Assembly (NCBI GenBank): GCA_003566935.1 | Contig: PXBM01000152.1 | Coordinates: 1-29,719, forward strand | Length of the DNA: 29,719 bases | Direction of reading: 5' to 3' | From: Syntrophomonadaceae bacterium | GTDB taxonomy: Bacteria > Bacillota > Dethiobacteria > DTU022 | In this document: positions 1 to 29,719 of the stretch, one piece after another | Layout: each line of letters opens with the position of its first letter | Numbering within the stretch: the stretch's first letter is position 1 | Notes under the pieces: model-generated | What the model was told of the DNA's origin: nothing | Seen by the model: the letters and a program-made list of their open reading frames with translations, nothing else | Database searches by the model: none | Made by a program: the position numbers and the translations under genes

Positions 1-313
1 AGGCTCCTGCCCAGAGCGACGGCACCCACTGCAGCTGGAAATCACCGGAAAGCAGGGCTGAGATAAAAGAGCCGATGATTATCCCGACCACCAACATCCA
101 CTGCCAGTCGATATTCAGCTTAATTTTTTTGTAGTAAAGCTTCCCTTCAACTTTCTTGCCAAAGATAACTCTTTCGATCATGCCGCTGGCTTTGGCAAAT
201 GGGGTTGAACAGGCAATCGGCTTTTTGGAGACTAGAAACGAGAACCAACTTAATATGCCGATACCGATACCGACCACATAAGGTGACCAGCGTACTTCAG
301 TTAAAAAATCCAT
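1..313 (-). CDS. YeeE/YedE family (thiosulfate/sulfur-compound) transporter, 5' part; runs off the window start
   Basis: Not in the ORF track; translated by hand: MDFLTEVRWSPYVVGIGIGILSWFSFLVSKKPIACSTPFAKASGMIE...IDWQWMLVVGIIIGSFISALLSGDF. The WSPY..G, Cys-containing ACST and DWQW..V.G...G motifs are typical of YeeE/YedE proteins. GGGGGTG RBS upstream; 16 bp from the upstream gene. Confidence 0.85.
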   Translation of the reverse strand, partial: MDFLTEVRWSPYVVGIGIGILSWFSFLVSKKPIACSTPFAKASGMIERVIFGKKVEGKLYYKKIKLNIDWQWMLVVGIIIGSFISALLSGDFQLQWVPSLWAGA

Positions 314-329
314 TAATATCCACCCCCAT

Positions 330-1781
330 TTATGATTTAGAGAAATGTTTTTCAACTTCGCTGTAATCAGAGAAGAACCTGGAACCGTGAGGGTTAACGC
401 AGACATGGCATTCACGGACATAGCCGGCGGCGCTGTAACCGGTCATTCCACCGGCCACGTTGATGATATCTTTGAAGCCGTGCTGTTTGAGAATACTCGA
501 CCCCAGGCTGGAACGGTTACCCGAGCTGCAGATAAGAACCGTTGTTTTATCCTGATCCAGTTCATTATAGCGGGTTCTCAGGTCTGCAACCGGTATATTT
601 ACAGAACCCTTGATGTGGCTGTCTTCATACTCCATGGAGGCGCGTACATCAAGTAAGACAAAGTTGTTATTGTCGTTAATCATATCGTGGAGTTCTTCGG
701 CTGAGATTATGCCAATGTGACTGGTGCGGTAGCCTCTGGTAGCCCAGGCATTCATACCGCCATCTAAGTATCCGACAATTTTTTCCATCCCTACCCGGTG
801 AGCCCAGGTGTTGGCTTCAAGCGCTTTCTTATAGTCATCTGCCACGAGCAGGATTTCTTTATCGGTGGGAACAACCCAGCCGGTGAAGGTGGGGAAGTTA
901 CCGTTGAGGTCAAGATGCCAGGCGCCGGCCAGGTGTTGACTGGCAAAGCCCTGGTAACAGCGAGAATCGATAACCGTTGTATTAGGGTTTTCCAGCTTTT
1001 CTTTAAATTGGGCCGGGCTCAGTTCTTCAATACGTGGCAAATCAGCAATCTTTACCGGTCCCTTTCGATTGATCTCACTGCAGCGGCTGAAATGGTCGGG
1101 TGCCGGCGGCATGTCGTGGGTAAGTGAATGTATAAACTCAGCCTTATCTTTGATTTGAAGGGCATCATTAAACCTGCGCTCATAACCGATCGTGCTCAGC
1201 CACTTTGCTCCCATCGCCCTGCCGCAGAGCGAACCGGCGCCGTGAGCCGGGTATACTTCAGCATAATCGGGCAGCTTCAAAAGTTTATTATGCAGGCTGT
1301 CGTAGAGTTTTTCGGCCAGTTCATCCGCCTTTCCGGGGAACAGATCAGGGCGTCCCACATCTCCAACAAAGAGGGTATCGCCGACGAAGACACCGATAGG
1401 ACTATCAGCACGGGATTTGTCGATGATCACATAGCTCAAGTGTTCCGGGGTATGGCCCGGGGTTTCCAGCACGTTAAGAACCATATCTTCGATTTCAACG
1501 CTGTCACCATCTGACAGGGGAACGTGATCAAAGGTACACTCTGCTGATTTTGCAATGTAAATTTTTGCTCCTGTCTTTTGCGCCAGATCCATGTGCCCGG
1601 AGATAAAATCGGCATGCAGGTGTGTCTGCATAATGTGAGTAATATCCACCCCCAGGCTTCTGGCCTCGTTGATATAGATATCGACATCGCGCCGGGGATC
1701 AATTACGGCGCAGGTGTTCTCTCCGGCCAGGATATATGAACTGTGTGCAATCTTTTCGAGAAAAAAATGTTTCAGTAACAT
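330..1781 (-). CDS. MBL-fold metallo-hydrolase (persulfide dioxygenase/ETHE1-like) fused to two rhodanese domains (CstB-like architecture)
   Basis: THLHADFISGH metal motif, TPGHTPEH, GDTLFVGDVGRPDL, YPAHGAGSLCG. The first rhodanese domain lacks the catalytic Cys (VADDYK); the second has CSSGNRS. AGGAGG RBS. Confidence 0.9.
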   Translation of the reverse strand: MLLKHFFLEKIAHSSYILAGENTCAVIDPRRDVDIYINEARSLGVDITHIMQTHLHADFISGHMDLAQKTGAKIYIAKSAECTFDHVPLSDGDSVEIEDMVLNVLETPGHTPEHLSYVIIDKSRADSPIGVFVGDTLFVGDVGRPDLFPGKADELAEKLYDSLHNKLLKLPDYAEVYPAHGAGSLCGRAMGAKWLSTIGYERRFNDALQIKDKAEFIHSLTHDMPPAPDHFSRCSEINRKGPVKIADLPRIEELSPAQFKEKLENPNTTVIDSRCYQGFASQHLAGAWHLDLNGNFPTFTGWVVPTDKEILLVADDYKKALEANTWAHRVGMEKIVGYLDGGMNAWATRGYRTSHIGIISAEELHDMINDNNNFVLLDVRASMEYEDSHIKGSVNIPVADLRTRYNELDQDKTTVLICSSGNRSSLGSSILKQHGFKDIINVAGGMTGYSAAGYVRECHVCVNPHGSRFFSDYSEVEKHFSKS

Positions 1782-2329
1782 ATTAAAAACCTCCTAATTA
1801 AATTGTGCATTCTTTCTTGATAATCCAAGGATTTCTTCATCCTCTAACTCCATCACGCCTGCAAATATTTCAAGATATTAACCGGAGCAATTTCCCCACC
1901 TCATCTCACAGCTTGATTTTTCTTGCTTAGAGGAAAACCATCGGGTATACTTCCTTCCTAATAGATTCCGGATATCAGTTCATATTTGAACTGTCCTGAA
2001 TTTGCTTTTTGCTATTTTCATTCTCTGATGGTGACGCTAAAAACGTCATGTAAGTGCGCTAAACATAGTATCAAACAATATGCTAAGACAACTATTAGCA
2101 ATTCCAGATATTTTGTAAACGCAAGTTAAAAAAATACTTTTAAAGGAAGAAAGTTAGTATGATTTTGATTAAAATTATGATTTATAAATGGCTGGCTTAG
2201 CTTATTACCCATATACCCAATATGGATGAACAGCTGCACCGCCTGCCTGAGCCCAAGGTTATGCCATATTATACATTCCATGTTATCATATAGGTACTTA
2301 CATGGCGTGTAAGCCCTCCAAACGGTTAA

Positions 2330-2338
2330 TGCTATAAT
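2330..2338 (+). promoter_or_regulatory. Candidate extended -10 sigma-A/70 promoter element upstream of the DUF2937 gene
   Basis: TG-C-TATAAT at 2330-2338; no convincing -35. Confidence 0.35.
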
Positions 2339-2450
2339 ATGTTTAAGGCTAACTTTTGTTAAGTCGAAAGACAGAATTAAATGCTGCTTTGCTCTTCAGT
2401 GCAGGAAAATATTGGCAGGCATGATGCCGATAGGAAACGGAGGAATTAAA

Positions 2451-2990
2451 ATGCTTAAACTGCTGCGCCACCCAATAAAATTCCTGGACGGAATTGCCGA
2501 CCGTATTGTTACAGTGCTCGGGGCGGTATCACTTTCCCAGTTCCCCCAGTTTTACGGCCAGTATATGCAGCGGCTGGGCGGGCACCTTGATGAAGCCAGG
2601 CGGGCTCTCGAACAATATATCCAGGCGGCCGGGAATCTTAACATGTCCCTTGAGGAATACATCACTGAACACCTGGAGTCGGAAAGTGATGTTTTCATCT
2701 CTACCGGAAAGGTAATTCAGGACCTGGCAAATAGGGTGGAAACCCTGGAGCAGTCTTACATCGCTTTGCAGGACGCCACAATTTATAATCGCTGGTTTGT
2801 TTTCATGAGAGAAGTTGACTGGTCCATCGCCGCAGGAACCTGGGATAATTTTATGCCAGGGGTCCCGACCACTGTGGAAGGACTGACCTATGCTGTGGCT
2901 GGTTTACTGATCGGATGGGGATTATATCTTCTTTTTAAAACAGCTATCACTATTCCGGTAAAAGCGGTAAATGCAAGAAGAAAGGGTTAA
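2451..2990 (+). CDS. DUF2937 family membrane protein
   Basis: GAVSLSQFPQFYGQYMQRLGGHLDEARR resembles the DUF2937 N-terminus; N- and C-terminal hydrophobic segments. Start moved to the ATG at 2451, after GGAGG. Confidence 0.75.
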   Translation: MLKLLRHPIKFLDGIADRIVTVLGAVSLSQFPQFYGQYMQRLGGHLDEARRALEQYIQAAGNLNMSLEEYITEHLESESDVFISTGKVIQDLANRVETLEQSYIALQDATIYNRWFVFMREVDWSIAAGTWDNFMPGVPTTVEGLTYAVAGLLIGWGLYLLFKTAITIPVKAVNARRKG

Positions 2991-3071
2991 ACCTACTACT
3001 TCATGAAATAAATACTATCTGGTCAAACCGTATAGCAGTTCAGCTTTAACAATTGCAGCAATCTTAATTTC

Positions 3072-3309
3072 ACTTCCACTGTATATTATACCGATATGAC
3101 CACTAAAGCTGACAGGAGCCTGCTGATGCTGATAAGTTTAGGGAAGTTCATAACAAGAATACCGGTTACATTTTAGACCACGGCGAGTATTTAGGTCTGG
3201 GCTGCAGAAAGCATGATCTGAAAACCTTCTGGATCAAGCAGAGAAAACAATTTAATAGCGCCATACTTCTGAAATAAGTTAATAAGTAAGTAGTCAGGCT
3301 TGAGGACAC
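3072..3309 (+). pseudogene. Internally deleted, start-less remnant copy of the DUF362 gene and its 3' flank
   Basis: 3072-3125 matches 4539-4592 and 3119-~3309 matches 5532-~5721. The junction is the shared heptamer CCTGCTG. The deletion is 946 bp (frameshifting), and the ATG and RBS are absent. Confidence 0.9.
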
Positions 3310-3321
3310 TTATTGAAATTT

Positions 3322-3362
3322 TGCAGGCAAGGTTTGATTGAAAACAACAAACTTTGCCTGCA
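3322..3362. terminator. Inverted repeat, probable bidirectional intrinsic terminator between convergent units
   Basis: TGCAGGCAAGGTTTG (3322-3336) pairs with CAAACTTTGCCTGCA (3348-3362): 15-bp arms with one mismatch, A/T-rich flanks, between convergent genes. Confidence 0.7.
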
Positions 3363-3396
3363 TGTAAAATAATTCATTTGTGGCATAAATGATCGC

Positions 3397-3843
3397 CTAT
3401 CTTTTACTTAACATCTCCAGGAAGATCCGAAAACCTTCACTGACGATTCTTACGTAGCTGAGAATATCTTCCGTATTCTCCTGCACATTACTGGCAGTTT
3501 CGATCAGGCTTGTATTTACTATGTCTACGGAATAATCTACCTTTTCGCCAGTACTTTTCAGAGTTGAAGACAGGCTGTGAATATTGTCAATTGTTTCAGG
3601 TATCTGAACGTCAATAACTTCCTTGTTTTTATAAACAGAATTGCTGATTTCGTTGATGTTTTTCATGGAGTTCGTTGCGTTATTAATGATCTCCTGAATA
3701 TTTTTTTCATTGTCATTGATGTGTTTATTTATAAAAAGCGCCACTTTGTTGATGCTGTTTAGGGTTATAATTAGATAGATACCGGCTACAAACAACACCA
3801 GCATCACAAGAAATATACCGAGTTCCTGCAGTGAAATGTACAT
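3397..3843 (-). CDS. YtxG/DUF948-like membrane-anchored coiled-coil protein
   Basis: Single N-terminal transmembrane helix followed by N/S/E-rich heptad repeats; directly downstream of a ytxH-like gene. Confidence 0.55.
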   Translation of the reverse strand: MYISLQELGIFLVMLVLFVAGIYLIITLNSINKVALFINKHINDNEKNIQEIINNATNSMKNINEISNSVYKNKEVIDVQIPETIDNIHSLSSTLKSTGEKVDYSVDIVNTSLIETASNVQENTEDILSYVRIVSEGFRIFLEMLSKR

Positions 3844-3849
3844 TTATGA

Positions 3850-4284
3850 TCACCCCTTCTTTACTTTCGTGTCTTTATCGATCTTTTCTTTAGATTCTTT
3901 CACTGCTTTCTTCATATCTTTTTTTGCTTCCTTCACCGCATCTTGAATTTCATCTTTACCGAGAACGACGGCTTCTTCGATAGCTTCTTTTTCTTGCATT
4001 TTCTCTTCGACCTTGTCGCTTACTTTATCACGCGCATCTTCAACTTTATCTTCCACTTTTTCCTTGATATTATGAAATTCCTCTTTACTTTTGTCTAATG
4101 CATTCTTCGCTTTTTCGCTAATCTCTTTCCTGGTTTCTTTCCCCGCCTTAGGTGCTAATAGAATTCCGGCTGTTAAACCTACTGCAGTCCCCACAGCCAA
4201 ACCGGTAGCCACCTTTGCTACAGCCTCTTTTTTCTCCTGTTTTTTCTTTTCATCTTTAACTTTTTGCAAATAATCTTTTAACAT
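3850..4284 (-). CDS. YtxH domain-containing (general stress) protein
   Basis: GLAVGTAVGLTAGILLAPKAGKETRKEI is the YtxH signature, followed by a K/E-rich coiled coil. The ATG at 4284 has better spacing from AGGAGG than the one at 4290. Confidence 0.85.
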   Translation of the reverse strand: MLKDYLQKVKDEKKKQEKKEAVAKVATGLAVGTAVGLTAGILLAPKAGKETRKEISEKAKNALDKSKEEFHNIKEKVEDKVEDARDKVSDKVEEKMQEKEAIEEAVVLGKDEIQDAVKEAKKDMKKAVKESKEKIDKDTKVKKG

Positions 4285-4535
4285 AATCATTCTCCTCCTG
4301 TAAGCATTTTATTTGCCCTTAACAAAAATTAGTCAATTTGGGCACACAATGCTCGGCATGCTATCCATCTGCTTTTATGGTATCCGTAAGAGTGCTTATA
4401 TTGCTATTAGCAATATCCCCATTATTCAGTAAGCAATTACATAATAACCGTTATCCACATTTAAAAGGATTTTTTTACAACAACCTTGAATTGCTTTTAC
4501 AGCGCAACTAAATATTCTTAAAGGGATGATGTTCA

Positions 4536-5672
4536 ATGACTTCCACAGTATATTATACCGACATGACCACTAAGGCTGACAGGAGCCTGCTGGAGAAAAC
4601 CAGGGAAGCAGCAAAAAGGTCCAGCATCACTAATTATATAGAAAAGGATGACCTGGTCGCTATCAAGCTCCATTTTGGCGAACCGGGAAACCTTGCCTTT
4701 ACCCCTCCTCCCCTGCTCAAAATTATTACAAATATGGTCAAAGAAAAGGGCGGAAAACCCTTTTTAACCGATGCCAACACCCTGTACAGAGGCAAAAGAC
4801 GTAACGCTGTCGATCATATTGAAACGGCAATCAAGAACGGCTTCACCTATGAAACTGTCGGTGCTCCCGTTATTATTGCCGATGGTTTAATCGGGGCCGA
4901 TTATGTTAATGTTGAGGTTGGTGGAAAGCACTTTGATACTGTAAAAATTAGCAGCGCCGTACACCAGGCTGACGCGATCATTGCAGTAAGTCACGTGAAA
5001 GGTCACGAACTGTTTGGCTTTGGCGGAGCACTAAAAAACTTAGGGATGGGCTGCGGCAGTCCCTCCGGTAAACAGACCATGCACTCCGACATGGTGCCTA
5101 AAGTAGACCCTGAAAAATGTATTGCCTGCGGAACCTGCATTAAATACTGCCCGGAGGATGCCATATCCAGGGTAGAGGATGACAAGGCTTTTATCGATGA
5201 AGAACTCTGCATCGGGTGCGGAGAATGCGTAGCTTTTTGTCCGGTTGAGGCCATTCCGATTAACTGGAAAACTGATGAGGCTACAATCCAGGAAAAGACC
5301 GCTGAATATGCTTGCGGGGTGGTCAAACCGAAGCAGGGCAAAACGGGCTTTATTAACTACGTTATGAATGTTACCCCGGATTGCGACTGTGCACCGTGGA
5401 ATGATATCCCGATCGTTTCAAACCTTGGCATCCTTGCCTCTACGGATCCAATAGCTGTGGACCAGGCCTCTCTGGATATAATCAACCAGGCACCCGTGAT
5501 CAGTAATTCAGTTTTAGGTAAAAAAAATGAACCTGCTGATGCTGATAAATTCAGGGCCGTGCATAAAAAGAATACCGGCTATATTTTAGACCACGGCGAA
5601 TTTTTAGGTATGGGCAGCAGAAAACATGAGCTGAAAACTTTTTGGATGAAGCAGAGCAAAACGGTTGGATAG
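4536..5672 (+). CDS. DUF362 domain protein with internal 2x[4Fe-4S] ferredoxin domain
   Basis: AIKLHFGEPGN, LTDANTLY.G.R, SHVKGHELFGFGGALKNLGMGC, two CxxCxxCxxxCP motifs, VTPDCDC, ILASTDPIAVDQAS. Confidence 0.9.
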   Translation: MTSTVYYTDMTTKADRSLLEKTREAAKRSSITNYIEKDDLVAIKLHFGEPGNLAFTPPPLLKIITNMVKEKGGKPFLTDANTLYRGKRRNAVDHIETAIKNGFTYETVGAPVIIADGLIGADYVNVEVGGKHFDTVKISSAVHQADAIIAVSHVKGHELFGFGGALKNLGMGCGSPSGKQTMHSDMVPKVDPEKCIACGTCIKYCPEDAISRVEDDKAFIDEELCIGCGECVAFCPVEAIPINWKTDEATIQEKTAEYACGVVKPKQGKTGFINYVMNVTPDCDCAPWNDIPIVSNLGILASTDPIAVDQASLDIINQAPVISNSVLGKKNEPADADKFRAVHKKNTGYILDHGEFLGMGSRKHELKTFWMKQSKTVG

Positions 5673-5786
5673 TAACTTGCTTCAGCAATATGTTAATAAG
5701 TAATTGGCAGGCTTGAAGACAAACTGCCAGAATGAATATGAGTGATCTATACCACCACATTTTCGATTACTTACTGTGTTTCTGCA

Positions 5787-5795
5787 TGGTAGAAT
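5787..5795 (+). promoter_or_regulatory. Candidate extended -10 promoter element upstream of eda
   Basis: TG-G-TAGAAT at 5787-5795, about 40 bp before the start; -35 weak. Confidence 0.3.
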
Positions 5796-5833
5796 GGTTT
5801 ATAAAACTAAAATGCCATCGAGGAGGAACGAAA

Positions 5834-6487
5834 TTGCAGGAAAAAGTAGCTGTGTATAATCGTATCCGCAAAACTGGAATTATTGCTGTTATTAGAGCCA
5901 GCTCATCGGAAAATGCTCTGAAAATTACTGAAGCAGTAAAAGAAGGCGGAATAGATGTTATAGAGATTACATTAACTGTTCCTGGTGCAATAGATACTAT
6001 CAAAACATTATCAAAAAGCTTTAATGAAGAGGAAATTCTCCTGGGAGCCGGGACTGTTCTGGATCCGGAATCTGCCAGACTGGCCATGCTGTCCGGGGCA
6101 AAATTCATAGTAAGCCCTTCCCTAAGCCTGGATGTTATAAAAACATGCAATCGTTACCAGGTATTAAATATGCCCGGATGTATGACAGTAACTGAAATGG
6201 TTGGCGCACTTGAAGCCGGTGCAGATATAATCAAACTTTTCCCGGGCAGTATTTTAGGACCAAAATCCGTGAAAGCTTTTAGAGGGCCCCTACCACAAGC
6301 ACAGTTTATCCCAACGGGTGGTGTAAACCTGGAGAATGCATCAGAGTGGTTAGAAAATGGTTGTCTTGCCGTAGGGATAGGATCTGAATTAACTGCCGGT
6401 AGCGATAATGGCCTTTTTAGCGAAATAACCGAAAAGGCTCGTCAATTCAGAAATGTAGTTAAAAAGTTTCACATGCAGGATAGCTAA
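5834..6487 (+). CDS. eda: 2-dehydro-3-deoxy-phosphogluconate (KDPG)/4-hydroxy-2-oxoglutarate aldolase
   Basis: IIAVIRA, IEITLTVPGA, GAGTVLD, GAKFIVSP, PGCMTVTEM, Schiff-base KLFPG, PTGGV. Real start is the TTG at 5834 after GAGGAGG; the ORF track extends too far upstream. Confidence 0.92.
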   Translation: MQEKVAVYNRIRKTGIIAVIRASSSENALKITEAVKEGGIDVIEITLTVPGAIDTIKTLSKSFNEEEILLGAGTVLDPESARLAMLSGAKFIVSPSLSLDVIKTCNRYQVLNMPGCMTVTEMVGALEAGADIIKLFPGSILGPKSVKAFRGPLPQAQFIPTGGVNLENASEWLENGCLAVGIGSELTAGSDNGLFSEITEKARQFRNVVKKFHMQDS

Positions 6488-6495
6488 TAAAAGCG

Positions 6496-7524
6496 TTATC
6501 GCTGAACTCTTCCTGATGCATCCCCTTTCATCAGCAGCTCAACTTCAGCTGATGTAATAAGGTTATAATCTCCTGGAATAGTATGCTTCAGACAGGATGA
6601 AGCAGCCGCAAATTCTATAGCATCTTTGTGCTTTTTATCACTGAGAAAACTATAAATCAGACCCGCTCCAAAAGAATCTCCTCCACCGACACGATCTACT
6701 ATCGGGATAATATCGTATCTCTTTGAAATATAAAAATCAGTACCATCATATAAAAGACCGGACCAGCCGTTATGTGAAGCTGAAAAGCTTTCCCGCAGGG
6801 TTATGGCAACATATTTAAAGCCGAACTCTTTCTTTAATTTTTTCGCCACTTCTTTGTAGGATGAACCATCAACTTTGCCTTCTGAAATGTTTGCCGCCTC
6901 AGCTTCGATCCCAAAAACCTTTGCTGCGTCTTCTTCATTAGCAATACATAAATCCACATTTTCAACTAAAGCTGACATAATTTTTTTTGCTTTGTCAGTG
7001 GACCAAAGATTTTTACGGTAATTTAGATCCACGCTAACACTCACACCTGCCTTTTGTGCAGCCCAAACTGCCTCTCTAGTGATAGAAGCAGCATTTTCTC
7101 CAAGAGCCGGTGTTATACCTGTAAAGTGGAACCAAGAAGTATTATTAAATATCTTTTCCCAGTCAAAATCTGAAGGAACTGCTTCTGCTAGAGAAGAGTT
7201 TGCCCTGTCATAGATCACTTTTGAAGGCCGTTGTGCCGAACCGCTTTCGAGGTAATAGATGCCAAGCCTATTGCCACCTTTAGCAACATAGCTGGTATCA
7301 ACTCCGTAACGTTGCAAACTGCCTATTGCTGCCATACCAATTAAACTGTCAGGAACCCTGGTGACATAGAAAGCATTCATATTAAATTGGGCCAGCGATA
7401 CAGCAACATTTGCTTCACTACCGGCGTAGGTTACATCAAAAGCCTGGGCCTGCTGAATACGCTGATGCCCGGGGGTAGAAAGTCTGAGCATTATTTCTCC
7501 GAAAGTCACGACTTTTTTATTCAT
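6496..7524 (-). CDS. kdgK: 2-dehydro-3-deoxygluconokinase (PfkB family)
   Basis: VVTFGEIMLRLS, AGSEANVA, VIYDRANS, DLNYRKNLW, ANEED, ITLRES.SASHNGW, DRVGGGDSFGAG, LKHTIPGD...GRVQR, all typical of KdgK. Confidence 0.9.
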   Translation of the reverse strand: MNKKVVTFGEIMLRLSTPGHQRIQQAQAFDVTYAGSEANVAVSLAQFNMNAFYVTRVPDSLIGMAAIGSLQRYGVDTSYVAKGGNRLGIYYLESGSAQRPSKVIYDRANSSLAEAVPSDFDWEKIFNNTSWFHFTGITPALGENAASITREAVWAAQKAGVSVSVDLNYRKNLWSTDKAKKIMSALVENVDLCIANEEDAAKVFGIEAEAANISEGKVDGSSYKEVAKKLKKEFGFKYVAITLRESFSASHNGWSGLLYDGTDFYISKRYDIIPIVDRVGGGDSFGAGLIYSFLSDKKHKDAIEFAAASSCLKHTIPGDYNLITSAEVELLMKGDASGRVQR

Positions 7525-7560
7525 AAGATAGCTCCTTCCAAATGAAAAATAATAAATTCA

Positions 7561-9597
7561 TTACGAGAACAAACTCCATGTCGCATCTCTACCGGCATGT
7601 TCTATGGTTAAAGTTGACAATGGAAAATCTGCTTTTGAATACGGATTATCGTAGCGGGGATAACCTCCGAGCTCTACTACTTTGCCCTGCTGTCTCAGCG
7701 GTCCCTGCCAGCCAAATTCAAGCAGCCCCTGCGATGGAGAATTGTAAGCAACATTCTGTCCGTTAAATTTTAGAGAAGCACCGGCAATCCTGTCAATGAA
7801 AATATTAAATTCTCCATCGACTTCTCTCCGTCCCATTTCGCAAATCCAGATATTCTTTAAGCCGCTGGCTATGATTTCACAGCCGGCATCATCACCCTCA
7901 GTCTGCCAATAATAGCTGTTTTGCGTGCGCAAGGCAATGTAGCCATCTCCCTTTCTGCCGAAAATCCATTCTTTTTCTTCAACTACTTCATCAAAGCGAT
8001 CCCGGGGAAACCAGGCATGGGTGAAAAATAATTTATTTGTCATGTAAATGCCGGGCATGCGAGAAATTCTATAGACTGCAATCAAAACATTTTTAACCTG
8101 GGCTACCCTCGGCAGGGTCCCCGATCCAACCCAATAACCAGCCGAGCTCTCTTCCTTGCTTCCCGGATGAGTTGTGAAACAAACTGTACTGGGCGACAGG
8201 GTTGCCTGCCAGATATGCTGCTGATCGCCACCATAACCAGCCCGGTAATCCTGGGCAGCACTAAGCATATAATCGGGAGTGCGGTAAGTATAAAGATTAA
8301 CCTCTTCCCTGGCATTCCTGGTGATATCTTTTTCGAAGAGGCGAGCAAAAAGACCCAGCAGGTTAAATGTGCGCAGGAAATCGATCAGTTTCTTTTTCGC
8401 TTTGAACATGTCAAAAAACTGGTTTTCCCACCAACAAAAAGCATCAAACATTCGCATGGTCAGGGCTATTGTTTTTGGGTGAGTGTAAGCTTCCAGGCTG
8501 AGAAAAACCATTCCGCTGTCCAGGTCTTTAAAGTTTAGCCCCCATTTTTCAGCCTCATCAATTCTAATGCCCATGCGCTGAAGATTGATCATTTCAGAGC
8601 GGTTTTGATCTCTGGCGACTTCATAGATTACCGGAGGCAAAGTATACTCAGGACTTAAGGCCAGGGTCACGGCGCTCATATTATCGCTTCCGGAAAAAAT
8701 GCCCATCCCGAATAACAGCTTTGCCGTATCGATAGTAGATTCGACCAGAGCGTTTTTCTTCTCCTTTCCATAGCTTCTCCCGTGAGTTGAAGAGAAAGCA
8801 CCATAAAAATTATTTAAGGCCAGGTCATAGAGAAGTAGGTCAAGAACCATTCTTGCTTTTGATGCTATTTCTTCATCGCGACAAAAATCAACGAGGTTTA
8901 CCAGGGCGGTAATATCTTCATCATAGTAAATATGTGAAAGCCACTCGCTAAAACCGGTTTTATATCTCAATAAAAGCCATTGGAGTATGCGCGGTAGGGC
9001 ATGGTTCATTTTTTCCCTTCCACTCATTTTAGAGTTGCTAAATACTTCATCGGGATAAAGCTGCCCGGCCAGGTATTCATTGGCTAAGAACATAATCTGG
9101 TGATTCTCCGTCCAGTAACACATAGAGTCAATACCCGGTTCATCCGGCCAGTATTTAAAACCAAGCACAGTTTTTTTAGCACCGGCAAGAAGCTCTTCGC
9201 TTATTAACTTACTATCAGGGAACTGGTATAGCAGGCGAATTATCCCAAGCAGAACAAAGTCCGAGCAATCAAAGCGTTTATCTATATATTCAATCGCTCC
9301 TTCAATTGCACCCTCATAAACCGGCCCATTATTTTTATAGAGTCTGGCCAATTCGTAATAATATCCCTTGATAGTCGGAGCAGCAGGGTTGCGCAGGCAG
9401 TGTTCCAGGAAAGCTTCTTTTCTTTTTTCATACTCCTCTTCAAAAGGAAATACCGTATATTCATCCGGACTAGGTTCTGCCGGATAACCAGGTGGAGGAT
9501 TACCCTTTTGGATGACCCTAAAATCGGTTACGCTGGTTGTATGAAAAAAATCATGCTGGTAGACCTGCTCTTCATTTTCATTAGTTTGGCTGTCCAT
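7561..9597 (-). CDS. Uncharacterised 678-aa WTENH-motif protein, no signal peptide; paralog of 9675..11843; possibly an alpha-toroid plus beta-sandwich (heparinase II/III-like) fold
   Basis: Long ORF with RBS and collinear motif identity to the neighbouring gene (FKYW.DEP, WTENHQI, EYLAGQL.PDE.F.N, HGR, HIWQATL). The fold call is inference. Confidence 0.6.
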   Translation of the reverse strand: MDSQTNENEEQVYQHDFFHTTSVTDFRVIQKGNPPPGYPAEPSPDEYTVFPFEEEYEKRKEAFLEHCLRNPAAPTIKGYYYELARLYKNNGPVYEGAIEGAIEYIDKRFDCSDFVLLGIIRLLYQFPDSKLISEELLAGAKKTVLGFKYWPDEPGIDSMCYWTENHQIMFLANEYLAGQLYPDEVFSNSKMSGREKMNHALPRILQWLLLRYKTGFSEWLSHIYYDEDITALVNLVDFCRDEEIASKARMVLDLLLYDLALNNFYGAFSSTHGRSYGKEKKNALVESTIDTAKLLFGMGIFSGSDNMSAVTLALSPEYTLPPVIYEVARDQNRSEMINLQRMGIRIDEAEKWGLNFKDLDSGMVFLSLEAYTHPKTIALTMRMFDAFCWWENQFFDMFKAKKKLIDFLRTFNLLGLFARLFEKDITRNAREEVNLYTYRTPDYMLSAAQDYRAGYGGDQQHIWQATLSPSTVCFTTHPGSKEESSAGYWVGSGTLPRVAQVKNVLIAVYRISRMPGIYMTNKLFFTHAWFPRDRFDEVVEEKEWIFGRKGDGYIALRTQNSYYWQTEGDDAGCEIIASGLKNIWICEMGRREVDGEFNIFIDRIAGASLKFNGQNVAYNSPSQGLLEFGWQGPLRQQGKVVELGGYPRYDNPYSKADFPLSTLTIEHAGRDATWSLFS

Positions 9598-9674
9598 AGA
9601 TCTAAATCGCTCCTTGCCTAAAATCTAAATTATTACGCTCCCCATGTTAATATCTTATGCTTTAGCCTTCTTTA

Positions 9675-11843
9675 CTAGCCTTTAATCACTCTACGATTCT
9701 TTTCAAAATCCAGCTCTAATTCATGTTCGCCTAGGGAAATGGTAAAGACAGTCTGTCCAAAATCTGTTTGACAGTAAGGATTATTAAAGCGGGGGTAATT
9801 TCGCAAAGGAATCTCTTTCCCGTCTAATATAAAGGGCCCTTCCCAGCCAACCTGGTATAAGCCATTACCGGGAGATTCATAATTTACCTTCAACCCGTCT
9901 ACCTCTACCAGGGCCCTGGCGATTGAATTGCTGAATTCCTCAAATGAACCGTCCACACTCTCTCGGCCTAAATGGCAGATCCATACATTTTGCCTTCCCA
10001 GAACAATTACTTCCTGGTCAGCATCAGGACCTTCCGTTTGCCATTCATAGGGCAAGTGTGAGTAAAGGGCCAGGTACCCTTTATTTCTGCGGCCCAGGAT
10101 CCAGCTGCCTTCTCCAGTGGCAGGAAATTCTTTGATCTCATCAAAAGCCCACCTGGGAAAATAGGCATGGGTAAAAGCGAAAAGCCCGGTGTCTTCCGCT
10201 CCAATCCCCTCCAGTAAATTGGGAATGCGATCAATATTGTAAATACTGATAAGCACGTTGCGATGCTGGACTGTTCGGGGGAAACGACCTTGAGAAGCCC
10301 AGTACCCGGGACGTCCCGCTCGAAGAGAGCCGGGATTGGTTACAAACACTACTGCGTAAGGATCCAGGGTAGCCTGCCAAATGTGATGCTGGTATCCTTT
10401 CTCTCCCTTGCGGTAATCCTGGGCACAGGAGAGCATGTAGTCGGGGCTACGGTAAGTTACCTTGTTCACCTGTGATTTTACCATTCCATTGCTATCGGGA
10501 CCCAACCATTCCACTCCCAGCCCCAGCAAACCCAACCTGGAGAGGGTTTGCCCCAGGTCGGCCAGGGGGGCAAAATCCGGATAGTGCCATAGGTCCCATT
10601 TATTGGCAGTATGCACTGTAAGATCTACTACTTTGGGATGGGTAAAAGCGTGCATAGCCCACCAGATAGGCACATCTTCTACATTATCAAAACTAAGGTT
10701 ATATTTTTCGGCCTCTGCTTCATTGACATTAATCGAATGCCGCTCATAATTGGTCATCTCTTCGGGCAAATCCTGACCTATTTTTTCTAAGACAGGTGGC
10801 AGGTTATAGCGCTCACTAGTGGCAAAAGAAACACTGGCAATGTTATCAGTGGATTGAAAGCGGCCCAAGCCCCACAATAGGGCCTGGGTTGTAACCAGGT
10901 TATCCCCGGCAGCGCTCTTGATATGCCGCACAGAGGCCCTCCCGTGAGATGTTCCATAATGGCCATAGAATGAATCGGCTGCCATATCCAGCAGCATTAT
11001 GTCCACCATAATTACAGCTTTTTGGGAAATCTCCTCGTCTTCCGCAAAGTCCACCAGGTTAAGTAAAGCCCCCATCATGTGGGCGTAATATGGGACAGAA
11101 TCCCATTCGGCAAAGCCAGTTCGCGCGCGCCAGTTCATCCATCGTAGAATTTTGGCCCGGGCGTGCTCCATGCGCCACCGCCCAGACTGGTCATTGTTAG
11201 TAAATGTTTCGTCAGGAAAAAGTTGTCCGGCCAGGTACTCGGCAGTGTGAACCAGGATCTGGTGATTTTCCGTCCACAGCTCCATCTTGGAGTCGGTAGG
11301 ATTAGGCTCATCCAGCCAGTACTTGAAATCCAGGAAAGTTTGCCTGATCGATTTTTTCTGGGCAGCAGTCAACAAATCGCCGTCGGCATGCTTGTAATAT
11401 ATACGTATTAAAGTCTGCATGCTGAAATCCGAGGTGTCTTCCCTGGAATTAACCTTGTCCAGCTCTTGCTGCAGCTTTGCCTGGGTCAAAGAAGATCCCA
11501 GTTCCATGCGGCAAAGATCCGCCCGCAAACCATCTACCTCTGCAGGCTCTTCTGCCACCCATTCCAGGTATGCCTGCCGTCTTTCTTCAAGAGATGGCTT
11601 TAAGGGTGTACGGTAAAAGGGAGGATCGCCGGGCGAAGGGCGCGAAGGGACAGGATCGCCTTCCCGAAAAGCGGGCCATTCCGGGCTTACCGCCCTTATT
11701 TCCCTGGCAATAATTCCACCTGCCACCCCGGCAGCAGCCAACCCGCCGCAACCAATGAGAAAAGATCGGCGGGTAATGCCGCTTTCACTTTTAAAGACAG
11801 CACCTTGTAGATTGCCCCCGGCAGGGTTTTTGTCAGTACTCAT
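9675..11843 (-). CDS. Uncharacterised WTENH-motif protein with twin-arginine (Tat) signal; paralog of 7561..9597
   Basis: ITRRSFLIGCGGLAAAGVAGGII matches the S/T-R-R-x-F-L consensus plus a hydrophobic region. The ATG at 11843 has good AGGAG spacing (GTG at 11852 is an alternative). Confidence 0.65.
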   Translation of the reverse strand: MSTDKNPAGGNLQGAVFKSESGITRRSFLIGCGGLAAAGVAGGIIAREIRAVSPEWPAFREGDPVPSRPSPGDPPFYRTPLKPSLEERRQAYLEWVAEEPAEVDGLRADLCRMELGSSLTQAKLQQELDKVNSREDTSDFSMQTLIRIYYKHADGDLLTAAQKKSIRQTFLDFKYWLDEPNPTDSKMELWTENHQILVHTAEYLAGQLFPDETFTNNDQSGRWRMEHARAKILRWMNWRARTGFAEWDSVPYYAHMMGALLNLVDFAEDEEISQKAVIMVDIMLLDMAADSFYGHYGTSHGRASVRHIKSAAGDNLVTTQALLWGLGRFQSTDNIASVSFATSERYNLPPVLEKIGQDLPEEMTNYERHSINVNEAEAEKYNLSFDNVEDVPIWWAMHAFTHPKVVDLTVHTANKWDLWHYPDFAPLADLGQTLSRLGLLGLGVEWLGPDSNGMVKSQVNKVTYRSPDYMLSCAQDYRKGEKGYQHHIWQATLDPYAVVFVTNPGSLRAGRPGYWASQGRFPRTVQHRNVLISIYNIDRIPNLLEGIGAEDTGLFAFTHAYFPRWAFDEIKEFPATGEGSWILGRRNKGYLALYSHLPYEWQTEGPDADQEVIVLGRQNVWICHLGRESVDGSFEEFSNSIARALVEVDGLKVNYESPGNGLYQVGWEGPFILDGKEIPLRNYPRFNNPYCQTDFGQTVFTISLGEHELELDFEKNRRVIKG

Positions 11844-11887
11844 CGCTGTCACTCCTCACTTATTTCTCCTTTAAAATTAGAGGCTGC

Positions 11888-12661
11888 TTAAGAAACCATA
11901 GCCTCAATTTTTTTCATAAAGGAAGCAATATCTTTACCGTATTCAGGAGAACCGTCCACGGTCAGGTAACCCAGTTTCATTGCTTCAACATTATCGATTT
12001 GCCCGGTTAGAACCTGGAAAGCCCCTTCATTACCGGAAAAAAGCATGTGCACAAATGGTTTACGCCTAGTGTATAAACCTTTGCCCGCCTTGGTGCGACC
12101 TTTTTTTATACGCAAGTAAGCTGCAGGACCATCAGGCGCTACCGACCACTGGAAAATACGATCAGGCATGGGACCGGTAAATATTTTCATCTCTTCGTCT
12201 CCGGCTTTATTTAGCTGAGATAGGGCTACCGAGATAAAGTAGAGCAGCATTTTTACTTTCAATGCTCTCTTTTGCGGATCTTTTGGTTTTTTTGAAGGCA
12301 GTAAAAGGGTCAGCCCGAGCATCAGGGGCAGGAATCCCGCCAGGGTGGTGAAATTTTTCAGCGCCCCCCTGATTTTTGGCAGGGCAATTTTCCCGGTCAT
12401 CAGGGCATTAAATGAGGCGGCATTTTTGAAGCAGAAGTCTATATCGGGATTATCGTGCCTGCCGCTGATATATTCAACCTTCCCATCATTAATGAATATA
12501 TGGCAGGCCAGATCCGGATCATTTTCCACCTGGAACTGGACAATTCTCTTCCAGCCCTTATATTTCTCAGCTAATTTCGGATTTTCTTCCACCAGGACCC
12601 TGGTCAGGGGGAGAGCTGCATTCATCAGTAACCTGGCTACAAGCTTTTCTTTATCAGCCAT
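11888..12661 (-). CDS. Tandem SCP2 (sterol carrier protein 2)-like lipid-binding domain protein
   Basis: Two repeats of an SCP2-like pattern: HIFINDGKVEYISG...PDIDF...FNALMTG, and AYLRIKKG...AFQVLTGQIDNVEAMKLGYLTVDG. GAGGAGG RBS. Confidence 0.55.
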   Translation of the reverse strand: MADKEKLVARLLMNAALPLTRVLVEENPKLAEKYKGWKRIVQFQVENDPDLACHIFINDGKVEYISGRHDNPDIDFCFKNAASFNALMTGKIALPKIRGALKNFTTLAGFLPLMLGLTLLLPSKKPKDPQKRALKVKMLLYFISVALSQLNKAGDEEMKIFTGPMPDRIFQWSVAPDGPAAYLRIKKGRTKAGKGLYTRRKPFVHMLFSGNEGAFQVLTGQIDNVEAMKLGYLTVDGSPEYGKDIASFMKKIEAMVS

Positions 12662-12682
12662 AAACAGCTAACCTCCTCTTTT

Positions 12683-13702
12683 TTATAGTTCATCTTCCCA
12701 GTCATCATCTTCTTCAACTTCTTTACCCAGCATCTCCGCCACCGCTTCGGTAATCCCTTCTGCATCAATCTTGTAAAGATTATAGAGGTCATCCGTTTGG
12801 CCTACAATGGCAAAAACATCAGGAATACCCAACCTTTTTAACCGACACGATTTACCCTCCTCGGTAATTACCTCGGCCACAGCACTGCCAAGGCCTCCTA
12901 TAACGCTATGGTTTTCTACAGTAATAATTTTTCGCGTGTCGTTAACCGCTTCAATAATCGCTTCACGGTCAATTGGTTTGATGGTATGCATGTTGAGCAC
13001 CCGCACCTCAATGCCCTGGCTTTCTTTCAGTTCTTTAGCCGCCTCCAAAGCTTGCAGCACGCAGGGGCCGCAGGCTATAACAGTTATATCACTGCCCTCG
13101 TGCATGGTTACAGCTTTGCCTATTTCAAAATCATAATTTTCTTTTTCATAAACAGTTTGCTCAAAACCACGGCCAATACGCATGTAGAGGGGGCCGGGAC
13201 GGTCCAGCGAAGCACGTACAGCATTGGCCGTTTCTATACCATCGGCCGGCACCACAACTGTCATATTGGCAAATGAACGCATCACTGCCAGATCTTCGGT
13301 GCAGTGATGAGTAGATCCGGCAGTTCCGAAAGATAGTCCCGAGTGTGTGGCAATGATTTTGCAATCAAGGTTCTGGTAACAGATGTCCGTACGAACTTGT
13401 TCACCAGCCCGCAGTGAAGCAAAGACAGCGAAGGTAGAAACAAAGGGTACGTACCCGGCCAGGGCTAACCCGGCTGCGATACCAAAGAGGTTTTGTTCGG
13501 CAATGCCCACATTAAAAAACCTTTCGGGATGCTTTTCTCCAAACTTGCCAATCTTAGTCGATTTAGCCAGGTCGGCCGTTAATGCGACTAGATCTTTTCT
13601 TTCTTCACCCAGCTGGGCCAGTACATGCCCATAAATTTCCGCCGGAGTCATATGGTCTGTATCATACACGCTATATGTGAGGCCTGATTCTTCACTCATC
13701 AT
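12683..13702 (-). CDS. Split transketolase, C-terminal (pyrimidine-binding plus C-terminal) subunit
   Basis: TADLAKST, ERFFNVGIAEQN, STFAVF, THSGLSFGTAGSTHH, LNMHTIKPID, ENHSVIGGLGSAVAE. AAGGAGG RBS. Confidence 0.93.
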   Translation of the reverse strand: MMSEESGLTYSVYDTDHMTPAEIYGHVLAQLGEERKDLVALTADLAKSTKIGKFGEKHPERFFNVGIAEQNLFGIAAGLALAGYVPFVSTFAVFASLRAGEQVRTDICYQNLDCKIIATHSGLSFGTAGSTHHCTEDLAVMRSFANMTVVVPADGIETANAVRASLDRPGPLYMRIGRGFEQTVYEKENYDFEIGKAVTMHEGSDITVIACGPCVLQALEAAKELKESQGIEVRVLNMHTIKPIDREAIIEAVNDTRKIITVENHSVIGGLGSAVAEVITEEGKSCRLKRLGIPDVFAIVGQTDDLYNLYKIDAEGITEAVAEMLGKEVEEDDDWEDEL

Positions 13703-13722
13703 AATCCTCCTTTCTTTATTCC

Positions 13723-14565
13723 TTAAATTTTGTTATACATGCGGTCAATCGATTTCAGGGCATCTTCGGCCATACTGGTATCAAGTCCACCGTAATGCCA
13801 TTCCGGTTTATCTTCCATGTAATCTACACCTTTACCCTTAACAGTGTGACAAATTATTACAGTTGGCTTATCATCAAGCTGTTGTGCCTTTTCTATCTTT
13901 TCACCAAGTGCTTTGAAATCGTGACCGTCACATTCAAGTACATTCCAACCGAATGCGGTCCACTTTTCCCCGATCGGTTCCAGCGACATCACATCTTCGG
14001 TGCATCCGTCAATGCAGTGCATGTTGCGATCAACAAAGCCGGTCAGGTTATTCAACTTATAATGGGCGGCAGCCATCGCCCCTTCCCAGATACTTCCTTC
14101 GGCCAGCTCGCCATCACCCATGATACAGTAAGTGCGCCAGTCCTTATTCTTTAATCTGGCACCCAGAGCCAGTCCGACGGCAATCGGCAACCCATGACCC
14201 AGGGAACCAGTTGATGCATCAAGGCCTTTTACCTTCAGACGGTCCAGGTGCATGCCAAAAAGCGAGCCAGTGTGGTTAAATGTTTTCAGCAGCTCTGAGG
14301 AGAAAAACCCTTTTTCGGCCAGAACCGGGGCCAGGCCAACACCGCCATGTCCCTTGCTAAGCACCATTCGGTCACGATCTTCCCATTGTGGGTTCTCCGG
14401 GTCAACCTTCATGTAGTGGAAGTAGAGAGCTACCAGGATTTCAACCTGGCTCAGTCCGCCGCCGATATGACCGCCACCCGCCCACTGGGTGGTTTGGACT
14501 ACACTACGCCTGATTTTCCAGGCTATTTCGTTCAATGTGCCAATTTCTTTTTCAGACAGGGCCAT
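13723..14565 (-). CDS. Split transketolase, N-terminal (ThDP-binding) subunit
   Basis: GGHIGGGLS, DRMVLSKGH, STGSLGHGL, ThDP motif GDGELAEG...VDRN, DGHD, TVKGKGV, WH. Confidence 0.93.
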   Translation of the reverse strand: MALSEKEIGTLNEIAWKIRRSVVQTTQWAGGGHIGGGLSQVEILVALYFHYMKVDPENPQWEDRDRMVLSKGHGGVGLAPVLAEKGFFSSELLKTFNHTGSLFGMHLDRLKVKGLDASTGSLGHGLPIAVGLALGARLKNKDWRTYCIMGDGELAEGSIWEGAMAAAHYKLNNLTGFVDRNMHCIDGCTEDVMSLEPIGEKWTAFGWNVLECDGHDFKALGEKIEKAQQLDDKPTVIICHTVKGKGVDYMEDKPEWHYGGLDTSMAEDALKSIDRMYNKI

Positions 14566-14608
14566 TTATCATACCTCCCATAAATAATGTAGAAATTAAC
14601 TATCTATA

Positions 14609-15886
14609 TTAAACTGCCAGGCAAGGCGATTTACCGTCCAGCGCACTCTTGACGGCTTTCATCGCCTCCTCGGCATGATTAAGCGTTTCCTTGATATCTA
14701 TTTCATCGTGGGCTACCGACAGAAACCAGTTGTGGTGGGGATGAAAGAAAGAACCCCTTTTAGTTACCTCCGAGCAGAAAAGCTGATTAAGGTAAAGGCT
14801 GGGATCATCACAGAAATGAATGAAAGGTATGGCTGGTGGCCCCGAAGGATTGATCTCCAGTCCGTGACGCTGCCCAATTTCCACCAGTCCGTCGATTAGT
14901 AGTTGTCCGCTTTTTTCCATCTTTTTAACCGCCTCAGTATTTTCTAACTCCTCAAGGGTAGCCAGAGCTGCAGCCATAGGCACAGCCGACATCCAGAAGG
15001 ATCCTGTAAAGAAAACCTTCGATGCAGCGGTCATCAGTTCTTTTTTGCCAACACAGGCCGAGATAGGGTATCCGTTACCCACGGCCTTGCTGAAGCAAAT
15101 CAGGTCCGGCTTAAAACCGAAATATTCATTTGAACCGCCCAGGTTTAAACGGAAACCGGCCCGCACATCATCAAGGATCAAGACTATTTCTTCCTCGCGA
15201 CAAATCTTTTCTACCCCTGTCCAGTAACCTTCAGCCGGTAGCTCCTGCCTGCCGAAAGTAATGTGATGGTACGGCATAGCAATAAAAGCAGCTATTTCTC
15301 CGCGATTTTCCTTTGCCATCTGCCGAAAACCATCAAGGTCGTTCCATTCTACCTGAAGGGTATTCTGACGATCTTCAGCAGTAACACCACCGTGTCCATA
15401 ACTGGTACACCACGGCGCCACCCCGTGATAGTGGCCGCGAACAGTTATTACTTTTTTTCGGTTTGTATGAGCCCTTGCGGCCAGGGTAGCATAAGTAGTC
15501 ATATCGCCTCCATTTTTGGCGAAAAAAGCCCAGTCAGCAATGGGTACCATGTCTACCAGCTTTTCTGCCAGCTCAACCATAACCGGTCCCGGATGATTTG
15601 TAGTATCAGCCATTTTTCGCTGGGCTTCCGCTGCCCCGTCTATCACAGGGTTTCCATAACCCAAGACCATCGGTCCGTAAGCACACATATAATCGATGAA
15701 CTCATTTCCATCAATATCCTTATAGCGGCAGCCATTTGCCTCCGCCGTGTAATAAGGATATTCACCCGGCACCATCGCCGTAGGTGACATGTGGCCGTAT
15801 ATTCCGCCTGGTATCAACGTGGCCGCTTTTTCAAACAGCTCCATACTTTTATTATAAGTGTAAGTTTTTCTACCATTCTCTTTCAC
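14609..15886 (-). CDS. Class III (fold type I) PLP aminotransferase, glutamate-1-semialdehyde-aminomutase-like but divergent
   Basis: DIDGNEFIDYMCAYGPMVLGY, LILDDVRAGFR, PDLICFSKAVGNGYPISA (PLP Lys), FTGSF. GTG start at 15886 after GGGAGG. Confidence 0.88.
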   Translation of the reverse strand: MKENGRKTYTYNKSMELFEKAATLIPGGIYGHMSPTAMVPGEYPYYTAEANGCRYKDIDGNEFIDYMCAYGPMVLGYGNPVIDGAAEAQRKMADTTNHPGPVMVELAEKLVDMVPIADWAFFAKNGGDMTTYATLAARAHTNRKKVITVRGHYHGVAPWCTSYGHGGVTAEDRQNTLQVEWNDLDGFRQMAKENRGEIAAFIAMPYHHITFGRQELPAEGYWTGVEKICREEEIVLILDDVRAGFRLNLGGSNEYFGFKPDLICFSKAVGNGYPISACVGKKELMTAASKVFFTGSFWMSAVPMAAALATLEELENTEAVKKMEKSGQLLIDGLVEIGQRHGLEINPSGPPAIPFIHFCDDPSLYLNQLFCSEVTKRGSFFHPHHNWFLSVAHDEIDIKETLNHAEEAMKAVKSALDGKSPCLAV

Positions 15887-16012
15887 AATATATACCTCCC
15901 TCCAAACCATTCTTAAATTCTTCAACCCAATTGCTGCAACCTTAAATTAACAAATCAGAATTAGAACATCGTTGTAATAATATGTTTATGGCAGCCCATT
16001 TTTATTACATCT

Positions 16013-16786
16013 CTAACCCGACAGGTAAAGGGACAAACGGTCCAGGATAGGATTTATACCATCGATCAGCGGTATAAGCCCGCGAATCTTCACTTTTTTA
16101 CTGCCAATAGCTGCAAACTGGTCCATTTCGCCCTGCAGCATAATCCAGGCTGACTGAAGATCTTCAAACTCAAGGTAAGCACATGGTTCTACTGCCCTCC
16201 CCTTACCGGGATTAAATAAACCATTTTCCACTTCCAGATGAACGGCAGGTCCATCTTTAACCCTGATTTCCACTATGCCCCGGGGTAGATTTCTGGCCAG
16301 GGGGATCATATCAGGGTCTTCTTCACCTATGACCTTTACCCCGTAAACCATGGCATACAGGGTCAGCCTTACACAGTTGGAAAAGGCTTCGGGATCACTT
16401 AAAAGGTCTTCATCCGGCTCCAGGTAATACTCTATTTTTTTTAAGAGCGAATCAACTTTTAACAGCTCTTTTAGACGAAACAGACCATAAAGGTTCGGAC
16501 GAGGGCTTTTATCAGATTTTCCCTGGAAAACAGCATTAAGCGTTGCTGCATTGCTGAAAGTAAGCACCGCTGCAGGACCTGGAGATCTCGCCCGCCATGC
16601 TTCGACCGTACCTTCTTTAAACAAAAGGCTTGAAGCATGCAGACCGCCTGGTAGTTGAAACTGCAGGTTAAAATTCCAATCCTTTATAATGTCTCTAACC
16701 TCTTCATCAATTTCAGCAATATCCTCTAAAAGAGGAACAACAGCTTTGAGATAAATAGCAGCCAGTACACTTTCACTTAATACCAT
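16013..16786 (-). CDS. Tandem SCP2-like lipid-binding domain protein, paralog of 11888..12661
   Basis: Collinear with 11888..12661 (WNFNLQFQL/WKRIVQFQV; FSNAATLNAVFQG/FKNAASFNALMTG; GPAVHLEVENG/GPAAYLRIKKG). SCP2-type tail LQGEMDQFAAIGSKKVKIRG. ATG at 16786 after GGGGTG. Confidence 0.55.
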   Translation of the reverse strand: MVLSESVLAAIYLKAVVPLLEDIAEIDEEVRDIIKDWNFNLQFQLPGGLHASSLLFKEGTVEAWRARSPGPAAVLTFSNAATLNAVFQGKSDKSPRPNLYGLFRLKELLKVDSLLKKIEYYLEPDEDLLSDPEAFSNCVRLTLYAMVYGVKVIGEEDPDMIPLARNLPRGIVEIRVKDGPAVHLEVENGLFNPGKGRAVEPCAYLEFEDLQSAWIMLQGEMDQFAAIGSKKVKIRGLIPLIDGINPILDRLSLYLSG

Positions 16787-16994
16787 TCCTTTTTCACCCC
16801 ATTTTCTATCTTGAAGAAAATACAAACAACTCTTTATGACAATTCGCTCAAAACAACTTGCTGAAGAAAGATATAAACAAGCAAATGAAAAATAATTTTA
16901 TTTAGCACAACCATTTTTACTGTTTCATCATAAGGCTGCTGCAATGTGTCAATAAATTGATGATCAGCTCAATGTGCCATGATAATAAATTGGA

Positions 16995-18098
16995 TTAACG
17001 CTCCCAGCTATTTTTTATAGTCACGCCCAGGTTCTCAAGTTCACCTATAAACTGGTCCGGGTTGTCGATTAACCTTTCTGCAGCGTATATACCGCCTGGT
17101 TTCTGATTCCATTTTCCCTCGGCAAGCCATTTAGCTGCCAAATAACAGGGAAGAGAAGTGATATCGGCAATGTGCCCCACATAGCAAAAGCTTACTTGTT
17201 CGTTTTGCCCTGAACTATTTTGTCCGCTAACATCAACCCTTCCAACAGATTTGTTGTTACCTGAAGAAGCAAACCAGCTTTCAATACGGTGAAAAAATCG
17301 AGCAGCAGCAAGCCGCTTTTTATGATTCGAAGTAAGACCCAGGGCTGCCAGTAATTTTAAAAGGGTTACTATGTATGGGGGCTTTACGCCACCATGCAGG
17401 GTAACTTCTGTTAACCCGGGCAGATTGCGGGGCAGAGAAACAGATTCGGCATGCCCGGTATAATAGACCGGATTTAGGCCAATTGGATCCGGAAAATGGA
17501 CATTTTTTTTACCAGTCCCGGTTTTTACGCTAACCTCGTTACCATTCAGCCATTGCAGGGTAGTGCCGGTAAATATATGAAAAAGATGGGCCAGGTTTGA
17601 AGGGCCTACGGGCTCATCAGATCCTGCACACCAGTGGACATTTATTTTTTCCGGCTTATCTAGAGCAAGGTAGCCTTTTTTTGCTAAAACCTGGGTTAAG
17701 CCTGGCGAATTTCCGAACCCGGTTAAAATTTTTATGCCTTTTGTGCAGGCCTCCTCCTCGAATTTCAGGATCTCAAGGTACGCATCATAGTCATCGCTGA
17801 TAGAAATATAGTCCCTCCCGGCTTCAAGAGCAGCTTTAACCATTATTTTTTCATAATAGTAGAATGGGCCAATATAGCCGATTGAAAAATCATGTTCTTG
17901 CATAAGGCATACCAAAAGCGAAAAATCATTAGCATTTACATAAGCTGATTTAAACTTTCGTTTCTTCCCTGCAATTTCTTCCGCTTTTTCCTTGTTTAAA
18001 TCTGCTACCGTCACTTCTGTAAAGGCGCTGTCGTCAGCAAGTTTGGATATAAGAGGTCCAGCCATATCTGCACAACCACCGAGCAGTAATACTTTCAT
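16995..18098 (-). CDS. Saccharopine dehydrogenase family NAD(P)-binding oxidoreductase
   Basis: N-terminal Rossmann strand-loop, VTVADLN, IGPFY, YISISDD, GFGNSPGL, YYTGHAES. The ATG at 18098 is the properly spaced start after AGGAG. Confidence 0.8.
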   Translation of the reverse strand: MKVLLLGGCADMAGPLISKLADDSAFTEVTVADLNKEKAEEIAGKKRKFKSAYVNANDFSLLVCLMQEHDFSIGYIGPFYYYEKIMVKAALEAGRDYISISDDYDAYLEILKFEEEACTKGIKILTGFGNSPGLTQVLAKKGYLALDKPEKINVHWCAGSDEPVGPSNLAHLFHIFTGTTLQWLNGNEVSVKTGTGKKNVHFPDPIGLNPVYYTGHAESVSLPRNLPGLTEVTLHGGVKPPYIVTLLKLLAALGLTSNHKKRLAAARFFHRIESWFASSGNNKSVGRVDVSGQNSSGQNEQVSFCYVGHIADITSLPCYLAAKWLAEGKWNQKPGGIYAAERLIDNPDQFIGELENLGVTIKNSWER

Positions 18099-18156
18099 AA
18101 AGGCCATCTCCTAACTTTTGCATCAAGGAAACCATCTCCCTGACACTCTTGATCTG

Positions 18157-18522
18157 CTATTCCGCATCCAGCCGCTCGCTGGCTTGAATGTTTAGAGGAC
18201 CTACTTCCCTGGTTTGCAGAACAATAGTTATTTCATAATTACCCGGATCAGGGGCCGCTTCAGGGACATGGATGACTGCCTTTTCTTTTAGCCCGAAATG
18301 AAGGGCATTGTCATTGCTTAAATCTTTACCGGGAATGGTTTTGTCGGATAGTCTTATAATTACATTTTCCGTATAATCTTTATCGTTTAAAATAAGGCTG
18401 TTTATACCGACCAGGTGAGCAGGAGCTACCGGGTTGATCAGGGTAAAAGCTAATCCGCCTTCCAGGAAGGTTAGGGAGCCCTTTACAAAAATCTTTTTCA
18501 ACATAAAGGGTGGTATTTGCAT
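18157..18522 (-). CDS. Small uncharacterised beta-rich protein (MQIPPFMLKKIFVKGSL type)
   Basis: 121-aa ORF with AAAGGA RBS, tightly packed in the operon, with alternating beta-strand patterning. I recall similar N-termini in hypothetical proteins but cannot confirm a family. Confidence 0.6.
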   Translation of the reverse strand: MQIPPFMLKKIFVKGSLTFLEGGLAFTLINPVAPAHLVGINSLILNDKDYTENVIIRLSDKTIPGKDLSNDNALHFGLKEKAVIHVPEAAPDPGNYEITIVLQTREVGPLNIQASERLDAE

Positions 18523-18540
18523 CAGGTTTCATCCTTTCTT

Positions 18541-20577
18541 TTATCTACTTAATCGAATTGTAACCTCATAATACTTTTCTTCTCCGCTTTTTAACTCAAG
18601 ACTACTGCACCAGGCAATCTTTTGGTGATAACCTTTACCTGTTGAAGAAGGTTCCATAACTTCCCATTTGCCATCACCCAGGGTCGTTTGGACTACTTTG
18701 AAAAATAATGAACCCTTAGGTGTAAAATAGTTAAACCCATTTTCATTAAGCTCATAACTATAACCTTTATCACAACGTAATGAAAGCCCTGGCGCTCCTA
18801 CAAGACGGCCTTTGAAAGCATCATTAGCATATAAAGTGGTTCTAATCCTTAATAGTTCGGCTTCCATGATATAGGTTTGCTTAAAACGCAACCCGCTATA
18901 GGAGATTTCAATTTCAGGATGACCTTCTTTATCTTTTCTTATTTTTCCGCGGTTTATAGGAACCTCAATAGTAGAGTCGGGTAACTCAAGATCCGGAAGA
19001 TCTGAAGTAGACCATTCACCTTCTCGCAGAGATTGTTCAAGAACAGGCAGCATGGTTTGACAACCCTGCAATCCAAGCATGGCAAGACCGGCTACTCCTG
19101 TATTATGAACCCCGGAATGAGGATAAGGTGATATATCACTGCCTGAGAAAATAACATAATAAAAATGTTCATTGCTCTGTGCAGCAAGCCGGGAACCTGG
19201 ATAAATAAGTAAGTTTTCTTTTTCAAGCTCCAGCGGTTCTTCCTGCCAGTTATCGGGAACCAGGTTCAGGCTTCGTATTAAAAAGTAAGCATTGGTGCCG
19301 TTGTAAGGAGTCTGGCAATGGCTCCAACCAATTAATTCTTCCGGGTAACTGTTAAGTCCAACAGGATAATTACCCTCACTCAACTTGAAAGGCCTGATAT
19401 AATCCAGGACTAACCGGACAGCACGGTAAAATCGAGGTGCAAGATCGTCCCTATGAGAAGCAACTTTCAAGTATACATAAATCGATGATACTAAGTGGTA
19501 TATATTGTTAGCCGATCTGCCAAGGTAAGATACTTCACCACCCGGTGTAGTCATTGAAAGGCTAAACAAAGCACCCTTCTCAAGCATTAACCATACTTCT
19601 TCCAGTGGAAGATAATCATAACCGCGAGCCAACCACGAAAGCGCATAAAGGTGATAAGTAAGGTCGTGGGCATCGTTGTAACCGCCAAAAGAGATTTCTG
19701 AGTAGTTGTTGTCCTGGATTAAACCATCGACAGTCTGGTCCTGTTTCAGCCGGCTGAGAAGTGAATGAGGGTCATAACTGCTCTTTACGCCCTGAATTTT
19801 TTCCAGGTAATAGTTAAGCAGTGACCACCAATGATAGCGCAGGGCGTAAACATTAGTGGGGGAGTACTCCTCATTAGTAATCATTTCATCATATAAAGAT
19901 CGCCAGCGTACAATATCCACATCTTCAGATTTTCCAACCATAAATTCTTCCACTGTCTCAATATAGGCCGGATTTTTAAAATCACAGTGGGGCATCCCGT
20001 CTAAGTATGTCGCTTCATAGCGAGGGTATATCCGCGTGATAAAGTCAAGAGCAGCCTTAGCGGCCTCCAGGTAATGGTCGCCGTAACCGTTAGCTGCCAT
20101 CCAACCGAAAGCATAGGCTGAATACGCATCAGCATAATAAGTTCCTGCTACCTGCGGTTCAAAAAGAAAGGCTTCCATATTAACCAGTTCATCGAAAATA
20201 CCACCACTGTCATAGGCAATCAGCTTTAACTCATTATTATTTTCACCGCAAAATCCACTGAATTGATATGTAATACCACCTTCACCATTAGCAGGGTTTT
20301 TTATCTTGTGACCGGGATAAAGCCGGAAAAACTGACCTTCTTTAACCTGCAAGAAACTGTTCTCTCCTTCTTCGGTATTTACCAGAAGTATGTCACCCTC
20401 CCGCTTTGCTATAAAAGCATATGGACCCGGATCTTTACGAATAAAGTGGTATTGCAAACTGGCTTGTTCTCCGTTTTTCAGAGAACAGGAAATATCTTCT
20501 GCAATGACCTGGTAATTATAGAGATATTCATTCATACTCCATATCTCTTCTTTTATTATCCTGCTTATATCATTCAC
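18541..20577 (-). CDS. Uncharacterised 678-aa protein, probably a helical barrel/toroid plus C-terminal beta domain (carbohydrate-active-like)
   Basis: Long ORF whose RBS lies within the end of the upstream gene. The aromatic-rich helical core (YLEAAKAALDF, HDLTYHLYALSWLA, TPGGEVSYLGRS) is followed by a beta-rich C-terminus. Function is inference only. Confidence 0.5.
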   Translation of the reverse strand: MNDISRIIKEEIWSMNEYLYNYQVIAEDISCSLKNGEQASLQYHFIRKDPGPYAFIAKREGDILLVNTEEGENSFLQVKEGQFFRLYPGHKIKNPANGEGGITYQFSGFCGENNNELKLIAYDSGGIFDELVNMEAFLFEPQVAGTYYADAYSAYAFGWMAANGYGDHYLEAAKAALDFITRIYPRYEATYLDGMPHCDFKNPAYIETVEEFMVGKSEDVDIVRWRSLYDEMITNEEYSPTNVYALRYHWWSLLNYYLEKIQGVKSSYDPHSLLSRLKQDQTVDGLIQDNNYSEISFGGYNDAHDLTYHLYALSWLARGYDYLPLEEVWLMLEKGALFSLSMTTPGGEVSYLGRSANNIYHLVSSIYVYLKVASHRDDLAPRFYRAVRLVLDYIRPFKLSEGNYPVGLNSYPEELIGWSHCQTPYNGTNAYFLIRSLNLVPDNWQEEPLELEKENLLIYPGSRLAAQSNEHFYYVIFSGSDISPYPHSGVHNTGVAGLAMLGLQGCQTMLPVLEQSLREGEWSTSDLPDLELPDSTIEVPINRGKIRKDKEGHPEIEISYSGLRFKQTYIMEAELLRIRTTLYANDAFKGRLVGAPGLSLRCDKGYSYELNENGFNYFTPKGSLFFKVVQTTLGDGKWEVMEPSSTGKGYHQKIAWCSSLELKSGEEKYYEVTIRLSR

Positions 20578-20580
20578 AGG

Positions 20581-21930
20581 TTAACCTCCTTCCCTTTTAT
20601 TTTTACTTCTTGACCTCTGTGTAGTGAGAAGTTCTACCGATTTTTCTGTGATTTTTCTTCCTGCATCTTTCGAAAGACGACTGGTGTATACAGTGCGGTG
20701 CGTTTCATACCCGCCCCGATTGAAGGCCTCTTCAGTGGGAACATATCCGCAGTAGCCATTTGTCAACTCAAAAATCAGCGTAGCAGGGAAAGGGGATTTT
20801 TGCCTAACTTCCAGACCGAACTCACAAAATAGCTCTGCCGGATTTGTTACTATTGCTATATTGCCTATCTTTATAAAGTCAATTTCGACCACGCAGCTTT
20901 GTAGCCCCATCTTTTCCAAGGCACCTTTTTCCGGATCATACCGCAGTCTCGCATATTCCAGTTCCCAGGGGCCTTCACCTCTACAGCCATCTTCGCAAAA
21001 ATTTGACTCGCTTAGTGGGCGATCTTCAATTATTAATATTTCACTTTCATGTTCAAGGCAGGGATTGTCATGCACCGTTAATTTTTTAAGAACAGATATG
21101 ATTTTTTCTGCATAAAAACTGCTGATTTCTGCGGCAACTTTTTCCTGGCTGGGGCAGGGTTTTCCTAACTCCGGCCTGGGTAGCAGATTGCCTGATGGGG
21201 CGGGGATAACTGCAGCTGACTGCAGGGAAGGAAAAGCCTCTCTTAAACGGCTGCTGATTATACCATATATATCGCTGTGGTAAAAACCGCCACCAAAGCT
21301 ATCGCAACAGTTATTATGAAAAGCCGGGTTTACAATAAGAGCCACATAGTTATTTTCCAGGTCTTTGAATGCAAGCAAGCCTACAGTTTCGTCAATCGGG
21401 CCTTCAGCAGGAAGGTTATCAGACCACTGCTCAAAAGAATCAACTATTCGAATCGTCCCGTCAGATTTCAACCTCCTCCTGTTCCCAATTCTTCCTGGCA
21501 CCTTGATTTCTATTGCACCAACTTCTGCCGGCTGTCTTTTTTTACGGGCGTCTTCAACACCTTCAATAATTCTTGATATCAACATTTCCAGATAGAGAGG
21601 GTCAGGGGTTCCACCCGTTATAAAAGTAGGGCAGACCGTGGGAGCATTATGAGTATGGGTTGCCGAAACAATAACTCTGTCAGGTTTTATTCCCAACCGA
21701 TATCGGCATTGATCCCTGATGCGAAGAACCAGGGATCGATCAATAAAACTTAAATCAGCACTAATAAAAATAACTTCCTCACCACCGCGGCAGCAATAGA
21801 TTATGCTGGCATGAAGAGCTGTCTCTTCAGGACCTGGTTCATATTCAGTGTTGTTGTAATTAACCATTGCTGCGCTGGGTGTAATATCTACATTAGCTGC
21901 ACCAATCATGAACATGTCCATTTCTTTCAT
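20581..21930 (-). CDS. Neutral/alkaline ceramidase-like (N-terminal domain family) metal-dependent hydrolase
   Basis: IGAANVDITP, ISADL, IVSATHTHNAP, NRR, AFHNNC, PAELF, ELTNGYCGYVPTEEAFNRGGYE. The start could be 21930, 21921 or 21912. Confidence 0.75.
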   Translation of the reverse strand: MKEMDMFMIGAANVDITPSAAMVNYNNTEYEPGPEETALHASIIYCCRGGEEVIFISADLSFIDRSLVLRIRDQCRYRLGIKPDRVIVSATHTHNAPTVCPTFITGGTPDPLYLEMLISRIIEGVEDARKKRQPAEVGAIEIKVPGRIGNRRRLKSDGTIRIVDSFEQWSDNLPAEGPIDETVGLLAFKDLENNYVALIVNPAFHNNCCDSFGGGFYHSDIYGIISSRLREAFPSLQSAAVIPAPSGNLLPRPELGKPCPSQEKVAAEISSFYAEKIISVLKKLTVHDNPCLEHESEILIIEDRPLSESNFCEDGCRGEGPWELEYARLRYDPEKGALEKMGLQSCVVEIDFIKIGNIAIVTNPAELFCEFGLEVRQKSPFPATLIFELTNGYCGYVPTEEAFNRGGYETHRTVYTSRLSKDAGRKITEKSVELLTTQRSRSKNKREGG

Positions 21931-21948
21931 CCTTTTATGATTATCTAT

Positions 21949-23781
21949 TTATTCAAACTGCTTCACCGGTTCCCGTGGTTCCAATTCCGCCTGCCCCGAT
22001 ATCTCTTTTATGACAATGTAGCGCTGCCATTGGGGATCCCGCCGTGGTAAGGGGGTATTGTCAGTCGGGCAGGTAAAGCGCAGGTGGGGACCCCTGCTTT
22101 CATCCCTCAACTGGGCAGACCTGAGCACTACTTCAGCCAGTGTGGTCATGGCAGGCAACTCCACGGCCTGAACCAGTCCTGAAGAATCCATTTCGAATGG
22201 CATTTGCCTCAGCTCTTCCAGGAGAACCAGTCCTTCCTTAAGCCCTTCGGCAGTCCGGACCACTCCGGCACAGCTGCTCATTATTTTCTGCAGCCGGGAG
22301 AGATATTCGCTGGCAGTAAGGCCTCTTGACTTATAAAGATCGTCAACCTTCTCAAGAATAATGTCCACTTCACTTTTTGAAATAGCCCTTGCTTCGGTCT
22401 GCTTTGCCCTTAAAGCAGCCTGGGCCCCGGTTATTTTACCGAACACCTGGCCATCAAGAAGGGCATTTCCGCCTGGCCGGTTGGCCCCATGCTGCCCTCC
22501 GGCGCACTCGCCTACAGCGTATAAACCTCTTACCGCAGTTTCTCCCCGGTCGTTAATCTTAATCCCACCCTGGAAGTGCTGTGCACAGACAGCCACTTCT
22601 ACCATTTCGCCACTGGTTATATCTATTCCGTGCTTTTCAAGCCACGAAACAGAATCGGGATTAATCTCCTGCAGGCGTTTTAGCGGGCTTTCCTCACGTT
22701 CCTGCAAACTAATTTCATTTTTTATCTCTCCCCTGTATCGTTCTTTAAGTGCACTCTCTACTTGCTGGTATGTAAACCCTCTCGGGTTTTTGGAATAATC
22801 GAGATAAACCTTTCTGCCGTTTTTCCGTTCTTTATAAACAGCAATATCTATAATGCGGGTATCGTGTTCGTAGCTAACTGGCCAGGTAGCGCCCTTGCGG
22901 AAAATGAGGCCTGGTAAATCTGAAGGGTCTATCCCTTCAGGTAAGTAGTCACTGATAAATTCCCGGCCTTGATCATTAACAAATCTCGGGAAGGCCCGCA
23001 TCATGCTGCCAGAGCAATTTAACCTGGTTTTCACAGAAGCTATCCCAAACTGAATAAACTCCATATTTACAAGTTCCGCACCGGCCCTGTAAGCTAGAAT
23101 TGCGCCACTGCCGCTATTGCCTCTGGGGAATACATTGTCTGCATAAATAAGTCCTCCGCCACCACTGGCCATAATTACGGATGAAGCGTTAACCACCAAA
23201 AGTTCTTCCCCCTGGCGACTTTCAAGCAGGCCAATTGCTCCCCTGATGCCTTCATTGTCTGAAATCAGCTCAATGATTGAGCAGTTTTCAAGTAACCCTA
23301 TATTGTTTCTTTTAAACTCTTCAACCAGGGCTTGTTCTATATGCACAGCTGTGTATGGGCCTGTGTAGCAGGCCCTGGCATAGTGAGATCCATCTGTTAC
23401 AAACTGATCTGTTTTTCCATCACATGTAACAAAAGGAACACCCAGTTTTAGCAAATATTCAAAAGCCTCACAGGCATTGGCTGCCAGAATAGCCGCCAGG
23501 TTTGCATCTGATACACGGCCCCCTATTTCGTAAATATCCCTGGCATGGTAAAACCATGAATCTTCACAAAGAGGTTCAGTATGCGGCAGGGTAGCATGAA
23601 AAGCCATCCGATCCGAACAGGCAAGGGCAGTCACCCCGCTCTGGCCAAGCTTTCCTTTTGTCGCCAGGTATATAGAAGTTTGATCATCCTGTCCACGTGC
23701 CGCCAGGGCAGCCCGAATACCACCGCCACCACCTCCGACAACGAGGATATCACATGTGATTTCATGAATATTTAACTTCAT
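21949..23781 (-). CDS. FAD-binding oxidoreductase of the SdhA/FrdA/NadB (FAD_binding_2) superfamily, stand-alone
   Basis: DILVVGGGGGG, VIMASGGGG, GAELVNMEFIQF, QHFQGGI, GLYAVGECAGGQHGANRPGGNALLDGQVFG, RDESRGPHLR. Confidence 0.85.
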   Translation of the reverse strand: MKLNIHEITCDILVVGGGGGGIRAALAARGQDDQTSIYLATKGKLGQSGVTALACSDRMAFHATLPHTEPLCEDSWFYHARDIYEIGGRVSDANLAAILAANACEAFEYLLKLGVPFVTCDGKTDQFVTDGSHYARACYTGPYTAVHIEQALVEEFKRNNIGLLENCSIIELISDNEGIRGAIGLLESRQGEELLVVNASSVIMASGGGGLIYADNVFPRGNSGSGAILAYRAGAELVNMEFIQFGIASVKTRLNCSGSMMRAFPRFVNDQGREFISDYLPEGIDPSDLPGLIFRKGATWPVSYEHDTRIIDIAVYKERKNGRKVYLDYSKNPRGFTYQQVESALKERYRGEIKNEISLQEREESPLKRLQEINPDSVSWLEKHGIDITSGEMVEVAVCAQHFQGGIKINDRGETAVRGLYAVGECAGGQHGANRPGGNALLDGQVFGKITGAQAALRAKQTEARAISKSEVDIILEKVDDLYKSRGLTASEYLSRLQKIMSSCAGVVRTAEGLKEGLVLLEELRQMPFEMDSSGLVQAVELPAMTTLAEVVLRSAQLRDESRGPHLRFTCPTDNTPLPRRDPQWQRYIVIKEISGQAELEPREPVKQFE

Positions 23782-23784
23782 TTT

Positions 23785-24882
23785 TTAATCCTCCATCTTA
23801 ATAACTGCTTTAAGGGCCTCTTTTTCTTCCATAGCTTTGAGAGCAGCTGTAGCATTTTCAAGTTTGAAGCGATGACTGATCATTTCCCTGAAAAGAATAG
23901 GATTCTGCAGAACAAGGCTGTAAGCCATATAGGTATGACGGATGTCGCTAACCCATACCCCCTGGATATGCAGGTTACGTTTGACAATATGATTGAAACA
24001 GTCCAGGGCAGCCCGGCCCCTTGGTTCTCCAAATCCTGCCATCATATATACTCCACCCGGGCGAACCAGGGTGACCCCTTCTTCAACTACTTCCGGCAGC
24101 CCTACTGCCTCAAAAGCATAATCAACACCCCTGCCACTGGTAGCTTCCATTATAATTTGTCGGCGTTCTTCGCTGCTGTTTGCGTGACGATCCAGCAAAA
24201 TATCTGCACCGAAGCGCCTGCACATTTCCAACCTTGATGCAGTTCCGCCGATTACGATTATCTTGCCTGCCCCAAGGGCCCTGGCAAAGGCCACCGCAAA
24301 AAGACCCAGTGGCCCGGGACCCTGAACCAGTACGCTATCACCAATTGAGGGAGATACCATATCAAAAGCATGGGCAGCCGTAGAACCTGAACAGGTTGCA
24401 GCCACCAGCACCGAGTGTTCTATTTCTCCTGGGACAGGGAAAAGAGTTGTTCCGGCATCAAGCAGAATATGTTCAGCATATGCTCCTCGCAGGTGCGGGG
24501 CAGACTCAGAAGACCTGTTTATACCGTAAACCAGTCGATTCTGGCATAGTGAAGGCTCTTTAACAATGGCACAATAGTAGCATTCACCACAGGTTAAACC
24601 GCGGTGCCAGAGCACGGCGTCGCCCTCTTTGATCCTGTTACCCATAATATCGTGACGCTCTCCTGTAAGAGCAGTTACCCTGCCTACACCTTCGTGGCCC
24701 AGGATGATAGGTAACGGTGTCCGGGGATCTTCCCCTTTCCACATATGGACATCAGACCCACAGACCCCGGCTGCAGTAACCTTAACCAGCACTTCCTTTT
24801 CGCCTGGATCTGGAAGGAGAAATTCTCTCATCTTTAGAGGTTTATTAAATTCTTCCAGGACCATCGCCCGGCTTTTCCCCAT
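23785..24882 (-). CDS. Zinc-dependent alcohol/polyol dehydrogenase (MDR superfamily, resembling Thermotoga TM0436-type)
   Basis: GVCGSDVH, ILGHEGVG, structural Zn motif CGECYYC...C, GPGPLG. From memory, GEDPRTPLPIILGHEG and VYGINR...PHLRG resemble the TM0436-like subfamily. Confidence 0.88.
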   Translation of the reverse strand: MGKSRAMVLEEFNKPLKMREFLLPDPGEKEVLVKVTAAGVCGSDVHMWKGEDPRTPLPIILGHEGVGRVTALTGERHDIMGNRIKEGDAVLWHRGLTCGECYYCAIVKEPSLCQNRLVYGINRSSESAPHLRGAYAEHILLDAGTTLFPVPGEIEHSVLVAATCSGSTAAHAFDMVSPSIGDSVLVQGPGPLGLFAVAFARALGAGKIIVIGGTASRLEMCRRFGADILLDRHANSSEERRQIIMEATSGRGVDYAFEAVGLPEVVEEGVTLVRPGGVYMMAGFGEPRGRAALDCFNHIVKRNLHIQGVWVSDIRHTYMAYSLVLQNPILFREMISHRFKLENATAALKAMEEKEALKAVIKMED

Positions 24883-24919
24883 AACAGTTCACCTCGGAAA
24901 TAATTTGTCAATCCGTAGT

Positions 24920-25765
24920 TCAAGCCAGCCTGGTGCGAATATATTCCAGGTTTGCTTCTGACCCCTCTAACAGGGTCTGCTCTCCAGTAAGGGTATGAGT
25001 TTCGATACTGATCCCTCCGCTGTATTTATCAGACTGCAGAGCTTTTAATTGACCATCCCAGTTGATTGCCCCATTTCCCATTGTAACTATGTCGCTGCCT
25101 GATATGTCCTTGGCATGAATCAATTCGATAAAAGGCTTTACTTGATTGTATCCAGCGGGGAAAGGCACCTCTTCGTGGTTGTATGCGTTAGCAGGATCCC
25201 ATATGGCCCGAAAATGTTTGTTATTGATATCTTGCAGCAGCCTTGCCGCCTCGCTACCGGAAACGGCATAACTCATATCTTCGTTTTCCAGCAGCAGAAT
25301 TTTACCTCTCTCCGCAACCATCTCCAGAGGAAGTGCAAAAGCTTCTATAAGTGTTTCCCAAACTTCATCCGGCTCTTTTTCTCTAAAAAAAGCAAAGGTC
25401 CTGATAAAAGGCGCATCAAACCTATCGGCCAGATCGATGCTGTGTTTGAGAATACGCAGATGTTCAGCATACTGGCTGTCATCCCTATTAACCAAAGAGC
25501 GGTTTTCTTTTAATCGCTTTACATCATCCCCGTTAAGTAGGGCCCTGAAAAGAGTAGGACATATAGTTTTAACCGGTAGACCTGAAGCTTTAACCAGTTC
25601 ATAAGTTTTATTCACTTTGTCTCCGGATAGCTCGCATATGTTTTCACCTGCCACCCAAAGATCTCTTAAGTCAATGTAATCAAGTTCTTTTTTTTTGGCC
25701 CAGCTAAGAGCTTCTTCCAGGTTAATGGATATCTCGTCTGTTACAGCACCTAATGAAATAGGCAT
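24920..25765 (-). CDS. Sugar phosphate isomerase/epimerase (xylose-isomerase-like TIM barrel, AP_endonuc_2 family)
   Basis: TDEIS start and a metal-ligand set E (LLENE), D (WDPAN), H (IHAKD), E (SIETH). Confidence 0.82.
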   Translation of the reverse strand: MPISLGAVTDEISINLEEALSWAKKKELDYIDLRDLWVAGENICELSGDKVNKTYELVKASGLPVKTICPTLFRALLNGDDVKRLKENRSLVNRDDSQYAEHLRILKHSIDLADRFDAPFIRTFAFFREKEPDEVWETLIEAFALPLEMVAERGKILLLENEDMSYAVSGSEAARLLQDINNKHFRAIWDPANAYNHEEVPFPAGYNQVKPFIELIHAKDISGSDIVTMGNGAINWDGQLKALQSDKYSGGISIETHTLTGEQTLLEGSEANLEYIRTRLA

Positions 25766-25771
25766 TTTATA

Positions 25772-27277
25772 TCAACTCCCATTAGTTTCATCTTCGCCGG
25801 TTTCTGAAACAACTTCGGTTGGAATATAGTTGGGATTATAGAGCAGGCGTATTAAACTCATTGTTGTTTCATCTTCTCCTACCGGTTCATCCTCTTTACG
25901 CCTCTCCAGGATAGATTGAATCTGTCCGTGAACTGCACAGGTCAGATTATAATGACGGGCAAAACCAAAAAGTGAAATTAAAAGCAGCAGGATGGGAGCT
26001 AAAGATACAAGAAGGCGAACAGCGAGAATGAAACTATCAGGCTGTACAGTTGCAATTCCCTCCTGGGGAGCTGTATAACCTGAAAACTGGATAACCCACC
26101 CGACAATCATCAGGGCAATAGCTGTTGAAAGCTTGCGAAGGAAAGTCATAACACCGGCATAGGTGCCCTGGCGCCTTTTACCTGTAGCCAACTGATCAAC
26201 ATCAAGAACATCGGGCAGCATGGACCATGGGCTGAAGGCTGCACCCGACGTGCCTAATCCAATCAAGCCGGCTATGACAAATATTACCCAGATTGGAGTC
26301 CCTTCACCAACAATAGCAAGAACAGGTACAAGCAAAATCCAGATGATAGTGCCTATATAGTATGATGTTTTCTTGCCGTATCTATTGGCGATCGGCACAT
26401 ATATAAGAAGAGAAAGTGTTTGTACAAGCAGCAAAATACCAAAAACCAGGGAAATGTATATTTCTTCTCCCCGGCCAATTACATAAGTCATATAATACAT
26501 TAAAACTGCGGATATAACATCTATAGCCAGAAAGGTAAGCAAATAGATGCCGGTAAGGGTTCTGAAACAGCGGTTTGTCATCGTATCTTTGACATCTTTT
26601 ATTAGATCGAGTTTTGTTTTCACATGTTGGTGTGGTTGCTCAAAACTGACAAGGAAGGTGCCAACCAGTGGCAGGGCAAAAATAAGTCCGAAAGTAATTC
26701 CCATAATTGTATAGCCAGTAGAGGTCTGATCAAAGCTGCCAACAATTAACATGGGAACAGCAGCAGATGCCAGGGAAGAAAGGTTTGAAAAAGCCATCCG
26801 AAAACCGGTTAATGAACTTCTTTCATTATAACTCGGGGTAAGTTCCGGAATAAGGGCATTATAGGGAACCATAACCATAGTCAGGGTTGTATTAAATAAT
26901 ATATTCATTACCAGGAAAAAAAGAAACAGGCCGAATTGAGTTTCAAATGCAGGGGTGCTCCAGAGCAGGGTAAAAGTTATAATGATGGGCAGGATTCCGG
27001 CCAGAAAGTACACCCGGCGCCTGCCAAAACGGCTCCTGGTCTGATCAGTAATAAAGCCCATCAGGGGATCTGAGATAGCATCCCATCCCTTGCCCAGCAT
27101 TAAAACCAGGCCTGCCAGAACTGGATTTAGTCCGGCCACTTCAGTCAGGAAAAACAGATAATAAAAGCCGATTAGAATTAATGCTCCGCCACCAAAAATA
27201 TCGCCGGCGCCGTAAAAAAACTTGGTTGTAAATGGTAGTTTCCCATCAGCATTTACTTTAAAAGCATTCACTTTCAT
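25772..27277 (-). CDS. MFS transporter, glycoside-pentoside-hexuronide (GPH, MelB/UidB-like) cation symporter
   Basis: KFFYGAGD, WDAISDPLMG...DQTRSRFGRRR, VPYNALIPELT...ER; about 12 hydrophobic segments; cation-site Asp residues retained. Confidence 0.9.
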   Translation of the reverse strand: MKVNAFKVNADGKLPFTTKFFYGAGDIFGGGALILIGFYYLFFLTEVAGLNPVLAGLVLMLGKGWDAISDPLMGFITDQTRSRFGRRRVYFLAGILPIIITFTLLWSTPAFETQFGLFLFFLVMNILFNTTLTMVMVPYNALIPELTPSYNERSSLTGFRMAFSNLSSLASAAVPMLIVGSFDQTSTGYTIMGITFGLIFALPLVGTFLVSFEQPHQHVKTKLDLIKDVKDTMTNRCFRTLTGIYLLTFLAIDVISAVLMYYMTYVIGRGEEIYISLVFGILLLVQTLSLLIYVPIANRYGKKTSYYIGTIIWILLVPVLAIVGEGTPIWVIFVIAGLIGLGTSGAAFSPWSMLPDVLDVDQLATGKRRQGTYAGVMTFLRKLSTAIALMIVGWVIQFSGYTAPQEGIATVQPDSFILAVRLLVSLAPILLLLISLFGFARHYNLTCAVHGQIQSILERRKEDEPVGEDETTMSLIRLLYNPNYIPTEVVSETGEDETNGS

Positions 27278-27314
27278 ACCTCCCTTTCGATTAACTTAGT
27301 GAGTCATGGCAATG

Positions 27315-28295
27315 CTAATCTTGACGCAATATTGGCAGAGTTTTACCTTTCCCTGCCGCTTCGAGCCCGGTTAAAATGATATTTAAAGCTTGCAATCCTA
27401 CAAGTCCGTCAGTTTCAGGTTTTCGGCGACTTTCAATACAGCGGCAGAACTCGGTAAGTTCTTCTTTGACAGAATGAATACCTTCTACAATCTCACTAAT
27501 TGCCTTTCCATCAGCTCCTGTTACAGTTAGCTTCTCCTCACCATCAACCCTGATTTCCCCTTTCGTTCCCCGAGCATAAATAGAAAAAAGCTCAGGTGCT
27601 GTTGTATAGTCGGCAGTTATGGAACCAACAACTCCATTTTTAAATTTAAGCAGCATTCGCCCTCCGGCTGGAACCTGGGAACCATTTGGGCATTCCATAA
27701 TTTCTGCAGAGACTCTTTCTATTGGCCCGAACAGATAAGGCAGGTTATCCGCATGATGAATGCCAAGCTGCATCATTGGTCCCCCGGGGCAGGATAAAGC
27801 GCAATTACGCCACGATTCACCGCAAATTTCTTCAAGATTATAATAAGAAAACGTAGCTTCAACAGTTTTTATTTCACCGGCCGCCTTATTGTCAATAAGC
27901 TTTTTCATCTTACGCACGGCAGGATAGCGGCGGGAGTTATGGCCAACCATTAATATTCGCTTTTTTCCTTCCGCCAATCTAATCATTTCCAGGGCTTCAT
28001 CCGGGTTTGCTGTAATTGGTTTTTCTACAAAAATATCTTTGCCGGCGTTTACTAATTTAACCGCGAGAGGATAATGGGTGGTATTCCCGGTTACAATTAA
28101 AACACCATTAATAGATTTGTCATCCAATATCTCCTGCATGGAGGAAGCAGGCGGCACTTCAAAGAGATCGCTGAAAAAGCTGCATCTTTCAGGATCTTCA
28201 TCATATACAGCAGTTACTGAAACTCCCTCAATATCACGCAAAAAACTGAATAGTAACATTGCCCAGCGGCCGCAGCCAATTAATGCAAGCTTCAT
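27315..28295 (-). CDS. Gfo/Idh/MocA family NAD(P)-dependent oxidoreductase
   Basis: LALIGCGRW, H...A......GKDIFVEKP, VGHNSR, MQLGIHHAD. Real start is the ATG at 28295 after AAGGAG; the ORF track extends into the upstream gene. Confidence 0.9.
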   Translation of the reverse strand: MKLALIGCGRWAMLLFSFLRDIEGVSVTAVYDEDPERCSFFSDLFEVPPASSMQEILDDKSINGVLIVTGNTTHYPLAVKLVNAGKDIFVEKPITANPDEALEMIRLAEGKKRILMVGHNSRRYPAVRKMKKLIDNKAAGEIKTVEATFSYYNLEEICGESWRNCALSCPGGPMMQLGIHHADNLPYLFGPIERVSAEIMECPNGSQVPAGGRMLLKFKNGVVGSITADYTTAPELFSIYARGTKGEIRVDGEEKLTVTGADGKAISEIVEGIHSVKEELTEFCRCIESRRKPETDGLVGLQALNIILTGLEAAGKGKTLPILRQD

Positions 28296-28321
28296 TTTAC
28301 CATGATCTCCTTTGCTTCTAT

Positions 28322-29476
28322 TTAGATCCCTGTCATTTTTATCGCTGACTGAGGGCACAGTTCAGCACAAAGCCCGCAGCCGACACAATCCTGATGCACG
28401 ATATATGCATTTTCCCCGCCCGTAAAAGCGGACTGGTGCAGGCAAACTTTTTCACAGATGCCGCAATTAGTACAGCTATCTTCATCTATCCGGGCAACTC
28501 TTGCCCTGGTGCGATTTACCTGGTCAGGGGGAATAACCTTGGAACAAATTGCTCCCCTAAACTGCTCAATTTCCGAGTACCCTTTTCCAACCATGAAGTC
28601 ATCCAGCTTTTTCAAGTAAGCTTTTATCACCTTGAAGCCTTCCATGTAAATAGAGGTACATATTTGAACGCTTGATGCACCTGACAGGATATACTTAATA
28701 ATATCTTCGCCACAGCAAACCCCTCCACTACCGCTGATCGGCAAATCAACCTGTGGTGCAGCTGCTGAAATCCATCGCAATGCATAATGAATAGCCCAGG
28801 GGCCACCGTGACCGGCAATACCGCCATGCATTATAGGTGCTTCTTTTTCCAGGTCAATATCAAGGCCGGTGAAACGGCTGAACATTACCAGGCCGTCAGC
28901 ACCCGCTTTATCAAGACTGACAGCAGTCAAGAGAGGATCGGTCAACTGGGGAGTAAATTTCGCACAAACCGGAATGGAAACTTTATCTTTAACAAGTTTA
29001 ACAGTTTCAATCGCAGCTGCGGTCCAGGAATCTTTTCCCTCCATCATAATTTTGCTAAATGGACAAGAACGGTTTATCTCCAGGGCTTCTGCTCCGGCTT
29101 CCTCCAGGCAGGATGCATAATCTGCCCAAGCCTGATCGCTAACACAGTTAATACTGGCAATGACCGGGATAGAAACCTCTTTTACCGTCCGGTGAACTTC
29201 ATCAGCGTAACGCTCCAGGTCCCAGGGGCTGGCCTGTTCAAAACTATAAAAAGTTGAAGAGTGCATAGGACCCCCTTTTCGCCTAATTAATGAATAGCAG
29301 GGTGTGGGATTTTTGCGGGTATACTCTTCTTCAAATAATGTTTTCATCACCACTGCAGCAGCGCCCATTTCTTCAGCCTTCTTGATTAATTCCAGGTGCT
29401 CAGAGGTACCTGCCGAGGCTACCACAAGGGGGTTTTTTATTTTAAGGGATCCATACATGGTTTCCGTATCTGGCAT
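28322..29476 (-). CDS. Dihydroorotate/dihydropyrimidine dehydrogenase-like FMN protein with C-terminal 2x[4Fe-4S] (PreA-like architecture)
   Basis: KNPLVVASAG, AAAVVMKT, PVIASI, EINRSCP, PVCAKFTP, ISGSGG, GASSVQICT; C-terminal CTNCGICEKVC and CVGCGLCAELCP. Confidence 0.85.
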   Translation of the reverse strand: MPDTETMYGSLKIKNPLVVASAGTSEHLELIKKAEEMGAAAVVMKTLFEEEYTRKNPTPCYSLIRRKGGPMHSSTFYSFEQASPWDLERYADEVHRTVKEVSIPVIASINCVSDQAWADYASCLEEAGAEALEINRSCPFSKIMMEGKDSWTAAAIETVKLVKDKVSIPVCAKFTPQLTDPLLTAVSLDKAGADGLVMFSRFTGLDIDLEKEAPIMHGGIAGHGGPWAIHYALRWISAAAPQVDLPISGSGGVCCGEDIIKYILSGASSVQICTSIYMEGFKVIKAYLKKLDDFMVGKGYSEIEQFRGAICSKVIPPDQVNRTRARVARIDEDSCTNCGICEKVCLHQSAFTGGENAYIVHQDCVGCGLCAELCPQSAIKMTGI

Positions 29477-29512
29477 AAAACCACTCTCCTAAATAGTAAG
29501 GATGCAATCGAA

Positions 29513-29719
29513 TTATGATTCTGTTTTTGTTTTATCTCCTACAGACTGGCGGATTATTAGCTCAATCGGTACATTTTCAATTACAGGCTTATAATTTCTT
29601 TTTGAATTAATAAGCTTTATTACTCTTTCTGCGGCCCTGACTCCGATCTGGTAAAAAGATTGGGCAATTGTTGTTAAGGGTGGATCCACCAGTGCAGACA
29701 TCTCAATATTGTCAAAACC
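29513..29719 (-). CDS. LacI family transcriptional regulator, C-terminal part; start lies beyond the window
   Basis: In-frame GFDNIEMSALVDPPLTTIAQSFYQIGVRAAERVI...ELIIRQS, the classic LacI sugar-binding domain end. Confidence 0.88.
   Translation of the reverse strand, partial: GFDNIEMSALVDPPLTTIAQSFYQIGVRAAERVIKLINSKRNYKPVIENVPIELIIRQSVGDKTKTES

Follow-up and report, generated by a model that had tools for sequence, protein, structure and literature searches.

The 29,719-bp window analysed here, which is the whole of contig C88, carries a 24-kb accessory island in the genome of an uncultured anaerobic Bacillota bacterium (G000), and this island is a mosaic, its three modules being inherited apart from one another elsewhere. 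Module A comprises a GPH symporter, a Gfo/Idh/MocA oxidoreductase, flavoenzymes, a xylose-isomerase-like TIM barrel and a Zn-dependent alcohol dehydrogenase (ADH), together with two paralogous toroid-plus-sandwich proteins (one predicted to be exported), a 2-keto-3-deoxy-gluconate (KDG) kinase and the aldolase Eda. Module B consists of a rare polysaccharide-lyase-fold protein and its PF25653 partner, a ceramidase-superfamily amidase and a saccharopine-dehydrogenase-like enzyme. Module C is a cassette in the order SCP2-like carrier, FumI-like aminotransferase, split transketolase (TK), SCP2-like carrier. The three are adjacent solely in this lineage. The reading we favour, with a probability of roughly 45%, is that the island serves the catabolism of an acidic glycan to KDG and that an N-deacylase and an amino-lipid cassette were recruited to it; the modules need not act on one and the same molecule.

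Extent and boundaries of the island

According to the open reading frames of the window, 18 complete minus-strand genes (g1 to g18) form an unbroken run from 6496 to 29476. Upstream of them, an open minus-strand frame of 68 aa matches the C-terminal end of the LacI-type ligand domain; as the window is the whole contig, this gene is cut by the contig end, and complete LacI genes with their HTH domain occupy the equivalent position in three related loci (L001, L002 and L003). The two ends of the island are:

5732..6487, plus strand: KDPG/KHG aldolase (Eda), convergent with g1, left island end (PF01081, E 1.4e-45)
29513..29719, minus strand: LacI-family regulator, C-terminal 68 codons (Peripla_BP_3, E 1.3e-10)

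The original prediction of 19 co-directional genes headed by a LacI regulator is thus borne out, the remnant being the nineteenth. Its three largest gaps (9598-9674, 15887-16012 and 16787-16994) are recovered once the shorter starts found in orthologous loci are adopted for g7 (15886), g8 (16786) and g17 (28295); the remaining intergenic gaps measure 3-50 bp. Gene order is identical in two ENA metagenome assemblies, L002 and L003 (87-100% protein and about 92% nucleotide identity), so that the arrangement is not due to chance. On the left side, synteny with the same genus breaks at about 5715, just past a DUF362 gene, and none of the five markers searched (g1, g3, g4, g11 and g12) was found in seven same-genus genomes. 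The synteny break and the missing g1 indicate that the convergent aldolase gene starts the island; the predicted extent of about 23 kb (6496-29719) therefore describes a real run of genes, but leaves out Eda. The island appears to have been acquired and to be a single LacI-controlled operon, whose genes would be co-transcribed. Seven of its products, where at least six had been predicted, carry no confident function: neither Pfam nor NCBIfam gives a match for g2, g3 or g11, g4 and g8 match SCP2 weakly, g10 has the small PF25653 domain alone, and the ceramidase match of g12 is marginal.

The sugar-acid side

6496..7524, minus strand: g1, PfkB-family 2-keto-3-deoxy-gluconate/galactonate kinase (PfkB, E 1.3e-32)
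21949..23781, minus strand: g13, SdhA/NadB-type FAD flavoprotein without partner subunits (PF00890 and PF02910)
23785..24882, minus strand: g14, Zn-dependent alcohol/polyol dehydrogenase (PF08240 and PF00107)
24920..25765, minus strand: g15, xylose-isomerase-like TIM barrel, a keto-sugar isomerase, epimerase or eliminase (PF01261, E 2.9e-24)
25772..27277, minus strand: g16, GPH-family glycoside/uronide:cation symporter (PF13347, E 4e-88)
27315..28295, minus strand: g17, Gfo/Idh/MocA NAD(P) sugar oxidoreductase (PF01408 and PF22725)
28322..29476, minus strand: g18, PreA-like FMN (DHO_dh) enzyme with two 4Fe-4S motifs (PF01180 and Fer4 families)

Judged from sequence, kinase g1 and Eda appear to place a KDG exit within the island. 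Eda exceeds the cut-off of its NCBIfam model (PRK06552, 275.6 bits against 238), and the best models for g1, both scoring under their cut-offs, are the kinase half of an aldolase/kinase fusion (550 bits) and a KDG/KDGal kinase (263 bits). Neither a KDG kinase nor an aldolase lies within 10 kb of locus L001, so what supports the KDG link is the adjacency of the genes in this lineage, together with a DHDPS-type gene in L006. KduI/KduD-type genes are absent from the island. The symporter g16 also passes its cut-off (TIGR00792, 240.9 bits against 231), and genes of its type adjoin g10/g11 in L001, L014 and L016; in L001, L006, L016 and L126, g17 recurs together with g16 and lyase-like genes. A GPH transporter suggests hydrophilic cargo, a poor fit with a lipid substrate for g12.

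The redox enzymes are less telling. Every NCBIfam match of g13 is far under cut-off, those of g14 are unspecific, and g15 has neither a PDB nor an NCBIfam match, g13 and g14 being paired behind LacI in L001 as well. The matches of g18 to PRK07565 (241 bits) and PreA (204 bits) also fall under cut-off; the corresponding clusters in L001, L006 and L126 contain an Oxidored_FMN (OYE-type) gene, which the window lacks, and no DHO_dh gene. The roles given to g9, g13, g14, g15, g17 and g18 are guesses.

Lyase-like proteins and the associated amidase

7561..9597, minus strand: g2, cytoplasmic paralogue of g3 (40% identity), no signal sequence (blastp against g3, E 3e-165)
9675..11852, minus strand: g3, exported or membrane-anchored alpha-toroid plus beta-sandwich protein (lyase-like) with twin-arginine motif (AF2 and Foldseek)
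16995..18107, minus strand: g9, saccharopine-dehydrogenase-like NAD(P) oxidoreductase (PF03435 and PF16653)
18157..18522, minus strand: g10, 121-aa PF25653 domain protein, partner of g11 (PF25653, E 1.2e-12)
18541..20577, minus strand: g11, rare polysaccharide-lyase-fold protein, beta-sandwich, alpha-toroid and beta-sandwich (AF2 and Foldseek)
20581..21930, minus strand: g12, putative zinc amidase, short member of the neutral-ceramidase superfamily (PF04734, 38.3 bits, cut-off 32.1)

The three large proteins g2, g3 and g11 have, to judge from structural models of g3 and g11, the toroid-plus-beta-sandwich fold of polysaccharide lyases (PL), with putative catalysis; sequence searches place none of them in a PL family, and g2 has no PDB sequence match either. 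The AF2 model of g11 (pLDDT 92) matches glycosaminoglycan (GAG) lyases (8khv, 8khw), BtPL33HA, the alginate lyases Atu3025 and Alg17c, heparinase III and DS-epimerase, the top matches reaching E 6e-10 and a TM score of about 0.5. That of g3 (pLDDT 90) gives PL17, PL15, PL8, PL33 and PL12 lyases as its best matches, which are weak (E 1.6e-5, TM 0.2-0.3). In the alignments of both families there are Asn, His, Tyr and Arg columns that do not vary, with an adjacent Asn-His pair in g3, whose W-T-E-N-H-Q motif is invariant or nearly so. At least 987 members make up the g3 family, none with a Pfam domain; a hydrophobic segment opens most of the 40 N-termini viewed, and an RR motif is present in 27 of 120. 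It is therefore predicted that g3 works outside the cell, whereas g2 is without such an N-terminal segment. The Chloroflexi locus L006 likewise pairs a g2-type with a g3-type gene. By contrast with this large family, g11 has only 33 homologues among 5.8 billion proteins, and g10 adjoins each close homologue examined or is fused to it (P0006, P0008, P0012, L014 and L016). The polysaccharide-lyase-like fold is also common to epimerases and some glycoside hydrolases.

The amidase g12 keeps the HxH zinc motif of ceramidases. It weakly matches the human (ASAH2, 4wgk) and Pseudomonas aeruginosa (CerN, 2zws) neutral ceramidases, aligning over the zinc motif, as T-H-T-H-x-x-P, and over the Tyr-rich C-terminal active-site segment (E about 1e-4); unlike them, it has 449 aa instead of about 650-690 and lacks the C-terminal Ig-like domain and a signal peptide. 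Two further loci, the bacterial G050 and one from an Asgard-archaeon MAG, also have it next to g11. In G050 a g9 orthologue (71% identical, same strand) lies 76 bp before a penicillin-amidase gene; after the latter come the orthologues of g12 and g11.

The closest known counterparts of modules A and B are the PL-based uronate loci, namely those for alginate (PL15/PL17, DEH reductase, KdgK and Eda) and for GAGs (PL8/PL12/PL33/PL35), with which the island has in common toroid-plus-beta-sandwich enzymes, one lyase-like protein extracellular and others cytoplasmic, a GPH-type importer, an exit through KDG kinase and KDPG aldolase, and a LacI-type repressor. The oligogalacturonide system likewise uses a GPH carrier, TogT. 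Unlike these loci, the island has no sequence membership in a PL family or Pfam lyase domain and no KduI/KduD, DehR or GH88/GH105 genes, and it adds the flavoenzymes g13 and g18, an amidase and the amino-lipid cassette in the same operon.

The structural matches also bear on a non-uronate explanation, in which neutral glycosides would follow a 3-keto-glycoside or cyclitol route: Gfo/Idh/MocA oxidation, elimination or isomerisation by the TIM barrel and flavin ene-reduction, with KDG arising from an inositol-like branch and the toroid proteins acting as hydrolases, phosphorylases or epimerases, not lyases. Rhizobial ThuAB and the Bacteroides thetaiotaomicron BT2156-2160 pathway also combine a Gfo/Idh/MocA enzyme, a xylose-isomerase-like TIM barrel and a glycoside importer, and ThuAB-type and Gfo-type enzymes are known to produce 3-keto-disaccharides (PMC8121099). 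In two Chloroflexota loci ThuA accompanies the g3 family, and these loci also contain Gfo/Idh/MocA, a GPH carrier and a flavoenzyme of the OYE type. Weak matches of g14 and g17 to inosose/inositol dehydrogenases and of g1 to IolC point the same way, as do GH88, cellobiose 2-epimerase and phosphorylases in the Foldseek list of the g11 toroid domain. However, lyases top both structural lists and match the full two- or three-domain architecture, g1 is nearer to KDG/KDGal kinases than to IolC, and the Pfam annotation of the island shows no IolD/IolB, UxaA/UxaB or DUF1080-type 3-keto-glycoside hydrolase; instead of ThuA or the latter, the window has lyase-fold proteins and a KDG exit. The non-uronate route is accordingly quite unlikely.

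The probable amino-lipid cassette

11888..12661, minus strand: g4, SCP2-like carrier protein, 257 aa (SCP2, E 5.6e-7)
12683..13702, minus strand: g5, split transketolase, Pyr and C-terminal domains (PF02779/PF02780)
13723..14565, minus strand: g6, split transketolase, ThDP-binding N-terminal part (PF00456, E 1.3e-45)
14609..15886, minus strand: g7, class-III aminotransferase of the FumI (aminopentol aminotransferase) type (PF00202)
16013..16786, minus strand: g8, second SCP2-like carrier (SCP2, E 1.9e-4)

Module C probably handles sphingosine-like lipids. By far the closest PDB match of g7 is FumI (6hbs, 351 bits, E 6.8e-104), the runner-up being a GSA aminomutase (162 bits). FumI, which acts with the esterase FumD in the fumonisin cluster of Sphingopyxis sp. 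MTA144, deaminates the sphinganine-like long-chain C20 aminopentol at C2, with pyruvate as acceptor (PMC3136697). In contrast to that cluster, the island has no FumD-type esterase, its aminotransferase, which would act on a putative sphingoid-type amine, is locked in a cassette with two SCP2-like proteins and a split TK, and this cassette occurs in anaerobes of many phyla. Sphingoid-base handling is a theme common also to the P. aeruginosa sphingosine-response genes sphBCD, although the island lacks periplasmic oxidase or cytochrome genes of the sphB or sphC type; even in Pseudomonas the downstream chemistry of these bases is still not known (PMC11398299).

The TK genes g5 and g6, adjoining without exception in related loci, retain all ThDP and Pyr domains, as in the likewise two-gene enzyme of Carboxydothermus hydrogenoformans (6yaj, 282 bits to g5). 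Compared with that type, the canonical G-E-D-G-x-S-H-Q has become G-[PQT]-A-G-[ST]-T-H-H in the g5 family, so that the Glu-Asp of the acceptor site is replaced by [PQT]-Ala, and the phosphate-binding arginine of A-T-R is replaced in most members. This subfamily thus seems to have lost the residues that bind the sugar phosphate and the alpha-hydroxyl. The sulfo-TK and apiose pathways are examples of transketolase-dependent catabolic routes.

Residues 23-76 and 214-250 of g4 align, in a profile search, to one SCP2-like PDB chain of about 116 aa; these two blocks imply an SCP2 fold split by an insertion of about 135 aa. Its length is tightly fixed among 222 homologues. The paralogue g8 (about 25% identity, blastp E 2e-13) corresponds to the gene that comes first in 28 of 80 metagenome cassette loci and in L025, L027, G011, G019, G046 and G050, while an SCP2-like gene always comes after TK.

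The cassette occurs across many phyla as an autonomous unit and is so in all 80 metagenome loci. Their 579 kb of flanking sequence contain no homologue of g1-g3, g9-g12 or g15-g18, the other matches being weak g13/g14 paralogues (28-29% identity) in three loci only. L025, L027 and genomes of the same family likewise have it on its own, and it occurs in modified form in L026 (two distant aminotransferases, no g8 homologue). In a genome of the same family, G011, it lies between MurT and SurA/HisG; the equivalent site in G000 is empty, so the island copy is the sole one. Beside MurT in relatives, the cassette looks housekeeping-like, and a biosynthetic role would fit too.

This autonomy is what would be expected if module C were a passenger, a housekeeping or biosynthetic amino-lipid cassette that landed in a sugar-only operon, the two halves being functionally unconnected; it might, for instance, build sphingoid-type bases from a fatty aldehyde and a C2 unit. 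Transketolase and transaminase reactions are both reversible, and the neighbours of the cassette in Dethiobacteria and within the same family are housekeeping genes (CBS, MurT, SurA, HisG); transporters and regulators are missing there. The largest gap of the island, 16787-16994, falls exactly at its upstream junction, with no terminator and room for a promoter of its own. We nevertheless hold this unlikely: the cassette stays at the same place in the diverged L002 and L003 (87-97% identity), only 35 bp separate it from g3 downstream, G000 lacks another copy, and 3 kb upstream there is the ceramidase-like amidase.

Proposed mechanism

In the favoured pathway, modules A and B would import and break down an acidic (uronate-containing) glycan or glycoconjugate. 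The exported or anchored g3 would cleave the polymer extracellularly, the fragments would enter through g16, and a 4,5-unsaturated uronate would be freed by the cytoplasmic lyase-like g2 and g10/g11. The isomerase g15 and the reductases/dehydrogenases g14 and g17 would then yield KDG; the flavoenzymes g13 and g18 may serve as ene-reductases or electron sinks. After phosphorylation by g1, Eda would split the product into pyruvate and glyceraldehyde-3-phosphate. The zinc amidase g12, co-travelling with g11, would strip an N-acyl group off the imported fragment. In module C, the FumI-type aminotransferase would turn a long-chain 2-amino-1,3-diol (a sphingoid-type base) into a 1,3-dihydroxy-2-ketone, which the transketolase with its de-polarised acceptor pocket would split, giving a fatty aldehyde plus a C2 unit for transfer, with one SCP2-like carrier per enzyme pair. 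Recruitment of this cassette beside modules A and B in this lineage would allow the island to use acidic glycoconjugates that are N-acylated or bear lipids, for instance envelope or detrital material.

Distribution of the modules and the single-substrate question

Elsewhere the modules occur in partial sets, A and B being seen without C, and B without A or C. Locus L001 has the order LacI-ADH-FAD-OYE-Gfo, two g3-type genes, g10-g11-GPH-TIM, with g9, g12 and module C absent; L016 has Gfo, a g10/g11 fusion and GPH; the Asgard locus L014 has GPH-g12-g11/g10; the Chloroflexota loci L006 and L126 have OYE-ThuA-Gfo-GPH-g3, one with a g2-type gene too; and the G050 contig reads g9-penicillin amidase-g12-g11-g10-EEP.

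The original prediction had joined both halves through a single compound bearing a sugar head as well as a lipid-amine tail. Its two themes are well founded, the sugar-acid one in the KDG/KDGal-type kinase, the neighbouring Eda and the lyase fold of three large proteins, the lipid-amine one in the likeness of g7 to FumI, the lost TK pocket residues and the zinc motif of g12; a single substrate is possible, though not the likeliest reading. In its fullest form, the whole island would degrade one acidic glycosphingolipid-like molecule, for example a glycuronosyl-ceramide or GIPC-type lipid: the lyase-like proteins would remove the uronate head and split it to KDG, g12 would free the fatty acid and the cassette would dismantle the sphingoid base. 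All the themes needed are in one conserved operon, with a FumI-like g7 and a TK without the alpha-hydroxyl-binding Asp; g12, with its ceramidase zinc motif, adjoins lyase-fold g11 in three distant lineages, and the G050 block adds a penicillin-type acylase and an EEP (sphingomyelinase-class) phosphoesterase. Yet module C adjoins no A or B gene in the 80 metagenome loci or in relatives, A and B are found without g12 and without C, the GPH family carries mostly hydrophilic glycosides, and g12 is a truncated, very distant ceramidase relative of putative specificity. This form is partly borne out, yet doubtful.

Whether the halves occur together elsewhere, on which that prediction had hung, depends on the level considered: within a locus they practically never do, but within genomes they do. 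Among 61 genomes searched, a g3 homologue is present in five (G000 and four relatives), representing about three independent lineages only, and the cassette in all five. The four relatives hold A and C on separate contigs, and two of them, G046 and G050, also hold B.

Gene content and extent of the island

The predicted run of 19 co-directional minus-strand genes was borne out, as unbroken open reading frames extend from 6496 to 29476 and give 18 complete genes, with a truncated LacI gene after them. The three larger intergenic gaps of the original prediction are also right, given shorter start codons such as those of the orthologous loci.

Genes of the island, numbered upwards from 6496
5732-6487, convergent with the run, Eda-type aldolase
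g1, minus strand, PfkB kinase (Pfam/NCBIfam)
g2, minus strand, no family; paralogue of g3 (40% identity)
g3, minus strand, no family; paralogue of g2
g4, minus strand, weak SCP2 match
g5 and g6, minus strand, split transketolase
g7, minus strand, class-III aminotransferase
g8, minus strand, weak SCP2 match; paralogue of g4
g9, minus strand, saccharopine-dehydrogenase-like
g10, minus strand, 121-aa PF25653 protein
g11, minus strand, no family
g12, minus strand, marginal neutral-ceramidase match
g13, minus strand, SdhA-like flavoprotein
g14, minus strand, Zn-ADH
g15, minus strand, xylose-isomerase-like TIM barrel
g16, minus strand, GPH symporter
g17, minus strand, Gfo/Idh/MocA
g18, minus strand, DHO_dh with two [4Fe-4S]
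29513-29719, minus strand, LacI (truncated)

The last open frame, of 68 residues, matches the C-terminal end of the LacI-type effector domain (Peripla_BP_3); the LacI orthologues of three loci from other assemblies (L001–L003) carry PF00356 together with the effector domains, and the window holds the last 68 residues alone. Two of these loci, L002 and L003, from ENA assemblies, have an identical gene set and order, with 87–100% protein identity and ~92% nucleotide identity. The part of g2 that is present in L003 (L003:20987-22037, against 7561-9597 of the window) has 100% protein identity, its neighbours ranging from 87 to 97%, which hints at recent recombination inside the island.

The window takes up the whole of contig C88, and the MAG from which the contig derives has 1.49 Mb and is 64% complete. 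DNA similarity to genomes of the same genus stops at ~5715, directly after a DUF362 gene. Searches of the seven same-genus genomes recovered neither the KDG-type kinase g1 nor g3, g4 or g11, and one weak match to g12, at 27% identity. Therefore, the island, an accessory acquisition that spans at least 24 kb, starts with the convergent Eda gene. Its right boundary was not found, since the contig ends in LacI and a search with the flanks of the congeners matched no other contig of this genome. Scans for promoters and terminators gave counts within shuffle expectation, and no minus-strand terminator was found in the three large gaps, so that a single transcript is neither supported nor refuted by the scans. 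No obvious LacI-type palindrome was seen in the gaps.

The lyase-fold proteins and the putative amidase

The genes can be grouped into module A (the GPH symporter, Gfo/Idh/MocA, flavoenzymes, TIM barrel, Zn-ADH, g2, g3, KDG-type kinase and Eda), module B (g9–g12) and module C (g4–g8). By sequence, g2/g3, g11 and g15 returned nothing usable from PDB, Pfam or NCBIfam: g2, g3 and g11 match no Pfam or NCBIfam model that would place them in a described PL family or a Pfam lyase domain, and the lyase-fold proteins gave no PDB match below E 0.3. The AF2 model of g11 (pLDDT 92) consists of an alpha-toroid between two beta-sandwiches, and its Foldseek neighbours are GAG lyases (8khv, 8khw), BtPL33HA, the alginate lyases Atu3025 and Alg17c, heparinase III and dermatan-sulfate epimerase, with E-values down to 6e-10, TM ~0.5 and ~10% identity. 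Against 8khv, 3a0o, 8r6z and 4ojz, the probability is 1.0 over more than 600 columns. The g3 model (pLDDT 90) is formed by a toroid and a sandwich, and its best matches, to PL17, PL15, PL8, PL33 and PL12, are weak (E 1.6e-5, TM 0.2–0.3). Both models thus have the toroid and antiparallel beta-sandwich architecture of the PL8/12/15/17/21/33/35 class. In the alignments, invariant Asn, His, Tyr and Arg columns are found in both families, g3 having an adjacent N196-H197; they are candidates for the Asn/His/Tyr(/Arg) catalytic set of the toroid cleft in lyases of this class. Treating g11 and g3 as one family was rejected, as hhalign profile comparison finds no relationship between them.

The two families also differ in size. 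That of g11 is very rare, with 33 homologues among 5.8 billion proteins, and that of g3 has at least 987 matches, all unnamed and devoid of any Pfam domain. A hydrophobic segment opens most of the g3-family N-termini inspected, in some cases together with an RR motif, and g3 itself is of this kind; g2 has neither at its N-terminus. A lipoprotein lipobox (L-I-G-C) in g3 was rejected, since the Cys lies five residues after the RR motif, ahead of the hydrophobic segment. A g10 homologue adjoins, or is fused to, every close g11 homologue examined, and this constancy indicates that g10 and g11 form one functional unit. Distant g11 relatives (30–35% identity) are encoded among glycosyltransferases, sulfotransferases and Wzy in loci for polysaccharide biosynthesis, a context that points to a glycan substrate for g11. 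One such homologue (~33%; L004:10001-17052) is found with PAPS-synthesis genes (sulfate adenylyltransferase/APS kinase), GT4 glycosyltransferases and two sulfotransferases, and another (~33%; L005:7730-12250) with Wzy, a flippase and GT4 enzymes.

The putative amidase g12 scores 38.3 bits against PF04734 (cut-off 32.1), above the Pfam gathering score, the match covering just the last ~80 profile positions. Its T-H-T-H-x-x-P motif aligns with the zinc-binding HxH motif of the neutral/alkaline ceramidases 4wgk and 2zws, and its C-terminal Tyr-rich segment aligns with these enzymes as well. The protein lacks the full-length ceramidase architecture, a catalytic domain of ~500 aa followed by a C-terminal Ig-like domain: it has 449 aa, ~200 residues fewer than the human and Pseudomonas neutral ceramidases (646–688 aa), and no Ceramidase_alk_C match was found in it. 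At the 3' end of the run, Eda scores above its NCBIfam cut-off (275.6 against 238), and the best matches of g1 are KDG/KDGal kinases, both below cut-off (550 against 700; 263 against 440). On these scores, g1 and its neighbour are predicted to be a KDG/KDGal-type kinase and Eda.

LacI-controlled operons leading from glycans to KDG are of a known kind, and modules A and B have the appearance of a lyase-based system that acts on an acidic glycan, their catalytic roles being assigned by prediction. In the proposed scheme, g3 would be the external enzyme, the GPH symporter the importer, and g2 and g10/g11 internal lyase-like enzymes; redox and isomerase steps would follow, with exit through the KDG kinase and Eda, and g12 would be an N-deacylase co-travelling with g11. 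Reading the same genes as a non-uronate pathway, for a 3-keto-glycoside or a cyclitol, is quite improbable.

The putative amino-lipid cassette

Among solved structures, FumI (6hbs) is nearest to the aminotransferase g7, at 351 bits, all others reaching at most 162 bits, so that g7 is closer to FumI than to GSA aminomutase or GABA-type enzymes. FumI acts on hydrolysed fumonisin B1, a C20 aminopentol that resembles sphinganine, and passes its C2 amino group to pyruvate (PMC3136697). The split transketolase g5/g6 contains PF00456, PF02779 and PF02780 at E 1e-31 to 1e-45, with NCBIfam scores below the equivalog cut-offs, and g5 scores 282 bits against the split transketolase of Carboxydothermus (6yaj). 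In the E. coli and yeast transketolases, the Asp of the G-E-D-G motif binds the acceptor alpha-hydroxyl, and the Arg of A-T-R binds the phosphate. This canonical sugar-phosphate acceptor site is absent here: in g5, G-E-D-G-x-S-H-Q is changed to G-T-A-G-S-T-H-H and the A-T-R arginine is gone. Among 24 family members, all motif variants listed have Ala for the Asp, and the Glu is changed to Pro, Gln or Thr; the Arg is replaced in most of the family. With both residues lost, the pocket would suit a non-phosphorylated aldehyde without a 2-OH. The SCP2 matches are weak (PF02036, cut-off 21.3 bits; g4 30.3, g8 22.2), and the g4 profile aligns weakly with an SCP2-like PDB chain (E 0.018), as a single fold that is not the compact one of ~110 aa typical of SCP2 carriers and is interrupted by a ~135-residue insertion; a description of g4 and g8 as "double SCP2" proteins was rejected for this reason. 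Literature searches for a transketolase, aminotransferase and SCP2 cluster, and for transketolase-based sphingosine degradation, returned nothing relevant.

Distribution of the modules

The g4 family was used to scan metagenome contigs, which gave 80 loci. Transketolase genes adjoin the g4 homologue wherever the contig allows, the aminotransferase is present in 33 loci, and 28 loci have g8. Stand-alone cassettes occur in Dethiobacteria and Hydrogenedentes, and a deltaproteobacterial genome has a modified stand-alone version with two distant aminotransferases and no g8 homologue. In another genome of the same family (L122) and in a Dethiobacteria locus (L025), it lies between MurT and SurA/HisG. 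This site is empty in the present genome, where the genes are ~0.8 kb apart (contig C198, 1-3817), so the island copy of the cassette is the only one found. In three loci (L025:14900-17403, L026:15377-17750, L122:14155-16683), two 2-hydroxyacyl-CoA dehydratase-type genes (HGD-D) lie as a pair 4–5 kb downstream of the cassette, followed in L026 by an aldehyde:ferredoxin oxidoreductase; the pair is possibly linked in function to the cassette, but L025 and L122 are syntenic relatives.

Modules A and B are found in several combinations. L001, from a Bacillota MAG, has LacI, ADH, a FAD protein, an OYE-type enzyme, Gfo, two g3-type genes, g10, g11, GPH and the TIM barrel, without g9, g12 or the cassette; L016 has Gfo, a g10-g11 fusion and GPH. 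Two Chloroflexota loci contain OYE, ThuA, Gfo, GPH and g3, one of them also a g2-type gene, and further g3 homologues in relatives and other phyla are solitary, in an uninformative context. In the Syntrophomonadaceae genome G050, one contig carries g9, a penicillin-type amidase, g12, g11, g10 and an EEP phosphoesterase. This block (L011:4880-18434; L012:3748-13956), whose penicillin-amidase-family acylase has 795 aa, is preceded by two MtaA-like methyltransferases, a corrinoid protein and an Fe-S protein, and followed by an open frame exceeding 3,400 aa. A Promethearchaeota MAG (JALGVJ010000039.1, L014:7195-12394) has a compact operon of GPH, a gene for a g12-like amidase (43% identity) and a g11-g10 fusion (51% identity), and this Asgard operon suggests transfer of module B between domains.

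The co-occurrence of the upstream and downstream halves elsewhere, on which the original prediction depends in part, varies with the level considered. At the locus level it is all but absent: none of the 80 cassette loci, whose flanks total 579 kb and extend at least 5 kb on both sides in 23 cases, has a homologue of g1–g3, g9–g12 or g15–g18, and the other island matches there are weak g13/g14 paralogues in three loci. At the genome level the picture is more mixed: among 61 genomes (this one and 60 relatives), g3 occurs in five, the cassette in eight and g11 in three, and all five g3 genomes have the cassette, although the genomes in which modules A and C co-occur amount to only about three independent lineages. 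Two genomes, G046 and G050, have all three modules, on different contigs.

Proposed function of the island

The most economical view is that the island is a mosaic of modules. Module C is economically read as an autonomous amino-lipid cassette, which in the present lineage came to lie behind g9, and the largest gap of the island marks the g9-cassette junction. The absence of island neighbours at the 80 loci would also fit a cassette that is a pure passenger, a reading considered unlikely. The locus-level and genome-level counts bear on the prediction that one substrate, with a sugar head and a lipid amine tail, would account for the whole set. That claim is now considered unlikely, the sequence leaving a choice between one molecule and several components of the same material, and its most specific form, in which the single substrate would be an acidic glycosphingolipid, is no more probable. 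Spelled out as a complete anaerobic route for such lipids, of a kind so far undescribed, the new lyase families would free the uronate head, which would proceed to KDG, and the short ceramidase-type amidase would release the fatty acid; the unphosphorylated sphingoid base would then be converted by the FumI-type transaminase to a 1,3-dihydroxy-2-ketone and by a lipid-adapted transketolase to a fatty aldehyde, with the SCP2-like proteins as carriers. This route is offered tentatively, as an improbable but explicit proposal beside the mosaic.

What is new in the island is the lyase-fold families outside every described PL family, the g11-g12 partnership across domains of life, and the joining of modules A and B with an undescribed aminotransferase-transketolase-carrier cassette, which is its most original element. 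To our knowledge, the consumption of sphingoid bases and acidic glycolipids by bacteria, and by anaerobes especially, is essentially undescribed. Even the product into which Pseudomonas metabolizes sphingosine is still unidentified (PMC11398299). The island supplies testable candidates: two or three lyase-fold families, one of them with ~1,000 unannotated members, a short ceramidase-type amidase that travels with a lyase-fold partner even in an Asgard archaeon, and the widespread cassette. Sets of genes for joint expression can be read from the module map, which also warns against taking the 24 kb as one pathway.

Repeats in the left flank

The DUF362/4Fe-4S gene, intact at 4539-5703, also has a remnant with an internal deletion, at 3072-3301. 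In the remnant, the first 54 nt of the gene (94% identical) are joined to the last ~175 nt (74–86% identical), and it is located 1.4–2.4 kb upstream of the intact gene. A ~30-nt motif at 3273-3304 recurs at 97% identity on three further contigs of the same genome (C153, C194 and C206), and at 91–97% on two contigs of a same-genus genome, as a small dispersed repeat.

Follow-up and report, generated by a model that had tools for sequence, protein, structure and literature searches.

How a bacterium living without oxygen might take apart a long-chain amino-diol is the question raised by a block of nine genes in a 29,719 nucleotide stretch of DNA from a Syntrophomonadaceae bacterium (GCA_003566935.1, PXBM01000152.1:1-29719; referred to here as the window). 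To our knowledge, little has been established about sphingoid-base disposal in bacteria, above all in anaerobes. Even for the sphBCD system of Pseudomonas aeruginosa the product has yet to be identified (PMC11398299). The original prediction was that the nine genes together cleave sphingoid bases without phosphorylation. All nine ORFs at 11888-21930 were confirmed on the minus strand with the coordinates and domains presented in Table 1 (ORF check, Pfam). They are separated by gaps of about 20-170 nt and no convincing terminator was found within the co-directional block. The predicted lack of a sphingosine kinase and sphingosine-1-phosphate (S1P) lyase pair in the window was also borne out, and no Pyridoxal_deC match above cut-off was observed in the host genome, which is 64% complete. 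Judged by gene content and order, the stretch is a composite of a five-gene module and a neighbouring sugar operon.

Table 1. Features of the window (positions counted from its first nucleotide).
Feature	Position	Strand	Basis or remark
KDPG aldolase	5732-6487	+	downstream side of sugar operon
Downstream sugar operon: two paralogous ~700-aa proteins (41% identical), KDG kinase	6496..11852	-	
SCP2x2-A, tandem-SCP2 protein, dedicated transketolase partner	11888..12661	-	Pfam SCP2, AF2 model
TK-C, Pyr and C-terminal domains of split transketolase, variant subfamily	12683..13702	-	Pfam Transket_pyr, Transketolase_C
Acidic C-terminal tail of TK-C (EVEEDDDWEDEL)	12686..12721	-	candidate docking peptide for SCP2x2-A
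TK-C active-site motif THSGLSFGTAGSTHH	13304..13348	-	in place of canonical TH..G.GEDG..THQ
TK-N, ThDP-binding subunit of split transketolase	13723..14565	-	Pfam Transketolase_N
FumI-like class III aminotransferase	14609..15925	-	Pfam Aminotran_3 (PF00202), E 4e-41
SCP2x2-B, paralogous tandem-SCP2 protein, dedicated aminotransferase partner	16013..16825	-	Pfam SCP2
Saccharopine-dehydrogenase-like NAD(P) oxidoreductase (SacDH), possible module accessory	16995..18107	-	Pfam Sacchrp_dh_NADP/C
121-aa HMG-CoA_red_N-like protein, lyase-fold partner	18157..18522	-	weak Pfam match, E 1e-12
678-aa "orphan", beta-sandwich, (alpha/alpha) toroid, beta-sandwich	18541..20577	-	polysaccharide-lyase/epimerase fold (model)
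Ceramidase-like protein, 449 aa, distant neutral-ceramidase relative	20581..21930	-	Pfam, E 8e-10
Upstream sugar operon: SdhA/NadB-like flavoprotein, Zn-ADH, xylose-isomerase-like TIM barrel, GPH symporter, Gfo/Idh/MocA	21949..28358	-	Pfam/NCBIfam

The core of the block (11888-16825) reads as a self-contained module built of two enzyme-carrier pairs, one apparently formed by SCP2x2-B with the FumI-like aminotransferase and the other by the split transketolase TK-N/TK-C with SCP2x2-A. We found no published description of this module. The module, which in the window runs SCP2x2-B, aminotransferase, TK-N, TK-C, SCP2x2-A, is conserved over many anaerobic phyla. Among 83 module loci gathered with SCP2x2-A as seed, 34 had the order of the window, 26 consisted of TK-N, TK-C and SCP2x2-A only, and five others had all five genes in a permuted order with both pairs intact, an order also seen in one locus cut by a contig end. 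TK-C was immediately followed by SCP2x2-A in 74 of the 83 loci, and in three more, cut by contig edges, the TK-C tail was still found just upstream of SCP2x2-A. Similarly, of the 48 loci with an aminotransferase gene, 41 had SCP2x2-B immediately upstream of it, and SCP2x2-B kept that place when the aminotransferase was unlinked from the transketolase genes. Reverse tests in one phylum sample of 401 genomes gave the same picture: transketolases of the variant type (FGxAG..THH in TK-C) were followed by SCP2x2-A in 4/4 cases and other split transketolases in 0/25, so that the refuting condition named with the original prediction, that these enzymes would usually lack SCP2-like partners, did not apply. 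The aminotransferase orthologue was carried by 9 of the 401 genomes and was present in 6/6 genomes with the variant transketolase.

The two carriers are paralogues (24% identity, E 1e-14), each matching Pfam SCP2 above cut-off. The AF2 model of SCP2x2-A (pLDDT 94.8) contained two tandem SCP2 units, and Foldseek matched it to the SCP2 C-domain of an alkylsulfatase, to SCP2 and to UbiJ. The modelled units thus resemble alkyl- and isoprenoid-binding domains, and from this fold we infer that SCP2x2 proteins bind lipid. A second feature of this pair is the acidic tail of TK-C: canonical split transketolases align to TK-C only up to about residue 321-332, and beyond this a tail of the [DEN]W[EDQA]DE type was found in 76/83 loci (in locus L039 it ends one residue earlier). 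The tail was kept in every locus bearing TK-C and was missing only from six Planctomycetales loci, all of which have no transketolase. Complex prediction for TK-N, TK-C and SCP2x2-A gave a score of 0.66, a mark reached by 51/78 solved complexes and 2/108 mismatched pairs, while the best of three controls scored 0.06. In the model the interface consists of TK-C tail residues 335-339 placed on conserved residues of SCP2x2-A, and the DWEDE tail is accordingly predicted to dock on this carrier. Such docking on a tandem-SCP2 protein, if true, would represent a novel means by which a soluble ThDP enzyme is linked with a lipid of the membrane.

The best solved match of the aminotransferase was the aminopentol aminotransferase FumI of Sphingopyxis sp. 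MTA144 (PDB 6HBS; E 7e-104, 351 bits, residues 27-426, about 45% identity), followed by GSA aminomutase at 162 bits, so that full-length similarity places it with FumI-type enzymes; it shares the class III fold and the PLP lysine region with FumI. FumI acts on hydrolysed fumonisin B1, an analogue of sphinganine, taking off the amino group at C2 (PMC3136697, PMC2933618). Its substrate is a long-chain 2-amino-3-ol mimicking sphinganine, and pyruvate or other oxoacids serve as acceptors (PMC3136697). However, the FumI substrate is a 1-deoxy compound without the C1 hydroxyl that a transketolase donor needs, and FumI belongs to a fumonisin cluster of an aerobic alphaproteobacterium, whereas the module aminotransferase is found in anaerobes. 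We know of no SCP2 partner reported for FumI, nor of a transketolase that handles its keto product. Identity of 45% would not fix the substrate of the module aminotransferase.

The transketolase subunits gave their best structure matches to the split enzyme of Carboxydothermus hydrogenoformans (TK-C to 6YAJ, E 7e-83; TK-N to 6YAK, E 2e-75). The two-gene architecture and roughly half of the residues are shared with this and other split transketolases, as are the ThDP-binding and the catalytic His and Glu residues. The ThDP/Mg motif is present in the window as GDGELAEG ... DRN, and GDGE..[EG]G with DRN was conserved in TK-N of 72 loci. The cofactor-activating Glu and the set of catalytic histidines (E. 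coli His26, 66, 100, 261, 461, 473) are likewise present and conserved, and the motifs GIAEQN, GGGHIGG, SKGHGG, GMHLD, WHYGG and TH..THH could be aligned to 6YAJ/6YAK. His100 marks transketolases which use ketol rather than pyruvate donors (PMC13663882). The module enzymes differ from those split transketolases in having GxAG..THH for GEDG..THQ and family-wide changes beside the catalytic histidines of TK-N (GHP to MHL, SGHPGG to GGxH[IVL]GG), as well as in their additional invariant DWEDE tail and in the SCP2x2 gene that is always next to them.

The change within GEDG concerns sugar recognition. The residue equivalent to Asp469, which reads the acceptor 2-OH (the C4/alpha-hydroxyl) of sugars, is Ala in the window TK-C (codon 13319-13321), and G[QSTPA]AG..THH was observed in all alignable module TK-C proteins (72/74 from the SCP2x2-A-seeded loci and four in the phylum sample). 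GEDG was retained in the housekeeping Tkt (contig C146) and Dxs (C238) of the same genome, and the presence of these separate canonical enzymes counts in favour of the lipid-cleavage reading given below. Asp469 is the residue classically replaced when a transketolase is to accept aldehydes that are aromatic or not hydroxylated (PMC13663882 and work cited there). The EcoTK changes L382A and D469L have been linked to acceptance of aromatic acceptors, and of the split transketolases tested, a natural one with the equivalents of both showed the highest conversion of pentanal (PMC13663882). Variant enzymes of the module are ready-made candidates for biocatalysis on hydrophobic aldehydes. The second residue of sugar-phosphate recognition, Arg358, is also Ala in the window enzyme and is variable across the family, being present in part of it. 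Since Arg520, Ser385 and His461 equivalents are kept in the module transketolases and Arg358 in some of them, a phosphorylated partner substrate is possible.

With FumI as nearest solved relative, Asp469 changed to Ala, strict enzyme-carrier pairing and a predicted tail interface, that part of the original prediction which concerned the aminotransferase, transketolase and SCP2 proteins is strengthened; the wider pathway drawn around them was not supported. We put the probability at about 50% that the module cleaves long-chain 2-amino-1,3-diols by transamination and then transketolase cleavage, with SCP2 proteins carrying the lipid. A cytosolic tandem-SCP2 protein would lift the amino-diol, a sphingoid-base-like lipid, from the membrane, and the aminotransferase would transfer its C2 amino group to a 2-oxoacid to give a 1,3-dihydroxy-2-ketone. 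Cleavage of the C2-C3 bond would then fall to the variant transketolase, in whose pocket the Asp that reads the C4/alpha-hydroxyl of sugars is missing; SCP2x2-A, attached to the TK-C tail, would take charge of the plain fatty aldehyde so released, while the ThDP-bound glycolaldehyde unit would be passed to an acceptor aldehyde. The sphingosine kinase/S1P lyase route also cleaves C2-C3 of a sphingoid base and yields a fatty aldehyde, but it consumes ATP, depends on a PLP lyase and gives off phosphoethanolamine; in the proposed route there would be neither kinase nor lyase, nitrogen would leave first by transamination and the C2 unit would stay on ThDP. If true, this would be an alternative to the kinase/S1P-lyase pathway independent of both ATP and O2, and the first natural transketolase to act on a lipid.

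The usual substrates of transketolases are polar ketoses, and a small soluble amino-alcohol or amino-sugar derivative (for instance a 2-amino-2-deoxy-alditol or a serinol-type compound from the operon's glycan), with the SCP2x2 proteins as structural or regulatory subunits, has to be weighed against a lipid. The sugar operon that surrounds the module in the window does include a GPH symporter, KDG kinase and KDPG aldolase, the Ser385, His461 and Arg520 equivalents are conserved, and in a Desulfobacterota locus (L002) the transketolase genes are flanked by APC amino-acid permeases, further aminotransferases and alanine dehydrogenase, which would suit a smaller soluble amine. However, no recurrent sugar genes were seen around 80 or more module loci in many phyla, the Asp that reads a sugar hydroxyl is Ala in every alignable member, the nearest characterised aminotransferase works on a C20 lipid-like amine, and a soluble substrate would give little reason for two dedicated SCP2-fold proteins; we regard this reading as unlikely.

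For a long-chain amino-diol the catabolic direction is favoured, and the reverse, biosynthetic direction is possible. Run in reverse, a fatty aldehyde and a ketol donor (hydroxypyruvate or a ketose phosphate) would give the 1,3-dihydroxy-2-ketone and then a sphingoid-like base independently of serine palmitoyltransferase. Both reactions are reversible, the module is self-contained and has housekeeping-like contexts in many genomes, and cascades of transketolase and omega-transaminase make 2-amino-1,3-diols in vitro. These cascades and the Asp469 variants of E. coli transketolase share the two reaction types with the module, which may be their natural counterpart, but are laboratory constructs running in the synthetic direction on short substrates with no carrier proteins. 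Stereochemistry also has a bearing here: natural D-erythro sphingoid bases give the 3R ketol after transamination and all characterised transketolases known to us are 3S-selective, which counts against a sphingoid base as substrate, while canonical 3S selectivity would yield a defined threo product in synthesis. The 3S-selective enzymes include ten split transketolases (PMC13663882). Against synthesis, genes for a fatty acyl reductase or of the ceramide-synthase type do not recur in the neighbourhood, the nearest aminotransferase of known function is a catabolic one, TetR, AlaDH and AFOR genes neighbour the module at some loci, syntrophs that oxidise fatty acids and candidate phyla that degrade lipids are among the hosts, and presence of the module varies within a genus; we therefore hold the biosynthetic reading to be distinctly improbable. 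Aldehyde-oxidising genes seldom adjoin the module (AFOR in 2/83 loci, ALDH in 1/83), which speaks against the catabolic reading.

Two of the remaining genes, taken as orphan members of the lipid pathway in the original prediction, were found to belong elsewhere. The 678-aa protein matched no Pfam family; its AF2 model (pLDDT 91.9) and secondary structure fit a sandwich-toroid-sandwich architecture. Foldseek matched it to PL15 Atu3025, GAG lyases, PL8, PL33, PL12 heparinase III, PL17 and dermatan sulfate epimerase (E 5e-10 to 1e-7, about 600-660 aligned columns). The three-domain fold is shared with PL15 Atu3025, PL12, PL17 and PL33, although sequence identity is only about 10%. H197, N202, Y308, H309, Y311, R354, N358 and H420 are invariant and are candidates for the catalytic Tyr/His/Asn expected at the toroid centre of such lyases, and distant homologues are located in glycan loci. 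KDG kinase and KDPG aldolase in the operon give it a context like that of polysaccharide lyases, but unlike those it has a separate or fused HMG-CoA_red_N-like partner: the 121-aa gene adjoins a 678-aa homologue in genomes G240 and G479 and is fused to it in P0246, P0248 and P0252. In G240, homologues of the upstream sugar genes (43-56% identity) stand behind a LacI gene together with the lyase-fold genes and both ~700-aa paralogues. The lyase-fold pair, transporter, oxidoreductases, TIM barrel, KDG kinase and KDPG aldolase make up a LacI-type operon for catabolism of uronate glycans or oligosaccharides, in which the module is embedded in the host genome. Because the same operon exists in G240 without the module, the two are separate, and annotation by adjacency would here wrongly merge two unrelated systems. 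The TIM barrel, which had been put forward as a helper of the pathway, travels with this operon.

The ceramidase-like protein is probably a Zn amidase. Its THTH..P and C-terminal Tyr motifs align with PDB 4WGK/2ZWS (ATHTHNAP with GTHTHSGP/ATHTHSGP; GYCGYVPT..GGYETHRT with the Tyr-rich segment). It is not a full-length PF04734 protein (about 650-690 aa with a C-terminal beta domain), having 449 aa and no C-terminal domain match; two stretches pass the Pfam cut-off, the better at profile positions 417-500 of 509, and its family is one of functionally uncharacterised proteins of about 438 aa. These motifs of neutral ceramidases, together with the co-directional genes, short gaps and unconvincing internal terminators, would speak for the whole 10-kb block being one sphingolipid pathway in which this protein frees the base, the orphans and SacDH assist, and the aminotransferase and transketolase cleave. 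Nevertheless, the ceramidase-like, 678-aa, 121-aa and TIM-barrel genes occurred in 0/83 module loci. The ceramidase-like gene, carried by 3 of the 401 sampled genomes, was found at E<=1e-25 in none of the five other module genomes of that sample; the module was absent from three of the four other genomes bearing it, and in the single other module-bearing genome that has it the two are unlinked. With a polysaccharide-lyase fold for the 678-aa protein, and the lyase-fold genes of G240 in a sugar operon that has neither module nor ceramidase-like gene, a single pathway appears very unlikely, and the amidase has no demonstrated link to module or sugar operon.

Least probable of all, and to us only barely credible, is that the whole ~23-kb island acts on uronic-acid glycosphingolipids. 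Glucuronosyl and galacturonosyl ceramides occur in Sphingomonadaceae; with such a lipid the toroid lyase-type enzymes, together with the KDG branch, would take care of the sugar acid and the ceramidase-like amidase would strip off the acyl chain. The long-chain base would then be cleaved, with need of neither ATP nor oxygen, by the aminotransferase/transketolase module and its SCP2 carriers.

SacDH may be an accessory of the module. Elsewhere it was mostly a singleton and it was absent from 4/5 module genomes tested. Two observations on this gene are in keeping with a single pathway. The order SacDH, SCP2x2-B, aminotransferase recurs in two Myxococcota (47% identity), and G479, of the same taxonomic order as the host, clusters SacDH with a penicillin-amidase-type acylase, the ceramidase-like gene, the lyase-fold pair and an Exo_endo_phos protein, a superfamily which includes sphingomyelinases; the module of G479 is located on another contig.

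The window carries a single long run of genes on the minus strand. Pfam and NCBIfam scans confirmed every item that the original prediction had listed at 11888-21930. The two SCP2 proteins of this block, here called SCP2x2-A and SCP2x2-B, are paralogues (24% identity, E 1e-14). Sugar genes lie on both sides, with a Gfo/Idh/MocA oxidoreductase, a GPH symporter, a xylose-isomerase-like TIM barrel, a Zn-ADH and an SdhA/NadB-like flavoprotein upstream, and two paralogous ~700-aa proteins, a KDG kinase and a KDPG aldolase downstream. No operon boundaries could be called within 9500-24000, where promoter and terminator scans returned counts at the level of shuffled sequence.

Genes of the block, with the family match obtained for each
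Feature	Position	Strand	Family evidence
449-aa protein	20581-21930	minus	weak Ceramidase_alk match (Pfam/NCBIfam)
678-aa protein	18541-20577	minus	no family assigned (Pfam/NCBIfam)
121-aa protein	18157-18522	minus	weak HMG-CoA_red_N match
Saccharopine-dehydrogenase-like oxidoreductase	16995-18107	minus	Pfam/NCBIfam
SCP2 protein, 270 aa (SCP2x2-B)	16013-16825	minus	Pfam/NCBIfam
Class III aminotransferase	14609-15925	minus	Pfam/NCBIfam
Transketolase_N (TK-N)	13723-14565	minus	Pfam/NCBIfam
Transket_pyr + Transketolase_C (TK-C)	12683-13702	minus	Pfam/NCBIfam
Second SCP2 protein, 257 aa (SCP2x2-A)	11888-12661	minus	Pfam/NCBIfam

An alignment-based scan seeded with SCP2x2-A (one genome per species) gave 80 loci, and contig look-ups a further three. 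The SCP2x2-A relatives found were all unnamed and came from uncultured, mostly anaerobic bacteria of many phyla. When all proteins of the window were compared with these 83 loci by tblastn, TK-C was found in 74, TK-N in 72 and the aminotransferase in 48, while no homologue of the ceramidase-like, 678-aa, 121-aa or saccharopine-dehydrogenase-like proteins, nor of the flavoprotein, TIM barrel, symporter or Gfo/Idh/MocA protein, was detected at any of them. The order seen in the window (SCP2x2-B, aminotransferase, TK-N, TK-C, SCP2x2-A) was present at 34 of the 83 loci and TK-N, TK-C and SCP2x2-A alone at 26. A permuted five-gene order (TK-N, TK-C, SCP2x2-A, SCP2x2-B, aminotransferase) was found at five loci and at one further contig-cut locus without TK-N; SCP2x2-B was the sole missing gene at another five. 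SCP2x2-A stood alone at nine loci, three of them contig-edge truncations with the TK-C tail still visible and six from Planctomycetales. These architectures indicate that the module consists of two pairs, in which the aminotransferase and the transketolase each have a tandem-SCP2 protein of their own. Where transketolase loci lacked the aminotransferase, an orthologue (47-55% identity) was encoded elsewhere in four of five genomes, and unlinked aminotransferase orthologues had SCP2x2-B directly upstream wherever the flank was available. De novo clustering of neighbours across the 83 loci yielded no additional conserved gene; the best extra clusters reached at most nine loci and were partly antisense artefacts in GC-rich DNA. 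An aldehyde dehydrogenase or aldehyde:ferredoxin oxidoreductase (AFOR) was considered as a fixed downstream step and rejected, both being rare near the module. No SCP2x2-A homologue was found in a 90% complete genome of the window's own genus, so that presence of the module is variable even within the genus.

Since this search had started from the SCP2 protein, searches seeded with the enzymes were added. A match to the split transketolase C subunit occurred in 337 of 401 genomes sampled from the window's phylum. Among the best 29 split transketolase loci outside the window, four carried the motif FGxAG..THH and all four had SCP2x2-A immediately downstream; none of the other 25 did (20 with GEDG, two with GADG or GPDG, three with other variants). 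A fifth copy of the module, cut by a contig end in genome G268, showed SCP2x2-B, the aminotransferase, TK-N and TK-C. Aminotransferase orthologues (E <= 1e-90) were present in nine of the 401 genomes, including all six with the variant transketolase, and SCP2x2-B lay directly upstream in six of the eight orthologue genomes outside the window. Because some of these genomes are related to one another, the counts do not represent independent events, although at least four families are covered. Enzymes usually occurring without SCP2 partners, the outcome named beforehand as speaking against the proposal, is not the pattern found for the variant transketolases and the aminotransferase orthologues.

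Across all PDB sequences, clearly the best match to the aminotransferase was FumI, an aminopentol aminotransferase from Sphingopyxis sp. MTA144 (6HBS; E 7e-104, 351 bits, residues 27-426, ~45% identity); next came glutamate-1-semialdehyde aminomutases, none scoring above 162 bits. The substrate of FumI is hydrolysed fumonisin B1, a C20 2-amino-3-ol which mimics sphinganine; the enzyme passes its C2 amino group to pyruvate or other 2-oxoacids and leaves a 2-ketone (PMC3136697, PMC2933618). This kinship is the strongest single pointer to the substrate class, and at 45% sequence identity it is to be taken as a clue.

For the transketolase, the nearest solved structures were both chains of the split enzyme from Carboxydothermus hydrogenoformans (E 7e-83 and 2e-75). 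The family as a whole conserves the ThDP motif, the cofactor glutamate and the equivalents of E. coli His26, 66, 100, 261, 461 and 473, all of them present in the window. Retention of His100 favours a hydroxylated ketol donor over a pyruvate-type one, because DXS enzymes replace this residue (PMC13663882). Residues beside the catalytic histidines are altered throughout the module family. A separate change turns the otherwise universal GEDG..THQ into G[QSTPA]AG..THH in every module transketolase with an alignable motif, so that the equivalent of Asp469 is always alanine (codon 13319-13321 in the window). Asp469 recognises the 2-hydroxyl group of the acceptor aldose, and exchanging it is the usual means of getting transketolase to take non-natural acceptors. 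Equivalents of Ser385, His461 and Arg520 are retained; that of Arg358 is alanine in the window and variable in the other module enzymes. Of the split enzymes tested, a natural one with the equivalents of EcoTK L382A and D469L also converted pentanal best, and both changes were tied by the authors to acceptance of aromatic acceptors (PMC13663882). The window's genome also encodes an ordinary full-length Tkt (GEDG, ATR, SRQ; contig C146) and a Dxs (contig C238), so that the split enzyme is a specialised paralogue. Further split transketolase variants were seen with no SCP2 neighbour at loci L105 (G268:C48), L106 (G241:C154) and L107 (G229:C34). One, with GNGG..THH, is interrupted by two in-frame TAA codons and may be a pseudogene; the other two have TTG-AGPTHY. 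GEDG has thus been lost in more than one split transketolase lineage.

Module TK-C proteins are about ten residues longer than canonical split transketolases and end in an acidic, nearly invariant motif, ..E.D[ED][DN]WEDE[VFILDY] (EVEEDDDWEDEL in the window), which was present at every locus with TK-C. Neither the aminotransferase nor TK-N has a comparable conserved tail. Structure prediction of a TK-N, TK-C and SCP2x2-A complex scored 0.66, whereas none of three controls exceeded 0.06. Of 78 solved complexes, 51 attained this 0.66 mark, as did 2 of 108 mismatched pairs. Confident predicted contacts joined TK-C 335-339 to SCP2x2-A residues 14, 18, 64, 66, 145, 148-149 and 189-194, overlapping the invariant or near-invariant columns P18, A146-S148, G188, K191 and G193 of the family alignment. 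The model supports, as a prediction, binding of the TK-C tail by SCP2x2-A, and the conservation of both surfaces is independent of it.

The AlphaFold model of SCP2x2-A (pLDDT 94.8) contains two SCP2 units, and Foldseek matched it to the alkylsulfatase SCP2-like domain, sterol carrier protein 2 and UbiJ, all of which bind alkyl or isoprenoid ligands. In the AFDB this fold was also seen fused to MaoC dehydratase, MFE-2-like and AFOR proteins. The cluster A0A3N1VQ59 comprises an 825-aa AFOR with apparent SCP2-fold domains, which hints that anaerobes use such domains for hydrophobic aldehydes. SCP2x2-A homologues (~50% identity) without any transketolase were observed at the six Planctomycetales loci (L017-L019, L021, L028, L082), where a ketopantoate-reductase-type gene precedes them; at L028 (8910-10762) this ApbA/PanE-type 2-ketoreductase is directly upstream and an aldehyde dehydrogenase is close by. 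Carriers of this type may serve other keto- or hydroxy-lipid enzymes.

Beyond the established features of the module (the gene unit, enzyme-carrier pairing, family-wide active-site change, conserved tail, folds and relationship to FumI), its substrate would be a long-chain 2-amino-1,3-diol, and the SCP2x2 proteins would carry this amino-diol and the aldehyde product. A catabolic direction is favoured because FumI is catabolic, because TetR, alanine dehydrogenase and AFOR genes neighbour some loci, and because the hosts include Syntrophomonadaceae and Hydrogenedentota. D-erythro bases would yield a 3R ketol. Since fumonisin B1 has the 2S,3S configuration, enzymes of the FumI type act on the threo series, and this would fit a transketolase with 3S selectivity. 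Characterised transketolases, ten split ones among them, are 3S-selective (PMC13663882). This leaves a threo-configured natural substrate or a stereopreference shifted by the altered transketolase pocket. The original prediction had offered the TIM barrel as a C3 epimerase for this step; it is absent from the 83 module loci and goes with a sugar operon in genome G240. No S1P-lyase-type PLP enzyme scored above cut-off in the window's genome (64% complete); it encodes DAGK_cat kinases, which most bacteria have and which are not informative. Bacterial sphingoid-base metabolism is barely known (PMC11398299), and full-text literature searches found no description of an SCP2/transketolase/aminotransferase cluster or of a transketolase-based sphingoid or sphingolipid route.

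Amino-acid permeases at one Desulfobacterota locus are a hint that some lineages use smaller substrates. At this locus (L002, 2656-19961) TK-N, TK-C and SCP2x2-A lie amid a TetR regulator, two APC permeases, an alanine dehydrogenase, two other class III aminotransferases on either side of a single-domain 119-aa SCP2 protein, MoxR AAA+ and VWA proteins, a 2-hydroxyacyl-CoA-dehydratase pair and an AFOR. SCP2x2-A is also followed by AAA+ and VWA genes at locus L003 and by a VWA_CoxE gene at L083.

The larger pathway that had been proposed, with a ceramidase releasing the base, mostly fails, since the ceramidase-like and orphan genes occur at none of the 83 loci and the orphans (the 678-aa and 121-aa proteins) are sugar-operon genes. 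The sequence of the 449-aa protein shows true but remote kinship to neutral ceramidases, whose THTH..P and Tyr motifs it keeps; the protein is ~200 residues shorter, lacks their C-terminal domain and belongs to a large family of ~438-aa uncharacterised bacterial proteins. Its gene occurs in three genomes of the 401-genome phylum sample and in three of the 149 genomes sampled from the class; the five other phylum-sample genomes with the module all lack it. The gene is unlinked to the module in general, and a link within the window's order is possible. In G479, a genome of that order, the module lies on a separate contig from the ceramidase-like gene. The latter's locus (L134, G479:C13, 4880-18434) comprises two URO-D-type corrinoid methyltransferases, a corrinoid protein and an Fe-S activator, then a saccharopine-dehydrogenase-like gene (71% identity), a 795-aa penicillin-amidase-type acylase, the ceramidase-like (48%), lyase-fold (60%) and 121-aa genes and an Exo_endo_phos protein, and may act on a glycoconjugate that is N-acylated and possibly bears a methylated amine.

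The saccharopine-dehydrogenase-like gene was rejected as a universal sixth gene, being absent from four of five module genomes tested; orthologues at 57-63% identity were singletons in unrelated contexts. In two related Myxococcota such a gene precedes SCP2x2-B and the aminotransferase, with a HAD hydrolase after them. We read it as an occasional accessory of the module.

The 678-aa protein was found in one of 300 other genomes of the phylum (G240), and a collection search gave 33 proteins at E <= 1e-10. The G240 homologue lies inside a LacI-headed operon together with Zn-ADH, flavoprotein, OYE flavoprotein, Gfo/Idh/MocA, both ~700-aa paralogues, the 121-aa protein, GPH symporter and TIM barrel. 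No aminotransferase, transketolase, SCP2, saccharopine-dehydrogenase-like or ceramidase-like gene was present in this operon, and no SCP2x2-A genome-wide. A 449-aa ORF at the corresponding position in G240 was rejected as ceramidase-like and is an OYE-type flavoprotein. The model of the 678-aa protein (25 homologues, pLDDT 91.9) shows a beta-sandwich, an (alpha/alpha) toroid and a second beta-sandwich, and over ~600-660 aligned columns (E 5e-10 to 1e-7) it matched the PL15 exo-alginate lyase Atu3025, GAG lyases, PL33, heparinase III, PL17 and dermatan sulfate epimerase. Distant homologues lie beside glycosyltransferases, sulfotransferases and PAPS genes, or beside Gfo/Idh/MocA. The lyase fold, these contexts, the KDG kinase and the KDPG aldolase together indicate a uronate-oligosaccharide catabolic operon. 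In three relatives (P0246, P0248, P0252) the 121-aa domain is joined to the 678-aa protein at its N-terminal end, a Rosetta-stone fusion suggesting that the HMG-CoA_red_N name is misleading.

In one metatranscriptome run from alkali sediment, contigs of a strain mostly 90-95% identical covered much of the island and spanned the SCP2x2-A/TK-C and SCP2x2-A/725-aa-gene junctions. This shows, as gene order only and not as proof of transcription or co-transcription from RNA-library contigs, that embedding of the module in the sugar island is common to a sister strain.

The proteins at 18541-20577 and 7561-9597, both of 678 aa, were rejected as paralogues of each other. Those at 7561-9597 and 9675-11852 are the paralogous ~700-aa pair (41% identical, no Pfam family), which has tandem counterparts in the G240 operon (54-56% identity to the 725-aa protein), and are probably further glycan-active enzymes of the sugar operon. 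The SdhA/NadB-like flavoprotein at 21949-23781 has no partner subunits, and 28322-29476 encodes a DHOD-like flavoprotein fused to a 2x[4Fe-4S] domain, with an OYE flavoprotein in a similar place in G240; both may be ene- or keto-reductases of the uronate branch.

Follow-up and report, generated by a model that had tools for sequence, protein, structure and literature searches.

Split transketolase locus

What does a transketolase (TK) act on when several of the residues with which such enzymes recognize sugar phosphates have been replaced? This question is raised by a pair of adjacent genes in a stretch of 29,719 nucleotides from a Syntrophomonadaceae bacterium, the whole of which was analysed and is termed here the window. 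The PP, Pyr and C-terminal domains of the enzyme are divided between two polypeptides, TK_N and TK_C (Table 1), with all three Pfam models scoring above their cut-offs, and as judged from their sequences the two subunits together constitute a split member of the transketolase superfamily of the ThDP-dependent, alpha2beta2 type. The same two-gene, three-domain layout is seen in the canonical split TK of Carboxydothermus hydrogenoformans (ChTK; PDB: 6YAK/6YAJ; PMC7661550), with which the subunits show near full-length matches (E-values of 2e-75 and 7e-83). The coordinates of the adjoining aminotransferase are those of the longest open reading frame, opening with a TTG, and its real start is probably a few codons inward; for SCP2_b, the ATG at 16786 is the likely start.

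Table 1. Positions in the window of the split TK, its key residues and its neighbouring genes
Feature	Position	Strand	Evidence
TK_N, ThDP (PP)-domain subunit, 280 aa	13723..14565	-	Pfam Transketolase_N 1.3e-45; 6YAK N-subunit 2.1e-75
TK_C, Pyr + C-terminal domain subunit, 339 aa	12683..13702	-	Pfam Transket_pyr 7.6e-42, Transketolase_C 1.2e-31; 6YAJ 7.3e-83
Ala128 codon GCC of TK_C (E. coli Asp469)	13319..13321	-	Alignments and DNA read
Ala21 codon GCG of TK_C (E. coli Arg358, human Arg318)	13640..13642	-	Alignments and DNA read
Asn97 of TK_N (E. coli Arg91)	14275..14277	-	Asn in 56/56
Met105-His106-Leu107 of TK_N (E. coli Gly99-His100-Pro101)	14245..14253	-	Met 56/56, His 56/56, Leu 55/56
Trp256-His257-Tyr258 of TK_N (canonical WHG; Tyr for E. 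coli Gly262)	13792..13800	-	Tyr 56/56
ThDP/Mg motif of TK_N, GDG (150-152) to Asn181	14023..14118	-	Asp151, Asn181 invariant
Arg178 of TK_C (E. coli Arg520, phosphate ligand, kept)	13169..13171	-	Arg in 167/167
SCP2_a, tandem-SCP2 fold, 257 aa, 21 nt downstream of TK_C	11888..12661	-	Adjoins TK_C in 75/80 loci
FumI-like class-III aminotransferase	14609..15925	-	6HBS match 6.8e-104
SCP2_b, second tandem-SCP2 paralogue	16013..16825	-	Pfam SCP2; upstream of the aminotransferase in loci having one

Replaced and retained residues of the active site

The elements with which TKs read sugar phosphates are replaced in this enzyme (Arg358 to Ala, Asp469 to Ala and Arg91 to Asn). Phmmer alignments of TK_C with 6YAJ and with human TK, ungapped around both motifs concerned, match THAGLTVGEDGASHQ to THSGLSFGTAGSTHH, which places Thr127 and Ala128 at Glu468 and Asp469 of E. 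coli TktA, and match HMTPAEIYG to GIATREAYG and KIATRKAYG, which places Ala21 at Arg358. Residue numbering follows alignment with TktA and with the genome's own full-length TK; when the subunits were concatenated and aligned by MAFFT to full-length TKs, the result failed near the linker, around His261 and Arg358, and the equivalents of these two residues were taken from the alignments with 6YAK/6YAJ and human TK. A preliminary description of the locus had proposed both replacements in TK_C, and the alignments uphold them. Asp469, which in canonical TKs reads the 2-hydroxyl of the acceptor or the 4-hydroxyl of the donor, is salt-bridged to Arg91 in the E. coli enzyme (PMC5073344); both members of this pair are absent, the change of Arg91 to Asn97 of TK_N being a further substitution that the earlier account did not contain. 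The canonical phosphate site (EC 2.2.1.1: Arg358, Ser385, His461 and Arg520) is incomplete, with Arg358 as the sole ligand lost and the other three of the four having invariant equivalents, likewise a point beyond the earlier account.

The catalytic apparatus is retained. In TK_N, His26, His66, His100, Asp155 and Asn185 of TktA correspond to positions 33, 73, 106, 151 and 181, and His261, through the alignment with 6YAK, to position 257; in TK_C, Asp381, Ser385, Glu411, His461, His473 and Arg520 correspond to positions 44, 48, 69, 120, 132 and 178. All six catalytic histidines (33, 73, 106 and 257 of TK_N; 120 and 132 of TK_C) are His throughout the family, as are Asp151, Asn181 and the cofactor-activating Glu69 (E. 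coli Glu411) invariantly present. With its ThDP/Mg motif, Glu411 equivalent and histidines intact, the TK_N/TK_C pair is predicted to be catalytically competent. The preliminary description had likewise listed the six histidines and the ThDP motif as kept, and had read GMHL where GHP is usual and WHY for WHG; the alignment with 6YAK shows both of these readings to be correct. Met105, Leu107, Tyr258 and Phe125, the last also counted among the family-invariant positions, are bulkier, mostly hydrophobic or aromatic residues at second-shell positions. In addition, new basic residues flank the Mg ligand, namely Arg180 (49 of 56 family members) and Lys or Arg182 (45 of 56), and these may compensate for the lost Arg358.

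Conservation and phyletic distribution of the family

Relatives of the enzyme are encoded in about 512 species genomes. Among 167 family members of TK_C, Ala128 is universal and position 21 is Ala in 155, the others having Ser, Thr or His and never Arg; in TK_N, Asn97 and His106 occur in all 56 members, and Met105, Leu107 and Tyr258 in 55-56 of them each. Such conservation indicates that the residue changes are beyond chance and define a family. Its signature, as found here, comprises four residues (Ala358, Ala469, Asn91 and Tyr262 in E. coli numbering) and, directly downstream, a gene for a tandem-SCP2 protein of ~257 aa, and the Ala358/Ala469 split TKs with a tandem-SCP2 partner form one group in the tree (SH-aLRT 81). 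The loss of Asp469 that had been pointed out is real but not in itself unusual: when the 150 nearest representatives of split-TK C subunits (at 50% identity) are compared, 74 have no counterpart of Asp469. The hosts are largely fatty-acid-oxidizing anaerobes of the Syntrophomonadaceae, Desulfobacterales, Leptospirales and Bacteriovoracaceae, and cultured carriers include Desulfoluna limicola, D. butyratoxydans, D. spongiiphila and Desulfatiferula olefinivorans. The genome under study also encodes a canonical full-length TK with ATR, GEDG and SRQ, which indicates that the split TK is a specialized rather than a housekeeping enzyme.

Conserved gene neighbourhoods

We searched all 24 proteins of the window by tblastn against 80 loci from other species and found that only SCP2_a, TK_C, TK_N, the aminotransferase and SCP2_b recur. 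The constant unit consists of TK_N, TK_C and a tandem-SCP2 protein with a lipid-carrier fold, SCP2_a being found in 75 of the 80 loci. About half of the loci (about 30 of 80) add a FumI-like aminotransferase together with a second SCP2 protein, as in the window, and other loci have in the aminotransferase's stead an aldehyde:ferredoxin oxidoreductase (13 of 80 loci), an alanine dehydrogenase, or a Zn-ADH with an SDR. Alanine dehydrogenase as a frequent partner was rejected, the cluster concerned having merged the true enzyme with the transhydrogenase PntA; NCBIfam models place true alanine dehydrogenase at six loci and PntA at five. Its presence at those six fits a pyruvate-dependent transaminase such as FumI (PMC3136697). 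A TetR regulator occurs in 25 of the 80 loci, and some loci encode a putrescine-aminotransferase-like enzyme with amino-acid permeases, a combination that suggests a soluble amine. Since a FumI-like aminotransferase is missing from about half of the loci, an amino-diol may be only one among several entry substrates. The flanks are otherwise unrelated between loci, and every type of context shows the same Ala/Ala/Tyr signature. No apiose or sulfoquinovose genes were found in the 80 loci, nor did a conserved acyl-CoA or acyl-ACP reductase lie near the TK in the loci compared.

Other genes of the window fare differently in this comparison: the ceramidase-like gene, the orphan and the sugar genes are absent beside the TK elsewhere and lend no independent support, and as genes that do not recur in the 80 loci the window neighbours were ruled out as evidence for a ceramide pathway. 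The ceramidase-like protein belongs only distantly to a bacterial family of very large size; the 725-aa orphan gave weak polysaccharide-lyase leads and shows no relationship with the 678-aa orphan encoded at 18541-20577. The same-strand genes of sugar type comprise MFS_2, GFO/IDH/MocA, a sugar-isomerase-type TIM barrel, a Zn-ADH and a KDG-kinase-like PfkB.

The recurring partners are of a different kind. The aminotransferase matches the aminopentol aminotransferase FumI of Sphingopyxis sp. MTA144 (PDB: 6HBS) with 351 bits over 400 residues (E-value 6.8e-104), whereas the best-scoring glutamate-1-semialdehyde aminomutase reaches 161 bits. The AF2 model of SCP2_a (pLDDT 94.3) contains two SCP2 domains, and its Foldseek matches are alkyl- or lipid-binding domains, namely the SCP2 domains of alkylsulfatases, SCP2 itself and UbiJ. 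A predicted complex of SCP2_a with the TK scored 0.41, against 0.12 for the best control. In a set of 80 solved complexes 58 attained this mark, as did 2 of 110 mismatched pairs; only seven of the 80 solved ones, along with both passing mismatches, did so at scores of 0.60 or below. The prediction runs share at least 57% of their contacts, with a partner pLDDT of at least 86, and the model lends weak support to a binding of SCP2_a to the TK. Taken together, the tandem-SCP2 protein, the FumI-like aminotransferase and the aldehyde:ferredoxin oxidoreductase point to a substrate with an alkyl chain.

Comparison with characterized systems

ChTK shares with the window TK the ThDP motif, Glu411 and every catalytic histidine, but has ATR, GEDG, FRK, GHP and WHG where the latter has TPA, GTAG, FNH, MHL and WHY, and it is described without an SCP2 or aminotransferase partner. 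E. coli TK changed at R358, S385, D469 and R520 gains activity on non-polar and aromatic aldehydes (PMC7661550, PMC5073344), and once Asp469, Arg358 or Arg520 is removed, TK shifts to aldehydes that are non-polar, whether aliphatic or aromatic (PMC5073344, PMC7661550, PMC13663882). Nature has altered positions of this same set in the window TK, which differs from the engineered TktA variants and from the natural split TK pQR2809 (D469L and L382A equivalents) in keeping Arg520 and Ser385 and in having Arg91 changed along with Asp469. Moreover, the change is fixed across the family and tied to a partner with a lipid-carrier fold. The D469L split TK has been assayed (PMC13663882).

FumI is a relative of the neighbouring aminotransferase and not of the TK. 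It removes the amino group at C2 of a long-chain amino alcohol resembling sphinganine and transfers it to pyruvate (PMC3136697); its substrate lacks a C1-hydroxyl, and no ThDP enzyme acting on its product is described in the FumI literature examined. SqwGH, acting on 6-deoxy-6-sulfofructose (PMC9594981), and AptAB, acting on apulose-4-phosphate, are split TKs of catabolic operons that each split an unusual ketose and pass a ketol unit to glyceraldehyde 3-phosphate. By their descriptions they stand apart in using polar sugars with an anionic group and in having no SCP2 partners.

Functional prediction and alternatives

These observations lead us to propose that the TK acts on an alkyl-tailed ketol, HOCH2-CO-CH(OH)-R, which the SCP2-fold partner would hold or deliver. 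In the window, the FumI-like aminotransferase would generate this ketol by deaminating a sphingoid-type base, a long-chain 2-amino-1,3-diol, and passing the amino group to pyruvate. The TK would then break the C2-C3 bond, releasing a fatty aldehyde without 2-hydroxyl or phosphate, and transfer the two-carbon ketol unit to a co-substrate. This co-substrate may still be phosphorylated, as glyceraldehyde 3-phosphate is, and could be bound by the retained Ser385, His461 and Arg520. Where other genomes supply an aldehyde:ferredoxin oxidoreductase, that enzyme would oxidize the aldehyde to a fatty acid. That the enzyme either cuts or makes a greasy ketol, for example a deaminated sphingosine-like lipid, is probable, and this reaction is not known to have been described; the catabolic direction is favoured, and the full proposal of a TK/SCP2 unit that cleaves an alkyl-tailed ketol supplied by an aminotransferase has, in our estimation, an even chance of being correct. 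Retention of His106 (E. coli His100) in 56 of 56 members argues for a donor ketol with a CH2OH group, as DXS-type enzymes, which use methyl-ketone donors, have Phe or Tyr at this position (PMC13663882).

The prediction of an aliphatic or lipid aldehyde made in the preliminary description is supported by context. Its "non-phosphorylated" part agrees with the loss of Arg358 but is supported only in part, because the equivalents of Ser385, His461 and Arg520 are invariant and an anionic group, for instance that of a second substrate, may still bind. The half-kept phosphate site suggests a hybrid channel that accommodates one greasy and one phosphorylated substrate; with three of the four ligands invariant, it might also be the main substrate that bears the anionic group. 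Stereochemistry also bears on the proposal. D-erythro sphingoid bases (2S,3R) would by stereochemical rules yield a (3R) ketol, and the characterized FumI substrate is 2S,3S. The former expectation counts against the lipid-ketol reading, since canonical TKs, including the assayed split ones, are (3S)-selective (PMC13663882).

If the proposal is true, this is a natural TK that evolved for hydrophobic aldehydes or ketols, a property that engineers have pursued in E. coli TK for about 15 years through D469, R358 and R520. It would also fill a gap in how anoxic sediments, digesters and guts turn over sphingoid bases or similar amino-alcohol lipids, and would assign a function to a widespread family of tandem-SCP2 proteins. 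Tentatively, and with rather more doubt than belief, we further suggest that the TK-SCP2 unit and the FumI-like aminotransferase form an undescribed ThDP-dependent pathway that converts sphingoid-type 2-amino-1,3-diols to a fatty aldehyde and a C2 ketol entering sugar-phosphate metabolism, by a route other than phosphorylation and subsequent cleavage by sphingosine-1-phosphate lyase, in some 500 mostly anaerobic bacterial species, with the first natural lipid TK that has a carrier subunit. No relevant paper emerged when the literature was searched for a transketolase linked to SCP2 or to the degradation of sphingosine. The cultured carriers make the lipid-TK reading testable.

The TK and transaminase reactions are reversible, and TK/transaminase cascades leading to 2-amino-1,3-diols are established in biocatalysis. 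The pathway might accordingly run in the biosynthetic direction, the TK joining a fatty aldehyde to a ketol donor (hydroxypyruvate or a ketose phosphate, the latter bound by the kept phosphate ligands) and the aminotransferase aminating the resulting 1,3-dihydroxy-2-ketone, to give sphingoid-like amino-diols without serine palmitoyltransferase. Aldehyde:ferredoxin oxidoreductase is also capable of reducing acids, and alanine dehydrogenase is a possible source of alanine. We nevertheless regard it as unlikely: the nearest characterized aminotransferase is catabolic, the TetR regulators, amino-acid permeases and patchy, cassette-like spread amid unrelated flanks are typical of accessory catabolism, and a conserved acyl-CoA or acyl-ACP reductase is missing nearby. 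We also know of no sphingoid-like amino-diol lipids from the host taxa.

An improbable alternative is that the enzyme cleaves a 1-deoxy (methyl-ketone) substrate in a DXS- or acyloin-type reaction, as with the 2-keto products of fumonisin-type or 1-deoxysphingoid 2-amino-3-ols, giving "active acetaldehyde" and a fatty aldehyde. The FumI substrate HFB1 is indeed a 1-deoxy 2-amino-3-ol whose product is a methyl ketone with a 3-hydroxyl, and its C3 configuration (3S) fits TK stereochemistry. However, His106 and His132 (E. coli His100 and His473), which hold the C1-hydroxyl of the donor, are invariant, while real DXS enzymes place Phe or Tyr at His100; moreover, TK models score far above DXS models on the N subunit, and the enzyme has two chains rather than one.

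It is very improbable that this is a sugar-type specialized TK, similar to AptAB or SqwGH, for a small polar non-phosphorylated, sulfonated or aminated sugar furnished by the neighbouring sugar or uronate genes. The same-strand sugar-type genes of the window would suit such a role, and an anionic sugar could be held by Arg520, Ser385 and His461, all of them invariant, but those genes never accompany the TK in the 80 other loci, even in relatives at 88-90% identity, and the conserved partners are SCP2-fold proteins and a homologue of a lipid-amine aminotransferase. Finally, an ordinary pentose-phosphate TK with odd residues acquired by neutral drift, though matching in its TK-typical fold and catalytic residues, is exceedingly improbable given substitutions that are invariant across phyla and affect substrate-binding residues of canonical TKs (Arg358, Asp469), neighbours without pentose-phosphate-pathway genes, and a canonical TK elsewhere in the same genome.

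As for expression of the cassette, a promoter and terminator scan of 11500-17300 gave counts equal to shuffled expectation. In one metatranscriptome, contigs of a close relative (90-96% alike) span SCP2_a, TK_C, TK_N and parts of the aminotransferase, which, DNA carry-over being possible, is a weak hint that the cassette is expressed.

Active-site composition of the split transketolase

The transketolase (TK) of the window is encoded by two adjoining minus-strand genes, TK_N and TK_C, whose closest solved relatives are the two chains of the Carboxydothermus hydrogenoformans split transketolase (E 2e-75 and 7e-83, respectively), an enzyme of like two-chain make-up. Around both motifs of interest, alignments of TK_C to 6YAJ and human TK are free of gaps: THAGLTVGEDGASHQ pairs with THSGLSFGTAGSTHH, and HMTPAEIYG pairs with GIATREAYG and KIATRKAYG. 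Residue equivalences in E. coli numbering were taken from an alignment including E. coli tktA and the source genome's own full-length TK, with His261 placed from the 6YAK alignment. The equivalents of Asp469 and Arg358 are both Ala, as direct reading of the codons also shows, the latter lying in TPAEIYG, which has no Arg. Retained in TK_N (prefix N) are His26 (N33), His66 (N73), His100 (N106), Asp155 (N151), Asn185 (N181) and His261 (N257), and in TK_C (prefix C) Ser385 (C48), Glu411 (C69), His461 (C120), His473 (C132) and Arg520 (C178); the ThDP motif is likewise kept, and GMHL and WHY replace GHP and WHG. All the sequence statements of the preliminary description, namely the two losses, the retained histidines and ThDP motif, and the bulkier neighbors, are correct, and its central observation is confirmed at the sequence level.

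Coordinates of the features discussed (window unless a locus is named)
Feature	Coordinates	Strand	Remarks
TK_N	13723-14565	-	280 aa; Transketolase_N
TK_C	12683-13702	-	339 aa; Transket_pyr + Transketolase_C
Ala21 of TK_C (Arg358)	13640-13642		GCG
Ala128 of TK_C (Asp469)	13319-13321		GCC
SCP2_a	11888-12661	-	tandem SCP2 fold
FumI-like aminotransferase	14609-15925	-	
SCP2_b	16013-16825	-	tandem SCP2 fold
Upstream trio	16995-20577	-	directly upstream of cassette
Ceramidase-like protein	20581-21930	-	449 aa; neutral ceramidase, weak partial match (Pfam 8e-10 over 74 residues; PDB 4WGK 7e-5)
725-aa orphan	9675-11852		
Sugar-catabolism-like block	6496-11852, 23785-29476		
Variant operon, L088 (= L024)	3677-21020		
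HGD-D pair, L086/L087	15938-18441		
HGD-D pair, L088	16453-18823		

Conservation and phyletic distribution

Of the database relatives, the 120 best (identity 63-98%) all carry the motifs FGxAG and T[QPA]AE[IV]YG wherever these are readable. Among 167 TK_C and 56 TK_N sequences, Ala128, Met105, Tyr258 and Phe125 (E. coli Leu466) are invariant, Leu107 is found in 55 of the 56 TK_N, and TK_C position 21 is Ala in 155 of 167, the remainder being Ser, Thr or His and never Arg. In E. coli TK, Arg91 forms a salt bridge with Asp469 (PMC5073344); its equivalent is Asn97 in 56/56 TK_N and, with Ala128 invariant, both members of the pair are therefore lost. The substitutions are a trait of the whole family. 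New basic residues, Arg180 and Lys/Arg182, are conserved beside the Mg ligand of TK_N. The equivalents of Ser385, His461 and Arg520 are invariant, Arg358 alone being lost from the four classical phosphate ligands. Hence, the proposal that the pocket is rewired for non-phosphorylated aliphatic or lipid aldehydes lacking a 2-OH is supported in part: the residues reading the sugar 4-OH are gone, but three-quarters of the phosphate ligands remain.

The stretches of species-representative genomes with a confirmed relative of the TK number 512 and belong to Syntrophomonadaceae and Dethiobacteria, Desulfobacterales, Leptospirales, Bacteriovoracaceae, Bacteroidota and Planctomycetota. An exhaustive HMMER search of the wider C subunits recovered 2686 cluster representatives at E <= 1e-30; among the 150 nearest, Arg358 is kept in 115 and Asp469 in 76, the latter being otherwise Leu (20), Ala (17), Gly (12) or others. 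In the tree of stand-alone C subunits, one half is canonical (Arg/Asp) and the other non-canonical; the Ala/Ala family forms one group (SH-aLRT 81), whose nearest sisters also lack Arg358 and Asp469. Natural loss of Asp469 is by itself not new, because a natural D469L split TK has already been assayed for biocatalysis (PMC13663882); what is new is the specific triad and its gene context.

Gene neighborhoods

When every protein of the window was compared by tblastn with 80 related loci (L-numbers), only SCP2_b, the aminotransferase, TK_N, TK_C and SCP2_a recurred; in 75 of the loci SCP2_a is the gene immediately downstream of TK_C. The window's genes for MFS_2, GFO/IDH/MocA, the TIM barrel, Zn-ADH, the flavoprotein, PfkB, the orphans and the ceramidase-like and saccharopine-dehydrogenase-like proteins did not recur in these 80 loci, 88-90% identical relatives included. 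By ORF clustering, the constant core of TK_N, TK_C and SCP2 stands in four types of context: A, with SCP2, FumI-like aminotransferase, TK and SCP2 (~30 loci); B, with Zn-ADH upstream and SDR downstream, without the aminotransferase; C, with aldehyde:ferredoxin oxidoreductase (13 loci overall, sometimes distant from the cassette); and D, with putrescine-aminotransferase-like enzymes, two amino-acid permeases and alanine dehydrogenase. The Ala/Ala/Tyr signature is identical in every type, and the FumI-like enzyme is absent from about half of the loci. A TetR regulator adjoins the cassette in 25 loci across types, true alanine dehydrogenase in 6 and PntA in 5 (L019, L021, L045, L063 and L073, some with PntB).

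In one variant without any aminotransferase (L049, L059, L064, L065, L072, L077, L078), the order is Zn-ADH, TK_N, TK_C, tandem SCP2 and a NAD-dependent epimerase/3beta-HSD-type SDR, which suggests an alcohol (polyol) as entry to the same TK substrate class. A variant operon of Deltaproteobacteria-type MAGs (L088, also L025-L027) comprises TetR, a split/frameshifted aminotransferase, a single-domain SCP2 (119 aa), a putrescine-aminotransferase-like enzyme and a permease, then TK_N, TK_C, tandem SCP2, a second permease and alanine dehydrogenase, followed by MoxR, VWA, two HGD-D proteins (2-hydroxyacyl-CoA dehydratase D-component family) and aldehyde:ferredoxin oxidoreductase. Genomes that are unrelated to each other share HGD-D pairs a few kb downstream of the cassette.

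Partner proteins

The best solved relative of the aminotransferase is the aminopentol aminotransferase FumI (6HBS; E 7e-104, 351 bits, 400 residues), against 161 bits for the best glutamate-1-semialdehyde aminomutase; the likeness is that of this neighboring gene. FumI deaminates hydrolysed fumonisin B1, an analogue of sphinganine, at C2, with pyruvate as preferred acceptor (PMC3136697). The predicted model of SCP2_a (pLDDT 94.3) has two SCP2-like halves, with Foldseek matches to the alkyl-binding SCP2 domains of alkylsulfatases, sterol carrier protein 2 and UbiJ. The halves are joined by a strongly hydrophobic helix (residues ~104-122, LAGFLPLMLGLTLLLP), its character conserved across the family, which could be a membrane-dipping or ligand-gating element. 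The predicted complex of TK_N, TK_C and SCP2_a hints faintly at binding, scoring 0.41 (best control 0.12), where the mark used is reached by 58/80 solved complexes and 2/110 mismatches, and passing scores of 0.60 or less comprise only 7 of the 80 solved complexes and both passing mismatches.

Proposed reaction

Judged from its residues, TK_N/TK_C appears to be a ThDP enzyme whose ketol-transfer machinery is intact, but which has lost the residues for reading the sugar 4-OH (acceptor 2-OH) and part of the phosphate site; its link to a lipid-carrier-fold protein is permanent. On the most economical interpretation, the enzyme would cleave or form HOCH2-CO-CH(OH)-R with hydrophobic R. In the window, the FumI-like enzyme would deaminate R-CH(OH)-CH(NH2)-CH2OH, a sphingoid-type base, to the ketol, which TK would cleave to a fatty aldehyde and a C2 unit. 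The retained His100 and His473 equivalents favor a CH2OH donor over a methyl ketone, and the retained Arg520, Ser385 and His461 equivalents suggest a second substrate that still carries a phosphate, e.g. GAP giving Xu5P, a product then open to processing by the canonical TK elsewhere in the genome. A biosynthetic direction would be the reverse of the same chemistry and is conceivable; the aldehyde:ferredoxin oxidoreductase, alanine dehydrogenase, TetR, permeases and fatty-acid-oxidising lifestyle of many hosts favor catabolism. A literature search found no paper linking transketolase to SCP2 proteins or sphingoid-base turnover. D-erythro sphingoid bases would yield a (3R) ketol. As canonical TKs, assayed split ones included, are (3S)-selective (PMC13663882), the natural substrate may be a threo-type amino alcohol, or the stereopreference may have changed.

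Genomic surroundings and provenance

The cassette lies inside a 23-kb same-strand block resembling polysaccharide/uronate catabolism, with a KDG-kinase-like PfkB, an MFS_2 transporter, GFO/IDH/MocA, a sugar-isomerase-type TIM barrel, Zn-ADH and two ~700-aa proteins without Pfam family, one with weak heparinase/lyase-like leads; these genes never accompany the TK in other genomes (80 related loci). Of the upstream trio, one is a saccharopine-dehydrogenase-like oxidoreductase, another (121 aa) matches the N-terminal domain of HMG-CoA reductase and nothing else, and the third is an orphan of 678 aa, unrelated to the 725-aa one. The ceramidase-like protein, not a conserved cassette neighbor in the 80 loci, belongs to a very large bacterial family (~438 aa, about 30,000 in the Atlas cluster) of unassigned function.

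On contigs C146, C238 and C121, the source MAG (1.49 Mb, 64% complete; salt-lake or soda-lake metagenomes) also encodes a full-length canonical 660-aa TK, an open frame of 636 aa that matches Transket_pyr, and the E1-beta of a 2-oxoacid dehydrogenase together with an E2. Metagenomes of salt lakes and soda lakes contain the stretch itself; they come from four named studies and from runs naming none. In one metatranscriptome library, contigs of a relative, 90-96% alike, span SCP2_a, TK_C, TK_N and parts of the aminotransferase, a slight hint that the cassette is expressed there.
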